Source: an uncultured bacterium
GTDB lineage: Bacteria; Patescibacteriota; Minisyncoccia; Phycocordibacterales; UBA2163
Direction of reading: 5' to 3'
Assembly (NCBI GenBank): GCA_913041175.1
Contig: CAJWGW010000003.1
Coordinates: 1-36,402 of the forward strand
Length of the DNA: 36,402 nt
The position numbers and the translations under genes were made by a program. Shown here in pieces: positions 1 through 36,402 of the stretch. Each line of letters opens with the position of its first letter. Position 1 is the first letter of the stretch. A model generated the notes under the pieces. The model was not told the DNA's origin. It ran no database searches and was given only the letters and a program-made list of their open reading frames with translations.

Positions 1-440
1 AAGTCAGCTGCGGAATTTGTAGCTCCAGCAGGGTCAGGACATCCTGTTCCTAATGCACCTCCCGATGAGTTAACCTTACTTTGGAGAGCGCTGTGATTAG
101 AATCTTCAAGTGTTGTCCCAATGTGATAACTTGTACATCCTGCGTTAATAGCCGCGTATAGGTATGCTCCACCTCCTACGGGGTCTGCAGGAATAACTGC
201 AATGTATCCTGGCGTTACAAGATTTGCTATTGACAAAGCTGATGGATATCCGCCATTTGTGTCAAAGAAAAATTCTAATGCCAATTGTAGTTGTTTTACA
301 TCTGAAATTCTCTTTGCATCTCGTGATTTCTGACGCGCGCTGTTTAAGCTTGCCAGAACAACAGATGAAAGAATACCAATAATGGCAATAACAACTAAAA
401 GTTCAATGAGTGTAAAACCTTTATTTCCTGTTTTTCTCAT
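1..440 (-). CDS. Type IV pilin / prepilin-type N-terminal cleavage-methylation protein (3' end runs off the window)
   Basis: Not in the ORF track. Manual translation from ATG at 440: MRKTGNKG|FTLIELLVVIAIIGILSSVVLASLNSARQKSRDAKRISDVKQLQLALEFF..., a class III signal peptide (G|FTLIE), directly downstream of pilC. Confidence 0.95.
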   Translation of the reverse strand, partial: MRKTGNKGFTLIELLVVIAIIGILSSVVLASLNSARQKSRDAKRISDVKQLQLALEFFFDTNGGYPSALSIANLVTPGYIAVIPADPVGGGAYLYAAINAGCTSYHIGTTLEDSNHSALQSKVNSSGGALGTGCPDPAGATNSAAD

Positions 441-557
441 ATTGAATTTAATTATTTAATAAATATTTAAACGACCGCTCTCTAGTAGTATTAAAAAGAA
501 AGCTTTCTTTATGCTTGTTATTATAGCTATTTAGGGCTTTTTCCCCAAATATGCCCC

Positions 558-566
558 TGTGGATAA
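558..566 (-). promoter_or_regulatory. Perfect DnaA-box consensus (TTATCCACA) upstream of the pilin promoter
   Basis: tgtggataa on + strand is the reverse complement of TTATCCACA. Single copy, in the pilC-pilin intergenic region. Confidence 0.4.
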
Positions 567-586
567 CCATTTTTTAGGATTGAGGG

Positions 587-1792
587 CTATATGCCAGCAG
601 AGATATTGTATATAGGCATAAGAACTGACGCTAAAAGCACTCCAACCCCTAGTGCAAGCGCCACGATAAGCATTGGTTCAATGAGTGTCACGAGAGTATC
701 AACAGTGTTTTTTACTTCTCTGTTATAAAATTTGGAAAGTGTTCCTAAAATCTTACCTAATTCTCCTGTCTCTTCACCAACTTTTATCATTTGAATCATA
801 ATGTTTGGAATTTCGGAATATTTTCCCAAAGATTCTGATACGGGACTGCCGGCTTTTATGTCCTGCACCGACTCTACAAGTAATTTTTGATATACTGCAT
901 CGCCTACAACATCTGATGTGATTTCAATGGCGCGTACCATCGGTATTCCACTTGAAAGCATTGTACTTAAGTTGTCCGAAATTCTGGAAAGATAAAGTCG
1001 TCTGTACAAACCTCCCAAATACGGCAGTGATAATCTTATTTGGGATATTGATAATTTACCGTGTTTAGTCTTGCTAAACCTCCATATAAAGAATCCTCCT
1101 ATAACTACTAAAATTAAAATAAATATTCCATAATTCACAAAAAACTGACTCAAGCCTACTACTGCTTTTGTATAGATAGGAAGTTCTTGCCCTGATTCTA
1201 GAAAGATTGCGCTTATACGCGGAATAACCAACGTAAGCATCAAAATCATAACTGTAATGAATGTAAATATAACAAATATAGGATAGATAAGTGCATTTTT
1301 TGCTTTGGATGTCACTTCGTATGTCCTGTCCAGATAATCAGCCAAATATGAAAATGTTTTATCAAGTTTTCCTGATTCTTCCCCGGCTTTCACCATGTTC
1401 ACATAAAAGGGTGTAAATATTTTCTCATGTTTTCCAAGTGCCTTTGATATAGTGTTACCAGATTGAAGATCATCTACAACTTCTGCAAGTGCAGACCTTA
1501 ACATTTTATTATCGGATTCTGCACCCAATAACTTAAATACTCGGAGAGCCGAGACTTGAGATTCAAAAAGTGTTGCTATTTGCCTTGAGAGAATAACTAT
1601 TTCTTTATTTGAAACCCTGTTAAAAAAAGAAATGTCACGTTTCAGAAGCGATTTGTTTTCTGCAGAGACTATTGATGCAATGACTAGACCGCGCCTCTGA
1701 AGCGAGCTTATTGCGACATCTTCATTCATTGCATCAATACTCCCTGATGTTTCGTGTCCCGTGTTGTCTATTGCTGTGTAGTTAAAAAGCAT
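587..1792 (-). CDS. pilC: Type IV pilus platform protein PilC (GspF family)
   Basis: Two GspF repeats (MVKAGEESGKLD, MIKVGEETGELG), ALIYP and LIEP motifs, TM helices; pil cluster context. Confidence 0.95.
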   Translation of the reverse strand: MLFNYTAIDNTGHETSGSIDAMNEDVAISSLQRRGLVIASIVSAENKSLLKRDISFFNRVSNKEIVILSRQIATLFESQVSALRVFKLLGAESDNKMLRSALAEVVDDLQSGNTISKALGKHEKIFTPFYVNMVKAGEESGKLDKTFSYLADYLDRTYEVTSKAKNALIYPIFVIFTFITVMILMLTLVIPRISAIFLESGQELPIYTKAVVGLSQFFVNYGIFILILVVIGGFFIWRFSKTKHGKLSISQIRLSLPYLGGLYRRLYLSRISDNLSTMLSSGIPMVRAIEITSDVVGDAVYQKLLVESVQDIKAGSPVSESLGKYSEIPNIMIQMIKVGEETGELGKILGTLSKFYNREVKNTVDTLVTLIEPMLIVALALGVGVLLASVLMPIYNISAGI

Positions 1793-1796
1793 AATT

Positions 1797-2867
1797 TTAC
1801 ACGAGTTGCTCTAATAGTTTTGGATTAAGTGAATGGGCCTTTGCGTCCTCTATTGTAATCTCCCCACGTCTTACAAAATCAGCTAATGATCTGTTTAAGT
1901 CAACCATTCCTTCTCCCATACTTGTCTCAATCACGGCATTTATCTCATGTGTTCTTTTTTCACGAATAAGATTTGCAATAGCATTGTTGTTAATCAGAAG
2001 CTCATAGACAGGAATAAGCCCCCCAGAGATTCTAGGAACAAGGCGTTGAGAAAATATTCCAGCCAACGATGCCGCAAGTTGTAATCTTATTTGATCTTGT
2101 CCATTTTCCGGAAATGAGTCAATAATCCTGTCTATTGTCTGTGCAGCATTGTTTGTATGAAGTGTTGAGAGAACAAGGTGTCCTGTCTCGGCAGCGGTTA
2201 CGGCAGTTGATATTGTCTCCACCCCACGCATTTCTCCTATCATAAGCACATCAACATCCTGCCTGAAAACTGACCTCAAAGCTGTGCCAAAATCTTTAGT
2301 GTCAATCTTGACCTCTCTTTGGTCAATCATTGATTTCCTTTGCTCAAATATATATTCTATCGGGTCTTCAATTGTTACTATATGCTCCGCTCTATTGCTG
2401 TTTATAATCTCAATCATTGATGCTAATGTAGTAGTCTTACCTTGTCCGACTGGTCCTACTGCAAGAAAAAATCCTTGTTTTTTTTGTGCGAATGTTTCAA
2501 GTATTGGAGGTAAATTCAGCTCTTCAAGGGATTTGATGTACCTAGGAATAAGACGAAGTGCAACGCCCACATTCCCCTGCTGGAAAAAGCCATTTCCTCT
2601 GAATCTTGTTTCTTTATTATAGCTATATGAGAAATCCATCTCTTTATTCTTAAGGAAAGATTCCATTTGCTCGGGAGTTAAAAGTTCTGTTATAAAACCC
2701 AATGTATCCTCTTTTGTAAGTTTTGGTCTTTTCAAAAGCGGTATCAGAGCACCATTTACTCTAATTGTCGGATTATTACCTGAAGATAAATGTAAATCAG
2801 ATGCTGATTCCTTTACAACAATATCAATCATCTCATCTAATTGCTTTTTGTAGTTATTTTCACTCAT
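1797..2867 (-). CDS. pilT: Type IV pilus retraction ATPase PilT
   Basis: ASDLHL, Walker A GPVGQGKTTT, TIEDPIE, RQDVDVLMIGEMR, TAAETGHLVLSTLHTN. Confidence 0.95.
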   Translation of the reverse strand: MSENNYKKQLDEMIDIVVKESASDLHLSSGNNPTIRVNGALIPLLKRPKLTKEDTLGFITELLTPEQMESFLKNKEMDFSYSYNKETRFRGNGFFQQGNVGVALRLIPRYIKSLEELNLPPILETFAQKKQGFFLAVGPVGQGKTTTLASMIEIINSNRAEHIVTIEDPIEYIFEQRKSMIDQREVKIDTKDFGTALRSVFRQDVDVLMIGEMRGVETISTAVTAAETGHLVLSTLHTNNAAQTIDRIIDSFPENGQDQIRLQLAASLAGIFSQRLVPRISGGLIPVYELLINNNAIANLIREKRTHEINAVIETSMGEGMVDLNRSLADFVRRGEITIEDAKAHSLNPKLLEQLV

Positions 2868-3265
2868 TATTTTTTCTTATCAATTATTTTTTGTACATTA
2901 TTTAAAACCTCTGACGGAATAAAATTCGCTTTTACTATATAGTCGCTTACGCCAAGTTCTTTTGCTTTTTTGATATTAGATTCCTGCCATTGATTTGTCA
3001 GAGCTATCTTTATACAATCTTTTACCAAATTTTCTTCATTTACGACTTTTAAAAATTCAAATCCATCCATGTCGGGCATGACTATATCAAAAAGGATTAT
3101 ATCGGGTACAAGACCTTCACGAAGTCTATTAAGCGCTTCTTTTGTATCCAAACTTGCTACTACTTCAAAACCTCCTTCTTTGAATTTAGTCACGTACATT
3201 TCAAGCAAAAAATTGTCGTCATCTATAATAAAAATTTTGTTTTTGTTTTTTGCCTCTTGTTCCAT
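2867..3265 (-). CDS. Single-domain response regulator (CheY-like receiver)
   Basis: IIDDD acidic pocket, DIILFDIVMPDMDG phospho-Asp, ALTN, YIVK. Start moved to ATG 3265 to avoid overlap with pilB. Confidence 0.9.
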   Translation of the reverse strand: MEQEAKNKNKIFIIDDDNFLLEMYVTKFKEGGFEVVASLDTKEALNRLREGLVPDIILFDIVMPDMDGFEFLKVVNEENLVKDCIKIALTNQWQESNIKKAKELGVSDYIVKANFIPSEVLNNVQKIIDKKK

Positions 3266-3287
3266 AATATTAATTGTACACTGAAAA

Positions 3288-5036
3288 TTATTCTGATGTA
3301 AGCATCTCACCTCCAAGCATGTTGATTTCACTGAAAGGAATGATTTTGTTAAACGCTTTGATTATCGCATCTTCTTTCATTGTAAACATACCGTTCTCTC
3401 GTGCTATTTTTCTTATAGCTGCCTCTGTAGGATTTTTGAGAATCGTTTCTTCAAGCTCTTTGTTCATATCAAGTATCTCATATACGCCAGTTCTCCCTCT
3501 TGTACCTGAAGGGCATTCATTTGTCGGCTTTGCATTGAAAAGCTCCTTGCTCATAGGCACCGTTTTTCTGTATTTTTCAGGTAAATCGCTGAACTGCTTT
3601 TCAAGCATCAACTTAAGAGAACCTTCAACAGGAATTGGCTTGCCTGCACCTGGGCATAACTTTTTCACAAGACGTTGTGCGATTGCAATAACAAGCGTTG
3701 GTGCAATTAAAAACGGGTCAACGTCCATCTCTATCAATCGCGGTATAACACCAAGTGAGTCATTTGTATGGATTGTGGAAAGGACAAGGTGTCCTGTGAG
3801 CGCAGCTTGCACAGCAAGCTGCGCAGTTTCTTTATCTCTTATTTCTCCGACCATTATAATGTCTGGATCCTGACGGAGAGTTGTCCTAAGACCGTTAGCA
3901 AACGTATATCCTATTTCTGGTCTTACTTGAGACTGACTCACTCCCTCAATATTGTATTCAACTGGGTCTTCAAGAGACAAAACATTTTTTGTCTCACGGT
4001 CCATTTCATTTAACATCGCGTAAAGTGTTGTTGATTTACCTGAACCTGTAGGACCTGATATTAGTACCAACCCAAACGGTCGTTTTATAGCTTTTCGTAT
4101 TATTTTAAGATTCCTTTCATCAAGATTCATTTCATCAAGTTTCCATATACCTTTTGCAGTGTCCAATATTCTTATAACTACTTTTTCTCCATAATATGAA
4201 GGAAATGTAGATACACGAAAATCAACCCTGTGTTCATTTAGATTTGTAGAAAAACGACCATCTTGAGGTTTTCTTTTCTCATCAAGTTTCATTGAAGAAA
4301 GTACTTTAATGCGTGCTACCACTGCTTGATGCGTTTTGGTAGGAAGTACCAAACTAGTGTGCAGAATACCATCAACTCTGAATCTTACTCTGACAAAGTC
4401 CCCCATATTTTCAATATGAATATCTGACGCTCTTCCTTCAACGGCATATCTTATAATATTTGCAACTATTTTCGTAACAGGTGCGTCTTCTTTTATAACC
4501 TTTGTGGCAAATTCAGTTTTTTTATCGTCTGTTTTCGTCTTCTTTTTGTCTTTTCTCTCTTCCGCAGCCAACCCTATCTCAAGTTCCGATACTGCTTTGT
4601 TAACTTCTCCAGAAAACCCTTTATACATTTTGAGAACTTTATCAAAATCAGCAACAGATATGAGATATACTTTAAACGGCATACCCGCTTTTGAGGAGAT
4701 GAAATTCATGGCATCAAGTGCTTCTATATTGTCCGGATCAATTATTCCTATCTCCAGAACACTATCTTTAACTCCAAGCGGCACAAATTTATAATGAAGT
4801 GCTGACTCCTCGGGAATATATTTGAACACCTCAAAAGGAATCCTTTTGTTTCCAAGATTCCATATAGGAACATTGAGATGCTCGCCTTTTGTCTTGAGTG
4901 TTATGTCCGGATCAATACCACGATTCTCAAGTACTTTTTCTATCGTTTCACCCGATTCTTTCGCTTCTTCTTTTATTAAAGGAATATCCCCTTCATTTAT
5001 AATGTTTTTTTCTGCTAAGACAGATAAAAGATTCAT
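3288..5036 (-). CDS. pilB: Type IV pilus assembly ATPase PilB (GspE family)
   Basis: N-terminal GspE domain, ASDIHIE, PQDGR, Walker A GPTGSGKSTT, LRQDPDIIMVGEIRD, GHLVLSTIHTN. Confidence 0.95.
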   Translation of the reverse strand: MNLLSVLAEKNIINEGDIPLIKEEAKESGETIEKVLENRGIDPDITLKTKGEHLNVPIWNLGNKRIPFEVFKYIPEESALHYKFVPLGVKDSVLEIGIIDPDNIEALDAMNFISSKAGMPFKVYLISVADFDKVLKMYKGFSGEVNKAVSELEIGLAAEERKDKKKTKTDDKKTEFATKVIKEDAPVTKIVANIIRYAVEGRASDIHIENMGDFVRVRFRVDGILHTSLVLPTKTHQAVVARIKVLSSMKLDEKRKPQDGRFSTNLNEHRVDFRVSTFPSYYGEKVVIRILDTAKGIWKLDEMNLDERNLKIIRKAIKRPFGLVLISGPTGSGKSTTLYAMLNEMDRETKNVLSLEDPVEYNIEGVSQSQVRPEIGYTFANGLRTTLRQDPDIIMVGEIRDKETAQLAVQAALTGHLVLSTIHTNDSLGVIPRLIEMDVDPFLIAPTLVIAIAQRLVKKLCPGAGKPIPVEGSLKLMLEKQFSDLPEKYRKTVPMSKELFNAKPTNECPSGTRGRTGVYEILDMNKELEETILKNPTEAAIRKIARENGMFTMKEDAIIKAFNKIIPFSEINMLGGEMLTSE

Positions 5037-5047
5037 TTAATTTTAAA

Positions 5048-5368
5048 TTATTCTTCATCGCTTGAAGTTATGCCAATCGGCGCAAAAGGATTTTCTCTTC
5101 CTATTGGTTCTGCTGTAAGTTCTTGCCCAAAATCCTCCAGACTTTTGAAAACGGGGTCAGAGAAAATATTTTCATCAAGCTTCACGGAACGCAAATCAAG
5201 AAGAAATGTGAGAAGGTTGCTCTCCTCTACAGAAGCTGCATTGTCCTGACGCTCTGAGACAAGAAGAGTGCTGTCCTCTCCGCCGAACAAAATAGTGTAT
5301 GCAACGCCTGCCATTATTGCTATTGCGATAATTAGTATTGTTGTTTTGTATTTTTTAAAAATTCCCAT
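5048..5368 (-). CDS. Small membrane-anchored pilus-cluster protein (PilP position)
   Basis: N-terminal TM helix, C-terminal GRENPFAP motif resembling the RxPF motif of PilP-like proteins; follows pilO. Confidence 0.6.
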   Translation of the reverse strand: MGIFKKYKTTILIIAIAIMAGVAYTILFGGEDSTLLVSERQDNAASVEESNLLTFLLDLRSVKLDENIFSDPVFKSLEDFGQELTAEPIGRENPFAPIGITSSDEE

Positions 5369-5376
5369 ATTTAAAA

Positions 5377-5925
5377 TTATTTAAGCCAATACGTCTTAAT
5401 GCCTATATTATATTCATAAAGATTACTCTCTCCGGTCTTTGAAGGAATAAGCGAGATTTCAGTGACATCAACAATTCGTAAACTTTTTTCTATATCTTTA
5501 ATAAATTGAATCAAACTCTCATAAGCAGATGTCACTGAAAATGAAAGCAAAACTTGCTCATACGGCTTTTTATCAGGACCTATAACGCTTGCTTGTCTAT
5601 CATCTGTTTTGCTTATCGCTACATTTTTTATGCGTATTCCATAAACTGACGCAATGTTATCAATATCAAGCACAAGTCGCACATTATCAACATTGTCTGG
5701 CAAAAGCTTGGTTAACCTGTCAAGATCGTTTGTTGAAAATGTATTATATCTAGACAACAATCTGTCTCTGACTTCCTGAAGTTCTTTTGATTTATCAAGT
5801 GCCTGATCAAACCTTGTTTCTTCTTGAAGAATTATCTGAATCTCATTGTACGTAGGATCAATGAAGCCAAAGAAAAGCCCCACCGAGAGAAGTATTAAAA
5901 TAATTGGAAATGCTAATCTAGTCAT
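5377..5925 (-). CDS. pilO: Type IV pilus assembly protein PilO
   Basis: N-terminal TM, coiled coil, LLP motif, YESLIQFIKDIEKSLRIVDV; order pilM-N-O. Confidence 0.85.
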   Translation of the reverse strand: MTRLAFPIILILLSVGLFFGFIDPTYNEIQIILQEETRFDQALDKSKELQEVRDRLLSRYNTFSTNDLDRLTKLLPDNVDNVRLVLDIDNIASVYGIRIKNVAISKTDDRQASVIGPDKKPYEQVLLSFSVTSAYESLIQFIKDIEKSLRIVDVTEISLIPSKTGESNLYEYNIGIKTYWLK

Positions 5926-5930
5926 AATAT

Positions 5931-6524
5931 TTATTGGGACAATATCGCACTTTCATATGATATGAGCCGCGAATCTATGAAAGCTGAAAAATTAAATACT
6001 ACATCGCCTTTCTTGTTCAGATCAAGCTCCGAGAAAATTGGCTCCAATATAAATTTATTTTTGCCAAACACATCTGACTGTAGTGCAACTGAGCTGAAAT
6101 TCTGTGCCCTTCCTTTCATTGAAATTCTTGTTTTACCACTTTCGTCTGTTATATAATCAAGACTCTCAAAACTTATACTTTCAAGTGTTGTCGCTTCAAG
6201 CAGGTCAAAAAATGCGGATGTAGCTTTGTGATTATCCAATATATCCTGCGCTGAGTTTATACGAGTATCAAGACGGCTTATTTCCTCTATAATAGACGGC
6301 TCAAAGGCGATGCTTGCACGCGCAAGTGATGCACTTTTTTGCTCTATACTTTTGATAATAAACTGCTGATAGAGAAATACTCCTATCGCAAGAGCAATAG
6401 CGCCAATGAATACAACCAATGTGAACAAAAAGAAAATGCCGATACTGCTTCCTTTTGCCTGCCTTCTTGGTGCAGTAAGCGATTTTTTAGGAATAAAAGA
6501 TGTATGTGTCTTAAGTTCAGGCAT
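5931..6524 (-). CDS. pilN: Type IV pilus assembly protein PilN-like
   Basis: Short cytoplasmic N-terminus, single TM, coiled coil, ISMKGRA; lies between pilM and pilO. Confidence 0.7.
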   Translation of the reverse strand: MPELKTHTSFIPKKSLTAPRRQAKGSSIGIFFLFTLVVFIGAIALAIGVFLYQQFIIKSIEQKSASLARASIAFEPSIIEEISRLDTRINSAQDILDNHKATSAFFDLLEATTLESISFESLDYITDESGKTRISMKGRAQNFSSVALQSDVFGKNKFILEPIFSELDLNKKGDVVFNFSAFIDSRLISYESAILSQ

Positions 6525-6583
6525 ATACTTATTATACTTTGTAATTTACACAGACGCTATTAAGAAAAGTGAATAAGGGTGCC

Positions 6584-7723
6584 TTAAGTATCTTCCTGCA
6601 GTCTGCGCAGTGCAAGTCCTATAGCTACGGCAAATCCCGGTCCTACTTCTTTTAACACTTTCTCGAAAAATGCCGGCGCTTCTATTTTTGAAAACGGATC
6701 GCTTATTGAAACGTCTATTTCAAGGTGTTTTTTTGCAATAGGAAGCAGACCCTTCACTGTCGCACCGCCACCTGTAAGTACTGCATTCCCTACATTTTTC
6801 CCATATTTCTGTTGGTACTGGAGAATCACTCTGTTTGCTTCCGAAAAAACCCTGTTTAACCCAAGAACAATGGCCTCTTTGGAGTTTATGATTGTGTCAT
6901 CACTCTGCCCGTCCTCAATACCGAATTTTCTTTTAAGTTGTTCAGCCTTGGATACGCTTACACCGAGGGATTTTGAAATTGTTTGCGTGATGTCCTGCGA
7001 ACCGGAGTTTATGACATGAGATGTTTTTACAACGCCATACTCCACAATGTAGAGCTTAGTGTTACCGGCACCCATATCAAGAACCATTGTTGGTGTAATA
7101 CTTCGTCCGACAATCGCCCTTATTGCGCTGAAAATCTCTATCTCAAAAAATCCTACATTAAGCTGTACTGCTTTAACTATTTCATTGTATTTAGTTAAAG
7201 TACTGTTGTGAATCGCAACGACAAGTACGTCTATTTTTTTTCCTGATGTCTCTTTTTTAGTTTCAGTCTTTTTTTTGTCTTCTTTGTCTTCATCATCTAA
7301 AGGTAAAGATTTATCCTCATTTGGAATTATAAACCAGTCAAGTGTCACTTCAGAGATTGGCACAGGAATGTACTTCCTCGCCTCAATGGGAATCATTGAG
7401 GCGAGGTTTTTATCCTTAAGCACAGGCATTTTAACTACCGATATCAAACTTGATGAAAAAGGGATAGAAACACCTGCTTTTTGGGTGGTAACATTTGCTT
7501 CTTTCAGGAGGTCCTTAAGCGCTTCTGCAAGTTTAGGGGCAGGAGGGCTTGTCGCCTGTCCTACTTCTAAGTTCATATACGGCCCTAAAGACAGCTCTCC
7601 GTATGTCTCCAGCACAGCTACGCCACGGCGTTTCTTTAACTGTACGACTTTTATTGATGATGCGCCGATATCAACGCCGATTACGCTGGTATTCTTTTTA
7701 TTCCCAAAGTTTAAAAACTTCAT
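6584..7723 (-). CDS. pilM: Type IV pilus assembly protein PilM (actin-like)
   Basis: IGVDIGASSIKVV, EARKYIP, LDMGAGNT, VLTGGGA, FAVAIGLALR. Confidence 0.95.
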   Translation of the reverse strand: MKFLNFGNKKNTSVIGVDIGASSIKVVQLKKRRGVAVLETYGELSLGPYMNLEVGQATSPPAPKLAEALKDLLKEANVTTQKAGVSIPFSSSLISVVKMPVLKDKNLASMIPIEARKYIPVPISEVTLDWFIIPNEDKSLPLDDEDKEDKKKTETKKETSGKKIDVLVVAIHNSTLTKYNEIVKAVQLNVGFFEIEIFSAIRAIVGRSITPTMVLDMGAGNTKLYIVEYGVVKTSHVINSGSQDITQTISKSLGVSVSKAEQLKRKFGIEDGQSDDTIINSKEAIVLGLNRVFSEANRVILQYQQKYGKNVGNAVLTGGGATVKGLLPIAKKHLEIDVSISDPFSKIEAPAFFEKVLKEVGPGFAVAIGLALRRLQEDT

Positions 7724-7749
7724 TATATAATAAAGTATAATATAGAAAT

Positions 7750-8406
7750 ATGCATAGATTCAACCAAATCATTGGGATAGCATTTGATTTTTTCTTACCT
7801 AAATCCCCGCTTGATAAAGCCGTTGATGAAGTCAACGTGGAGAGTTTGTCAAAGAAATTACTTAAGGGAAGGGAAACTGAAAACGAATCTATCTATGCCC
7901 TATTTGACTATCAAGATGAGCTCATAAGACATATGGTATGGGCGCTTAAATACAGGAGAAATCGGAGAGCCGCTCAAATCTTTGCGCAGATTCTTTATGA
8001 TTTCCTCGCAGAAGAGTTCTCGGATTTGAATGTTTATTCGGATTTTGATAAACCACTACTTGTCCCTATCCCGCTTTTCAAAAAGAGACTAAGAAAAAGG
8101 GGATTCAACCAAACAGAAATCCTTGCGAAAGAGATTGCCGTAATCGGTGGTGATTCTTTTTGCACGCTTCACACGGGTTTACTTAGAAAAATAAAAGATA
8201 CACCGAGCCAGACATCACTTGAAAGAGAAGCGAGGTTGAGAAATGTAGCAGGCGCATTTGCTGTAGCAAATGTGCCTAATATAAAAAACCGAAACATAGT
8301 CTTGCTTGATGATGTTACAACAACAGGAGCAACATTAAACGAAGCTCGCAAGACTTTACTCAACTCCGGCGCAAAAAGCGTTTTGGGAGTCGCAGTTGCA
8401 CATTGA
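7750..8406 (+). CDS. comF: ComF family competence protein (phosphoribosyltransferase fold)
   Basis: LKY, LVPIP, RGFNQ, R..NV.GAF, LLDDVTTTGATL motifs; no N-terminal Cys zinc ribbon. Confidence 0.92.
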   Translation: MHRFNQIIGIAFDFFLPKSPLDKAVDEVNVESLSKKLLKGRETENESIYALFDYQDELIRHMVWALKYRRNRRAAQIFAQILYDFLAEEFSDLNVYSDFDKPLLVPIPLFKKRLRKRGFNQTEILAKEIAVIGGDSFCTLHTGLLRKIKDTPSQTSLEREARLRNVAGAFAVANVPNIKNRNIVLLDDVTTTGATLNEARKTLLNSGAKSVLGVAVAH

Positions 8407-8916
8407 GTGGAAATAAAAAACCCCCTGTTGTAGAAAACAGGGAGTTTGTGCCATTCTTTTAAGATCAAGTTTTGGCTTTGGTGCAAGAGAACGAAGTTCT
8501 TCTTCGCTTGTACCAATATCGTCAAGAGAAAGATCTCCTTCTTTAAGTCTTTCGCGTAAGCGTTTTATCCAAGTAGGATATTGAGACGGTTTTTCACGTA
8601 TCCACCTAATATATCTTTGAGCTCTCAATTTACACCCTTCTATAAATAGTTCTTCGAGTTCTTTTTTACTTGTACCAATGTCAGTAAGAGAAAGACCGCC
8701 TCTTTCAAGATTTTTTCGTAAAGATTCTATCTGAAAATGACGAGCATATGGATATTTACGTATGTAGTCAAGATTTTTTTGAACAGATACGAAATAAGTT
8801 TTTCTTGTTTCTTTAGTTGCTAAATCATTAAGTAATGTGATTACTATCACTATTACTAAAATCGAAATAGATACTATGAGGACATATATTCCATATATAA
8901 TGAACACTTTCTTCAT
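8356..8916 (-). CDS. Hypothetical membrane-anchored protein with two 54-aa repeats
   Basis: N-terminal TM; repeats GGLSLTDIGTSKKELEEL and GDLSLDDIGTSEEELRSL; AAGGAGG upstream. The C-terminal tail overlapping comF is doubtful. Confidence 0.75.
   Translation of the reverse strand: MKKVFIIYGIYVLIVSISILVIVIVITLLNDLATKETRKTYFVSVQKNLDYIRKYPYARHFQIESLRKNLERGGLSLTDIGTSKKELEELFIEGCKLRAQRYIRWIREKPSQYPTWIKRLRERLKEGDLSLDDIGTSEEELRSLAPKPKLDLKRMAQTPCFLQQGVFYFHSMCNCDSQNAFCAGVE
8415..8447 (-). terminator. Intrinsic terminator between convergent comF and the accessory operon
   Basis: aaac-cccctgtt/aacaggga-gttt stem with an A-run on its left (U-tract on - strand). Confidence 0.6.
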
Positions 8917-9037
8917 TTCGTCTTCCTCCTTTTTGAAGTTCTATGAAATCAAGATAGGTAAAGCGGTATACTCCGGATATGATGTCGAAGATCTTAGATC
9001 TTCCTTTTATTCATATTATCATTAGCAACCGCTTTAC

Positions 9038-9223
9038 CTAAAGAAATTCCATTCTGTTCCTTCTTCTTATCTTGGAAGTCGGAATAAGATTAGGAGATGA
9101 GCCAGAGCCATGTATCTTTAAAGCTCGCTCAAGGATTACCATAGAATAACTAGCTCTAGACTCTAAATATCGGCTTTCTTTTTCATCTTTTTCTTCTCTA
9201 GATTTTTTGCGTTTAGTCGTCAT
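9038..9223 (-). CDS. Small basic hypothetical protein
   Basis: 61-aa ORF preceded by AGAGGAG-ATAGTT-ATG, 12 nt after the upstream ORF. Confidence 0.6.
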   Translation of the reverse strand: MTTKRKKSREEKDEKESRYLESRASYSMVILERALKIHGSGSSPNLIPTSKIRRRNRMEFL

Positions 9224-9235
9224 AACTATCTCCTC

Positions 9236-9442
9236 TTATACTTTCAGAAATAATTTTCTTATATCATTATGAAGGCAACCACATGTTTTCTGCATTACTT
9301 CTTTTGCTGTGAAATTCTCTACAAGACATTTGTCGCATACTCCATCTCCAAATGGCCATAGATGTTTAAAGAAACCCTTACATTCACAGCATTGAGAAAG
9401 TACTGTTCTAAATCCATAAGATTGTTTTTTTACAGTTAACAT
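9236..9442 (-). CDS. Small Cys-rich hypothetical protein (possible zinc ribbon)
   Basis: CCECKG, CDKC and CGC motifs; AAGGAGG-TAGTT-ATG upstream. Confidence 0.65.
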   Translation of the reverse strand: MLTVKKQSYGFRTVLSQCCECKGFFKHLWPFGDGVCDKCLVENFTAKEVMQKTCGCLHNDIRKLFLKV

Positions 9443-9481
9443 AACTACCTCCTTTTAAGGTTTGGGTTTTTGTCTAGGTTT

Positions 9482-9511
9482 AGTATATAAAAATACACAA
9501 GAAAAAGTCAA
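9482..9511 (-). promoter_or_regulatory. Sigma70-type promoter of the accessory operon
   Basis: TTGACT-N18-TATACT on - strand, about 40 nt before ATG 9442. Confidence 0.6.
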
Positions 9512-9532
9512 ATCAAAGTTGAGGGTGGGAGC

Positions 9533-9575
9533 AAAAAAATAAGGGGTTATCTAACATATAGCTAGATAACCCCTT
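9533..9575 (-). terminator. Intrinsic terminator downstream of the zinc-finger ORF
   Basis: 13-bp stem AAGGGGTTATCTA/TAGATAACCCCTT with a U-tract on - strand. Confidence 0.75.
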
Positions 9576-9581
9576 TATTAT

Positions 9582-9857
9582 TTACTTACAAGATATTAAA
9601 CCTTTCCGAAGAACCGGATTCCAGATTTTAATCTCACCAGCTCCTTTGCATTTCCAACATCGGTTGCATATTACTTTTTCGTTTTTGGACCAAATAGTCT
9701 TAGCTCCATTACACTTACCACATGACTGTCGGTAAAATGGATGTGTAAATCTGCCTGTTCCGTCACATTTTTTGCAATTAACAATTACTTTAGTACGTCT
9801 TTGTCTGAACTTACCTGTTCCATCACAAGCAAAACAGGAGCAACACGATAAATTAAT
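9582..9857 (-). pseudogene. DnaJ-type CxxCxGxG zinc-finger ORF lacking a canonical start (5'-truncated or AUU-initiated)
   Basis: Manual translation: INLSCCSCFACDGTGKFRQRRTKVIVNCKKCDGTGRFTHPFYRQSCGKCNGAKTIWSKNEKVICNRCWKCKGAGEIKIWNPVLRKGLISCK*. In-frame TAA two codons upstream of ATT 9857. Confidence 0.75.
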
Positions 9858-9871
9858 ATATTATCGTTAAC

Positions 9872-9900
9872 AAAAAGGCTACAGCAATGTAGCCTTTTTT
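9872..9900. terminator. Bidirectional terminator-like hairpin (orphan)
   Basis: AAAAAGGCTACA-GCAA-TGTAGCCTTTTT perfect stem with a GNRA loop. Confidence 0.7.
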
Positions 9901-9943
9901 ATATGGAAAAAGGTGCAGAAAAATGATATTGTTGCAATTATAT

Positions 9944-10030
9944 GGAGAGTTGGCTGAGTGGTCTAAAGCGCCTCACTGCTAACGAGGTAAGGGTTAAACC
10001 CCTTCGAGAGTTCGAATCTCTCACTCTCCG
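9944..10030 (+). tRNA. tRNA-Ser(GCT)
   Basis: GGAGAGT/ACTCTCC acceptor stem, G73, anticodon loop CTGCTAA, long variable arm, GTTCGAATC T-loop; CCA not encoded. Confidence 0.93.
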
Positions 10031-10106
10031 CATTAGTAACTCGTGACCGAATCCCCAAAACCCCCTATTTGACCCAAATACCTCAAATTTTGGTAGAATA
10101 GAACCT

Positions 10107-11162
10107 ATGGATAAAAAGATAGCCCAGATGTTTATAGTCGCCCTCCCCTACACCACGGACGAGAAGGAACTTTTTGAGACAGTGGAAAAATATATAGACA
10201 TCGGTGTCGGCGGACTTATGCTCGGTCTTGGTGGTAAATTACCGTTCGTAGAGACAAACAACATCACTGATATTAAAAAGTTAAAAGCTTTGACTGACAA
10301 ACTAAAGTCATTAGACCCAAATCTGTTTTTGGCAATTGACGGCGAGGGCGGAAAGATATTTAACCTTTTTAAAAACGCATCTGCGCTCAAATCCCAAAGA
10401 TATTACGGACTTGAATTTGAAAATTCAGGAAATACAAAGGAGTACGAGAAAGATTTGGATGAATATATAAAACTAATGCGCAAAGTTCATATCAATATGA
10501 ACTTTGCGCCTATTTTAGGCACTGCAAAGGAAGGATACAAAGGATACTTAAGCGAACACGACAGAGCATATTCTGACAAAGAAGAAACTGTGAAAAAATT
10601 AAGCGGAATTGCGATTAAAAAGATGAGTGAGAATGGGATTATCGCCGTGGGCAAACATTTCCCTGGATATGGTGGTATAGACGAAAACCCGCACTTGCAT
10701 CTTTCAAAACTTGAAGCTTACGACAAAAATGACCCGTTTGGCTTTGCAATAGGAAAGCTTGGTATAAACGCAATAATGAAAGGGCATGTCCTTTCGTCAA
10801 TTGATGAAGATATGCCCGCAACAATATCAGAGAAAGTTGAAAAATACTTGAGAAAGAGTTTAGGGTTCACAGGACTTGTGGTAACTGATGCGATTTTTAT
10901 GCATGGTTTGGGACACCATTATGAGAAATTTGGAGGAGATGGCAACTACACAAAAAGAGCGGTTAGTGTCGCCAAAACAAACGACATTATTCTTATGAGC
11001 TATCCTAAAGGAGCAAATGGTGAAATAGATATAAGTGCGCATGAGCATTTCCCAAGACTACATAAAGCAATAGTGGAGGAAGTTATGAAGGGCGAGATAG
11101 ATAAAAGTAAAATAGACGAATCATACGAGAGAATAATGAAACTAAAACGTGTTATAATGTAA
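10107..11162 (+). CDS. Glycoside hydrolase family 3, NagZ-like beta-N-acetylglucosaminidase
   Basis: AIDGEGG, INMNFAP, DRAYS, KHFPGYG, GFTGLVVTDA..M motifs; single TIM-barrel length. Confidence 0.85.
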   Translation: MDKKIAQMFIVALPYTTDEKELFETVEKYIDIGVGGLMLGLGGKLPFVETNNITDIKKLKALTDKLKSLDPNLFLAIDGEGGKIFNLFKNASALKSQRYYGLEFENSGNTKEYEKDLDEYIKLMRKVHINMNFAPILGTAKEGYKGYLSEHDRAYSDKEETVKKLSGIAIKKMSENGIIAVGKHFPGYGGIDENPHLHLSKLEAYDKNDPFGFAIGKLGINAIMKGHVLSSIDEDMPATISEKVEKYLRKSLGFTGLVVTDAIFMHGLGHHYEKFGGDGNYTKRAVSVAKTNDIILMSYPKGANGEIDISAHEHFPRLHKAIVEEVMKGEIDKSKIDESYERIMKLKRVIM

Positions 11163-11191
11163 TAATTACTAACTTAAATAATATTATTGAT

Positions 11192-11644
11192 ATGAAGGGA
11201 ATAATAACTATCATAATAATTATAATAATCATCGCCGTTGGATTCTTTTTACTTCAAGACGGGACCACAGAGGATGCCGGTACAGTAACAAATGAGATGA
11301 CCACAGAGGAAACTGGTGATACTGCAGATATGATTGTAGAGGATGAAGACACTGCTTTAGATACAACTGCAGAAGTTATTGTGGTTACATACACTAGTAG
11401 TGCGTTTTCACCAAAAGATATTGCAGTATCTGCCGGCCAGACAGTGCGGTTTGTAAATGAAAGTTCCGGCAATATGTGGGTGGCGTCGGATGAACATCCG
11501 ACGCATACGGTTCTGCCGGAGTTTGATAATAAGGAGTCTGTTGGGAACGGTGAGAATTATGAGTTTGTGTTCACAGAAACGGGTGAATGGAATTATCACA
11601 ACCACGTGAACCCAAGTGCGGTGGGAACGGTGACTGTTGAATAA
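11192..11644 (+). CDS. Membrane-anchored cupredoxin-fold protein
   Basis: Ile-rich TM, acidic linker, FSP..I.V.AGQTVRFVN, G.W.YHNH, GTVTVE. Confidence 0.85.
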   Translation: MKGIITIIIIIIIIAVGFFLLQDGTTEDAGTVTNEMTTEETGDTADMIVEDEDTALDTTAEVIVVTYTSSAFSPKDIAVSAGQTVRFVNESSGNMWVASDEHPTHTVLPEFDNKESVGNGENYEFVFTETGEWNYHNHVNPSAVGTVTVE

Positions 11645-11714
11645 CCTTGTTTACACCCAATACCGCAAAATGCTATTATTATGGCATTATTAACAGTGAT
11701 AATTTTCAATGTAC

Positions 11715-11900
11715 ATGAAAAGAATAATAACTATCATAATAATTATCATCATTATCGTCGCAGGTTTCTTGCTATTTAGAGACAATCCCGCAGATGATGC
11801 TGATACAACTACTACTACAGAAGAGGTAGTTGAGACGGAAGATACAGATACAGAAGACGATGCAGCGGCAGCAATAGAAGCAGTGGAAGCGGTAGAATAA
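11715..11900 (+). CDS. Small membrane-anchored acidic protein sharing its N-terminus with the upstream cupredoxin
   Basis: MKRIITIIIIIIIIVAGFLL versus MKGIITIIIIIIIIAVGFFLL; followed by a terminator. Confidence 0.65.
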   Translation: MKRIITIIIIIIIIVAGFLLFRDNPADDADTTTTTEEVVETEDTDTEDDAAAAIEAVEAVE

Positions 11901-11910
11901 ATTTACAATC

Positions 11911-11943
11911 AAAACCCCGCAGGCCAAAGGCCTGCGGGGTTTT
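11911..11943. terminator. Bidirectional intrinsic terminator
   Basis: AAAACCCCGCAGGCC-AAA-GGCCTGCGGGGTTTT perfect stem. Confidence 0.85.
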
Positions 11944-11962
11944 GTCTGTTATACTAAACCCT

Positions 11963-14119
11963 ATGCAACCAAATAACCCCTTAGAAAATCACTTCCGTTT
12001 AGCGCAATCACAAAAAAGTGCGCTTAAAAAGCTTGGTATTTTGACTATCCGAGACCTCCTTTTTCACTTCCCTTCTCGGTATGAAAATATTACTGGAAGC
12101 CTGCCTATAAGTTCTCTCAAAAAAGATGATGATACAATAATCTACGGCAAACTAAGTGGGCTTAAAACACGCAAATCCTTCAAAAGCAGGCGCCCTATTG
12201 CAGAAGGATATATTGAGGACAATACGGGAAAAATCAAAATCATCTGGTTCAACCAGCCATACATCGCAAAGATGTTGCGTAATGGCGCACTCGTAAAACT
12301 AAGCGGTAAAGTAACAGGTGATACAAAAAACTTATACATCGCAAACCCAGAAGCTGAATCCCTAGAAAACTTGCCTATCAATATCGGCGAATCGCTTTTC
12401 AGCAATTCTAAAAATATAAATACATTCCTACCTGTTTATCCTGAAAGTCGTGGTATTACTTCAAAATGGTTTTATCACAATATTCAAAAAATTTTTGCAA
12501 GCGGACTTCTGGATACAATGCAAGATGCTATACCAAATGAGATTCTAAAAAAATACAACCTTCCGACACTCAAAACCGCTCTAATCTGGATTCATACGCC
12601 GAAGACGCAAGCAGATAGTCAGTCAGCACGAAAACGGTTTGCATTTGCAGAAGTTTTCTTCATTCAGATTTCAAAACAAAGAGACCGCAAAGAATATGAA
12701 AAGAAAAAGTCGTTTTCTATAAAAACAGATAAAAAAGATGTAAAAGAATTTATGGAAAGATTCCCTTTCTCCGCAACCAAATCGCAAAATGAAGCAATAG
12801 AAAGTATCTTAAAAGATTTTGAAGGCAAGCACGCAATGTCACGACTCCTTGAGGGAGATGTCGGCTCTGGTAAAACTGCCGTCGCCGCAACTGTTGTGCA
12901 TGCTGTTACAACCACGCGTCCCGAAGGACAGGACTTTGGCAATCTTCAGACCGCATATATGGTACCGACGGAAATCCTAGCAAAACAACATTTTGAGACA
13001 TTTATACAATACTTTTCACACTTACCAATCAAAATTGGTCTCATAACTTCAAGCGGTTGCAAGAAATTCCCCTCTAAAGTGAGCTCAGATGGCGCTACTA
13101 ATATATCCCGCACGCAACTCCTAAAATGGGTCGCAAATGGCGAGATTCCAATCCTTATCGGCACTCACTCCCTCATCCAAAAGACGGTGAACTTTGAAAA
13201 TTTGGCGTTTATAATAATAGACGAGCAACACCGTTTTGGCACAGCCCAGAGACAAAAATTAACAAGAAAGGACGATATAGCCCCTCACCTGTTATCAATG
13301 ACAGCAACACCAATTCCAAGAACGCTCGCCTTGACCATTTATGGCGATTTAGATTTGACTGTACTTGATGAGATGCCAAAGGGGCGAAAACCGATAATCA
13401 CAGAGATAGTAACGCCAAAGGGTCGCGATAAAATATATGAGAAAGTGTGCGAAGAATTAAAATCAGGCAGGCAAGCTTATGTGATAACTCCAAGGATTGA
13501 CGAGCCGGATTTAACAAAAGAAAAAGCAATCAATGCAAAGTCAGTAAAAGAAGAAGCTAAGCGACTTAAGAAAGATATTTTTCCCGAGTATGAAATAGAG
13601 ATTCTTCACAGCAAGATGAAAGCAAGTGAGAAAGAAGAAGTGATGGAGAGATTTACAAAAAACAAAACTCAAATTCTTGTTGCAACTTCCGTGGTTGAGG
13701 TCGGAGTAAATGTACCAAACGCTACTGTGATAATTATTGAAGGTGCGGAGCGCTTTGGACTGGCACAACTCCACCAGCTCCGTGGACGAGTGATAAGAAG
13801 TAACCACCAAGCGTATGCTTATGTATTTTCAGACAGCAGAACGGCAAAAACAAATGAAAGATTAAAAGCGCTCAAAAGTGCAAAGAACGGTTTTGAACTC
13901 GCAGAGTTTGATTTGGGAATCCGTGGTTCAGGTGAGCTCTACGGCAAGCGCCAGTCGGGGCTTTCCGACATTGCGATGGAAGCAATGAAAAATATTAAAA
14001 TGGTAGAAGCCGCACGAGAAGAGGCAAAAGAAATAGTAGAGAAAGATAACAACCTTGAAAAATATCCCGAAATTATGGAGATAATAAAGCGCAGAACGAA
14101 AGACATTCACTTTGAGTAA
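11963..14119 (+). CDS. recG: ATP-dependent DNA helicase RecG
   Basis: LLFHFPSRY, OB-fold WFNQPY, RLLEGDVGSGKT, IIDEQHRFG, MTATPIPRTL, AERFGLAQLHQLRGRV. ATG 11963 chosen because the TTG at 11942 lies in the terminator. Confidence 0.97.
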   Translation: MQPNNPLENHFRLAQSQKSALKKLGILTIRDLLFHFPSRYENITGSLPISSLKKDDDTIIYGKLSGLKTRKSFKSRRPIAEGYIEDNTGKIKIIWFNQPYIAKMLRNGALVKLSGKVTGDTKNLYIANPEAESLENLPINIGESLFSNSKNINTFLPVYPESRGITSKWFYHNIQKIFASGLLDTMQDAIPNEILKKYNLPTLKTALIWIHTPKTQADSQSARKRFAFAEVFFIQISKQRDRKEYEKKKSFSIKTDKKDVKEFMERFPFSATKSQNEAIESILKDFEGKHAMSRLLEGDVGSGKTAVAATVVHAVTTTRPEGQDFGNLQTAYMVPTEILAKQHFETFIQYFSHLPIKIGLITSSGCKKFPSKVSSDGATNISRTQLLKWVANGEIPILIGTHSLIQKTVNFENLAFIIIDEQHRFGTAQRQKLTRKDDIAPHLLSMTATPIPRTLALTIYGDLDLTVLDEMPKGRKPIITEIVTPKGRDKIYEKVCEELKSGRQAYVITPRIDEPDLTKEKAINAKSVKEEAKRLKKDIFPEYEIEILHSKMKASEKEEVMERFTKNKTQILVATSVVEVGVNVPNATVIIIEGAERFGLAQLHQLRGRVIRSNHQAYAYVFSDSRTAKTNERLKALKSAKNGFELAEFDLGIRGSGELYGKRQSGLSDIAMEAMKNIKMVEAAREEAKEIVEKDNNLEKYPEIMEIIKRRTKDIHFE

Positions 14120-14120
14120 T

Positions 14121-14196
14121 TGGTGCGCGCGCTAGGACTCGAACCTAGGACCACGAAGGTATAAGCTTCGCGCTCTACCAACTGAGCTACACGCGC
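14121..14196 (-). tRNA. tRNA-Ile(TAT)
   Basis: GCGCGTG-TA-GCTC AGTTGGTA GAGC-G-CGAAG CTTATAC CTTCG-TGGTC-CTAGG TTCGAGT CCTAG-CGCGCGC-A-CCA: complete cloverleaf, anticodon TAT, CCA encoded. Confidence 0.92.
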
Positions 14197-14229
14197 ATTT
14201 ATTTATATTTTATAGCACAAAATACGCTA

Positions 14230-16164
14230 TTATTCACTATGTTCTATATCTTGCTTTTTCTTTGGAGTAATGCTGTTTAAGAGAAGTAGTTTTTCAAACT
14301 CATCGCGTTCAATTGTTTCAACTTCAACAAGTTTCTTTGCAATTGAATCAAGCGCTTTTCTGTGAGTCTTTAGAATATGTTCCGCGCTTCTGTGAGCATG
14401 GTCTATTATGTAAGTTACTTCAGCATCTATCTCCGCTGATACTTTTTCAGAGTGTTTTTTATCCGCTATTCCTATACCAAACATTGTTCGTCCATTGTCC
14501 CCTTCAAGTGCAACAGGACCCATCTTCTCGGACATTCCGTATTTTGTAACCATATTTCGCGCAAGCGCAGTTAATACTTGCAAGTCATTTGATGCGCCTG
14601 TCGTAAGGTCATCAAATATCATTTTCTCTGCCAAGTATCCACCGAGTGAAACCGCAATGTCATCAATGAATTCTTTCTTTGACTGCATTCTCCTGTCTTC
14701 AAACGGAAGTTTAAGTGTGTATCCTGCAGCTCGCCCTCGAGATATTATAGAAATCTTGTGCACGGGGTCAGCGTAAGGCAGAACAGAAGCGACGAGTGCA
14801 TGTCCTGCTTCGTGATACGCTGTTATTTCCTTTTCGCGTTTTGAGAGAATGTGGCTCTTACGCTCAGGCCCGAGCATAACTTTTTCAATTGAACGAACGA
14901 AATCAAATTGCGATACTTGTTTTCTTTCCTCTCTCGCTGCCAAAATCGCAGCTTCGTTCACTAGTGAGTAAAGGTCCGCTCCAGAGAATCCGGGAGTACG
15001 CTCTGCAATAGTTGTAAAGTTTACATCCTCGCCTAACGGCTTCTTACGCGCGTGGATTTTAAGTATATCTTCTCTGTCTTTACGGTCAGGCAGGTCTATA
15101 ACTACCCTTCTGTCAAAACGCCCAGGACGCAAAAGCGCTGGGTCAAGCACGTCCGGTCTGTTGGTTGCAGCCATCACTATCACCTTTTCATTTGGCTCAA
15201 AACCGTCCATCTCCACAAGTATTTGGTTGAGTGTTTGTTCTCGCTCGTCATTGCCACCTCCTGCACCTACTCCTCTTACTCGCCCTACTGCGTCAATCTC
15301 ATCTACAAAAATTATCGCCGGCGCTGTTTTCTTTGCAAGTTTAAACAAATCACGCACACGCGATGCTCCAACTCCAACAAACATTTCCACGAACTCCGAA
15401 CCAGAAATTGAGAAGAACGGCACACTCGCCTCGCCGGCGACGGCGCGCGCAAGTAAAGTCTTACCAGTTCCGGGCGCGCCCATAAGTACGATACCTTTAG
15501 GAATGCGCGCGCCTATATCTAAGAATTTTTTAGGGTTCTTAAGAAAATCAACAATTTCCAAAAGTTCTTGTTTTGCTTCCTTTGCACCTGCAACGTCATT
15601 AAATGTTATACGTTGTGTTTTGTCTTTTGGGTCAATCATTCTTGCTTTGGACTGCCCAAAGGAGAACGCCTGCATACCCGCGCCTTTGACCTGTCTAGAG
15701 AGAAACCAGATGAAAAATACAATAAAGAGAAGCGGGATAAGAAACGGCGCGAGATTGCCAAGCCAGAAAAGAAAACCGCTTGGATTTTTGATTTCAATTT
15801 TTACATCTTTAAGCTCTTCTAAAGATACACCATAATTTACAAGAGTGTCAGTGAGTGCGGTACCTGATTCTTTTTTTGATTTTTGTTCTGTGCTGTCAGT
15901 GTAGAGAATCTCAAGCTCTTCGCCTTTGACTACAATTTCAGAGACTAACCTCTCATTTATCTGAAGAGCTAATTGTGAAATAGCTATTTTTTCTTGCTTT
16001 GTACCATTCTCAGCAATGAGAGAATACGCCCCTATTATTATGAAAAATATGAGAAGTGTTACAAGGATATTCTGCCACAAGGACTTACCAAGTGACTGTT
16101 TGAGTCCCTTTTTACCGCCCTTTTTTGGGGCTTTTAGATGATTGTACTTTTTGTTGTTTGGCAT
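14230..16164 (-). CDS. ftsH: ATP-dependent zinc metalloprotease FtsH
   Basis: Two TMs, [34 protein letters not shown]. Confidence 0.98.
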
Positions 16165-16191
16165 GCTAAATACGTGTTTTATTTTTTATTG

Positions 16192-16563
16192 TGGAGACGG
16201 CGAAAATTGAATCCGCGTGCAAAGAAAGAATTTAAATGATTCTACAAAACATAGTCAACTTTAGGATTTCAGCATGTGGGCTTAAAAGAAGACAAAATAC
16301 CCATACGCCAATTCTCTTGATTTCGGAAGCGCGCCGAGACGCTCGCTTTTCCTAGTTTGAAATTATTACACCCGAATCTGCTTATCAAACTTGGGCAGAT
16401 CAGACGCCGGCTTAGGCTATTGCGTAAGCTGGAGTAAGAGAAGCAAAAGCTCCTTTTACTTTAGAGATAACGTTTGCACGTATCTTTTCGAAATTTTAAG
16501 GAAGATTCCGACTTCCGTTTTGCACATATAAATTACATTCCCTTGTCGAGGCCTGTCATCCCC
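16192..16563 (-). ncRNA. ssrA: tmRNA; tag ANVISKVKGAFASLTPAYAIA* (16477-16412)
   Basis: 5' GGGGATG pairs with 3' CGTCTCC-A with G3.U70; T-arm GCGGA-TTCAATT-TTCGC; internal GCA resume codon ORF; directly downstream of smpB. Confidence 0.93.
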
Positions 16564-16608
16564 CTGAAAAAAACCTCAAAAGATACTCTGAGGCATTCTT
16601 TAGGGGGA

Positions 16609-17064
16609 CTATAATGCAATGTTTTGTTTCAATGAACGTTTAAGATCTCTTTCGGTGTCTTTCTTTTTTATTGTTTCGCGCTTGTCGTATTTCTTTTTTC
16701 CTTTTGCAACACCGATTTCAACTTTTATCTTCGCTCTTTTACTATACACTAAAACTGGCACTATTGTCAACCCTTTTTGTTTTTCAAATAGAGAGAGACG
16801 AGCTATCTCTTTTTTACTCAAAAGTAGCCGACGGTTCCGCTCAGGGTCATAATCTTTCGGAGTATTTGCGGGCTGATACGGTGGTATCGTAACGCCCACA
16901 AGGAACGCCTCACCTCCCCTAACTATCACATGCGCTCCCTCAAGCGAGCCCTGCCCCCCTCGGAGTGATTTGACTTCAAAACCAAAAAGCTCCATTCCTG
17001 CCTCGAATGTTTCAGTAACTTCATAGTTGAAGCGTGCTTTTTTATTTTTTATCAATACTGTCAT
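16609..17064 (-). CDS. smpB: SsrA-binding protein SmpB
   Basis: NKKARFNY, EAGMEL.G.EVKS, R.RRLLL.KKEI, KGKKKYDKRE. Confidence 0.97.
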   Translation of the reverse strand: MTVLIKNKKARFNYEVTETFEAGMELFGFEVKSLRGGQGSLEGAHVIVRGGEAFLVGVTIPPYQPANTPKDYDPERNRRLLLSKKEIARLSLFEKQKGLTIVPVLVYSKRAKIKVEIGVAKGKKKYDKRETIKKKDTERDLKRSLKQNIAL

Positions 17065-17107
17065 TAATGTCATATTAGCATGCACAAGCACAGAAAAGAA
17101 ATTCTCC

Positions 17108-17136
17108 TTGACATCAGAAAAAGTTTGTGATAATCT
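17108..17136 (+). promoter_or_regulatory. Sigma70-type promoter of a single-gene cassette
   Basis: TTGACA-N17-TAATCT with an extended TG; boxA-like GTTCTTTTA at 17153-17161. Confidence 0.65.
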
Positions 17137-17198
17137 AATGGCTCATTGAATAGTTCTTTTATATTTATATTTCTGAAATTTCATGAAAGGAAATGAAT

Positions 17199-17417
17199 AT
17201 GTGCACCGCTGTTCCTGAAAAACAACTGGAAGTATTGTGTGGTTGTGAAGATTCATTTTGTCCTCTTTTCAAAAACTTGTCAGAAAAAGAAATGATGGAA
17301 CTGGAAATAATAGGCTATGAAACAGATTGTTTTATCATTATTGACAGTTGTGAGACTGGAGCACCTGATATAAGTAAACTTATATCAGAGAGAGGTGAAT
17401 ATACAATCTACGAATAA
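17199..17417 (+). CDS. Small acidic Cys-containing hypothetical protein
   Basis: ORF between its own promoter and terminator; AAAGGA upstream is better spaced to ATG 17199 than to 17193. Confidence 0.6.
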   Translation: MCTAVPEKQLEVLCGCEDSFCPLFKNLSEKEMMELEIIGYETDCFIIIDSCETGAPDISKLISERGEYTIYE

Positions 17418-17421
17418 TTTT

Positions 17422-17456
17422 ATAAAGCCGCTAATCTTAAAAGATAGCGGCTTTAT
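17422..17456 (+). terminator. Intrinsic terminator
   Basis: ATAAAGCCGCTA...TAGCGGCTTTAT stem right after the stop codon. Confidence 0.75.
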
Positions 17457-17491
17457 TGTATCAAACACAGTGATATGCTATAATTTTCCCA

Positions 17492-18004
17492 TTGATAGAA
17501 AAAGTAAGAATTAACAAAAGCATACTGGCAAAAGAATTAAGAGTTATGGGCGCCGATGGCGCTAATTTAGGTGTTATTTCAAAAGACGAAGCGCTAAGAC
17601 AAGCAGAGACCGCGGGTCTTGACCTCATTGAAATATCTCCCAAAGCCAACCCCCCTGTTGCAAAAATAATGGATTATGGTAAATTTCAGTACGAGCAGAA
17701 GAAAAAACAAAAGGAAATAAAGGCTAAATCTCACACCACAGAGACTAAAAACATTCAGATAAAGATGGGTACAGGAGAGCATGACCTTTCTCTCAAATCA
17801 AAAAGAATTTCCGAGTGGCTTAAAGAGGGACACAGAGTAAAGATTGACTTGTTTCTCTTTGGAAGATATAAGTATATGGAATTCAATTTCCTAAAGGAAC
17901 GTCTAGAGAAATTCTTAACACTTATTACAGAAGAATACAAAGTAGCAGAGGCAGTCAAAAAGAGCCCTAAAGGATTGACTACAGTTATAGAAAAAACAAA
18001 ATGA
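17492..18004 (+). CDS. infC: Translation initiation factor IF-3
   Basis: RIN..I...ELRV, GLDLIEISPKANPPVAKIMDYGKF; non-AUG start (TTG, or ATA at 17495). Confidence 0.96.
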   Translation: MIEKVRINKSILAKELRVMGADGANLGVISKDEALRQAETAGLDLIEISPKANPPVAKIMDYGKFQYEQKKKQKEIKAKSHTTETKNIQIKMGTGEHDLSLKSKRISEWLKEGHRVKIDLFLFGRYKYMEFNFLKERLEKFLTLITEEYKVAEAVKKSPKGLTTVIEKTK

Positions 18005-18183
18005 AAACCAAAAAAATATTTACAAAAAGATTAAAAGTGACCAAGAAAGGAAAGGTACTTGCAAGAGTCCCAGGCCAGAATCATTTTAATGCTAAAGAAT
18101 CAAGTTCAAAAAGAATGGCTCGAAGGAGAGTTGTTTCATTTGGTATGACAAACAGAGTCAAAAGCAGACAATTAAGTAATTAA
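18001..18183 (+). CDS. rpmI: 50S ribosomal protein L35
   Basis: MKT.K...KR.KVTKKGK...H; lies between infC and rplT. Confidence 0.9.
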   Translation: MKTKKIFTKRLKVTKKGKVLARVPGQNHFNAKESSSKRMARRRVVSFGMTNRVKSRQLSN

Positions 18184-18185
18184 AT

Positions 18186-18539
18186 ATGGCACGAGTAAAA
18201 AGAGGAACAACAAAATCCAAAAGTCGTAAAAACGTTCTTAAGAAAACGAAGGGTTATCGTCATGGCCGTTCTACAAAAAAGAAGCAAGCGCATGAAGCTA
18301 TAATGCACGCTGGCACTCACTCATTCACACACAGAAGAGATAAGAAAAACGACTTTAGACGACTTTGGAATATTAAAATAAATGCAGGAGCTCGCTCAAG
18401 TAAAGAAAACCCTATTTCATACAGTAAGTTTATCGGGGCACTGAAGAAAAACAAAATTGACTTGGACAGAAAAATTCTCGCAGATATTGCGGAAAATAAT
18501 TCGGAAAGTTTTGAAAGAATTGTAAAAAAGGTTATTTAA
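18186..18539 (+). CDS. rplT: 50S ribosomal protein L20
   Basis: MARVKRG, KGY, FRRLW..KINA, SYSKFI, LDRKILADIA. Confidence 0.97.
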   Translation: MARVKRGTTKSKSRKNVLKKTKGYRHGRSTKKKQAHEAIMHAGTHSFTHRRDKKNDFRRLWNIKINAGARSSKENPISYSKFIGALKKNKIDLDRKILADIAENNSESFERIVKKVI

Positions 18540-19141
18540 CTTCTGTATACTCTTCCGTGGCTTGCCTTGTCCTGCCGAACTAATTCAATTATCTTCTCTA
18601 CAAGTGTTTTGGGATCAGAATCAAATATAATTTTATCGTTTACCCGATTGCTTGCTTCAATTACATGCTTTATCACTTCGTCTGTCTCCCAATCACCTTC
18701 CAAGATTCCTATCGGCTTGCCATCTTCATATGCAACGGTAAATTCATTGATTGTGCCAATTCTTCCGCAGCCTATAAATACAGCGTCTGCCGAGCGCGTC
18801 AAAATCAAGTTTCTCCCTGAATAGCCAAACCCCGTGTAGATAATAACATCCAAATGATCAAGTGGGAGACGGTAGAACTCTAAATGCTCTTCTTCTGTGG
18901 AGGCAGGAGAAAATCCAATTGAGATACCATTTTCTTCTTTTGCACCTGTTGCAGCCCAAAATGGAAACCCCGTCGTAGCACCAGTTGTCAAAATTGCTCC
19001 CTGACGAACTATTTCTCTGCCGAGTTCTTTGCCCTTTTCAAACGCATCAAGTCCGCAATGGCCAGTTTCTGCTGCGCCTGATACGCAGAGTTTTAGTTTA
19101 TCGTGAGCATGTTTATGTTTTCCGTTTTTTTCTCCGTTCAT
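18536..19141 (-). CDS. LOG/SLOG family Rossmann-fold nucleotide-binding protein
   Basis: ELGREI...G..LTTGA, GFGYSGRN, G.RIGTINE...A....KPIG. Confidence 0.8.
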   Translation of the reverse strand: MNGEKNGKHKHAHDKLKLCVSGAAETGHCGLDAFEKGKELGREIVRQGAILTTGATTGFPFWAATGAKEENGISIGFSPASTEEEHLEFYRLPLDHLDVIIYTGFGYSGRNLILTRSADAVFIGCGRIGTINEFTVAYEDGKPIGILEGDWETDEVIKHVIEASNRVNDKIIFDSDPKTLVEKIIELVRQDKASHGRVYRS

Positions 19142-19155
19142 ATATAAATATTATA

Positions 19156-19569
19156 TCAGATTTGTTTGCTTCTTTGAAATTTCCATACTGCGTATAAAGA
19201 TGCAGTAACCGCACCAAGTGTATCCATCAGAAGGTCAACGGACGTATCAAGTGGATAATCTGTTGCAAATACCAGCACACCTGCATAAATTTCAAAAATC
19301 TCCCAGAGTACCCCTATTACAATAACCGAGGCAATTGAAACAGTGAATATGTTACGCGCTGAAAGTTGTAAAGTGAATTTTTTGGCGACACTTGAAAAAA
19401 AGAAGAACCAAATTGAAAAAATCCCAAACCAAAGACCTCCGAGAAAATGCATAAGATTGTCAAACCACGGAAACGTCCAGTACAGGAAAAACTGCATGGC
19501 ACTTATATGTAATATTCCGATTATTAAAACTAATATGAAGTTCGTTAAAAAAAGTGGATGTTTAAGCAT
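19156..19569 (-). CDS. Four-TM membrane protein (VanZ/YjdF-like)
   Basis: WFDNLMHFLGG, LWEIFE, DT..DLLMD.LGA motifs. Confidence 0.7.
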   Translation of the reverse strand: MLKHPLFLTNFILVLIIGILHISAMQFFLYWTFPWFDNLMHFLGGLWFGIFSIWFFFFSSVAKKFTLQLSARNIFTVSIASVIVIGVLWEIFEIYAGVLVFATDYPLDTSVDLLMDTLGAVTASLYAVWKFQRSKQI

Positions 19570-19596
19570 GTCGAATTATTATACCAAAAATTTAAA

Positions 19597-19635
19597 TTAA
19601 AACCCCCTCCGCCAAGGGCGGAGAGGGGGTTTTAA
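19597..19635 (-). terminator. Terminator hairpin downstream of the 6S-like RNA
   Basis: TTAAAACCCCC-TCCGCC/GGCGGA-GAGGGGGTTTTAA long GC-rich stem. Confidence 0.75.
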
Positions 19636-19637
19636 GC

Positions 19638-19760
19638 AGGGTTACTAAAGTATTGACCACGATTAATACCATGTGGGTGTCCTTAGTGCTGAACCAATGG
19701 CGCAACATCCTCAAGACTCCCTGAACAATGAGTAAACTAGACAATACTCTAACTAACCCT
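19638..19760 (-). ncRNA. Compact 6S RNA-like rod-shaped RNA
   Basis: Promoter TTGCAA-N16-TATAAT (19794-19767); 5' AGGGTTAGTTAGAGTATTG pairs with 3' CAATACTTTAGTAACCCT; internal GGGAGTCTT...AAGGACACCCAC resembles the 6S signature; terminator follows. Confidence 0.65.
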
Positions 19761-19848
19761 ATCTACATTATACTCCTATGAAAAACTTTTGCAATATTGT
19801 TTTCACTAAAAATTTGTATCGTGCATATCTATTCGTTCGTCTAAGCGA

Positions 19849-20050
19849 GGTGTGTCGTTTGAAATAGCCTTATTCGTCGGAACGTAGCAAGTTCTGTTCA
19901 AAGGACTTCGCAGGCCGAGCGGGCAGGGTTCGAGCGTAGCGAGAGAGCGAGGCCGAGACTGAGCGCGTGCTCACGCTGGGAGTACGACGCGTGCCTTTGA
20001 GAAGAAGCTTGCGGAGTGGAGTTTATGTGTGCTTTTCAAACGAGCATACC
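19849..20050 (+). repeat. GC-rich nested inverted-repeat element of unknown class
   Basis: Arm pairs 19849-19868/20031-20050 and 19887-19904/19994-20012 enclose two inner hairpins. Confidence 0.7.
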
Positions 20051-20060
20051 GAGCGGTCCT

Positions 20061-20675
20061 TTATTCTAAAATCCCGTCCAAATCAACATCATAAAGTATT
20101 GCTTCTTGTACAAGACGATAGTTTACCATTTCATTTTCTTTAAACCAAAGTTTGATTTCTTTTTCTGCTTCTTCCACGGAGCCGGAAGCATGAAGAACAT
20201 TTCTTACTGCTCTTCCGTCTGTGTCAGACATTACATATGAATCCAAGACAAAGTCCCCACGGATTGTACCGACGTCCGATGTCAATGGTTCTGTTGTTCC
20301 AGTAATCTTTCTGACAATACCTACAGCATGTGCACCTTGCCACACCATAAGAACAACTGGTCCGCTTGTCATATATTTTTTTAAATTTTCAAGAACTATT
20401 TTTGTAATCTCAAGAGGATCTTCTGATGGTGGTGTGAGTCCTTTCTTTTTATAATTAGCAATATTTTTTTCTCCAGTCTTTCTCATCCATTCAGGGTCAA
20501 TTGTATAATGCGTTTCAATAACTTCTGGTTTTGGAATAACTATTTTAAGACCGATAAGCTTAAGTCCGATTTTCTCATATCGTTTTATTACTTCTCCAAC
20601 GAGAGACCTCTGAACTCCGTCAGGTTTTATAATTACAAAAGTCCTTTCTTCTTTGTGATGTTTATTTTTTGCCAT
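20061..20675 (-). CDS. ndk: Nucleoside diphosphate kinase
   Basis: ERTFVIIKPDGVQR, YMTSGPVV, GTIRGDF, RNVLHAS. Confidence 0.96.
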   Translation of the reverse strand: MAKNKHHKEERTFVIIKPDGVQRSLVGEVIKRYEKIGLKLIGLKIVIPKPEVIETHYTIDPEWMRKTGEKNIANYKKKGLTPPSEDPLEITKIVLENLKKYMTSGPVVLMVWQGAHAVGIVRKITGTTEPLTSDVGTIRGDFVLDSYVMSDTDGRAVRNVLHASGSVEEAEKEIKLWFKENEMVNYRLVQEAILYDVDLDGILE

Positions 20676-20697
20676 AGTAAGCTTTAGTAATACCGCA

Positions 20698-21483
20698 CTA
20701 CTCTCCTTTAGTCAACACCTCCGCATCACCTTCTGTGATTAAAATTGTGTTTTCAGAATATGCCCCACGTTGACCATCAGCTGTTTTGTAAGTATGTCCA
20801 TCTTCATCTAGAAAAACCTTTCCACTTCCTTTGTTTATTATAGGTTCAATTGCAAGCGTCATACCTGCTTTAAGTTCAGGTCCTTCTCCCTTCTCGCCAA
20901 AATTTGGTACTTCTGGAGGTTCTGACAACTCACATCCAACACCATGACCAACAAGTTCATAGACAATGCCGTAACCATGAGGTTTTACGAACTGTTCAAT
21001 GGCATGTCCTATATCACCAACTGTATTTCCAGCACGTGCCACTTTTATACCTGCTTTAAGTGCTCCTTCTGTAACATCAATGAGTTTCTGATCTTCTTTA
21101 CTTATTTTCCCAACTCCAACAGTCAATCCTGCATCCACAATAAGACCTTTGTGCTTTAGACCACAATCAAGCCCTACTATATCGCCTTCTTTTAAAATTT
21201 TTTTATCCCAATTTGGAATACCATGTACAACTTCATTATTTACAGAAACACATAATGTTGCGGGGTATGAATCATCTTTAGAATAAGGACGTATTGAACC
21301 TTGTGGCTTGTAATTTAGAAATGCTGGAATGTCTCCACCTTTTTTTATAAGTTTCTCTGCTAAATCATTTAGCTCTTTAGCATCTACACCAGGTTTAACT
21401 AATTTAACTACTTCATCCAATACAAAAGCAAGGCGTTTACCGCCTTCGCGCATTATTTCTATTTCTTCTTTTGTTTTAACCAT
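20698..21483 (-). CDS. map: Methionine aminopeptidase type I
   Basis: CVSVNNEVVHGIP, GDIVGLD, GHGVG, GMTLAIEP; follows adk. Confidence 0.95.
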   Translation of the reverse strand: MVKTKEEIEIMREGGKRLAFVLDEVVKLVKPGVDAKELNDLAEKLIKKGGDIPAFLNYKPQGSIRPYSKDDSYPATLCVSVNNEVVHGIPNWDKKILKEGDIVGLDCGLKHKGLIVDAGLTVGVGKISKEDQKLIDVTEGALKAGIKVARAGNTVGDIGHAIEQFVKPHGYGIVYELVGHGVGCELSEPPEVPNFGEKGEGPELKAGMTLAIEPIINKGSGKVFLDEDGHTYKTADGQRGAYSENTILITEGDAEVLTKGE

Positions 21484-22069
21484 TTATCTTTTTTATAATT
21501 TCTTCGTGAACTTCTTCAATAGTCTGTTCGCCATTTATTTCATGCACTGTATAATCAGGATTATTTCTAAAAAATTCTATTGTGGGTACAACATTTGTGT
21601 CGTACCATTCAATCCTTTTTTTAATATGCTCTTCATGGTCGTCGTGTCGTCCTCTTTTAAGCAATCGCTCCACCCCCCATTCATGTGATACATTTAGAAT
21701 TATGACTTCTGGTTTTCTTCGATTATAAAATTTTAACGCTTTATCAAGCACAGGCGCTTCATCTACCCTACGCGCAAGTCCATCAAGTATCAAGTTTTCT
21801 TTTCCTGTTTTGAAATTATCTATAAGAAAATCAGACCACATCCATATTGGAAGAAACTCTGGCAATAATTCTCCACTATTAATGATATCTTTCGTCAATT
21901 TGCCCGTATAATTGTCTTTTTTCATAAACTCCCTAAAACGCGCTCCTGTTTCTATATAAAGAGTTTCATTTTCACCTACTTCCCTTTCGATGTATTCCTT
22001 AAGCAAAGATGCCTGTGTACCTTTACCAGAACCAGAAGACCCATAGAAAATATATGTTTTTGGTGCCAT
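21476..22069 (-). CDS. adk: Adenylate kinase (short LID type)
   Basis: G..GSGKGTQA, ILDG..R...A, RGR.DD; lies between secY and map. Confidence 0.9.
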   Translation of the reverse strand: MAPKTYIFYGSSGSGKGTQASLLKEYIEREVGENETLYIETGARFREFMKKDNYTGKLTKDIINSGELLPEFLPIWMWSDFLIDNFKTGKENLILDGLARRVDEAPVLDKALKFYNRRKPEVIILNVSHEWGVERLLKRGRHDDHEEHIKKRIEWYDTNVVPTIEFFRNNPDYTVHEINGEQTIEEVHEEIIKKING

Positions 22070-22108
22070 TACTTAAGTATGGAATATAGAGAGAAAAGTA
22101 TCAAGTTT

Positions 22109-23383
22109 TTAATACTCCCTCATTGAGATTTGTGCTTCAATCTTTCTTATAAGGTCTATGACTACAGAAACTGCAATGAGGAGTGCCGTACCACCAATTG
22201 CAAGCGCTGTGATACCGGTGACTGCCTGCATTCCAAGAGGAATAACTGCAATAACTCCCAAGAAGAGCGCCCCAACTAAAGTGATACGTGTAAGGATTTT
22301 CCCAATATATTCTGATGTAGTTCTTCCTGGTCGTACCCCTGGCACGAACGCTCCACTTTTTTGTAAGTTCGTTGCGATTGAATCTGGGTCAAAGGTAACA
22401 GCAGTATAAAAATATGTAAATGCAAATACAAGTAAAAAATAAAGTCCAGCGTAGACCCAGCCATTTGCTAAAATCCCCAGTATAAAATTAGATACTGACG
22501 ATATTAAAACGCTGTTAATATTCGCAAGAAAATTAAATACCATCTGCGGAAAAAGAAGAATTGAAAGTGCAAAAATAATTGGGATAACACCAGCCTGATT
22601 GACCCTTAGGGGCAAATATGTAGAAATGCCACCATAGACTTTCATACCCCTGACACGCTTCGCATAAGTAATCGGTATGGGTCTTTCTGCCTCTGTTACT
22701 ACCACCACGCCCGCTGTAATGAAAAGTCCGACTGCAATGAACCCGAGGTAGAGCGGAACCTGTGACACATCAAAAGTAAAGATAAGCTGACTTATAGTAC
22801 TTGGAAGACTTGCGACAATTCCGGCAAAAATTATGAGCGAAACACCGTTACCAATACCAAATTCCGTAATAAGCTCACCTATCCACATCAGAAGTATGGA
22901 GCCGGCGGCGATAACAAGTACGTTTGTAATGAGTCCAAAGAAACCAAGGTCAGGAACAATCCCTTGTCTTGTGAGAAGTATTAGAAAGCCGAATCCTTGC
23001 ATGAACGCAAGCGGAATCGTCAATAATCGTGAGTACTGGCTAAATTTCTTTCTTCCTGCCTCACCCTCTTCTTGATATATAGCTTTGAGTTTCGGTGACA
23101 TAATAGTCAAAAGTTGCATTATGATGGATGCGGTAATGTAAGGCGCGACACCAAGCATCACAATAGAGAGATTTGAAAGTCCACCACCAGAGAAAATATT
23201 CAAGAGTCCCAAGAATTGGTTGTTTGAGAAGAACTGCTCCAAGGCAAGTACATCAATCCCTGGAATTGGAATCGTCGCTAGAAGTCGGAAAACGGCGAGA
23301 GCGGCAAGTACAAAAAATATCCTCTTGCGTAGAGTGACATCTTTGAAAACTAAACTTAATTTACTTAAAAAATTTGAAAACAT
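22109..23383 (-). CDS. secY: Preprotein translocase subunit SecY
   Basis: IPIPG, LGVAPYITASII, WIGELITEFGIGNGVSLIIFAGI, AGVIPIIFA, PGVRPG, GGTALLI. Confidence 0.98.
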   Translation of the reverse strand: MFSNFLSKLSLVFKDVTLRKRIFFVLAALAVFRLLATIPIPGIDVLALEQFFSNNQFLGLLNIFSGGGLSNLSIVMLGVAPYITASIIMQLLTIMSPKLKAIYQEEGEAGRKKFSQYSRLLTIPLAFMQGFGFLILLTRQGIVPDLGFFGLITNVLVIAAGSILLMWIGELITEFGIGNGVSLIIFAGIVASLPSTISQLIFTFDVSQVPLYLGFIAVGLFITAGVVVVTEAERPIPITYAKRVRGMKVYGGISTYLPLRVNQAGVIPIIFALSILLFPQMVFNFLANINSVLISSVSNFILGILANGWVYAGLYFLLVFAFTYFYTAVTFDPDSIATNLQKSGAFVPGVRPGRTTSEYIGKILTRITLVGALFLGVIAVIPLGMQAVTGITALAIGGTALLIAVSVVIDLIRKIEAQISMREY

Positions 23384-23389
23384 AGTATT

Positions 23390-23824
23390 TTATATTTTAA
23401 CTTTTCCACCGGCTTTTTCAATCTGTCCTTTTGCACTTTCCGAAACTGTACACCCTGAGACTAACACTTTCTTTGATAGTTTTCCGGTCGCAAGAATCTT
23501 TATCGTAGGGATTTTACCTTTACGTCTATTCACAAGACCGCTGTCAATCAATGTCTTGGGAGATACTTTGTCCCCTGCTGAAAAAACATTTTCTATAGAT
23601 GACAGGTTAACTGGTACTGATTTTGGACTTACAGATGCAAATTTATAACCTCTCTGCTTTGGGATTTTCTTTATAGCATCGCGTATTTCAGGACGAATGC
23701 TATGCCCTGACCTTGCCTTCTGGCCCTTGTGCCCACGCCCAGATGTCTTGCCACGCAAACCTCCGCGTCCAACACGCTTTTTGCTTTTTGCTTTTTTATT
23801 TCTTTGTAATTGATGAAGCTGCAT
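23390..23824 (-). CDS. rplO: 50S ribosomal protein L15
   Basis: KRVGRG..RGKTSGRGHKGQKARSG, IEKAGG. Confidence 0.97.
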   Translation of the reverse strand: MQLHQLQRNKKAKSKKRVGRGGLRGKTSGRGHKGQKARSGHSIRPEIRDAIKKIPKQRGYKFASVSPKSVPVNLSSIENVFSAGDKVSPKTLIDSGLVNRRKGKIPTIKILATGKLSKKVLVSGCTVSESAKGQIEKAGGKVKI

Positions 23825-23838
23825 ATTTTTACATTAAA

Positions 23839-24435
23839 TTAAATGAGTTGTTTCAGCGCTTTTATAGTAGCTTTTGCATTGTTCAATTTATTCTTGCTTC
23901 GCGAAAGCATTTTCGCCGTTACGTCTTTTATGCCTGCAAGTTCAAGCACGTTTCTTGCTGAAGAGCCTGCAACAAGACCTCTTTCAGGCGAGGGAATGAT
24001 CTTAACCACTGATGAAGTGTACTTTGCATCAACATCATGAGCAATTCTCATATTTTTATCAAGCGGTACTTTTATCATATTTTTCTTCGCATCTCTTGTC
24101 GCTTTCTCAATCGCAAGTGCTGTGTCTGATGCTTTCCCAATACCAACACCCACGGAACCCTTACGATTACCAGAGATTATCGCAACAGAGAAACTAAATC
24201 TTCTTCCTCCTGCAACGACTCTCGTCACTCTTCTTATACTAATTATCTTTTGGTCAAACTCAGACCGTGGCCTTTCTGCCCGTCTTGGAGACCTTTTCTT
24301 TTTATTTTTAGGTCTTTCATTTTTTTGAAATCCGCCAAAACCTCCTGATTTCCCGTCTCGACTCGGTCGATTCGAGGCGGATTTAATATCCGGTTTTGTG
24401 TTTTTTTCTTCTTTTTTTTCTTGTGTCTTCTCCAT
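23839..24435 (-). CDS. rpsE: 30S ribosomal protein S5
   Basis: RVTRVVAGGRRFSF, VGVGIGKA, VLELAGIKD. Confidence 0.97.
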   Translation of the reverse strand: MEKTQEKKEEKNTKPDIKSASNRPSRDGKSGGFGGFQKNERPKNKKKRSPRRAERPRSEFDQKIISIRRVTRVVAGGRRFSFSVAIISGNRKGSVGVGIGKASDTALAIEKATRDAKKNMIKVPLDKNMRIAHDVDAKYTSSVVKIIPSPERGLVAGSSARNVLELAGIKDVTAKMLSRSKNKLNNAKATIKALKQLI

Positions 24436-24440
24436 AATTA

Positions 24441-24791
24441 TTAAAACTTAAGTCCCCCTTCCCTTGCGCCATCGGCAAATGCTTTTATCTTTCCTGTATA
24501 AAGAAATCCTCCTCTGTCAAACACAACATTTTTAATCTTTTTTGCAATTGCTTTTTTGGCTATCTCTTTTCCTGCAACTTTTGCCTTTTCGGTCATTGTT
24601 TTACCTTTCTTTGCATCCGTAAGCGTATTAACAATAGTAACGCTGTTGTCGTCATCAATAAGCTGTGCATAAATACGCTTGTTTGATTTGTATAGAGAAA
24701 GTCGCGGAGTTTCTTTTGTGCCAGAAACCCGCGCTCTTATCTTCTTATGACGCTTTACTCTGTTTCTTGTTTTTTCGTTAATTTTACTCAT
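24441..24791 (-). CDS. rplR: 50S ribosomal protein L18
   Basis: PRLS.YKSNK.IYAQLIDD, VVFDRGG..Y.G, AREGGL.F. Confidence 0.97.
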   Translation of the reverse strand: MSKINEKTRNRVKRHKKIRARVSGTKETPRLSLYKSNKRIYAQLIDDDNSVTIVNTLTDAKKGKTMTEKAKVAGKEIAKKAIAKKIKNVVFDRGGFLYTGKIKAFADGAREGGLKF

Positions 24792-24796
24792 AATTT

Positions 24797-25333
24797 TTAA
24801 GTAACTGCCCTTTTACCCTGCTTTCTTCTTACAACTTCATTCTCATATCTAATTCCCTTACCTTTATACGGCTCTGGTTTTTTGGTGGCGCGAACCTTTG
24901 CAGCAAACTGTCCTACTGTTTCTTTATTAGAGCCTATTATGCTGATAACATTTTTTTCTACTTCAACATTAAGTCCTTCGGGAACTACGAATTTTACAGG
25001 ATGAGAAAATCCTACATTAAGAACAATGTCATTACCTTGTTTGTCTACTTTGTACCCGATACCTTCAACTGAAAGTTTTTTCGTAAATACTTCGTTAACT
25101 CCCTTTATCATATTTGTTATATGTGATGCGTAAGTTCCCCAAAGCATGTTTGACTCATTTGTAATTTTAACAGGTTCAAGTGTTATCTCTTTTCCTTCAA
25201 TTTTAATATTTATATCCGGCTTGAAAGAGCGAGAAAGCTCTCCTAAAGGACCTTTTACAGAAACCTTGCCTTGAGAGACATTGACTTCTGTTTTATCGGG
25301 GATTGAAATTGGTTTTTTGCCTATTCTACTCAT
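24797..25333 (-). CDS. rplF: 50S ribosomal protein L6
   Basis: MSRIGKKPI, VKGPLGEL, GFSHP, PEPYKGKGIRY. Confidence 0.98.
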   Translation of the reverse strand: MSRIGKKPISIPDKTEVNVSQGKVSVKGPLGELSRSFKPDINIKIEGKEITLEPVKITNESNMLWGTYASHITNMIKGVNEVFTKKLSVEGIGYKVDKQGNDIVLNVGFSHPVKFVVPEGLNVEVEKNVISIIGSNKETVGQFAAKVRATKKPEPYKGKGIRYENEVVRRKQGKRAVT

Positions 25334-25378
25334 AAATAATTTTATAAAATTAAAAATTGGAAATTAAAAATTTATTAT

Positions 25379-25771
25379 CTACCATATCTTGAATAAAGCC
25401 TCTCCTCCCATTTTCTTCTTGCGAGCCTCTTCTCCCGTTAAGATACCGTCTGGGGTAGATAATATTATAGCTCCTTTACCGTATTTTACAGGGAAAATTT
25501 CAGAAGTTTTTTTGTATATTCTTCTTCCCGGTTTTGAAATGCGTGTCACTCCGTTTATTCTGGGGCTTTTGCCTTTATATTCAAGTTCAATATCAAGATA
25601 TTTTTTTATCTTTTTTCCGCGTCGAGATACTGATTTTGTATACCCTTTCTCTTTGAGTTTTTCTGCAACTTGAAATTTAAATTCAGAATATGGTACAGAA
25701 ATTACTGTTTTACCGGCGTTTCCGGCATTTTTAAGCTGTATTATTAAATCTCCTATAGAATCGCTTACCAT
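25379..25771 (-). CDS. rpsH: 30S ribosomal protein S8
   Basis: D.IGD....LKNA, RISKPGRRIY, ILST..G, GGE....W. Confidence 0.97.
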   Translation of the reverse strand: MVSDSIGDLIIQLKNAGNAGKTVISVPYSEFKFQVAEKLKEKGYTKSVSRRGKKIKKYLDIELEYKGKSPRINGVTRISKPGRRIYKKTSEIFPVKYGKGAIILSTPDGILTGEEARKKKMGGEALFKIW

Positions 25772-25950
25772 GATGATTTCTTTATTCCGGGGATCATTCC
25801 TTCGTTTGCAAGTTCTCTAAAACAAATACGACAAAGATCAAAATCTCTCATATATCCACGACCTCTTCCGCATTTAAAACAACGTCGAACTACTCTCGAT
25901 TTGAATTTCGGCTTTTTCTTTGACCTTGCTATTGTTGATGTTTTTGCCAT
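25765..25950 (-). CDS. rpsN: 30S ribosomal protein S14 (short, Zn-binding type)
   Basis: 61 aa; RC.KCGR, CRICFRELA..G.IPG..K.SW. Confidence 0.97.
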   Translation of the reverse strand: MAKTSTIARSKKKPKFKSRVVRRCFKCGRGRGYMRDFDLCRICFRELANEGMIPGIKKSSW

Positions 25951-26010
25951 ATTCCTAAAAAAACAAGCCCCCGTGAGCTTTGTTAGAGTGTATCAGAAAA
26001 CGCCCTATTG

Positions 26011-27369
26011 TCAATCAATTATCTCTATTTCATCACTTAACTCCTTCTTGGATTTTCCAATGAAAACTATAGCACCTGCTGAAACTACTATTATGCTGAA
26101 AATTGCCAAAAGCCATTTAAACATACTGCTTTCTTTATCCTGATTATTTATACTTGAAATGACTGACGCTGTTTGAATAGTATTTTCTTGCGGCTCTTTT
26201 AGTGCCTCTTTTTGTGGTGGATCTGCTTTTGTAATTATCGGTTGTGCTGTAATCGTTTTTGTAGCAACAGTCTTTTGCGGAATTTTAATTTGCTCAAATG
26301 AAACTGCCTCTACGCCGTTTGGATATAAAAGTGATGCATCATTAGTATGAGTATTTAGACCAGTTACATCAGAAGAAAATATTAATTTCTTGCCGGACAA
26401 AATAATCGTATCTTTTGGAACCATAAATCTTTTCCCCTCTGCTTCTAGTTGCCACCACGAAAGATTGAGTTCACGATTTGATTTATTATGTATTTCAACA
26501 AAATCTTCCTGCACTTTTGAAACAGCAAGTTCCGCAGGATATGCATTTACAATAATCCTATCAGATGCAGAATATTGCCCTGATGAAATACTTAACGTTA
26601 CTACATACTCGCCGGGATACCCATAATAATAAAGTACATTCTGTCCTTCTTTGGTCTCACCATTTCCAAAGTTCCAAGTATATCTTGCATTATCAAGCGG
26701 TTGCATCTTTAGTCCAAGCGACTCCCCTTCAAACAAAGTATCAGCACCAACTACCACATTTCTATCTCCCCCTGCATCTGCAAAAATCTGCTGTTCAACT
26801 GGAAAATTGTTTGTAGAAGATGAACTGCTCGAACTAGACTCTGAGCTCTCTTCTTCTTGTTCACTTTCCTCACCTCCTCCTGAGCCAGAGTTAGCCAGAC
26901 CGGGTGTTGGGAGAGCAGCACTCCAAACACTTAAAATTAGCTGAAGTGAGTTGCCGTCCTCGCCTGCACCGAGTTCTATGTCATATGTTAATGAATCAAT
27001 ATCATTTAAATCTGCGTCTCTAATAGCAATAAGCTCTCCTGTGTTTTTTAGAGAGAAAGAACTGTCAAATAAGTTGCCAGAAAAGGAGGGCCAATCAATT
27101 AGAAATTTGTCAGGATTGTCAGAAATAATCGCAACATCACTGGAAGACAGTGTTGCGTTACCTTGAATCAAAGTAAGTCCATGATTTGTTCCATTCTCAA
27201 AAAATTTCCACGTCGATATATCAACTGAATCTCCTGTATTTTCAATTTCAACCCACTCTCTACCTGTATCACTTCCTTCTATGTCATACATCACCTCACT
27301 TATAACAACCTGCGCGTTTAGAGAGGAAAACGAGGCAAAAAACATTATAGGGATGAGAATATATTTCAT
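26011..27369 (-). CDS. Surface protein with lamin-tail (LTD) and PKD domains, C-terminal TM anchor
   Basis: Signal peptide, VVISEVMYD..G.D..REWVEI.N and PTPG (LTD), ADAGGD..YTWNFGNG..Y..PG.Y.VTL (PKD), second LTD-like segment. Confidence 0.8.
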   Translation of the reverse strand: MKYILIPIMFFASFSSLNAQVVISEVMYDIEGSDTGREWVEIENTGDSVDISTWKFFENGTNHGLTLIQGNATLSSSDVAIISDNPDKFLIDWPSFSGNLFDSSFSLKNTGELIAIRDADLNDIDSLTYDIELGAGEDGNSLQLILSVWSAALPTPGLANSGSGGGEESEQEEESSESSSSSSSSTNNFPVEQQIFADAGGDRNVVVGADTLFEGESLGLKMQPLDNARYTWNFGNGETKEGQNVLYYYGYPGEYVVTLSISSGQYSASDRIIVNAYPAELAVSKVQEDFVEIHNKSNRELNLSWWQLEAEGKRFMVPKDTIILSGKKLIFSSDVTGLNTHTNDASLLYPNGVEAVSFEQIKIPQKTVATKTITAQPIITKADPPQKEALKEPQENTIQTASVISSINNQDKESSMFKWLLAIFSIIVVSAGAIVFIGKSKKELSDEIEIID

Positions 27370-29159
27370 ATCTGCTTGTCCTTGCCTTCAACATCCAGCA
27401 TCTTTTTCAGAACATCTTCAGGAACTTCTTTTTTTGGAGTTACTTCATCTATTACTTTATCTTGTGTTTTATTTTTAGAATTCTTGGTTGGATTTGAATT
27501 TGGCCATTTTTTAAAAGGCTTGCCATGTGCTCCGGCAAAAGGTTCATAATCTGAACTTTTTTTGTTTTCTTTTTGTGCTTGAACATCCTCGTCTTTACCA
27601 TTCATAACAGACGCAAGAGCTTTTTTTAAGTCTGATCTATTTTCTTTGCTTGGTTCTTTTTTTGTCTTAGGTATTATTTTTGGAGAAGTTTTGAGCTCAT
27701 TTAGTGAAACTACTTTCTGTGGCATTACTTTAGGGCCAACTGGTACTTCCTTTTTAAGAGTTTGTGTTTGTTTTAATTGAGCTTCTGTAAGTGGTGGAAG
27801 TTCTGTCTTGTTTTGCGGTGGTTTTTTAACAGTTTCTGTCGTTTTTGCTTTTGGTTTTGATGGAGGAACAATAGGTTCGTACCACAGCTTTATATTATCT
27901 TCAACAAGAGCACGCGGCCTGCCATAGTGCTCACGAGAAAATGTCATAACTTTTTCTTTAATAGATACGTGTTTTGGTTCAATAGGAGCAAGTGAGGTAG
28001 CAGAAAATGGTGCAGATGAAACACCATCTATCATTAACTTCAAATACATTTGAATGAAGCCGAGATTTACCAAATCCTCTGCAGTAAATGTCGGCATATA
28101 TTCTTTTTCTAAAACTTCTGCGTCAATCGCACCAACACGAAATGTAATCATAGTACCCACGTTACCAAACACTGCGTCCCTTACTTCCTCCGTCATCTGT
28201 TCTATATATTGATGCGCAATCGTAAGATTGAGCTTGTATTTTCTCGCTTCTGATAAGATATCCGCAAACGACTTGTTTGCAAATGATTGAAACTCGTCAA
28301 CATAAAGAAAAAAGTTTGGTAAATTTTCTTTAACTACAGCTGATACATCAGCTCTTGACATCGCTGCCAAATAAATTTTTGTAATGAGCATACTTCCAAG
28401 AAGGTTCACGTTACCTTCACCCACTCTTCCTTTTGATAAGTTAATAATAAGTATCTTTTTATTGTCCATCATTTCTCTTATATCAAAAGACGACTTTGGT
28501 TGTCCTATGATATTTCTCATAAGAGAGTTTGAAGTAAACTGCCCGACTTTGTTCTGGATTGCAGCTGATGCCTCAACCGCAAACCTGCCACTATATTTTT
28601 CAAATTCATCTACCCAAAAAGATTTGACGGATGGATCTTGTACATTATCCACTACTTTTTTTCTATAATTCTTATCAGACATCATCCTGTTGATACCTAA
28701 AAGTGTAGAATCAGGATATTCAAGAAGCGCTAAGATTGTGTTATTCAAAATATACGCCATTCTCGCTGACCATGCGTCTTCCCAAATCTTCTCAAATACA
28801 CTCATAAGACCACTTACGACAAGATGCCGTTTGTCTGGCTCTACATTTTCCATCACATTAAAAGAAACCGGGTGTTCCAAATCAAATGGCGCAAAATAAA
28901 GCACGTCTTGAATACGTTCTTCTGGAATATGTTCAAGTAATGTCTCTGCAGATGAACCATGCGGGTCAAAAAAAGCAAGACCTTCTCCGTTTTGAATATC
29001 CTGAATGGCCATGTTCTCCAAAAGCACCGACTTACCCATTCCGGTCTTACCAATGACATACACGTGCTTTAGTCTATCTTTTGCCTTTATGCCGAATTTT
29101 ATTTTTTTGCCACGAAAGTCCGTAGAGCCAAAAAATGTAGTTCGTTCTTTGTGATTCAT
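27366..29159 (-). CDS. VirD4/TraD/HerA-like P-loop ATPase with a low-complexity C-terminal tail
   Basis: HVYVIGKTGMGKS (Walker A), DPHG, LYVDEFQ (Walker B), LSEARKY, AHQY..Q, GNVGT..FRVG. Confidence 0.85.
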   Translation of the reverse strand: MNHKERTTFFGSTDFRGKKIKFGIKAKDRLKHVYVIGKTGMGKSVLLENMAIQDIQNGEGLAFFDPHGSSAETLLEHIPEERIQDVLYFAPFDLEHPVSFNVMENVEPDKRHLVVSGLMSVFEKIWEDAWSARMAYILNNTILALLEYPDSTLLGINRMMSDKNYRKKVVDNVQDPSVKSFWVDEFEKYSGRFAVEASAAIQNKVGQFTSNSLMRNIIGQPKSSFDIREMMDNKKILIINLSKGRVGEGNVNLLGSMLITKIYLAAMSRADVSAVVKENLPNFFLYVDEFQSFANKSFADILSEARKYKLNLTIAHQYIEQMTEEVRDAVFGNVGTMITFRVGAIDAEVLEKEYMPTFTAEDLVNLGFIQMYLKLMIDGVSSAPFSATSLAPIEPKHVSIKEKVMTFSREHYGRPRALVEDNIKLWYEPIVPPSKPKAKTTETVKKPPQNKTELPPLTEAQLKQTQTLKKEVPVGPKVMPQKVVSLNELKTSPKIIPKTKKEPSKENRSDLKKALASVMNGKDEDVQAQKENKKSSDYEPFAGAHGKPFKKWPNSNPTKNSKNKTQDKVIDEVTPKKEVPEDVLKKMLDVEGKDKQI

Positions 29160-29171
29160 ACTAAAAGTATA

Positions 29172-30395
29172 TTACATATCTTTTAATAGTGCATCTTTTG
29201 TATAGATATTCGCAGGGTCCCACAACATCCAGCTATCAAGTCCTGCATCATAGACAGCCTGGATCTGCGCGCGGACTTCTGCAATGCCGTAGTTGCCACC
29301 ATAATCAAAATCCTGGAGCCACGGGCGTATTTTGCTTGGAGATGTGCTTGCTTCATTCATCCGCCTCACTGCTTGATCCATTGAATATTTGATAACTCCG
29401 TATACTTCTTTGTTTGGATTAGGATACCCATTAAAGCCATTCGGGTAGTGCGACGGATATGTCATGGGGGCAATGTAGTCAAAATATGGCTCTGCGTATT
29501 CAAGTACTTGCCCTATATTTAAATCGTCTGGGTTTGTAGTAACCATTCCAAACATATCAGCAGAAAGTACTGCACCTGTACTTTTCATTTCTTTAGCCAA
29601 GTATTTGAAAAAGTCACGCATTATTTCTGCTTTCCCATAATTAGGGTCAGCCATAACCCTCTCTTCACTAAACGGATATTTTATATCATTCATATCACCA
29701 TCTGATGGAAATCTTATGTAGTCAAAATTAAGCTCATCAAAACCATTTGCATAAGCTTCTTTTGCAATAGCTACCGTGTAGTCCCATACTTCTTTAGAGC
29801 CAGCATCAAGCCACGAGATGCCTTTATAGTCCTCCCAAATTCCTCCGTCGCTCTCTCGCTTCACCGCAAACTCTGGATGCATAGATACAAAATGTGGGTC
29901 TTGAAAAACTGATATTCTCCCCATCACGTAAATATTTTTTTCGTGGAGTCGTTTTATAAATTCACGAACATCTGGAATACGATTTTCAACTGCTTCTTCT
30001 TTTTGAAGTGCAGGATCATCTACTTTAAAAGCAATCTTGCCTGTATAGTCCTTGATATCAATAATGATTGCATTAATCTCTGTCTCATCAGCAATTTTTA
30101 CAAGTTTCTCTCTGAAACTTGGAGTGCCTGCAACCCAACTTGTCATATAGATTGCTTTTACGGCTTTCGGTGTATCTATGTGCGATGCGACAAATTTTTC
30201 TTCAATTACCTCTGCGTCTTTTTCTTTATTAATGTATTCAGCTGAATAAGTTAGACCAGAACTTACTCCTATGTATTTAGTAGGAAGAATATTAGGTAAA
30301 CCAAAATATGCAGCAGAAAAAAATACAGCAGTCAAAATACCGATTACAAAAAATTTTATTTTACTTCCTTTATTATTTCTCCTTTTTCTTTTCAT
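29172..30395 (-). CDS. Membrane-anchored putative glycoside hydrolase (DUF4015-like)
   Basis: N-terminal TM, KAIY.T, IDIKD..G, RISVFQD, GFDELNFDYIRFP, PMTYPSHY, RPWLQDF; start uncertain (30395 or 30401). Confidence 0.8.
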   Translation of the reverse strand: MKRKRRNNKGSKIKFFVIGILTAVFFSAAYFGLPNILPTKYIGVSSGLTYSAEYINKEKDAEVIEEKFVASHIDTPKAVKAIYMTSWVAGTPSFREKLVKIADETEINAIIIDIKDYTGKIAFKVDDPALQKEEAVENRIPDVREFIKRLHEKNIYVMGRISVFQDPHFVSMHPEFAVKRESDGGIWEDYKGISWLDAGSKEVWDYTVAIAKEAYANGFDELNFDYIRFPSDGDMNDIKYPFSEERVMADPNYGKAEIMRDFFKYLAKEMKSTGAVLSADMFGMVTTNPDDLNIGQVLEYAEPYFDYIAPMTYPSHYPNGFNGYPNPNKEVYGVIKYSMDQAVRRMNEASTSPSKIRPWLQDFDYGGNYGIAEVRAQIQAVYDAGLDSWMLWDPANIYTKDALLKDM

Positions 30396-30603
30396 GCCCA
30401 TTATCAACATATGCATCGGCTCCATTTCCTCCAAATCTGAAATTGTCTCTACTTGATGACTCACTTCTTATAAGCAGTGTCAAAGTCACAACTGCAAAAC
30501 CTGATATAACGAAGAGTAGTGTCCTCCAAAAACCAGGAAATCCTAAGAATGGCAGGATTATAATCCAAATGCCGAGAGTTATTATTATTGTATATTTGCT
30601 CAT
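30373..30603 (-). CDS. Small two-TM membrane protein
   Basis: LGIWIIILPFLGFP..W pattern, 9 nt after murC. Confidence 0.7.
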   Translation of the reverse strand: MSKYTIIITLGIWIIILPFLGFPGFWRTLLFVISGFAVVTLTLLIRSESSSRDNFRFGGNGADAYVDNGHEKKKEK

Positions 30604-30612
30604 AATTGAATT

Positions 30613-31899
30613 TTAAATAAGATTTTCCGCTATCTTATAAATATCTCCTGCTCCCATCGTTATTATAATATCACTTTTTTGGGTATTGTCTTTGAGATAT
30701 TGTTCTATTTCGCTAAAATCGCTATATGCCCTCGCATTTGAGCCATTCTTCTTGATTTCCTCTGCAAGAATCTGTGAACTGATGTTTGGGTCGTTTTTCT
30801 CACGCGCCGCATAAATTGGCGCAACAAGTATATCGTCTGCATCCTTGAAACTTTGCGCCATATCATTTAGAAGTAATTTTGTTCTGCTGTAGAGATGTGG
30901 TTGGAAAGCGATGATTATTTCCTGATTTGGGAACTTCTCGCGCGCGGCGCGAAGCGCCGCGCGGATTTCCGTCGGATGATGCGCATAGTCATCGTACACT
31001 TCTGCACCGTTTATCGCAGTTCCTTTATATTCAAACCTTCTCCAGACACTTTCAAATTCTTGAAGTGAAGAAATCGCTTTTTGTTTTTTAACTTTTAAAA
31101 TCTCTAGAACTGCAAACGCCGCTTTTGCATTCTCCAGATTATAAACTCCTTCAACTTTCAAATCTTTAATGTTTTCTACTTTTGTATAATCTACTATTTT
31201 GCATTTTGCATTTTTAATCACGGGTTTTATTTTTTCATCGTTAGGATTACAAACAAGAAAATTATCCTCGCCGAGCTTGCTCACAAGCTCGGTAAATGCA
31301 TTTTGAATATCAGCGAGGTCTTTATAGTAATCCAGATGATCTTCATCAATATTTGTAATTACAAGAATGTTTGGTTTTAAATCTAAAAACGACCTCTTGT
31401 ATTCACACGCTTCTACTATAAACAAATCTCTGTCACCAACAATCAAATTACTTCCAGAGTCCTTCAATAAACTTCCTACGATTACAGTTGGGGAAAGTTC
31501 TGCATCTACTGCAACTTTTGCGAGCATTGCTGTTGTTGTGGTCTTACCGTGTGTTCCTGCGACTGCGACTGTATAGTATCCATCAGAGATACTTCCAAGC
31601 ATTTGTGAATATGTTTTCGTTTCAATCCCCAATTCTTTTGCTTTTACAAATTCTGGATTGTCAGAATCTATCGCGACAGTATAAACAACTAAATCAGTAT
31701 CGTCTGCAAGATTTTCAGCAGAGTGCTTGTCAAAAATCTTAGCACCTTCTTCTTCAAGCGCTTTTGTGATTTCGGATTCATCTATATCAGAACCGCTCAC
31801 AATCTTGTCTTTCTGCAACATCATCCTTGAAATAGCAGAAACGCCAATCCCGCCGATACCGATAAAATGCACTTTATTTATATTTTCTAAATCAAGCAT
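30613..31899 (-). CDS. murC: UDP-N-acetylmuramate--L-alanine ligase
   Basis: HFIGIGGIGVS, AGTHGKTTT, VEACE, DHLDYY, DDYAHHPTE, FQPH.YSRT, MGAGD. Confidence 0.97.
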   Translation of the reverse strand: MLDLENINKVHFIGIGGIGVSAISRMMLQKDKIVSGSDIDESEITKALEEEGAKIFDKHSAENLADDTDLVVYTVAIDSDNPEFVKAKELGIETKTYSQMLGSISDGYYTVAVAGTHGKTTTTAMLAKVAVDAELSPTVIVGSLLKDSGSNLIVGDRDLFIVEACEYKRSFLDLKPNILVITNIDEDHLDYYKDLADIQNAFTELVSKLGEDNFLVCNPNDEKIKPVIKNAKCKIVDYTKVENIKDLKVEGVYNLENAKAAFAVLEILKVKKQKAISSLQEFESVWRRFEYKGTAINGAEVYDDYAHHPTEIRAALRAAREKFPNQEIIIAFQPHLYSRTKLLLNDMAQSFKDADDILVAPIYAAREKNDPNISSQILAEEIKKNGSNARAYSDFSEIEQYLKDNTQKSDIIITMGAGDIYKIAENLI

Positions 31900-31908
31900 A
31901 CTTCAATA

Positions 31909-33189
31909 TTATAGACTATTTACCAAACTATTAAATTGTTCTCCCCTATCATATTCATTCTTAAACATTCCAAATGATGCAAACGCAGGGCTGAAAAGGA
32001 TTGTATCGCCTTTTTTTGCCTCTTTCATCGCAAGCTTTACTGCACTCTTGAGACTATTTGCTTTTTTATATTCAAATTTTAGATTTCTCAACTTCTTCGT
32101 TCCCGTACCGTCAAGTAATATTACTGATTTGGTAAATTTAGGAATTTCTTTCAAGAGTGCTTTCATATCAAGACCTTTATCCGCACCTCCAACAATCAAA
32201 ACAGTGTTTTGATTGTTGCCTACCGCTCTAAGTGCAGCGACAGTTGCATCCGGAGTTGTTGCAGTGGTGTCATTGTAGATTTTAATACCCCGAATTGTTT
32301 TTATAAGTTCCAGTCTTCCTTCAACTCCTTTGAAGTTCTCCATTGTCTTTTTGATTATTCTCTGCGATACACCAGCCACGCTTGTCGCATCTCTAGCAAG
32401 TGCGGCATTTTTTCTATTATGCTCACCTGCAATCTTTAGCCTCCAGTTTTTTGGAAGTGACTTTGGAACGATTGATTTTCTTTTAATTTTTTTAGCGATT
32501 TCTTTTCCTGCAATCAAATAATCGCCTTTTTTTTGATATTTATAAATATTCGCCTTGTCTTTGAAATACTTAGCCATACTGCCCTTGTAGTAATTCATAT
32601 GATCAGGAAGTAGGTTTGTAAACACAGCAATGTGCGGACTGATTTTACTATCACCAAATCCCTGTAGTTGCCATGAATCAAGCTCCATTACCACAGTATC
32701 GCCCTTTTTTACTTTTCCCAAAAGTGCAAGAGTTGAAACACCTTTTATGTTGCCACCCAAAAAAACTCTTTTTTTAGCTTTTTTGAGAATTTGATAAATC
32801 ATATACGTAACTGTCGTCTTACCTCTTGTTCCTGTAACGCCGATTATCTTTGCACCCGAGAGTTTGGTAAACAAAGACGCACTCATCTCAATTGGAATTT
32901 TATTTTTCTTTGCTTCTTTTATATATGGAGAATCAAGAGGAACACCTGCTGATTTCAAAATCATATCTCTCCTTCTAAAATCCTGCAGTTTGTGCTTTCC
33001 GAGAGTGTACTTTATGTTTTTAAATCTTTTTAGCCTATCTAAAGAGGTTTTGAGCTGTTTTTTAATTTTTAAGTCAATAACTATCAAATCCGCTCCATTT
33101 TTCGCCAGAAATTCAGCATCTCCTACACCACGCCCCAAAAGCCCGAGTCCCATGACCGTTATTTTTTTATCTTTAAAATAGTCCTCCAC
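31909..33189 (-). CDS. murD: UDP-N-acetylmuramoyl-L-alanine--D-glutamate ligase
   Basis: MGLG, GVTGTRGKTT, ELDSWQL, DHMNY, NDT.ATT, SPAFASF.MF.N..DRG..F. Confidence 0.95.
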   Translation of the reverse strand: MEDYFKDKKITVMGLGLLGRGVGDAEFLAKNGADLIVIDLKIKKQLKTSLDRLKRFKNIKYTLGKHKLQDFRRRDMILKSAGVPLDSPYIKEAKKNKIPIEMSASLFTKLSGAKIIGVTGTRGKTTVTYMIYQILKKAKKRVFLGGNIKGVSTLALLGKVKKGDTVVMELDSWQLQGFGDSKISPHIAVFTNLLPDHMNYYKGSMAKYFKDKANIYKYQKKGDYLIAGKEIAKKIKRKSIVPKSLPKNWRLKIAGEHNRKNAALARDATSVAGVSQRIIKKTMENFKGVEGRLELIKTIRGIKIYNDTTATTPDATVAALRAVGNNQNTVLIVGGADKGLDMKALLKEIPKFTKSVILLDGTGTKKLRNLKFEYKKANSLKSAVKLAMKEAKKGDTILFSPAFASFGMFKNEYDRGEQFNSLVNSL

Positions 33190-33253
33190 CCAATGAGTAT
33201 AATATAAAACAAAAGAGAGGTCACTTGTGTTAGAATATTACTAATGATAGCCC

Positions 33254-33282
33254 TTGACTTTTTTAATAAAGTAGTTTATAAT
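33254..33282 (+). promoter_or_regulatory. Near-consensus sigma70 promoter of the 3D-domain cassette
   Basis: TTGACT-N17-TATAAT; boxA-like TTATCTTTAAA at 33302-33312. Confidence 0.75.
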
Positions 33283-33341
33283 AGTAGAAGATAAAATAGA
33301 GTTATCTTTAAATCGTTAACGGAAATTCTAGAGGGATGATT

Positions 33342-33728
33342 ATGAGAAAGTTTCTATTATTGATTTTCACAATTTTTGTAATTACTGTTTTTTGCCACAC
33401 AGAGAAAGCAACTGCCGAAACGCTGAACATGCTGGTAACAGCATATTGTCCTTGTGAAAAATGTTGTGGAGAATCAAGTGATGGTAGAACATCAAAAAAC
33501 GATGATGCTTACATTTGCGACGGTGTTGCAGCTGATCCAAAAGCTATTCCGTACCGCACAAAATTAAAAATTCCAGGAGCTGGGATCAAAGAAGTGGACG
33601 ACACAGGTGGTGCTATGAGGCAATCTTGGAGGAAGAAAGGAATCTATCATATAGATTTGAGATTTTCAAACCATCAGGATGCACTGAACTGGGGTAGACA
33701 ACAACTTGATGTAGAAATATTAAAATAA
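33342..33728 (+). CDS. Secreted 3D-domain protein (MltA-like / cell-wall lytic fold)
   Basis: Signal peptide, VTAYCPC..CC, VAADP..IP, DTGGA, IDL, A..WG; AGAGGG upstream of ATG 33342. Confidence 0.9.
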   Translation: MRKFLLLIFTIFVITVFCHTEKATAETLNMLVTAYCPCEKCCGESSDGRTSKNDDAYICDGVAADPKAIPYRTKLKIPGAGIKEVDDTGGAMRQSWRKKGIYHIDLRFSNHQDALNWGRQQLDVEILK

Positions 33729-33739
33729 ATAGAGCAACG

Positions 33740-33776
33740 AAGGGTGACGAAGTTTTAACTTCAGTCACCCTTTTTT
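33740..33776 (+). terminator. Intrinsic terminator (probably bidirectional, shared with tRNA-Ile)
   Basis: AAGGGTGAC-GAAGTT/AACTTC-A-GTCACCCTT followed by a T-tract. Confidence 0.8.
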
Positions 33777-33782
33777 ATTTTG

Positions 33783-33856
33783 TGCGAGTGCTAGGAATCG
33801 AACCTAGGACCTCATCCTTATCAGAGATGCGCTCTAACCAACTGAGCTACACTCGC
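33783..33856 (-). tRNA. tRNA-Ile(GAT)
   Basis: GCGAGTG/CACTCGC-A acceptor, CATCT-CTGATAA-GGATG anticodon arm, GGTTCGATTCC; CCA not encoded; own promoter TTGCCC-N17-TACCAT upstream. Confidence 0.95.
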
Positions 33857-33938
33857 AATAGCAAAATGGTACCAAAAAATAAGGGTTCGGGCAATTATTG
33901 ATTTATAAAATTTTGAAATAAGAAAACCGAGAAATATA

Positions 33939-34222
33939 TCATTCCTCGGTTTTTAGTACTTCTTTCACCTTTTCCCAGTACTTTTTTGTACTGGGCTTCT
34001 TGTAACCATTTGGCCCGCCGTTCCATATGCGAGCCATGTCTTGAAGAGTTGGTTCTCTTCCAATCCTTCTTTCAATAGCGTAATAATCAATATATTCTCT
34101 GCAGATGGCTATCGAACGTATGCAGATACCAAGACGACAAAAAACATAAAGAGCAAACAAATAAATAACCAAAAAAAACAGTCGTATAAAATACCGACAA
34201 GAGATAACAATGTTTTTAGCAT
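33939..34222 (-). pseudogene. Disrupted lysozyme-like (i-type/destabilase-like) gene
   Basis: AAGGAGG-led ATG 34222 gives a 37-aa hydrophobic peptide. The ARIWNGGPNG...T..YW.KV C-terminal half is in the -1 frame, and the catalytic N-half is not visible. Confidence 0.65.
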
Positions 34223-34263
34223 TATTCGCCTCCTTTTATTTTGCTATAAATATAACTTTGTCT

Positions 34264-34406
34264 AGGATATCACATTTATATTATTTTGTCAATACTTTGA
34301 CATATATGGTGATGGTGATAAAGTGAAATTAGCTATATATTAGGCAATACAGCTTATTAGTGGTTTTTAGAAAGTACTTGACAAAATAATATAAACATGA
34401 TACGCT
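34264..34406. promoter_or_regulatory. Divergent pair of near-identical sigma70 promoters
   Basis: - strand TTGACA-N17-TATCCT (34292-34264) and + strand TTGACA-N17-TACGCT (34378-34406), both with extended TG; a third TTGACA-N16-TAAAGT lies at 34297. Confidence 0.7.
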
Positions 34407-34524
34407 GTTTACTTATATCTTATTACAAGATGTAGTAAGTGTTCTTTTTAATTAATATTCTTCGGAAGGAAGATAAATTATTATTTAAGTTTTTTGGCCT
34501 TTTTTTGAAAGGGAGGTGAGAAAG

Positions 34525-34971
34525 ATGTTAGCAATATCTAAGAAGAGAAATTGGTTTTTATCAATAGTATTCTTCTTCGGGTTAGGGCTATTGGGACTCA
34601 CAGGATGTGAAACCTACGAGAATGTAGGGGGCGGCTCTGCAATTGGCGCAGGACTTGGTGCCTTGGTGGGCGCAGCTGTGGGTGATACTGCCGCAGGTGC
34701 AGCAATAGGGGCTGGAATTGGTGCTGTCGGAGGCCTAGCAAAAGATAATATGGAGATCCGACAAGAAAATCGTGCTAACCAAGCTCAAAGTAATATCAGA
34801 CTGCGCGATTTAGAAGTAAACGCCGAGATTGACAGGCAAATCAGAATACTCAAAGCGCAAGGATACACAGCGGATAAATACGTGTATAGCGCAGTAAGGG
34901 GAATAGACGGTGGAATAATTGTCAATCCCATCGAAAGAAGCGGGGTTCCTAAAACAGAGGTTTATAAATAA
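34525..34971 (+). CDS. Glycine-zipper lipoprotein
   Basis: Signal peptide with lipobox LTG|C, GxxxG zipper GSAIGAGLGALVGAAVG..AGAAIGAGIGAVGG; GGAGGTG 6 nt before ATG 34525. Confidence 0.85.
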   Translation: MLAISKKRNWFLSIVFFFGLGLLGLTGCETYENVGGGSAIGAGLGALVGAAVGDTAAGAAIGAGIGAVGGLAKDNMEIRQENRANQAQSNIRLRDLEVNAEIDRQIRILKAQGYTADKYVYSAVRGIDGGIIVNPIERSGVPKTEVYK

Positions 34972-34995
34972 TATAAACAAATTCAAAAAGAGATT

Positions 34996-35030
34996 ACCAC
35001 TTCCATGAGGTTTATGGAAGTGGTTTTTTT
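34996..35030 (+). terminator. Intrinsic terminator
   Basis: ACCACTTCCAT/ATGGAAGTGGT stem followed by a T-tract. Confidence 0.85.
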
Positions 35031-35185
35031 ATTCATATTCTTTCTTTTGTTTCGTTCTATTGGTCTTTCCCAAATGCCAGATTGCTTTTAAGATATTCAA
35101 TCATAATCTTTTCTGAACTCGATCGAGATCCAGAAAACCGACTCAATAAGTCCAATCTACATAATATGTAAATGAACGGGTTCCG

Positions 35186-36402
<1,217 letters not shown>

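Follow-up and report, generated by a model that had tools for sequence, protein, structure and literature searches.

Canonical Shine-Dalgarno motifs lead a distinct accessory gene class in a patescibacterial genome whose 16S rRNA lacks CCUCC

Canonical ribosome-binding sites persist in a genome without the matching rRNA docking sequence. In this 444 kb genome of an uncultured marine member of the Patescibacteriota (contamination rated 0.04%), genes led by a Shine-Dalgarno (SD) motif are a distinct, accessory class, and the rRNA is without CCUCC. There are ~ 25 of them, about one gene in twenty, and they are mostly young accessory genes whose SDs have the canonical format and in many cases are long (AAAGGAGGTG). 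The reading we prefer, to which we give an even chance of being right, is that they are a mobile accessory pool that keeps the SD format of its donors. The window is the whole 36,402-nucleotide stretch analysed (contig CAJWGW010000003.1, from position 1), and its features are listed in Table 1. Genes and starts were called with a simple longest-ORF caller of our own rather than with a trained gene finder.

Table 1. Features of the window (strand "." where none applies)
Feature	Position	Strand	Remarks
SD-led ORF, 186 aa, N-terminal membrane helix	8356..8916	-	ORFan family, patchy spread in the order
Terminator-like hairpin, comF-proximal island end	8418..8447	-	within last ~ 30 codons of ORF 8356-8916
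Variable island around tRNA-Ser	8403..11666	.	no nucleotide match in syntenic G001 contig
SD AAGGAGG	8925..8931	-	8 nt before ATG 8916
ORF, 61 aa, weaker SD AGAGGAG at 9230-9236	9038..9223	-	no family match
SD-led ORF, 68 aa, Cys-rich	9236..9442	-	no family match; not found in G001
SD AAGGAGGT	9447..9454	-	4 nt before ATG 9442
Sigma-70-like promoter TTGACT-18-TATACT	9482..9511	-	consensus match only; hit count not above shuffles
tRNA-Ser(GCU), hot-spot marker	9944..10031	+	ortholog in G005 adjoins large serine recombinase
ORF, 74 aa, AAAGGA alone	17193..17417	+	kept in G001 (89% aa)
3D-domain protein, 130 aa, weak motif AGAGGG	33336..33728	+	no nucleotide match in G001
tRNA-Ile(GAU)	33782..33856	-	downstream of 16S
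Two-gene module, 16S to tRNA-Ile	33857..35000	.	absent in G005, G007; diverged in G002
ORF, 77 aa, second fragment	33939..34172	-	matches 3' part of G001 162-aa gene
SD-led 37-aa ORF, 5' fragment of broken gene	34109..34222	-	G001 counterpart 162 aa
SD AAGGAGG	34229..34235	-	6 nt before ATG 34222
SD GGAGGTGA	34512..34519	+	5 nt before ATG 34525
SD-led glycine-zipper lipoprotein, 148 aa	34525..34971	+	Pfam Gly-zipper families; antisense to rRNA unit
Two-way terminator-like hairpin	34996..35024	.	between 16S tail and glycine-zipper gene
16S 3' tail GGAUUAUUUCCAAC	35185..35198	-	Infernal alignment to end of bacterial SSU model
16S rRNA gene	35185..36402	-	Rfam RF00177, 1142 bits, model positions 284-1533; 5' side cut by contig end

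The 16S tail and start signals across the genome

The 16S rRNA reads GGAUUAUUUCCAAC where GGAUCACCUCCUUU is usual. Aligned with Infernal to the end of the bacterial SSU model (window 35185-35420, minus strand), this tail faces the consensus GGAUcACCUCCUUu. CCUCC has become UUUCC via C-to-U transitions, three of which make up the tail change in this genus, and genus relatives have the identical tail. The initial annotation, which had read UUUCC for CCUCC, was right about this genome, but the loss is not special to it: CCUCC is missing from all 26 tails read among relatives of the same order, although these tails vary. Judged by them, anti-SD loss is order-wide rather than peculiar to this genome.

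Anti-SD loss is also already published for a uL1-less subgroup of Parcubacteria, in which CCUCCU is missing and formation of an SD helix is improbable (Tsurumaki et al. 2022, RNA 28:1041; PMC9297842, as far as drawn on here). The present genome resembles that subgroup in its 16S end without CCUCCU, in uL1, which was not found in this genome (rated 99.6% complete), in its Parcubacteria-type relatives (the nearest named are Candidatus Campbellbacteria, and SecY relatives bear the names Campbellbacteria, Kaiserbacteria and Paceibacterota) and in the lineage-wide loss. The parts of PMC9297842 drawn on here give no account of gene starts or of a canonical SD-led minority such as the one described below.

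Could the SD-led genes be translated by a second population of ribosomes, with a canonical tail and encoded by an unassembled second rRNA operon or a mobile element? The 16S gene here is cut by the contig end, and rRNA operons are often collapsed or absent in metagenome bins, which would allow it. Yet when the 16S was compared by BLAST with all 28 contigs, a sole copy was returned, apart from a 41-nt overlap at the end of contig C13, and only one 16S 3' end occurs in this genome (G000). The assembly showed no second 16S with CCUCC, which the initial annotation had named as grounds for abandoning its reading, and five near-closed relatives (G019, G024, G025, G041 and G055; 1 to 8 contigs) each give a single match to the 16S 3' end, in every case with a tail that is not canonical. 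A genome search for canonical tails of 9 to 13 nt outside coding sequence gave none except reverse complements of SD sites. We hold a second ribosome population to be very improbable.

Genome-wide, G is not enriched before starts and is in fact depleted at -14..-8 (0.157 versus 0.181 further upstream). A -10-like hexamer begins at -13/-12 in 57 of 444 genes, and the TATAAT-like peak at this position involves 12-13% of genes both here and in the sister species G001. A TATAAT-like box in this place suggests that the mRNAs of many genes are leaderless. GGAGG, by its position, stands out from chance: among 444 ORFs of ≥ 80 aa it starts 14 times at -14..-9 versus 4 times across -40..-15, and among 489 ORFs of ≥ 60 aa it was observed 16 times at -15..-9 with 2.26 expected (~ 7-fold), ranking second among the enriched 5-mers. 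Four more genomes of the order, whose tails differ, show it enriched 2.5- to 5.3-fold, and the pattern was repeated in five further genomes.

The SDs may work in the resident cell, where leaderless or A/U-rich mRNAs are otherwise the rule; the SD-led genes, with their 5' leaders, would be maintained there as a class translated separately. The 30S subunit might then be recruited via the degenerate pyrimidine-rich tail (5'-GGAGGURA-3' with 3'-CCUUUAUU-5', including G.U pairs) or, alternatively, through some other conserved reader of purine-rich tracts. We regard this explanation, in each of these forms, as possible but doubtful. Because every tail change is a C-to-U transition, G.U pairing between a canonical SD and the tail is still feasible, and with the native tail the window SDs give duplex energies of -4.3 to -10.6 kcal/mol. 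Across the genome, however, native-tail duplex energies at starts are those of control windows at any threshold; canonical-tail energies of ≤ -10 kcal/mol occur at 5.1% of 432 starts versus 1.2-1.6% in three kinds of control window. GGAAA, the complement of the native tail, is not enriched (5 versus 5.4), and neither are GGAAG and GAAAT, which would also pair better with that tail. In G024 and G025 the canonical motif is enriched, GGAGGTG extension included, even though UUUCAA-type tails of their kind (two tried) pair at -1 to -4 kcal/mol in seven of eight trials with the window SDs and one SD from contig C2; the motif thus does not follow the tail. The AAA that precedes GGAGG fits a canonical ...CCUUU end, not the native ...CCAAC end, and neither CsrA nor an orphan canonical tail was found in the genome.

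A distinct, accessory class of SD-led genes

The SD-led genes are accessory, AT-rich, clustered and preceded by long gaps. Fourteen of 25 have no ortholog in G001, versus 107 of 475 other genes (Fisher p = 4.6e-4). Their GC content is 34.2% against 37.9% for the rest (p = 4e-6), their median length 134 aa against 201 aa, and the median intergenic gap upstream of them 115.5 nt against 38 nt. Another SD-led gene lies within 3 kb for 15 of 25, compared with 5.9 in permutations (p = 0.0005). The SD-less core genes of the window include those for ribosomal proteins S8, L6, L18, S5, L15, L35 and L20, for SecY, Adk, Map, Ndk, FtsH, RecG, IF3, SmpB and a Mur ligase, and for the type IV pilus; by our criterion, none of the Pfam-annotated core genes in the window has an SD. 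The initial annotation's contrast between an SD-led accessory set and core genes without a well-spaced SD is therefore upheld: ortholog, GC, length and clustering tests agree with it, the proposed check of SD strength against core or accessory status finds the SD set enriched among genes without a G001 ortholog, and SDs are not equally frequent in the window's core genes. Its AAGGAGG motifs before 8916, 9442 and 34222, AGAGGAG before 9223 and GGAGGTG before 34525 were all located.

Only four of 26 scanned SD-led proteins reach the Pfam cut-off (Mu Gam, dCTP deaminase, SAM methyltransferase, Gly-zipper). An N-terminal hydrophobic segment occurs in at least 14 of 30 listed products, several of which have a lipobox-like Cys. 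The dCTP deaminase is ≤ 38% identical to the order's own versions, 0 of 12 of which have an SD, and none of its 13 closest relatives from other orders has one either. The latter suggests that this SD may have arisen in place, in keeping with function in the resident cell. A PHROGs search of 20 proteins matched only the 3D-domain protein, plus a marginal Gly-zipper hit, no viral contig encodes the 186-aa protein, and the named homologs are all Patescibacteria; neither these searches nor the dCTP deaminase relatives identified a donor, which weighs against a mobile pool.

These products bear on the proposal that, once DNA or RNA has been transferred, the cassettes are expressed by the ribosomes of a partner or host, to which their format would be suited. 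The points in its favour are indirect: an SD format that is invariant across lineages of differing tails and seemingly conserved could be explained by a canonical ribosome somewhere, and the window has type IV pilus genes as well as a gene for an ATPase weakly resembling TrwB/DUF87. Against this, hydrophobic N-termini and lipobox-like Cys are typical of the cell's own envelope proteins, housekeeping-type enzymes (the deaminase and the methyltransferase) are among the members, the homologs named are exclusively patescibacterial, and the cassette at 34222 is a broken gene. Host expression is in our judgement highly unlikely.

The SDs themselves look conserved. In a test of six genes only, at least four of the five GGAGG positions are kept in all six diverged G001 orthologs (background 11.4%, binomial p = 2e-6) and the exact core in three of six (background 3.2%, p = 6e-4). 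Five of the six have pS of 0.63-0.87 and pN/pS of 0.24-0.58, and so still encode constrained proteins; the sixth, C8_7500, is below the alignment-length filter of the pS scoring. The intact distant homologs of the 186-aa protein, from other families of the order, are likewise SD-led (3 of 3). Both results argue for function in the resident cell and against a mobile pool, in which a mere fossil format would be expected to decay. Resident function also draws support from the ortholog SD changes, two of three of which (GGAGG to GGAAG and GGGAGG to GGGGGG) would still pair with the native tail, from the -12 TATAAT box, found in 0 of 23 SD-led genes, along with the long gaps before them, and from RNA-library contigs over 8193-9445 in three libraries from two studies, including coverage of 9123-9445.

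A home-made gene caller, short motifs and many small ORFs might point to chance or an ORF-calling artefact, or the assembly might be contaminated or chimeric. The contig is not chimeric at the cassette, a possibility that had been raised as an objection: a single DNA contig of run X2 covers 295-20000, crossing the junctions, and G001 is syntenic on both flanks. Together with the position-specific, 7-fold GGAGG peak, motifs 7-10 nt long, recurrence in further genomes, purifying selection on orthologs and the low contamination rating, this makes an artefact scarcely credible.

Variable loci and the mobile-pool reading

Some SD-led members are mobile or decaying. The island around tRNA-Ser has other content in both G001 and G005. 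At this comF-tRNA-Ser site G005 has a large serine recombinase along with different SD-led small genes, which indicates that a mobile-element route exists. The 186-aa protein is present in 7 of 301 genomes of the order, and three SD-led families common to this genome and G001 had no match in five further members of the genus, as expected of young genes. The module between 16S and tRNA-Ile is 98.4% identical to G001, compared with about 95% for the 16S and 74-77% for flanking genes; its glycine-zipper lipoprotein is 99.3% identical (pS 0.000), with a best outside match of 52% in a Parcubacteria MAG. Mobility is further supported by pS below 0.15 in 4 of 9 SD-led orthologs versus 28 of 358 others (p = 0.004), and by the divergence of the dCTP deaminase from the order's own versions. 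The broken gene at 34222, whose G001 counterpart has a weak SLT/destabilase-like match, fits turnover.

According to the mobile-pool reading, the whole order would lack a CCUCC anti-SD and most genes would initiate without an SD, many from leaderless mRNAs implied by the TATAAT-like box at -13/-12 and the remainder behind A/U-rich upstream sequence. The SD-led cassettes would make up the genome's flexible portion: small genes, most of them without a known family and many encoding membrane proteins or lipoproteins, which stand singly or in twos and threes amid core genes and at hot spots (tRNA-Ser, the 16S-tRNA-Ile spacer), and which may be acquired, passed between sister species and lost again. 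Their long SDs would be the format of an SD-using donor pool, which we infer was probably other Patescibacteria or their mobile elements, and would not be complementary to the resident rRNA tail. The resident cell might translate these mRNAs without SD pairing, or with weak G.U-assisted pairing.

As the initial annotation had noted for the flanks of the cassettes, the window proteins scanned, a set without ORF 31909-33189 and several ORFs < 80 aa, yielded no integrase or transposase domain, and this counts against a mobile pool. The proposed capture through the adjacent pilus/ComF uptake system is not supported: since SD-led genes are spread over at least 11 contigs, the adjacency looks coincidental. 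Private promoters and terminators fared unevenly. Sigma-70-like hits are within shuffles (5 versus 5.7 ± 2.4; 9 versus 6.7 ± 2.5), including the candidate that would leave a ~ 33 nt leader on the 9442 ORF, but terminator-like hairpins exceed them (4 versus 1.2; 6 versus 1.2).

Comparison with known systems and weak-motif ORFs

In SD-independent initiation of the Bacteroidota type, the anti-SD is present but sequestered, and a few genes, such as rpsU, keep an SD; Jha and colleagues (2021) reportedly treat this type. The present genome is similar in its absent general SD signal, A-rich upstream sequence and few strong-SD genes. Unlike in Bacteroidota, the anti-SD itself is mutated and drifts between lineages, and the SD-led genes, being accessory ORFans, do not form a ribosomal-protein feedback loop. 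Leaderless-dominant bacteria have a promoter -10 box ~ 10 nt before the start codon (the GeneMarkS-2 "group C" type), which the hexamer at -13/-12 resembles; their leadered genes use normal SD:anti-SD pairing, whereas here the anti-SD is gone and leaderless status is predicted from sequence. The SD-led genes recall horizontally acquired genomic islands in their lower GC, their clustering and patchy distribution, their hot spots next to tRNA genes, content that is specific to strains or species, and the recombinase that a relative has at the same site. Unlike such islands, most units consist of one to three genes and lack both an integrase and recognised repeats, and the foreign mark is a translation signal, not codon usage alone.

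Two weak motifs in the initial annotation, AGAGGG (33342) and AAAGGA (17199), are present but fall below our SD criterion. The 17193..17417 ORF, with AAAGGA alone, was rejected as a class member. The 3D-domain protein behind AGAGGG matches phage peptidase-like PHROG families.

The resident 16S tail and the start signals of most genes

The source genome, G000 (444,356 bp in 28 contigs; rated 99.6% complete with 0.04% contamination), has a sole 16S rRNA gene, the 3' 1.2 kb of which lies in the window. Infernal alignment sets its 3' end, GGAUUAUUUCCAAC, against the consensus GGAUCACCUCCUUU and reveals three C-to-U transitions; the resident tail reads AUUUCC, and the complementary CCUCC is absent. 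The initial annotation, which had read UUUCC rather than CCUCC from this single copy, is thus borne out. A second 16S gene with CCUCC, which it had named as an objection, was not found: the assembly yielded no further 16S 3' end, its non-coding DNA yielded no orphan 16S 3' piece with a canonical tail, and two genomes of the same order in one and two contigs (G055 and G041) each carry a single, non-canonical end. Tails are readable in 26 of the 40 relatives searched. All 26 lack CCUCC and their tails vary (UUUCC, UUUCAA, UCUUCC, AAUUCC and ACUCAAGG, among others), which indicates that the loss is old and order-wide and that the tail is now drifting. In eight relatives (G002, G006, G012, G022, G026, G029, G040 and G054), a 271-nt 16S 3' query splits into 2-3 pieces lying 0.1-1.5 kb apart, which indicates insertions inside these 16S genes.

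According to Tsurumaki et al. (2022, PMC9297842), one subgroup of Parcubacteria has no anti-Shine-Dalgarno (anti-SD) motif, and this subgroup overlaps with the one that lacks uL1. G000 bears both marks, given that a PF00687 search for uL1 in this 99.6% complete genome returned no match and the identical search was positive in 14 of 14 control genomes. Anti-SD loss in some Parcubacteria is therefore already in print. Our full-text literature search, which did return that loss, gave no paper on start-codon choice there and none that describes which start signals are used, or any SD-led genes (those with a canonical GGAGG-type motif upstream), in Parcubacteria without an anti-SD.

The window encodes a type IV pilus cluster, comF, tRNA-Ser, a GH3 hydrolase, RecG, FtsH, tmRNA, SmpB, IF3, L35, L20, an S8-L6-L18-S5-L15-SecY-Adk-Map block, Mur ligases and two isoleucine tRNAs (see table). 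The best SecY matches are, by record title, to Candidatus Campbellbacteria (88%), then Kaiserbacteria and Paceibacterota. A UAU anticodon reading AUA is unusual among bacteria, and the S5-L15 arrangement without L30 is one reported for CPR bacteria. The ATPase and its LTD-PKD neighbor may belong to a machinery for secretion or DNA transfer. DNA near-identical to the comF region occurs in 14 DNA runs with marine, seawater or hydrothermal vent labels, 10 of them flagged as possible sources. The insertions in a contig from one run, X2, are length variation at the population level.

Features of the window and of related loci
Feature	Genome, contig	Coordinates	Strand	Remarks
12-nt insertion in X2 DNA contig	G000, C3 (window)	after 3234
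Stretch near-identical in DNA runs	G000, C3	6500-11500
Stretch matched by RNA contigs	G000, C3	8193-9445
SD-led ORF, 186-aa protein	G000, C3	8356-8916	-	ATG 8916, GGAGG-type motif; overlaps comF 3' end by 51 nt
Terminator-like hairpin	G000, C3	8418-8447	-	strong; within last ~30 codons of the 186-aa ORF
No match in sister species G001	G000, C3	8403-11666
SD-led start	G000, C3	ATG 9442		GGAGG-type motif
21-nt insertion in X2 DNA contig	G000, C3	after 10064		just downstream of tRNA-Ser
tRNA-Ile(UAU)	G000, C3	14121-14196	-
IF3 gene	G000, C3	17492-18004	+	TTG start; TATAAT from -13
L15 directly after S5	G000, C3	23390-24435	-	no L30 gene in between
452-aa LTD + PKD domain protein, then 597-aa ATPase	G000, C3	26011-29159	-	ATPase with weak TrwB/DUF87 matches
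No match in G001	G000, C3	33249-33780
tRNA-Ile(GAU)	G000, C3	33782-33856
SD-led start	G000, C3	ATG 34222	-	GGAGG-type motif
SD-led start	G000, C3	ATG 34525	+	GGAGG-type motif
Low-pS stretch	G000, C25	2847-4206
Low-pS stretch	G000, C13	5478-8707
Low-pS stretch	G000, C6	3231-4379
Low-pS stretch	G000, C1	33728-35697
SD-led gene with shared 5' end	G000, C1	35824-36264		counterpart in next row
SD-led gene with shared 5' end	G001, C8	60905-61285
Recombinase locus L043	G005, C7	5443-9383		beside tRNA-Ser
Gene pair L094	G221, C9	940-1854		ATAGGAGGT ahead of ATG of the lipoprotein-like gene

Upstream of 444 non-overlapping ORFs of at least 80 aa, which cover 86.8% of the genome, the sequence is A/T-rich and G declines toward the start codon. 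The strongest signal there is a TATAAT-like hexamer that begins at -13 (24 genes) or -12 (33 genes), where a -10 box is expected if transcription initiates at the start codon. Window genes with such a box include comF, the GH3 gene, infC and those at 18536, 19156, 27366, 30613 and 31909, among others. From the position of these hexamers we infer that first genes are mostly leaderless. The hallmark of leaderless-dominant expression, a -10 box at a fixed short distance from the start codon, is present in 57 of the 444 genes. The gene for initiation factor IF3 itself looks leaderless. G000 also encodes a four-domain S1-like ORF, and a bS21 match is marginal.

A minority of genes with canonical Shine-Dalgarno motifs

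The SD motifs that the initial annotation noticed are correctly described, and the class of SD-led genes is real. At -15 to -9, GGAGG occurs 16 times vs 2.26 expected, ranking second among enriched 5-mers (ORFs of at least 60 aa), and the peak is position-specific: in the 444 ORFs, 14 motifs start at -14 to -9 vs only 4 across -40 to -15, a span of 26 positions. Duplexes with a canonical tail at or below -10 kcal/mol form at 5.1% of 432 starts, compared with 1.2-1.6% in upstream, internal and shuffled controls, and long motifs exactly matching the canonical sequence (AAGGAGGTG, GGAGGTGA, AAGGAGGT) are frequent. A purine-rich motif of the GGAGG type 4-10 nt ahead of the start codon is present in ~5% of genes (23 of 489 in one count, 25 of 500 in another); the set used here is the second, drawn from ORFs of at least 60 aa after removal of a contig-edge internal ATG of a ClpB-like ORF. 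In the window, purine-rich motifs of this type precede four starts. A search for AAGGAGG-N(3-9)-ATG that requires no gene calls (19 in G000 vs 5-13 at control spacings; 8 vs 2-12 in G001) proved too noisy for counting and so was not applied across the order.

Genome-wide scoring upheld one part of the division between core genes and SD-led accessory genes suggested by the initial annotation, namely the accessory skew and the long upstream gaps; it gave no native-tail signal. No reciprocal best hit exists in G001 for 14 of 25 SD-led genes vs 107 of 475 others (Fisher p = 4.6e-4). SD-led genes are also shorter (median 134 vs 201 aa; p = 6e-4) and lower in GC (34.2% vs 37.9%; p = 4e-6), and 15 of 25 have a second SD-led gene within 3 kb, where 5.9 are expected (permutation p = 0.0005). 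The median upstream gap is 115.5 nt, compared with 38 nt for other genes, and a -10 box at -14 to -11 is found in 0 of 23 vs 81 of 466. The overall picture is of bulk genes that are leaderless-looking or SD-independent alongside ~5% young accessory genes with textbook SDs unmatched by the resident rRNA.

A Pfam scan covered 26 SD-led proteins, of which four had matches at cut-off level (Mu Gam, dCTP deaminase, SAM methyltransferase and Gly-zipper lipoprotein). At least 14 of 30 listed proteins have a strongly hydrophobic N-terminal segment, several with a lipobox-like Cys at its end. They are not mutual paralogs, as all-against-all BLAST gave one weak pair. For the 186-aa protein encoded beside comF, a protein atlas gave no usable function, and homologs match only to about residue 150. 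One gene on C1 and its G001 counterpart share all of the 30 nt upstream, SD included, and 83% of the first 29 residues (signal peptide), and the rest of the protein is unalignable; the pair is reminiscent of a variable surface protein in which the 5' end is conserved.

Contigs from three metatranscriptome libraries (two studies) match the cassette stretch beside comF without differences. This weakly suggests that the cassettes are transcribed, since the runs were selected by that stretch itself and DNA carry-over is possible. The neighboring pilM, comF and GH3 genes are little covered in these contigs and tmRNA reaches a depth of 380-528; window parts without RNA cover are not to be read as silent. 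RNA contigs from runs X15 and X16 end at 9445 and 9440, beside the ATG at 9442, at a depth of 3-6 in one study; as contigs cannot show transcript ends, no conclusion is drawn from these positions.

Turnover and origin of the cassettes

Synteny with G001 runs through the window at 74-85% nucleotide identity, except in two stretches with no match there. The comF-tRNA-Ser site differs in gene content per genome, with two unrelated genes without SD in G001 and three small genes, two of them SD-led, in the relative G005. Locus L043 of G005 encodes a large serine recombinase, a Cro/CI-type HTH protein, and nucleotidyltransferase-like and methyltransferase-like proteins. Together these suggest an integrated element, located at the ortholog of the window's cassette-island site. 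Several traits of genomic islands are present: low GC in the SD-led genes, a patchy spread of the 186-aa protein, and a tRNA-Ser that abuts the island. Among the window proteins scanned there is no integrase or recombinase at the island border, in agreement with the earlier remark that the cassettes lack a flanking integrase or transposase. Integron cassettes carry attC recombination sites, go with an IntI integrase and are usually promoterless; the window units differ in their long upstream gaps and own promoter-like sites, and no integrase domain was seen. The evidence for a phage origin is weak: among 20 proteins, PHROGs matched only a 3D-domain protein and, marginally, the Gly-zipper protein, a scan of viral contigs returned no match to the 186-aa protein, and the Mu Gam-like protein has relatives at 37-44% on viral contigs, a generic similarity.

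G005 and G007 lack the module between 16S and tRNA-Ile, and G002 has a diverged version whose SD is degenerate. Between G000 and G001 the module is 98.4% identical, compared with only ~95% for the 16S itself; its second gene encodes 162 aa in G001 and is split into ORFs of 37 and 77 aa in the window. We used per-gene pS because megablast at a 93% identity filter missed short, recently exchanged genes inside longer diverged alignments. The median pS between the two species is 0.64, and ~8% of orthologs (32 of 367) fall below 0.15, including 4 of 9 SD-led orthologs vs 28 of 358 others (p = 0.004). Such mosaic divergence points to recent gene flow; the 16S genes of the two species are ~5% apart.

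Five other genomes of the genus gave no match to three SD-led families common to G000 and G001. Across the order, 7 of 301 genomes encode the 186-aa protein; a search of four other genus members gave none, and a collection of 5.8 billion proteins contains only six clusters of it. In L094, a distant homolog of this protein lies back to back with another SD-led gene, which is lipoprotein-like, so small SD-led gene pairs also appear elsewhere in the order, in other families. The SD-led dCTP deaminase shares 99% identity with that of G001, at most 38% with the order's own versions (SD in 0 of 12) and 57-81% with those of other Patescibacteria. None of its 13 closest relatives from other orders has an SD, and donor format is therefore not shown for this gene.

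The simplest account, which we favor, is that SD-led genes would be flexible-genome cassettes drawn from an SD-using gene pool, and would be translated without SD pairing in a lineage that abandoned such pairing long ago. No result speaks for the capture through the adjacent pilus/ComF uptake system proposed in the initial annotation, or for its suggestion that the cassettes are meant for expression by the host cell.

Conservation of the motifs and their possible readers

What the account of cassettes from an SD-using pool leaves over is the apparent conservation of the SD, for which weak G.U pairing, a different reader or selection elsewhere may be the cause. All six SD-led genes with diverged G001 orthologs (38-74% amino acid identity) keep at least four of the five GGAGG positions, against a background of 11.4% (binomial p = 2e-6), and three of six keep the exact core, against 3.2% (p = 6e-4). 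For ordinary G/C-rich 5-mers at the same position, the share kept in orthologs is 22% with three or more G/C and 4.5% with four or more. Five of the six could be scored, with pS of 0.63-0.87 and pN/pS of 0.24-0.58; the sixth, C8_7500, lies below the alignment-length filter. The 186-aa protein has three intact distant homologs elsewhere in the order, in other families, and all of them are SD-led. Through G.U pairs, the native tail binds the window SDs at -4.3 to -10.6 kcal/mol. The retained motifs, the SD-led homologs, the SD-less dCTP deaminase relatives and this pairing together keep alive an SD function in the resident cell.

Reading by the native tail itself was not supported genome-wide, as duplex energies at starts equal those of controls at every threshold and the Watson-Crick complements are unenriched (GGAAA 5 vs 5.4; GGAAG 2 vs 4.2). 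GGAGG is also enriched in G001 (2.5x) and in G025 (3.2x), G024 (5.3x) and G019 (2.9x) of the same order. With G000, these five genomes carry four different tails, so the motif does not track a genome's own tail; GGAGGT and GGAGGTG forms occur among the SDs in G024 and G025, and the UUUCAA-type tails there hardly pair with GGAGG. Outside the order, G475, whose tail is AUCUCCUUU, has GGAGG enriched 12.4x and 7.9% of its genes SD-led. Compared with canonical SD:anti-SD initiation, the motif is present in ~5% of genes, and the CCUCC tail and tail-tracking are absent. A search of G000 for CsrA, which could read GGA motifs, gave no match. We consider it improbable that, throughout this order of Parcubacteria, selection keeps canonical SDs despite drifting non-canonical tails for a reader other than the resident 16S tail, be it an RNA or protein, the ribosomes of a partner or host, or the broader host range of an element.

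Whether these SDs are donor-format fossils, function weakly through G.U pairs or have another reader is a question for translation biology, and the apparent conservation in diverged orthologs makes it deserving of experiment. In practice, gene finders that assume SDs would favor wrong starts in these genomes, and an SD could mark recently acquired genes.

Follow-up and report, generated by a model that had tools for sequence, protein, structure and literature searches.

The absence of the anti-Shine-Dalgarno (anti-SD) sequence from 16S rRNA is already known from a subgroup of Parcubacteria that lacks uL1 and in which SD helices were suggested not to form (Tsurumaki et al., 2022, RNA 28:1041, PMC9297842). 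Bacteroidia show 'SD-blind' translation (Jha et al., 2021, PMC7797042; PMC13000453 and PMC13000457, 2026), and organisms without an anti-SD were found generally to lack SD motifs (Amin et al., 2018, PMC6107228; Lim et al., 2012; Nikolaeva et al., 2021, PMC7782861). The DNA considered here, a window of 36,402 nt (the whole stretch that was analysed), comes from a 444 kb genome of Patescibacteria (Parcubacteria-type), rated 99.63% complete and 0.04% contaminated. Like the subgroup of Tsurumaki et al., it lacks CCUCCU at the 16S 3' end and uL1 was not found in this 99.6%-complete genome; the named records with the nearest homologs of its Gam gene are also Patescibacteria or Parcubacteria. The present results add a retained minority of SD-led genes and its link to flexible genes, neither of which is described in the available parts of that account.

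As far as the accessible accounts of Bacteroidia go, the bulk genes there are likewise without SD, with upstream adenines, and very few genes have a strong SD. However, their anti-SD is present but sequestered, whereas here it is mutated, and the SD gene of Bacteroidia is rpsU, associated with autoregulation, while here rpsU has no SD and dozens of accessory ORFs are SD-led. In agreement with the available text of the surveys, genome-wide SD enrichment is absent here, as is any motif complementary to the variant tail. Because the surveys test enrichment over all genes, a positionally exact class of 5-10% of genes, as found here, would be invisible to them. In their arrangement, the SD-led units resemble flexible genomic islands or hot-spot cassettes, being single- or few-gene units in fixed slots, with content that varies among close relatives and with flanking core genes exchanged along with them by homologous recombination. 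Integron cassettes are a looser analogy: neither an integrase or transposase nor any attC-like repeat was seen in the slots of the window, and integron cassettes are promoterless, whereas the units here each appear to have their own promoter-like site and terminator.

The 16S rRNA tail and the bulk of genes

The 16S rRNA ends in GGAUUAUUUCC instead of CCUCC. Beyond helix 45 it reads GTGGATTATTTCCAACGG, with TTTCC in the usual place of CCTCC, and CCTCC does not occur in the 1218 nt of 16S inside the window. The sequence-only reading had given the tail as UUUCC, which direct reading of the sequence bears out; a second 16S copy with CCUCC, which it had named as a possible refutation, was not found, the nearly complete genome having a single 16S locus. 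CCTCC is also absent from 18 of 18 distinct tails read from relatives and from 6 more tails of Gam-bearing genomes of the same order. The degeneration of CCUCC to UUUCC is order-wide, in every relative that was readable, and single-C tails (UUUCAA and similar) occur in many families of the order.

Across the genome, most gene leaders are A-rich, G-poor and devoid of an SD, with a G frequency of 0.10-0.16 at positions -12 to -4 of the starts. The control window had a mean dG of -1.98, compared with -1.58 at starts, coding sequences do not avoid GGAGG (1.08 per kb in sense versus 0.68 per kb in intergenic DNA), and the own-tail complements GGAAA, TGGAA and TTGGA do not peak where an SD would lie. 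Leader composition and dG scoring thus agree genome-wide with the earlier impression that core genes have no well-spaced SD. The initiation of core genes appears to be SD-independent and Bacteroidia-like.

An SD-led minority linked to flexible genes

Genome-wide SD scoring, which the sequence-only reading had proposed, revealed a discrete SD-led class beside the SD-less bulk, larger than expected by chance. AAGGAGG-type motifs occur on a minority of ORFs, with 5' ends concentrated between -14 and -10 (45 matches over 5 positions versus about 1.5 per position nearby; Poisson p 1e-20). A dG of -8 kcal/mol or lower against the canonical anti-SD was reached at 29 of 422 starts and at 13 in the control window, compared with 2.2-3.3% of random windows (binomial p 2e-4 to 1e-7), and the strict count gave 38 SD-led ORFs versus 14-15 at wrong spacings. 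With crude gene calling, in which the start was that of the longest ORF and ORFs below about 50 aa were missed, 47 SD-led ORFs were listed, of which 41 remained after curation. About 40 ORFs have AAGGAGG 5-10 nt ahead of the start, about 25 of them above chance. They are short, mostly without a Pfam family above cut-off (40 of 47), and clustered (13 SD-SD neighbour pairs versus 4.5 +/- 1.9 in permutations), and include dCTP deaminase, NUDIX and methyltransferase enzymes as well as lipoprotein-like envelope proteins.

The SD motif class is linked to flexible, recently exchanged genes. Homologs were present in the genome G007 for 3 of 30 SD-led ORFs versus 330 of 401 other genes (p 4e-16), and in the genome G001 for 18 of 30 versus 369 of 401. 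In congeners, SD-led ORFs are missing or replaced, and they occur as indels at fixed hot-spot slots between conserved genes. The pooled dS to the nearest species was 0.10 for SD-led ORFs and 1.47 for core genes, third-position identity of at least 0.9 was seen in 8 of 17 versus 24 of 355 other genes (p 2e-5), and the median identity of the upstream 50 nt was 96% (n = 11) versus 54% (n = 111). The pooled dN/dS was 0.28, versus 0.24 for recently exchanged non-SD genes, and the shared SD-led ORFs are real, young genes under purifying selection. The exchanged tracts take in flanking core genes too, which is compatible with recombination after DNA uptake.

Two slots in the window illustrate this variability (Table 1). 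The first lies between the comF-like gene and a GH3 gene, bounded by tRNA-Ser(GCU), and its content differs in G001 and in G007, the latter having other SD-led ORFs after comF. Neither the 186-aa ORFan, with six homologs among 5.8 billion proteins, nor the 61-aa ORF, without Pfam or PHROG family, has a homolog in G001 or G007. RNA-library contigs cover the regions of the 186-aa ORF (8193-8384, 8452-8702 and 8781-9057) and the 68-aa ORF (9123-9440 and 9123-9445, two runs). The 148-aa gene occupies the 16S-tRNA-Ile spacer; it shares 99.3% identity with its G001 counterpart, without a single synonymous change, and is missing from G007, in which the spacer measures about 120 nt. The coding status of the 37-aa ORF is uncertain (5 non-synonymous and 1 synonymous change against G001). 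The 3D-domain gene has no homolog in G001 or G007, and its slot in G001 holds a different sequence. The 74-aa ORF upstream of infC is probably a non-coding leader because, compared with G001, it shows 10 non-synonymous and 1 synonymous changes (dN/dS 2.45) and an ATG to GTG change of the start. Among the SD-like motifs reported earlier at normal spacing, the five strong ones (starts 8916, 9223, 9442, 34222 and 34525) stand, and AGAGGG and AAAGGA are doubtful.

Table 1. Features of the window, with positions on its forward strand.
Feature	Position	Strand	Remarks
comF-like gene	7750-8406		convergent with 186-aa ORF
SD-led ORF, 186 aa	8356..8931	-	N-terminal membrane segment; no Pfam family
AAGGAGG	8925-8931	-	8 nt ahead of ATG 8916 (186-aa ORF)
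Hairpin terminator	8418-8447		serves both 186-aa ORF and comF-like gene
SD-led ORF, 61 aa	9038..9236	-	AGAGGAG 9230-9236, 6 nt ahead of ATG 9223
SD-led ORF, 68 aa	9236..9575	-	Cys-rich; AAGGAGG 9448-9454, 6 nt ahead of ATG 9442
Promoter-like TTGACT-18-TATACT	9511-9482	-	for 68-aa ORF
Hairpin terminator	9575-9541	-	upstream of promoter-like site of 68-aa ORF
tRNA-Ser(GCU)	9944..10031	+	boundary of variable slot
Doubtful 74-aa ORF	17186..17417	+	upstream of infC; AAAGGA 17186-17191
TrwB/TraG-like coupling ATPase	27366-29159		
3D-domain secreted protein, 130 aa	33330..33728	+	accessory; Pfam 3D, 26.8 bits; PHROG matches; only weak AGAGGG (33330-33335), abutting ATG 33336, 6 nt ahead of ATG 33342
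tRNA-Ile(GAU), rRNA operon	33782..33856	-	separated from 16S by inserted cassette
Terminator hairpin	33953-33923	-	downstream of 37-aa ORF
SD-led hydrophobic ORF, 37 aa, putative coding	34109..34292	-	AAGGAGG 34229-34235, 6 nt ahead of ATG 34222
Promoter-like TTGACA-17-TATCCT	34292-34264	-	for 37-aa ORF
SD-led lipoprotein-like gene, 148 aa	34510..35024	+	glycine-zipper; Pfam Gly-zipper
AGGGAGGTG	34510-34518	+	SD ahead of ATG 34525 (148-aa gene)
Hairpin terminator	34996-35024	+	end of 148-aa gene
16S rRNA, 3' part	35185..36402	-	Rfam RF00177, 1142 bits; truncated by window end
16S tail GGATTATTTCC	35198-35188	-	includes TTTCC (35192-35188)

The view of the cassettes as self-contained accessory units that match the canonical CCUCC anti-SD missing from their own ribosome was upheld, and so were the terminators ascribed to them, hairpin sites being enriched over expectation (3 versus 1.1, and 6 versus 1.4, where 16S helix 45 accounts for one of the six). 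The -35/-10 promoters fared less well: individual sites are well placed, but the consensus scan gave no excess over shuffles (5 versus 5.6, and 9 versus 7.4). No integrase or transposase Pfam family occurs among the 44 window ORFs, as had been noted for the flanks of the cassettes. An origin of transfer and a relaxase were not seen in the window, nor an attC-like repeat at its slots.

Origin and persistence of the SD motifs

On balance, the SD is probably the format of the group's laterally moving gene pool, brought into lineages without an anti-SD. Self-contained units of promoter-like site, SD, ORF and hairpin terminator, short and mostly family-less, would sit in fixed slots (comF/tRNA-Ser; 16S/tRNA-Ile spacer) and be swapped among related species via recombination. 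In a lineage without an anti-SD the motif would come along with the incoming genes, and it would persist through continued exchange between the pool and lineages able to read it. The route may be DNA uptake followed by homologous recombination, and in this organism the motif presumably contributes little to translation. The SD is taken as a common pool format because in the anti-SD-bearing relative G308, whose 16S reads GGATCACCTCCTTTCT, core genes likewise lack an SD and an SD-led, mostly family-less minority recurs (mean dG -1.93 versus -1.87; 49 SD-led ORFs versus 7-11 at wrong spacings; no Pfam family for 37 of 48), a comparison resting on this one genome, 388 kb of it. The nearest Gam homologs are all from Patescibacteria (44-74% identity), 11 of 11 carry AAGGAG(G), and the tails of their hosts are partly with and partly without CCTCC; Gam sits at different loci in the genomes G000 and G001. 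Exchange with anti-SD-bearing lineages is demonstrated for Gam only.

The retention of the motif in old genes counts against such a passenger role. The SD is found in both alleles of old same-locus pairs with saturated dS (C21_197, C21_743, C2_458 and C8_22865), in which a neutral SD should have decayed, unless the alleles entered separately, and the surplus of SD-led ORFs, about half that of G308 when expressed per Mb, is high for a pure passenger. A tentative alternative, considered possible though less probable, is that the SD is kept by selection and that the SD-led genes are a class of their own in translation or regulation, the SD being read through residual GGAGG-UUUCC pairing with two G-U wobbles or in some way independent of the 16S tail. 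Both C-to-U changes in the tail convert G-C pairs into G-U pairs, and the 41 curated SD leaders pair with the own tail at a mean of -5.7 kcal/mol versus -2.8 for 392 other genes. The SD is also retained by Gam homologs of several anti-SD-less families, and native codon usage and purifying selection on the proteins are in line with this alternative. However, the own tail's exact complements do not peak at the SD position, single-C tails pair even worse although their families have SD-led Gam, and the dcd orthologue in the genome G003 (81% identical) has no SD. Moreover, conservation extends over the entire upstream regions of shared SD-led genes, which is more in keeping with recency than with selection on the motif only.

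The sequence-only reading had also considered recent capture through the adjacent pilus/ComF system. Many cassettes are indeed recent, as dS and the indels at hot spots indicate, but a fresh origin from unrelated SD-using bacteria, such as the organism's own host, with the SDs as donor relics, is unlikely. In favour of it, the motifs follow the textbook canon in both sequence and spacing, one SD-led island lies beside type IV pilus and ComF-like genes, and congeners lack homologs of most cassettes. Nevertheless, the synonymous codon usage of SD-led genes equals that of the genome (0.114 versus 0.110, p 0.51), with GC 2.6 points lower, and the nearest traceable homologs are in Patescibacteria, those elsewhere reaching 33-45% identity in Proteobacteria and 44% or less in viral contigs. 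The rarity of relatives of the 186-aa ORFan and the confinement of two ORFan families to this genus (2 of 301 genomes of the order) also disagree with such a donor. These comparisons do not support a distant source and suggest that the pool lies within the group. Codon usage, being the symbiont's own, also speaks against a host format of the cassettes. That the episymbiont keeps them for delivery to, and translation by, its bacterial host is very improbable and found no positive support: the same combination of an SD-led minority and an SD-less core occurs in a relative whose anti-SD is intact, which makes a foreign ribosome unneeded. The SD does suit canonical ribosomes rather than the own one, and the coupling ATPase, together with a VirB2/TrbC-like pilin also encoded by the genome, might in principle serve to export DNA or protein; yet the class holds ordinary cytoplasmic enzymes and lipoprotein-like envelope proteins, and neither an origin of transfer nor a relaxase or integrase was seen in the window. 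Contigs from RNA libraries that match the island exactly occur in runs with this organism's tmRNA, a weak counterpoint, as DNA carry-over is possible. An artefact (chimeric contig, mis-binned 16S or unassembled second canonical 16S) is scarcely credible. SD-led ORFs do lie more often within 2.5 kb of contig ends (22 of 47 versus 127 of 401 others; p 0.05), but the contig that carries the SD-led cassettes also carries the 16S and ribosomal protein genes and shows synteny with G001 and G007, congeners have the same tail, and completeness, contamination and the single 16S locus speak against it. Furthermore, twelve DNA runs, some possibly of the source sample, contain 98-99% of sampled words of 8000-17900 (island and flanks).

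If the SD is indeed the format of a gene pool moving within the group, a textbook SD on accessory genes would mark this shared mobile pool, and not genes built for the ribosome of another organism.

The 16S rRNA tail and the translation starts of bulk genes

The genome to which the window belongs (contig C3) comprises 444,356 bases in 28 contigs, with a completeness of 99.63% and a contamination of 0.04%. Its 16S rRNA ends in GGATTATTTCCAACGG, with UUUCC in place of CCUCC, and the stretch downstream of helix 45 (GTGGATTATTTCCAACGG) carries TTTCC at the position of CCTCC in G308 (GGATCACCTCCTTTCT), a relative with a canonical tail; the sequence-only reading of the window was therefore correct on this point. 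CCTCC is absent from the part of the 16S gene held in the window, and the second 16S copy with CCUCC that would have undermined that reading was not found, as the nearly complete genome has a single 16S locus. A 16S match was obtained in 25 of 41 genomes of the same order, and CCTCC occurred in none of the 18 distinct tails readable from these relatives, all being of the GGA(A/T)T...TTC(C/A)A type. The tails of six additional genomes of the order likewise lack CCTCC. That the anti-Shine-Dalgarno (anti-SD) sequence has been lost is itself already published: according to Tsurumaki et al. (2022; PMC9297842), an anti-SD motif is present in just 48% of Parcubacteria, and the anti-SD-less lineages overlap with the group lacking uL1. 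Both traits, no CCUCCU and no uL1, are shared by the present genome, in which uL1 (PF00687) gave no match at 99.63% completeness, while matches were obtained in 14 of 14 control genomes. It may also belong within Parcubacteria: the nearest homologs of its Mu Gam family gene (Gam) stand under Patescibacteria/Parcubacteria labels, and the size of 444 kb is compatible. In Bacteroidia, whose ribosomes are SD-blind, the anti-SD is kept but sequestered and rpsU has a strong SD; here, in contrast, the anti-SD is absent, and the bS21 gene (rpsU) is present with no SD upstream. The 8 nt 5' of the rpsU ATG read TCACCTCA, which is anti-SD-like and lies immediately 3' of a TAATAT box, an arrangement that suggests a very short leader.

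The bulk of the genes is not preceded by SD motifs. A simple codon-bias caller, which takes the longest ORF and thus gives crude starts, yielded 431 genes. Upstream of 422 starts, G is low (0.10-0.16 at -12 to -4), A reaches 0.42-0.52 from -14 to -2, and T occupies -1 in 56% of cases; this strong context might serve SD-independent start selection. Pairing with a canonical anti-SD was predicted to average -1.58 kcal/mol at starts and -1.98 kcal/mol in a control window. The lack of SD motifs before core genes, noticed at first in the window, thus holds genome-wide, with G-poor leaders and a mean dG no stronger than in the control, and it agrees with surveys of anti-SD-less organisms (Amin et al. 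2018; PMC6107228). GGAGG, at 1.08 per kb on the sense strands of genes versus 0.68 per kb in intergenic DNA, is therefore not avoided. Motifs complementary to the genome's own tail show no positional peak upstream of starts.

A minority of SD-led open reading frames

Beside this SD-less bulk, genome-wide scoring of SD strength, which the sequence-only reading had proposed, separates a discrete SD-led minority. A dG of -8 or lower was predicted at 29 of 422 starts, compared with 13 in the control window and 2.2-3.3% in random windows (p 2e-4 to 1e-7). The 5' ends of canonical SD 5-mers gave 45 matches in five positions (-14 to -10), against a background of 30 matches over 20 positions (-35 to -16). 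A scan that also admits small ORFs listed 47 SD-led ORFs, among them all five strong SD sites picked out earlier in the window, at the same starts. Under a strict rule (ATG start, ORF of at least 50 aa, upstream frame closed), 38 SD-led ORFs were obtained, and the same motifs at wrong spacings gave 14-15.

Six of the 47 were false or doubtful, leaving 41 after curation. In C26_2852 and C23_70 the "SD" is internal to a longer ORF, and C10_211 is a pilin with a doubtful start; C4_19050 was also dropped. The remaining two are the window ORFs with the weaker motifs AGAGGG and AAAGGA, so that this part of the sequence-only reading is doubtful: the former has a weak motif only, and the latter is probably non-coding. 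This second ORF, 5' of infC, differs from the nearest species (G001) by 10 non-synonymous changes and 1 synonymous change, and begins with ATG here and GTG there, while the 70 nt upstream are almost identical. It is probably no gene but the leader, non-coding and conserved, of infC-rpmI-rplT; no Rfam family was found there at gathering thresholds. C17_3282, a candidate of an earlier list, is a terminator stem. A pattern census of 41 relatives (AAGGAG-N5-10-ATG versus N25-30; 47 versus 41 in the present genome) was abandoned in favour of gene-anchored counts, since AAGGAG is too frequent within genes.

The SD sequences are textbook-like (e.g., aaaAGGAGGtgttcaATG), with a purine-rich, CCUCC-complementary motif 5-10 nt 5' of the start codon and a mean predicted dG of -11.2 kcal/mol against the canonical tail in the 41 leaders; with the genome's own 16S, only wobble pairing is available (predicted -5.7 kcal/mol). 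The description of these genes as self-contained units was sustained, units with their own promoter-like sites being present, although consensus promoter sites are no more numerous than in shuffles. Location within 1 kb of a contig end was weakly enriched (13/47 SD-led versus 71/401 others, p 0.11), and N-terminal hydrophobic segments were not significantly enriched (15/47 versus 85/401, p 0.10).

SD-led genes are short (median 123 aa versus 256 aa for other genes), and in 40 of the 47 no Pfam family reaches the curated cut-off. The seven with a family comprise Mu Gam, dCTP deaminase, NUDIX, methyltransferase, 3D-domain, glycine-zipper lipoprotein-like and pilin genes. PHROG matches were obtained for eight (Mu Gam, dCTP deaminase, NUDIX, methyltransferase, 3D-domain, pilin, zinc ribbon and, weakly, tape-measure), with no structural phage hallmark among them in the scan of the 47. 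SD-led ORFs are clustered, with 13 adjacent pairs versus 4.5 +/- 1.9 by permutation. Their synonymous codon usage equals that of the genome (0.114 versus 0.110, p 0.51), and their GC content is 0.348 versus 0.374. Judged by substitution patterns, they are real genes, because the pooled dN/dS of pairs recently shared with G001 is 0.28, near the 0.24 of recent non-SD genes. A 54-aa SD-led zinc-ribbon protein is strongly conserved (dN/dS 0.07 to G001) and matches phrog_1257 ("ribosome associated inhibitor A; zinc finger domain", E 1.6e-14). In a family of small secreted proteins, the leader (..ATCTCTTGAAAGGAGATCAAAAATGAAAA..) and the signal peptide are common and the mature parts differ; ATCTC and GAGAT in this leader could pair across the SD.

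Flexible slots and recent exchange

The coordinates of the features are collected in the table.

Features of the window and of other contigs (window positions unless a contig is named; C, contigs of the same genome except where G001 is stated; L, contigs of the congener G007)
Feature	Position	Strand	Remark
Type IV pilus operon and ComF-like gene	3-8406		
Stretch found in DNA runs	8000-17900		
Stretch partly covered by RNA-library contigs	8193-9445		single mismatch, at 8227
Three ORFs in ComF-like/tRNA-Ser slot	8356-9442		
tRNA-Ile(UAU)	14121-14196	-	
ORF 5' of infC, probably non-coding leader	17193-17417	+	dropped from SD-led list
TrwB/TraG-like coupling ATPase	27366-29159	-	
ORF with weak motif only	33336-33728		dropped from SD-led list
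Second tRNA-Ile, anticodon GAU	33782-33856		
rRNA operon spacer	33894-35060		37-aa ORF and 148-aa glycine-zipper gene on opposite strands
Cassette within 16S-tRNA-Ile spacer	34109-34971		
16S rRNA 3' part (1218 nt)	window end		
tRNA-Ser, GH3 gene, recG, ftsH, tmRNA, smpB	window		
infC-rpmI-rplT; part of ribosomal protein/secY cluster	window		
Two Mur ligase-family genes	window		
SD-led zinc-ribbon gene	C1 25181-25345	+	
Small secreted protein family	C1 35824-36825		
Small secreted protein family, G001	C8 about 61000-61300		
Small secreted protein family, G007	L059 6860-7261		
Small secreted protein family, G007	L076 2748-3098		
VirB2/TrbC-like pilin	C4 19340-19741	+	
One-gene insertion	C5 about 23222-24176		
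rpsU	C12 about 5890-6045	-	no SD upstream

Genome-wide analysis covered three relatives, one at about 90% and the anti-SD-bearing one at about half. In G007, of which 470 kb were covered at a median protein identity of 75%, homologs were found for 330 of 401 non-SD genes versus 3 of 30 called SD-led genes (5/47 for the full list). In all 16 contigs of G001, the corresponding counts were 369/401 and 18/30. By this presence/absence comparison the SD-led genes are part of the flexible genome, and both relatives have SD-led minorities of their own.

The same is seen at single slots. The three ORFs between the ComF-like gene and tRNA-Ser are replaced by unrelated sequence in G001, and in G007 comF is followed by other SD-led ORFs. 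The cassette in the 16S-tRNA-Ile spacer is kept in G001, while the G007 spacer is about 120 nt long. The slot of the 3D-domain gene differs in content in G001 and in G007. On C5, a transglutaminase-like gene (255 aa), equipped with an SD and a terminator of its own, forms a clean insertion between two core genes that lie 62 nt apart in G001, with no flanking (direct) repeats evident. The SD of dcd in G000 (the present genome) and G001 is supplied by a 700-nt insert that also carries an SD-led ORF, and no SD precedes the dcd of another relative (G003, 81% identical). Among the 44 window ORFs, matches to integrase or transposase families are absent, as the sequence-only reading had held. In integrons, in contrast, an integrase stands beside the array, attC sites serve for recombination and the cassettes are promoterless, whereas the present units have their own promoter-like sites. 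The UAU isoleucine tRNA encoded in the window is uncommon in bacteria and would read AUA without lysidine.

Where SD-led genes are shared with G001, they are young. Synonymous sites of the core are saturated, with a median third-position identity at conserved residues of 0.585 (n=355) and a pooled dS of 1.47; for recent SD-led pairs, pooled dS is 0.10. Among the called SD-led genes, 17 have a counterpart in G001, and 8 of these reach a third-position identity of at least 0.9, versus 24 of 355 others (p 2e-5). Median identity over the upstream 50 nt was 96% for SD-led genes (n=11) versus 54% for other intergenic upstream regions (n=111). Recently shared non-SD genes include core genes adjoining the islands (TsaD, TsaE, Ddl, sugar-nucleotide enzymes and glycosyltransferases), the pattern expected of homologous recombination of tracts with their flanks. 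The VirB2/TrbC-like pilin is 96% identical to that of G001, with a third-position identity of 0.92.

Parts of the window island are matched by contigs of three RNA libraries, belonging to two studies, which gives a weak hint of its transcription; the cover is partial, uncovered parts being uninformative and genes not rankable, and DNA carry-over is possible. In the same runs, tmRNA stands at more than 100 times the depth of the island contigs. Between 98 and 99% of sampled words of the DNA-sampled stretch occur in twelve DNA runs from marine, seawater or hydrothermal-vent metagenomes (2017-2025, about ten studies), reflecting either a recurrent contaminant or near-identical cells that are very widespread; the source sample may be among these runs.

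Reservoir and meaning of the SD-led genes

Gam is the sole SD-led gene that is widely traceable, and its relatives were searched with a five-sequence alignment. Of 301 genomes of the order, 13 carry it, and its locus in G000 differs from that in G001. Among 185,579 species genomes, its nearest relatives are all Patescibacteria (44-74% identity); Proteobacteria reach 33-45% only, so for Gam the near-identical copies outside CPR that might have marked a recent transfer did not appear. AAGGAG(G) lies 5-8 nt before ATG in 11 of 11 Patescibacteria homologs with a readable start. The hosts include genomes without a CCTCC tail (G313, G314, G315) and with it (G308, G311); the tail of another host, G307, is GGATCATCTC. 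In IMG/VR, Gam found distant Mu-like relatives only (at most 44% identity) and no phage near the lineage. Exchange with anti-SD-bearing lineages is thus shown, from these homologs, for Gam only. A 186-aa window ORFan has six relatives in 5.8 billion proteins; for two other ORFans, no more than 2 of the order's 301 genomes gave a match.

G308 has a canonical tail, yet no bulk SD in the 388 kb covered (mean dG -1.93 versus -1.87). A dG of -8 or lower was found at 25 of 300 starts versus 8 in the control, and the strict rule gave 49 SD-led ORFs versus 7-11 at wrong spacings. No Pfam family was assigned to 37 of 48, accessory status being judged there by this alone. The same pattern in the presence of an anti-SD indicates that an SD-less core with an SD-led, family-less minority is independent of the anti-SD. 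It is a trait of the wider group, represented on the anti-SD-bearing side by 388 kb of this one genome. Per Mb, the SD-led excess of the three anti-SD-less genomes is about one half of the G308 value.

The explanation we somewhat favour is that SD is the format of a laterally moving gene pool of these bacteria, the motif coming with the genes and marking flexible, often recent DNA. In the anti-SD-less order, the motif would be imported along with the genes, and the core would be translated without SD. A distinctly less probable explanation, still to be taken seriously, is that SD is under purifying selection before flexible, fast-evolving genes although the order lost its anti-SD long ago, and that ribosomes read it without the CCUCC core, either by G-U wobble pairing to the degenerate tail or by means of a protein or other rRNA element. 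The SD-led class is still dense, and SD stands on both sides of old same-locus allele pairs (C21_197, C21_743, C2_458, C8_22865) with saturated synonymous sites and diverged flanks. Moreover, UUUCC can pair with GGAGG through two G-U wobbles, the predicted energy being -5.7 kcal/mol for SD leaders versus -2.8 kcal/mol for others. However, motifs exactly complementary to the tail show no enrichment, SD-led Gam also occurs in families of the order with even poorer tails, and dcd lacks SD in G003.

Direct capture from unrelated SD-using donors is improbable: the earlier suggestion of recent captures stands as regards youth where genes are shared, but native codon usage and close homologs confined to Patescibacteria argue against an unrelated donor. 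It is very unlikely that the cassettes are formatted for the ribosomes of a host, as the sequence-only reading had also proposed; only the SD format as such and the occurrence of T4SS-like genes would suit this idea, but the SD-led class is found as well in G308, whose anti-SD is intact. An artefact is the least credible explanation in view of the synteny, the single 16S and the joint occurrence of island and flanks in the 12 DNA runs; synteny and these runs also contradict a chimeric contig.

Summarizing, the reading of SD as the format of a moving gene pool makes the exotic one, cassettes for the host's ribosomes, no longer needed. Searches of openly accessible article texts gave no account of an accessory, SD-led class in CPR genomes that lack the anti-SD. 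Surveys describe anti-SD-less bacteria as lacking SD use, whereas in the present genome an SD-led class with exact motif positions, 5-10% of genes, remains and corresponds to the laterally exchanged genes. For CPR translation, the question is why the mobile pool retains a format dropped by the core, and whether ribosomes with a degenerate tail read SD; if selection maintains the motif, core genes would be served by a default mode of initiation, and a second, SD-dependent mode would be reserved for accessory genes. If the pattern is general, the SD motif would be a cheap marker of flexible or recently exchanged Parcubacteria genes, which are mostly family-less and hard to classify.
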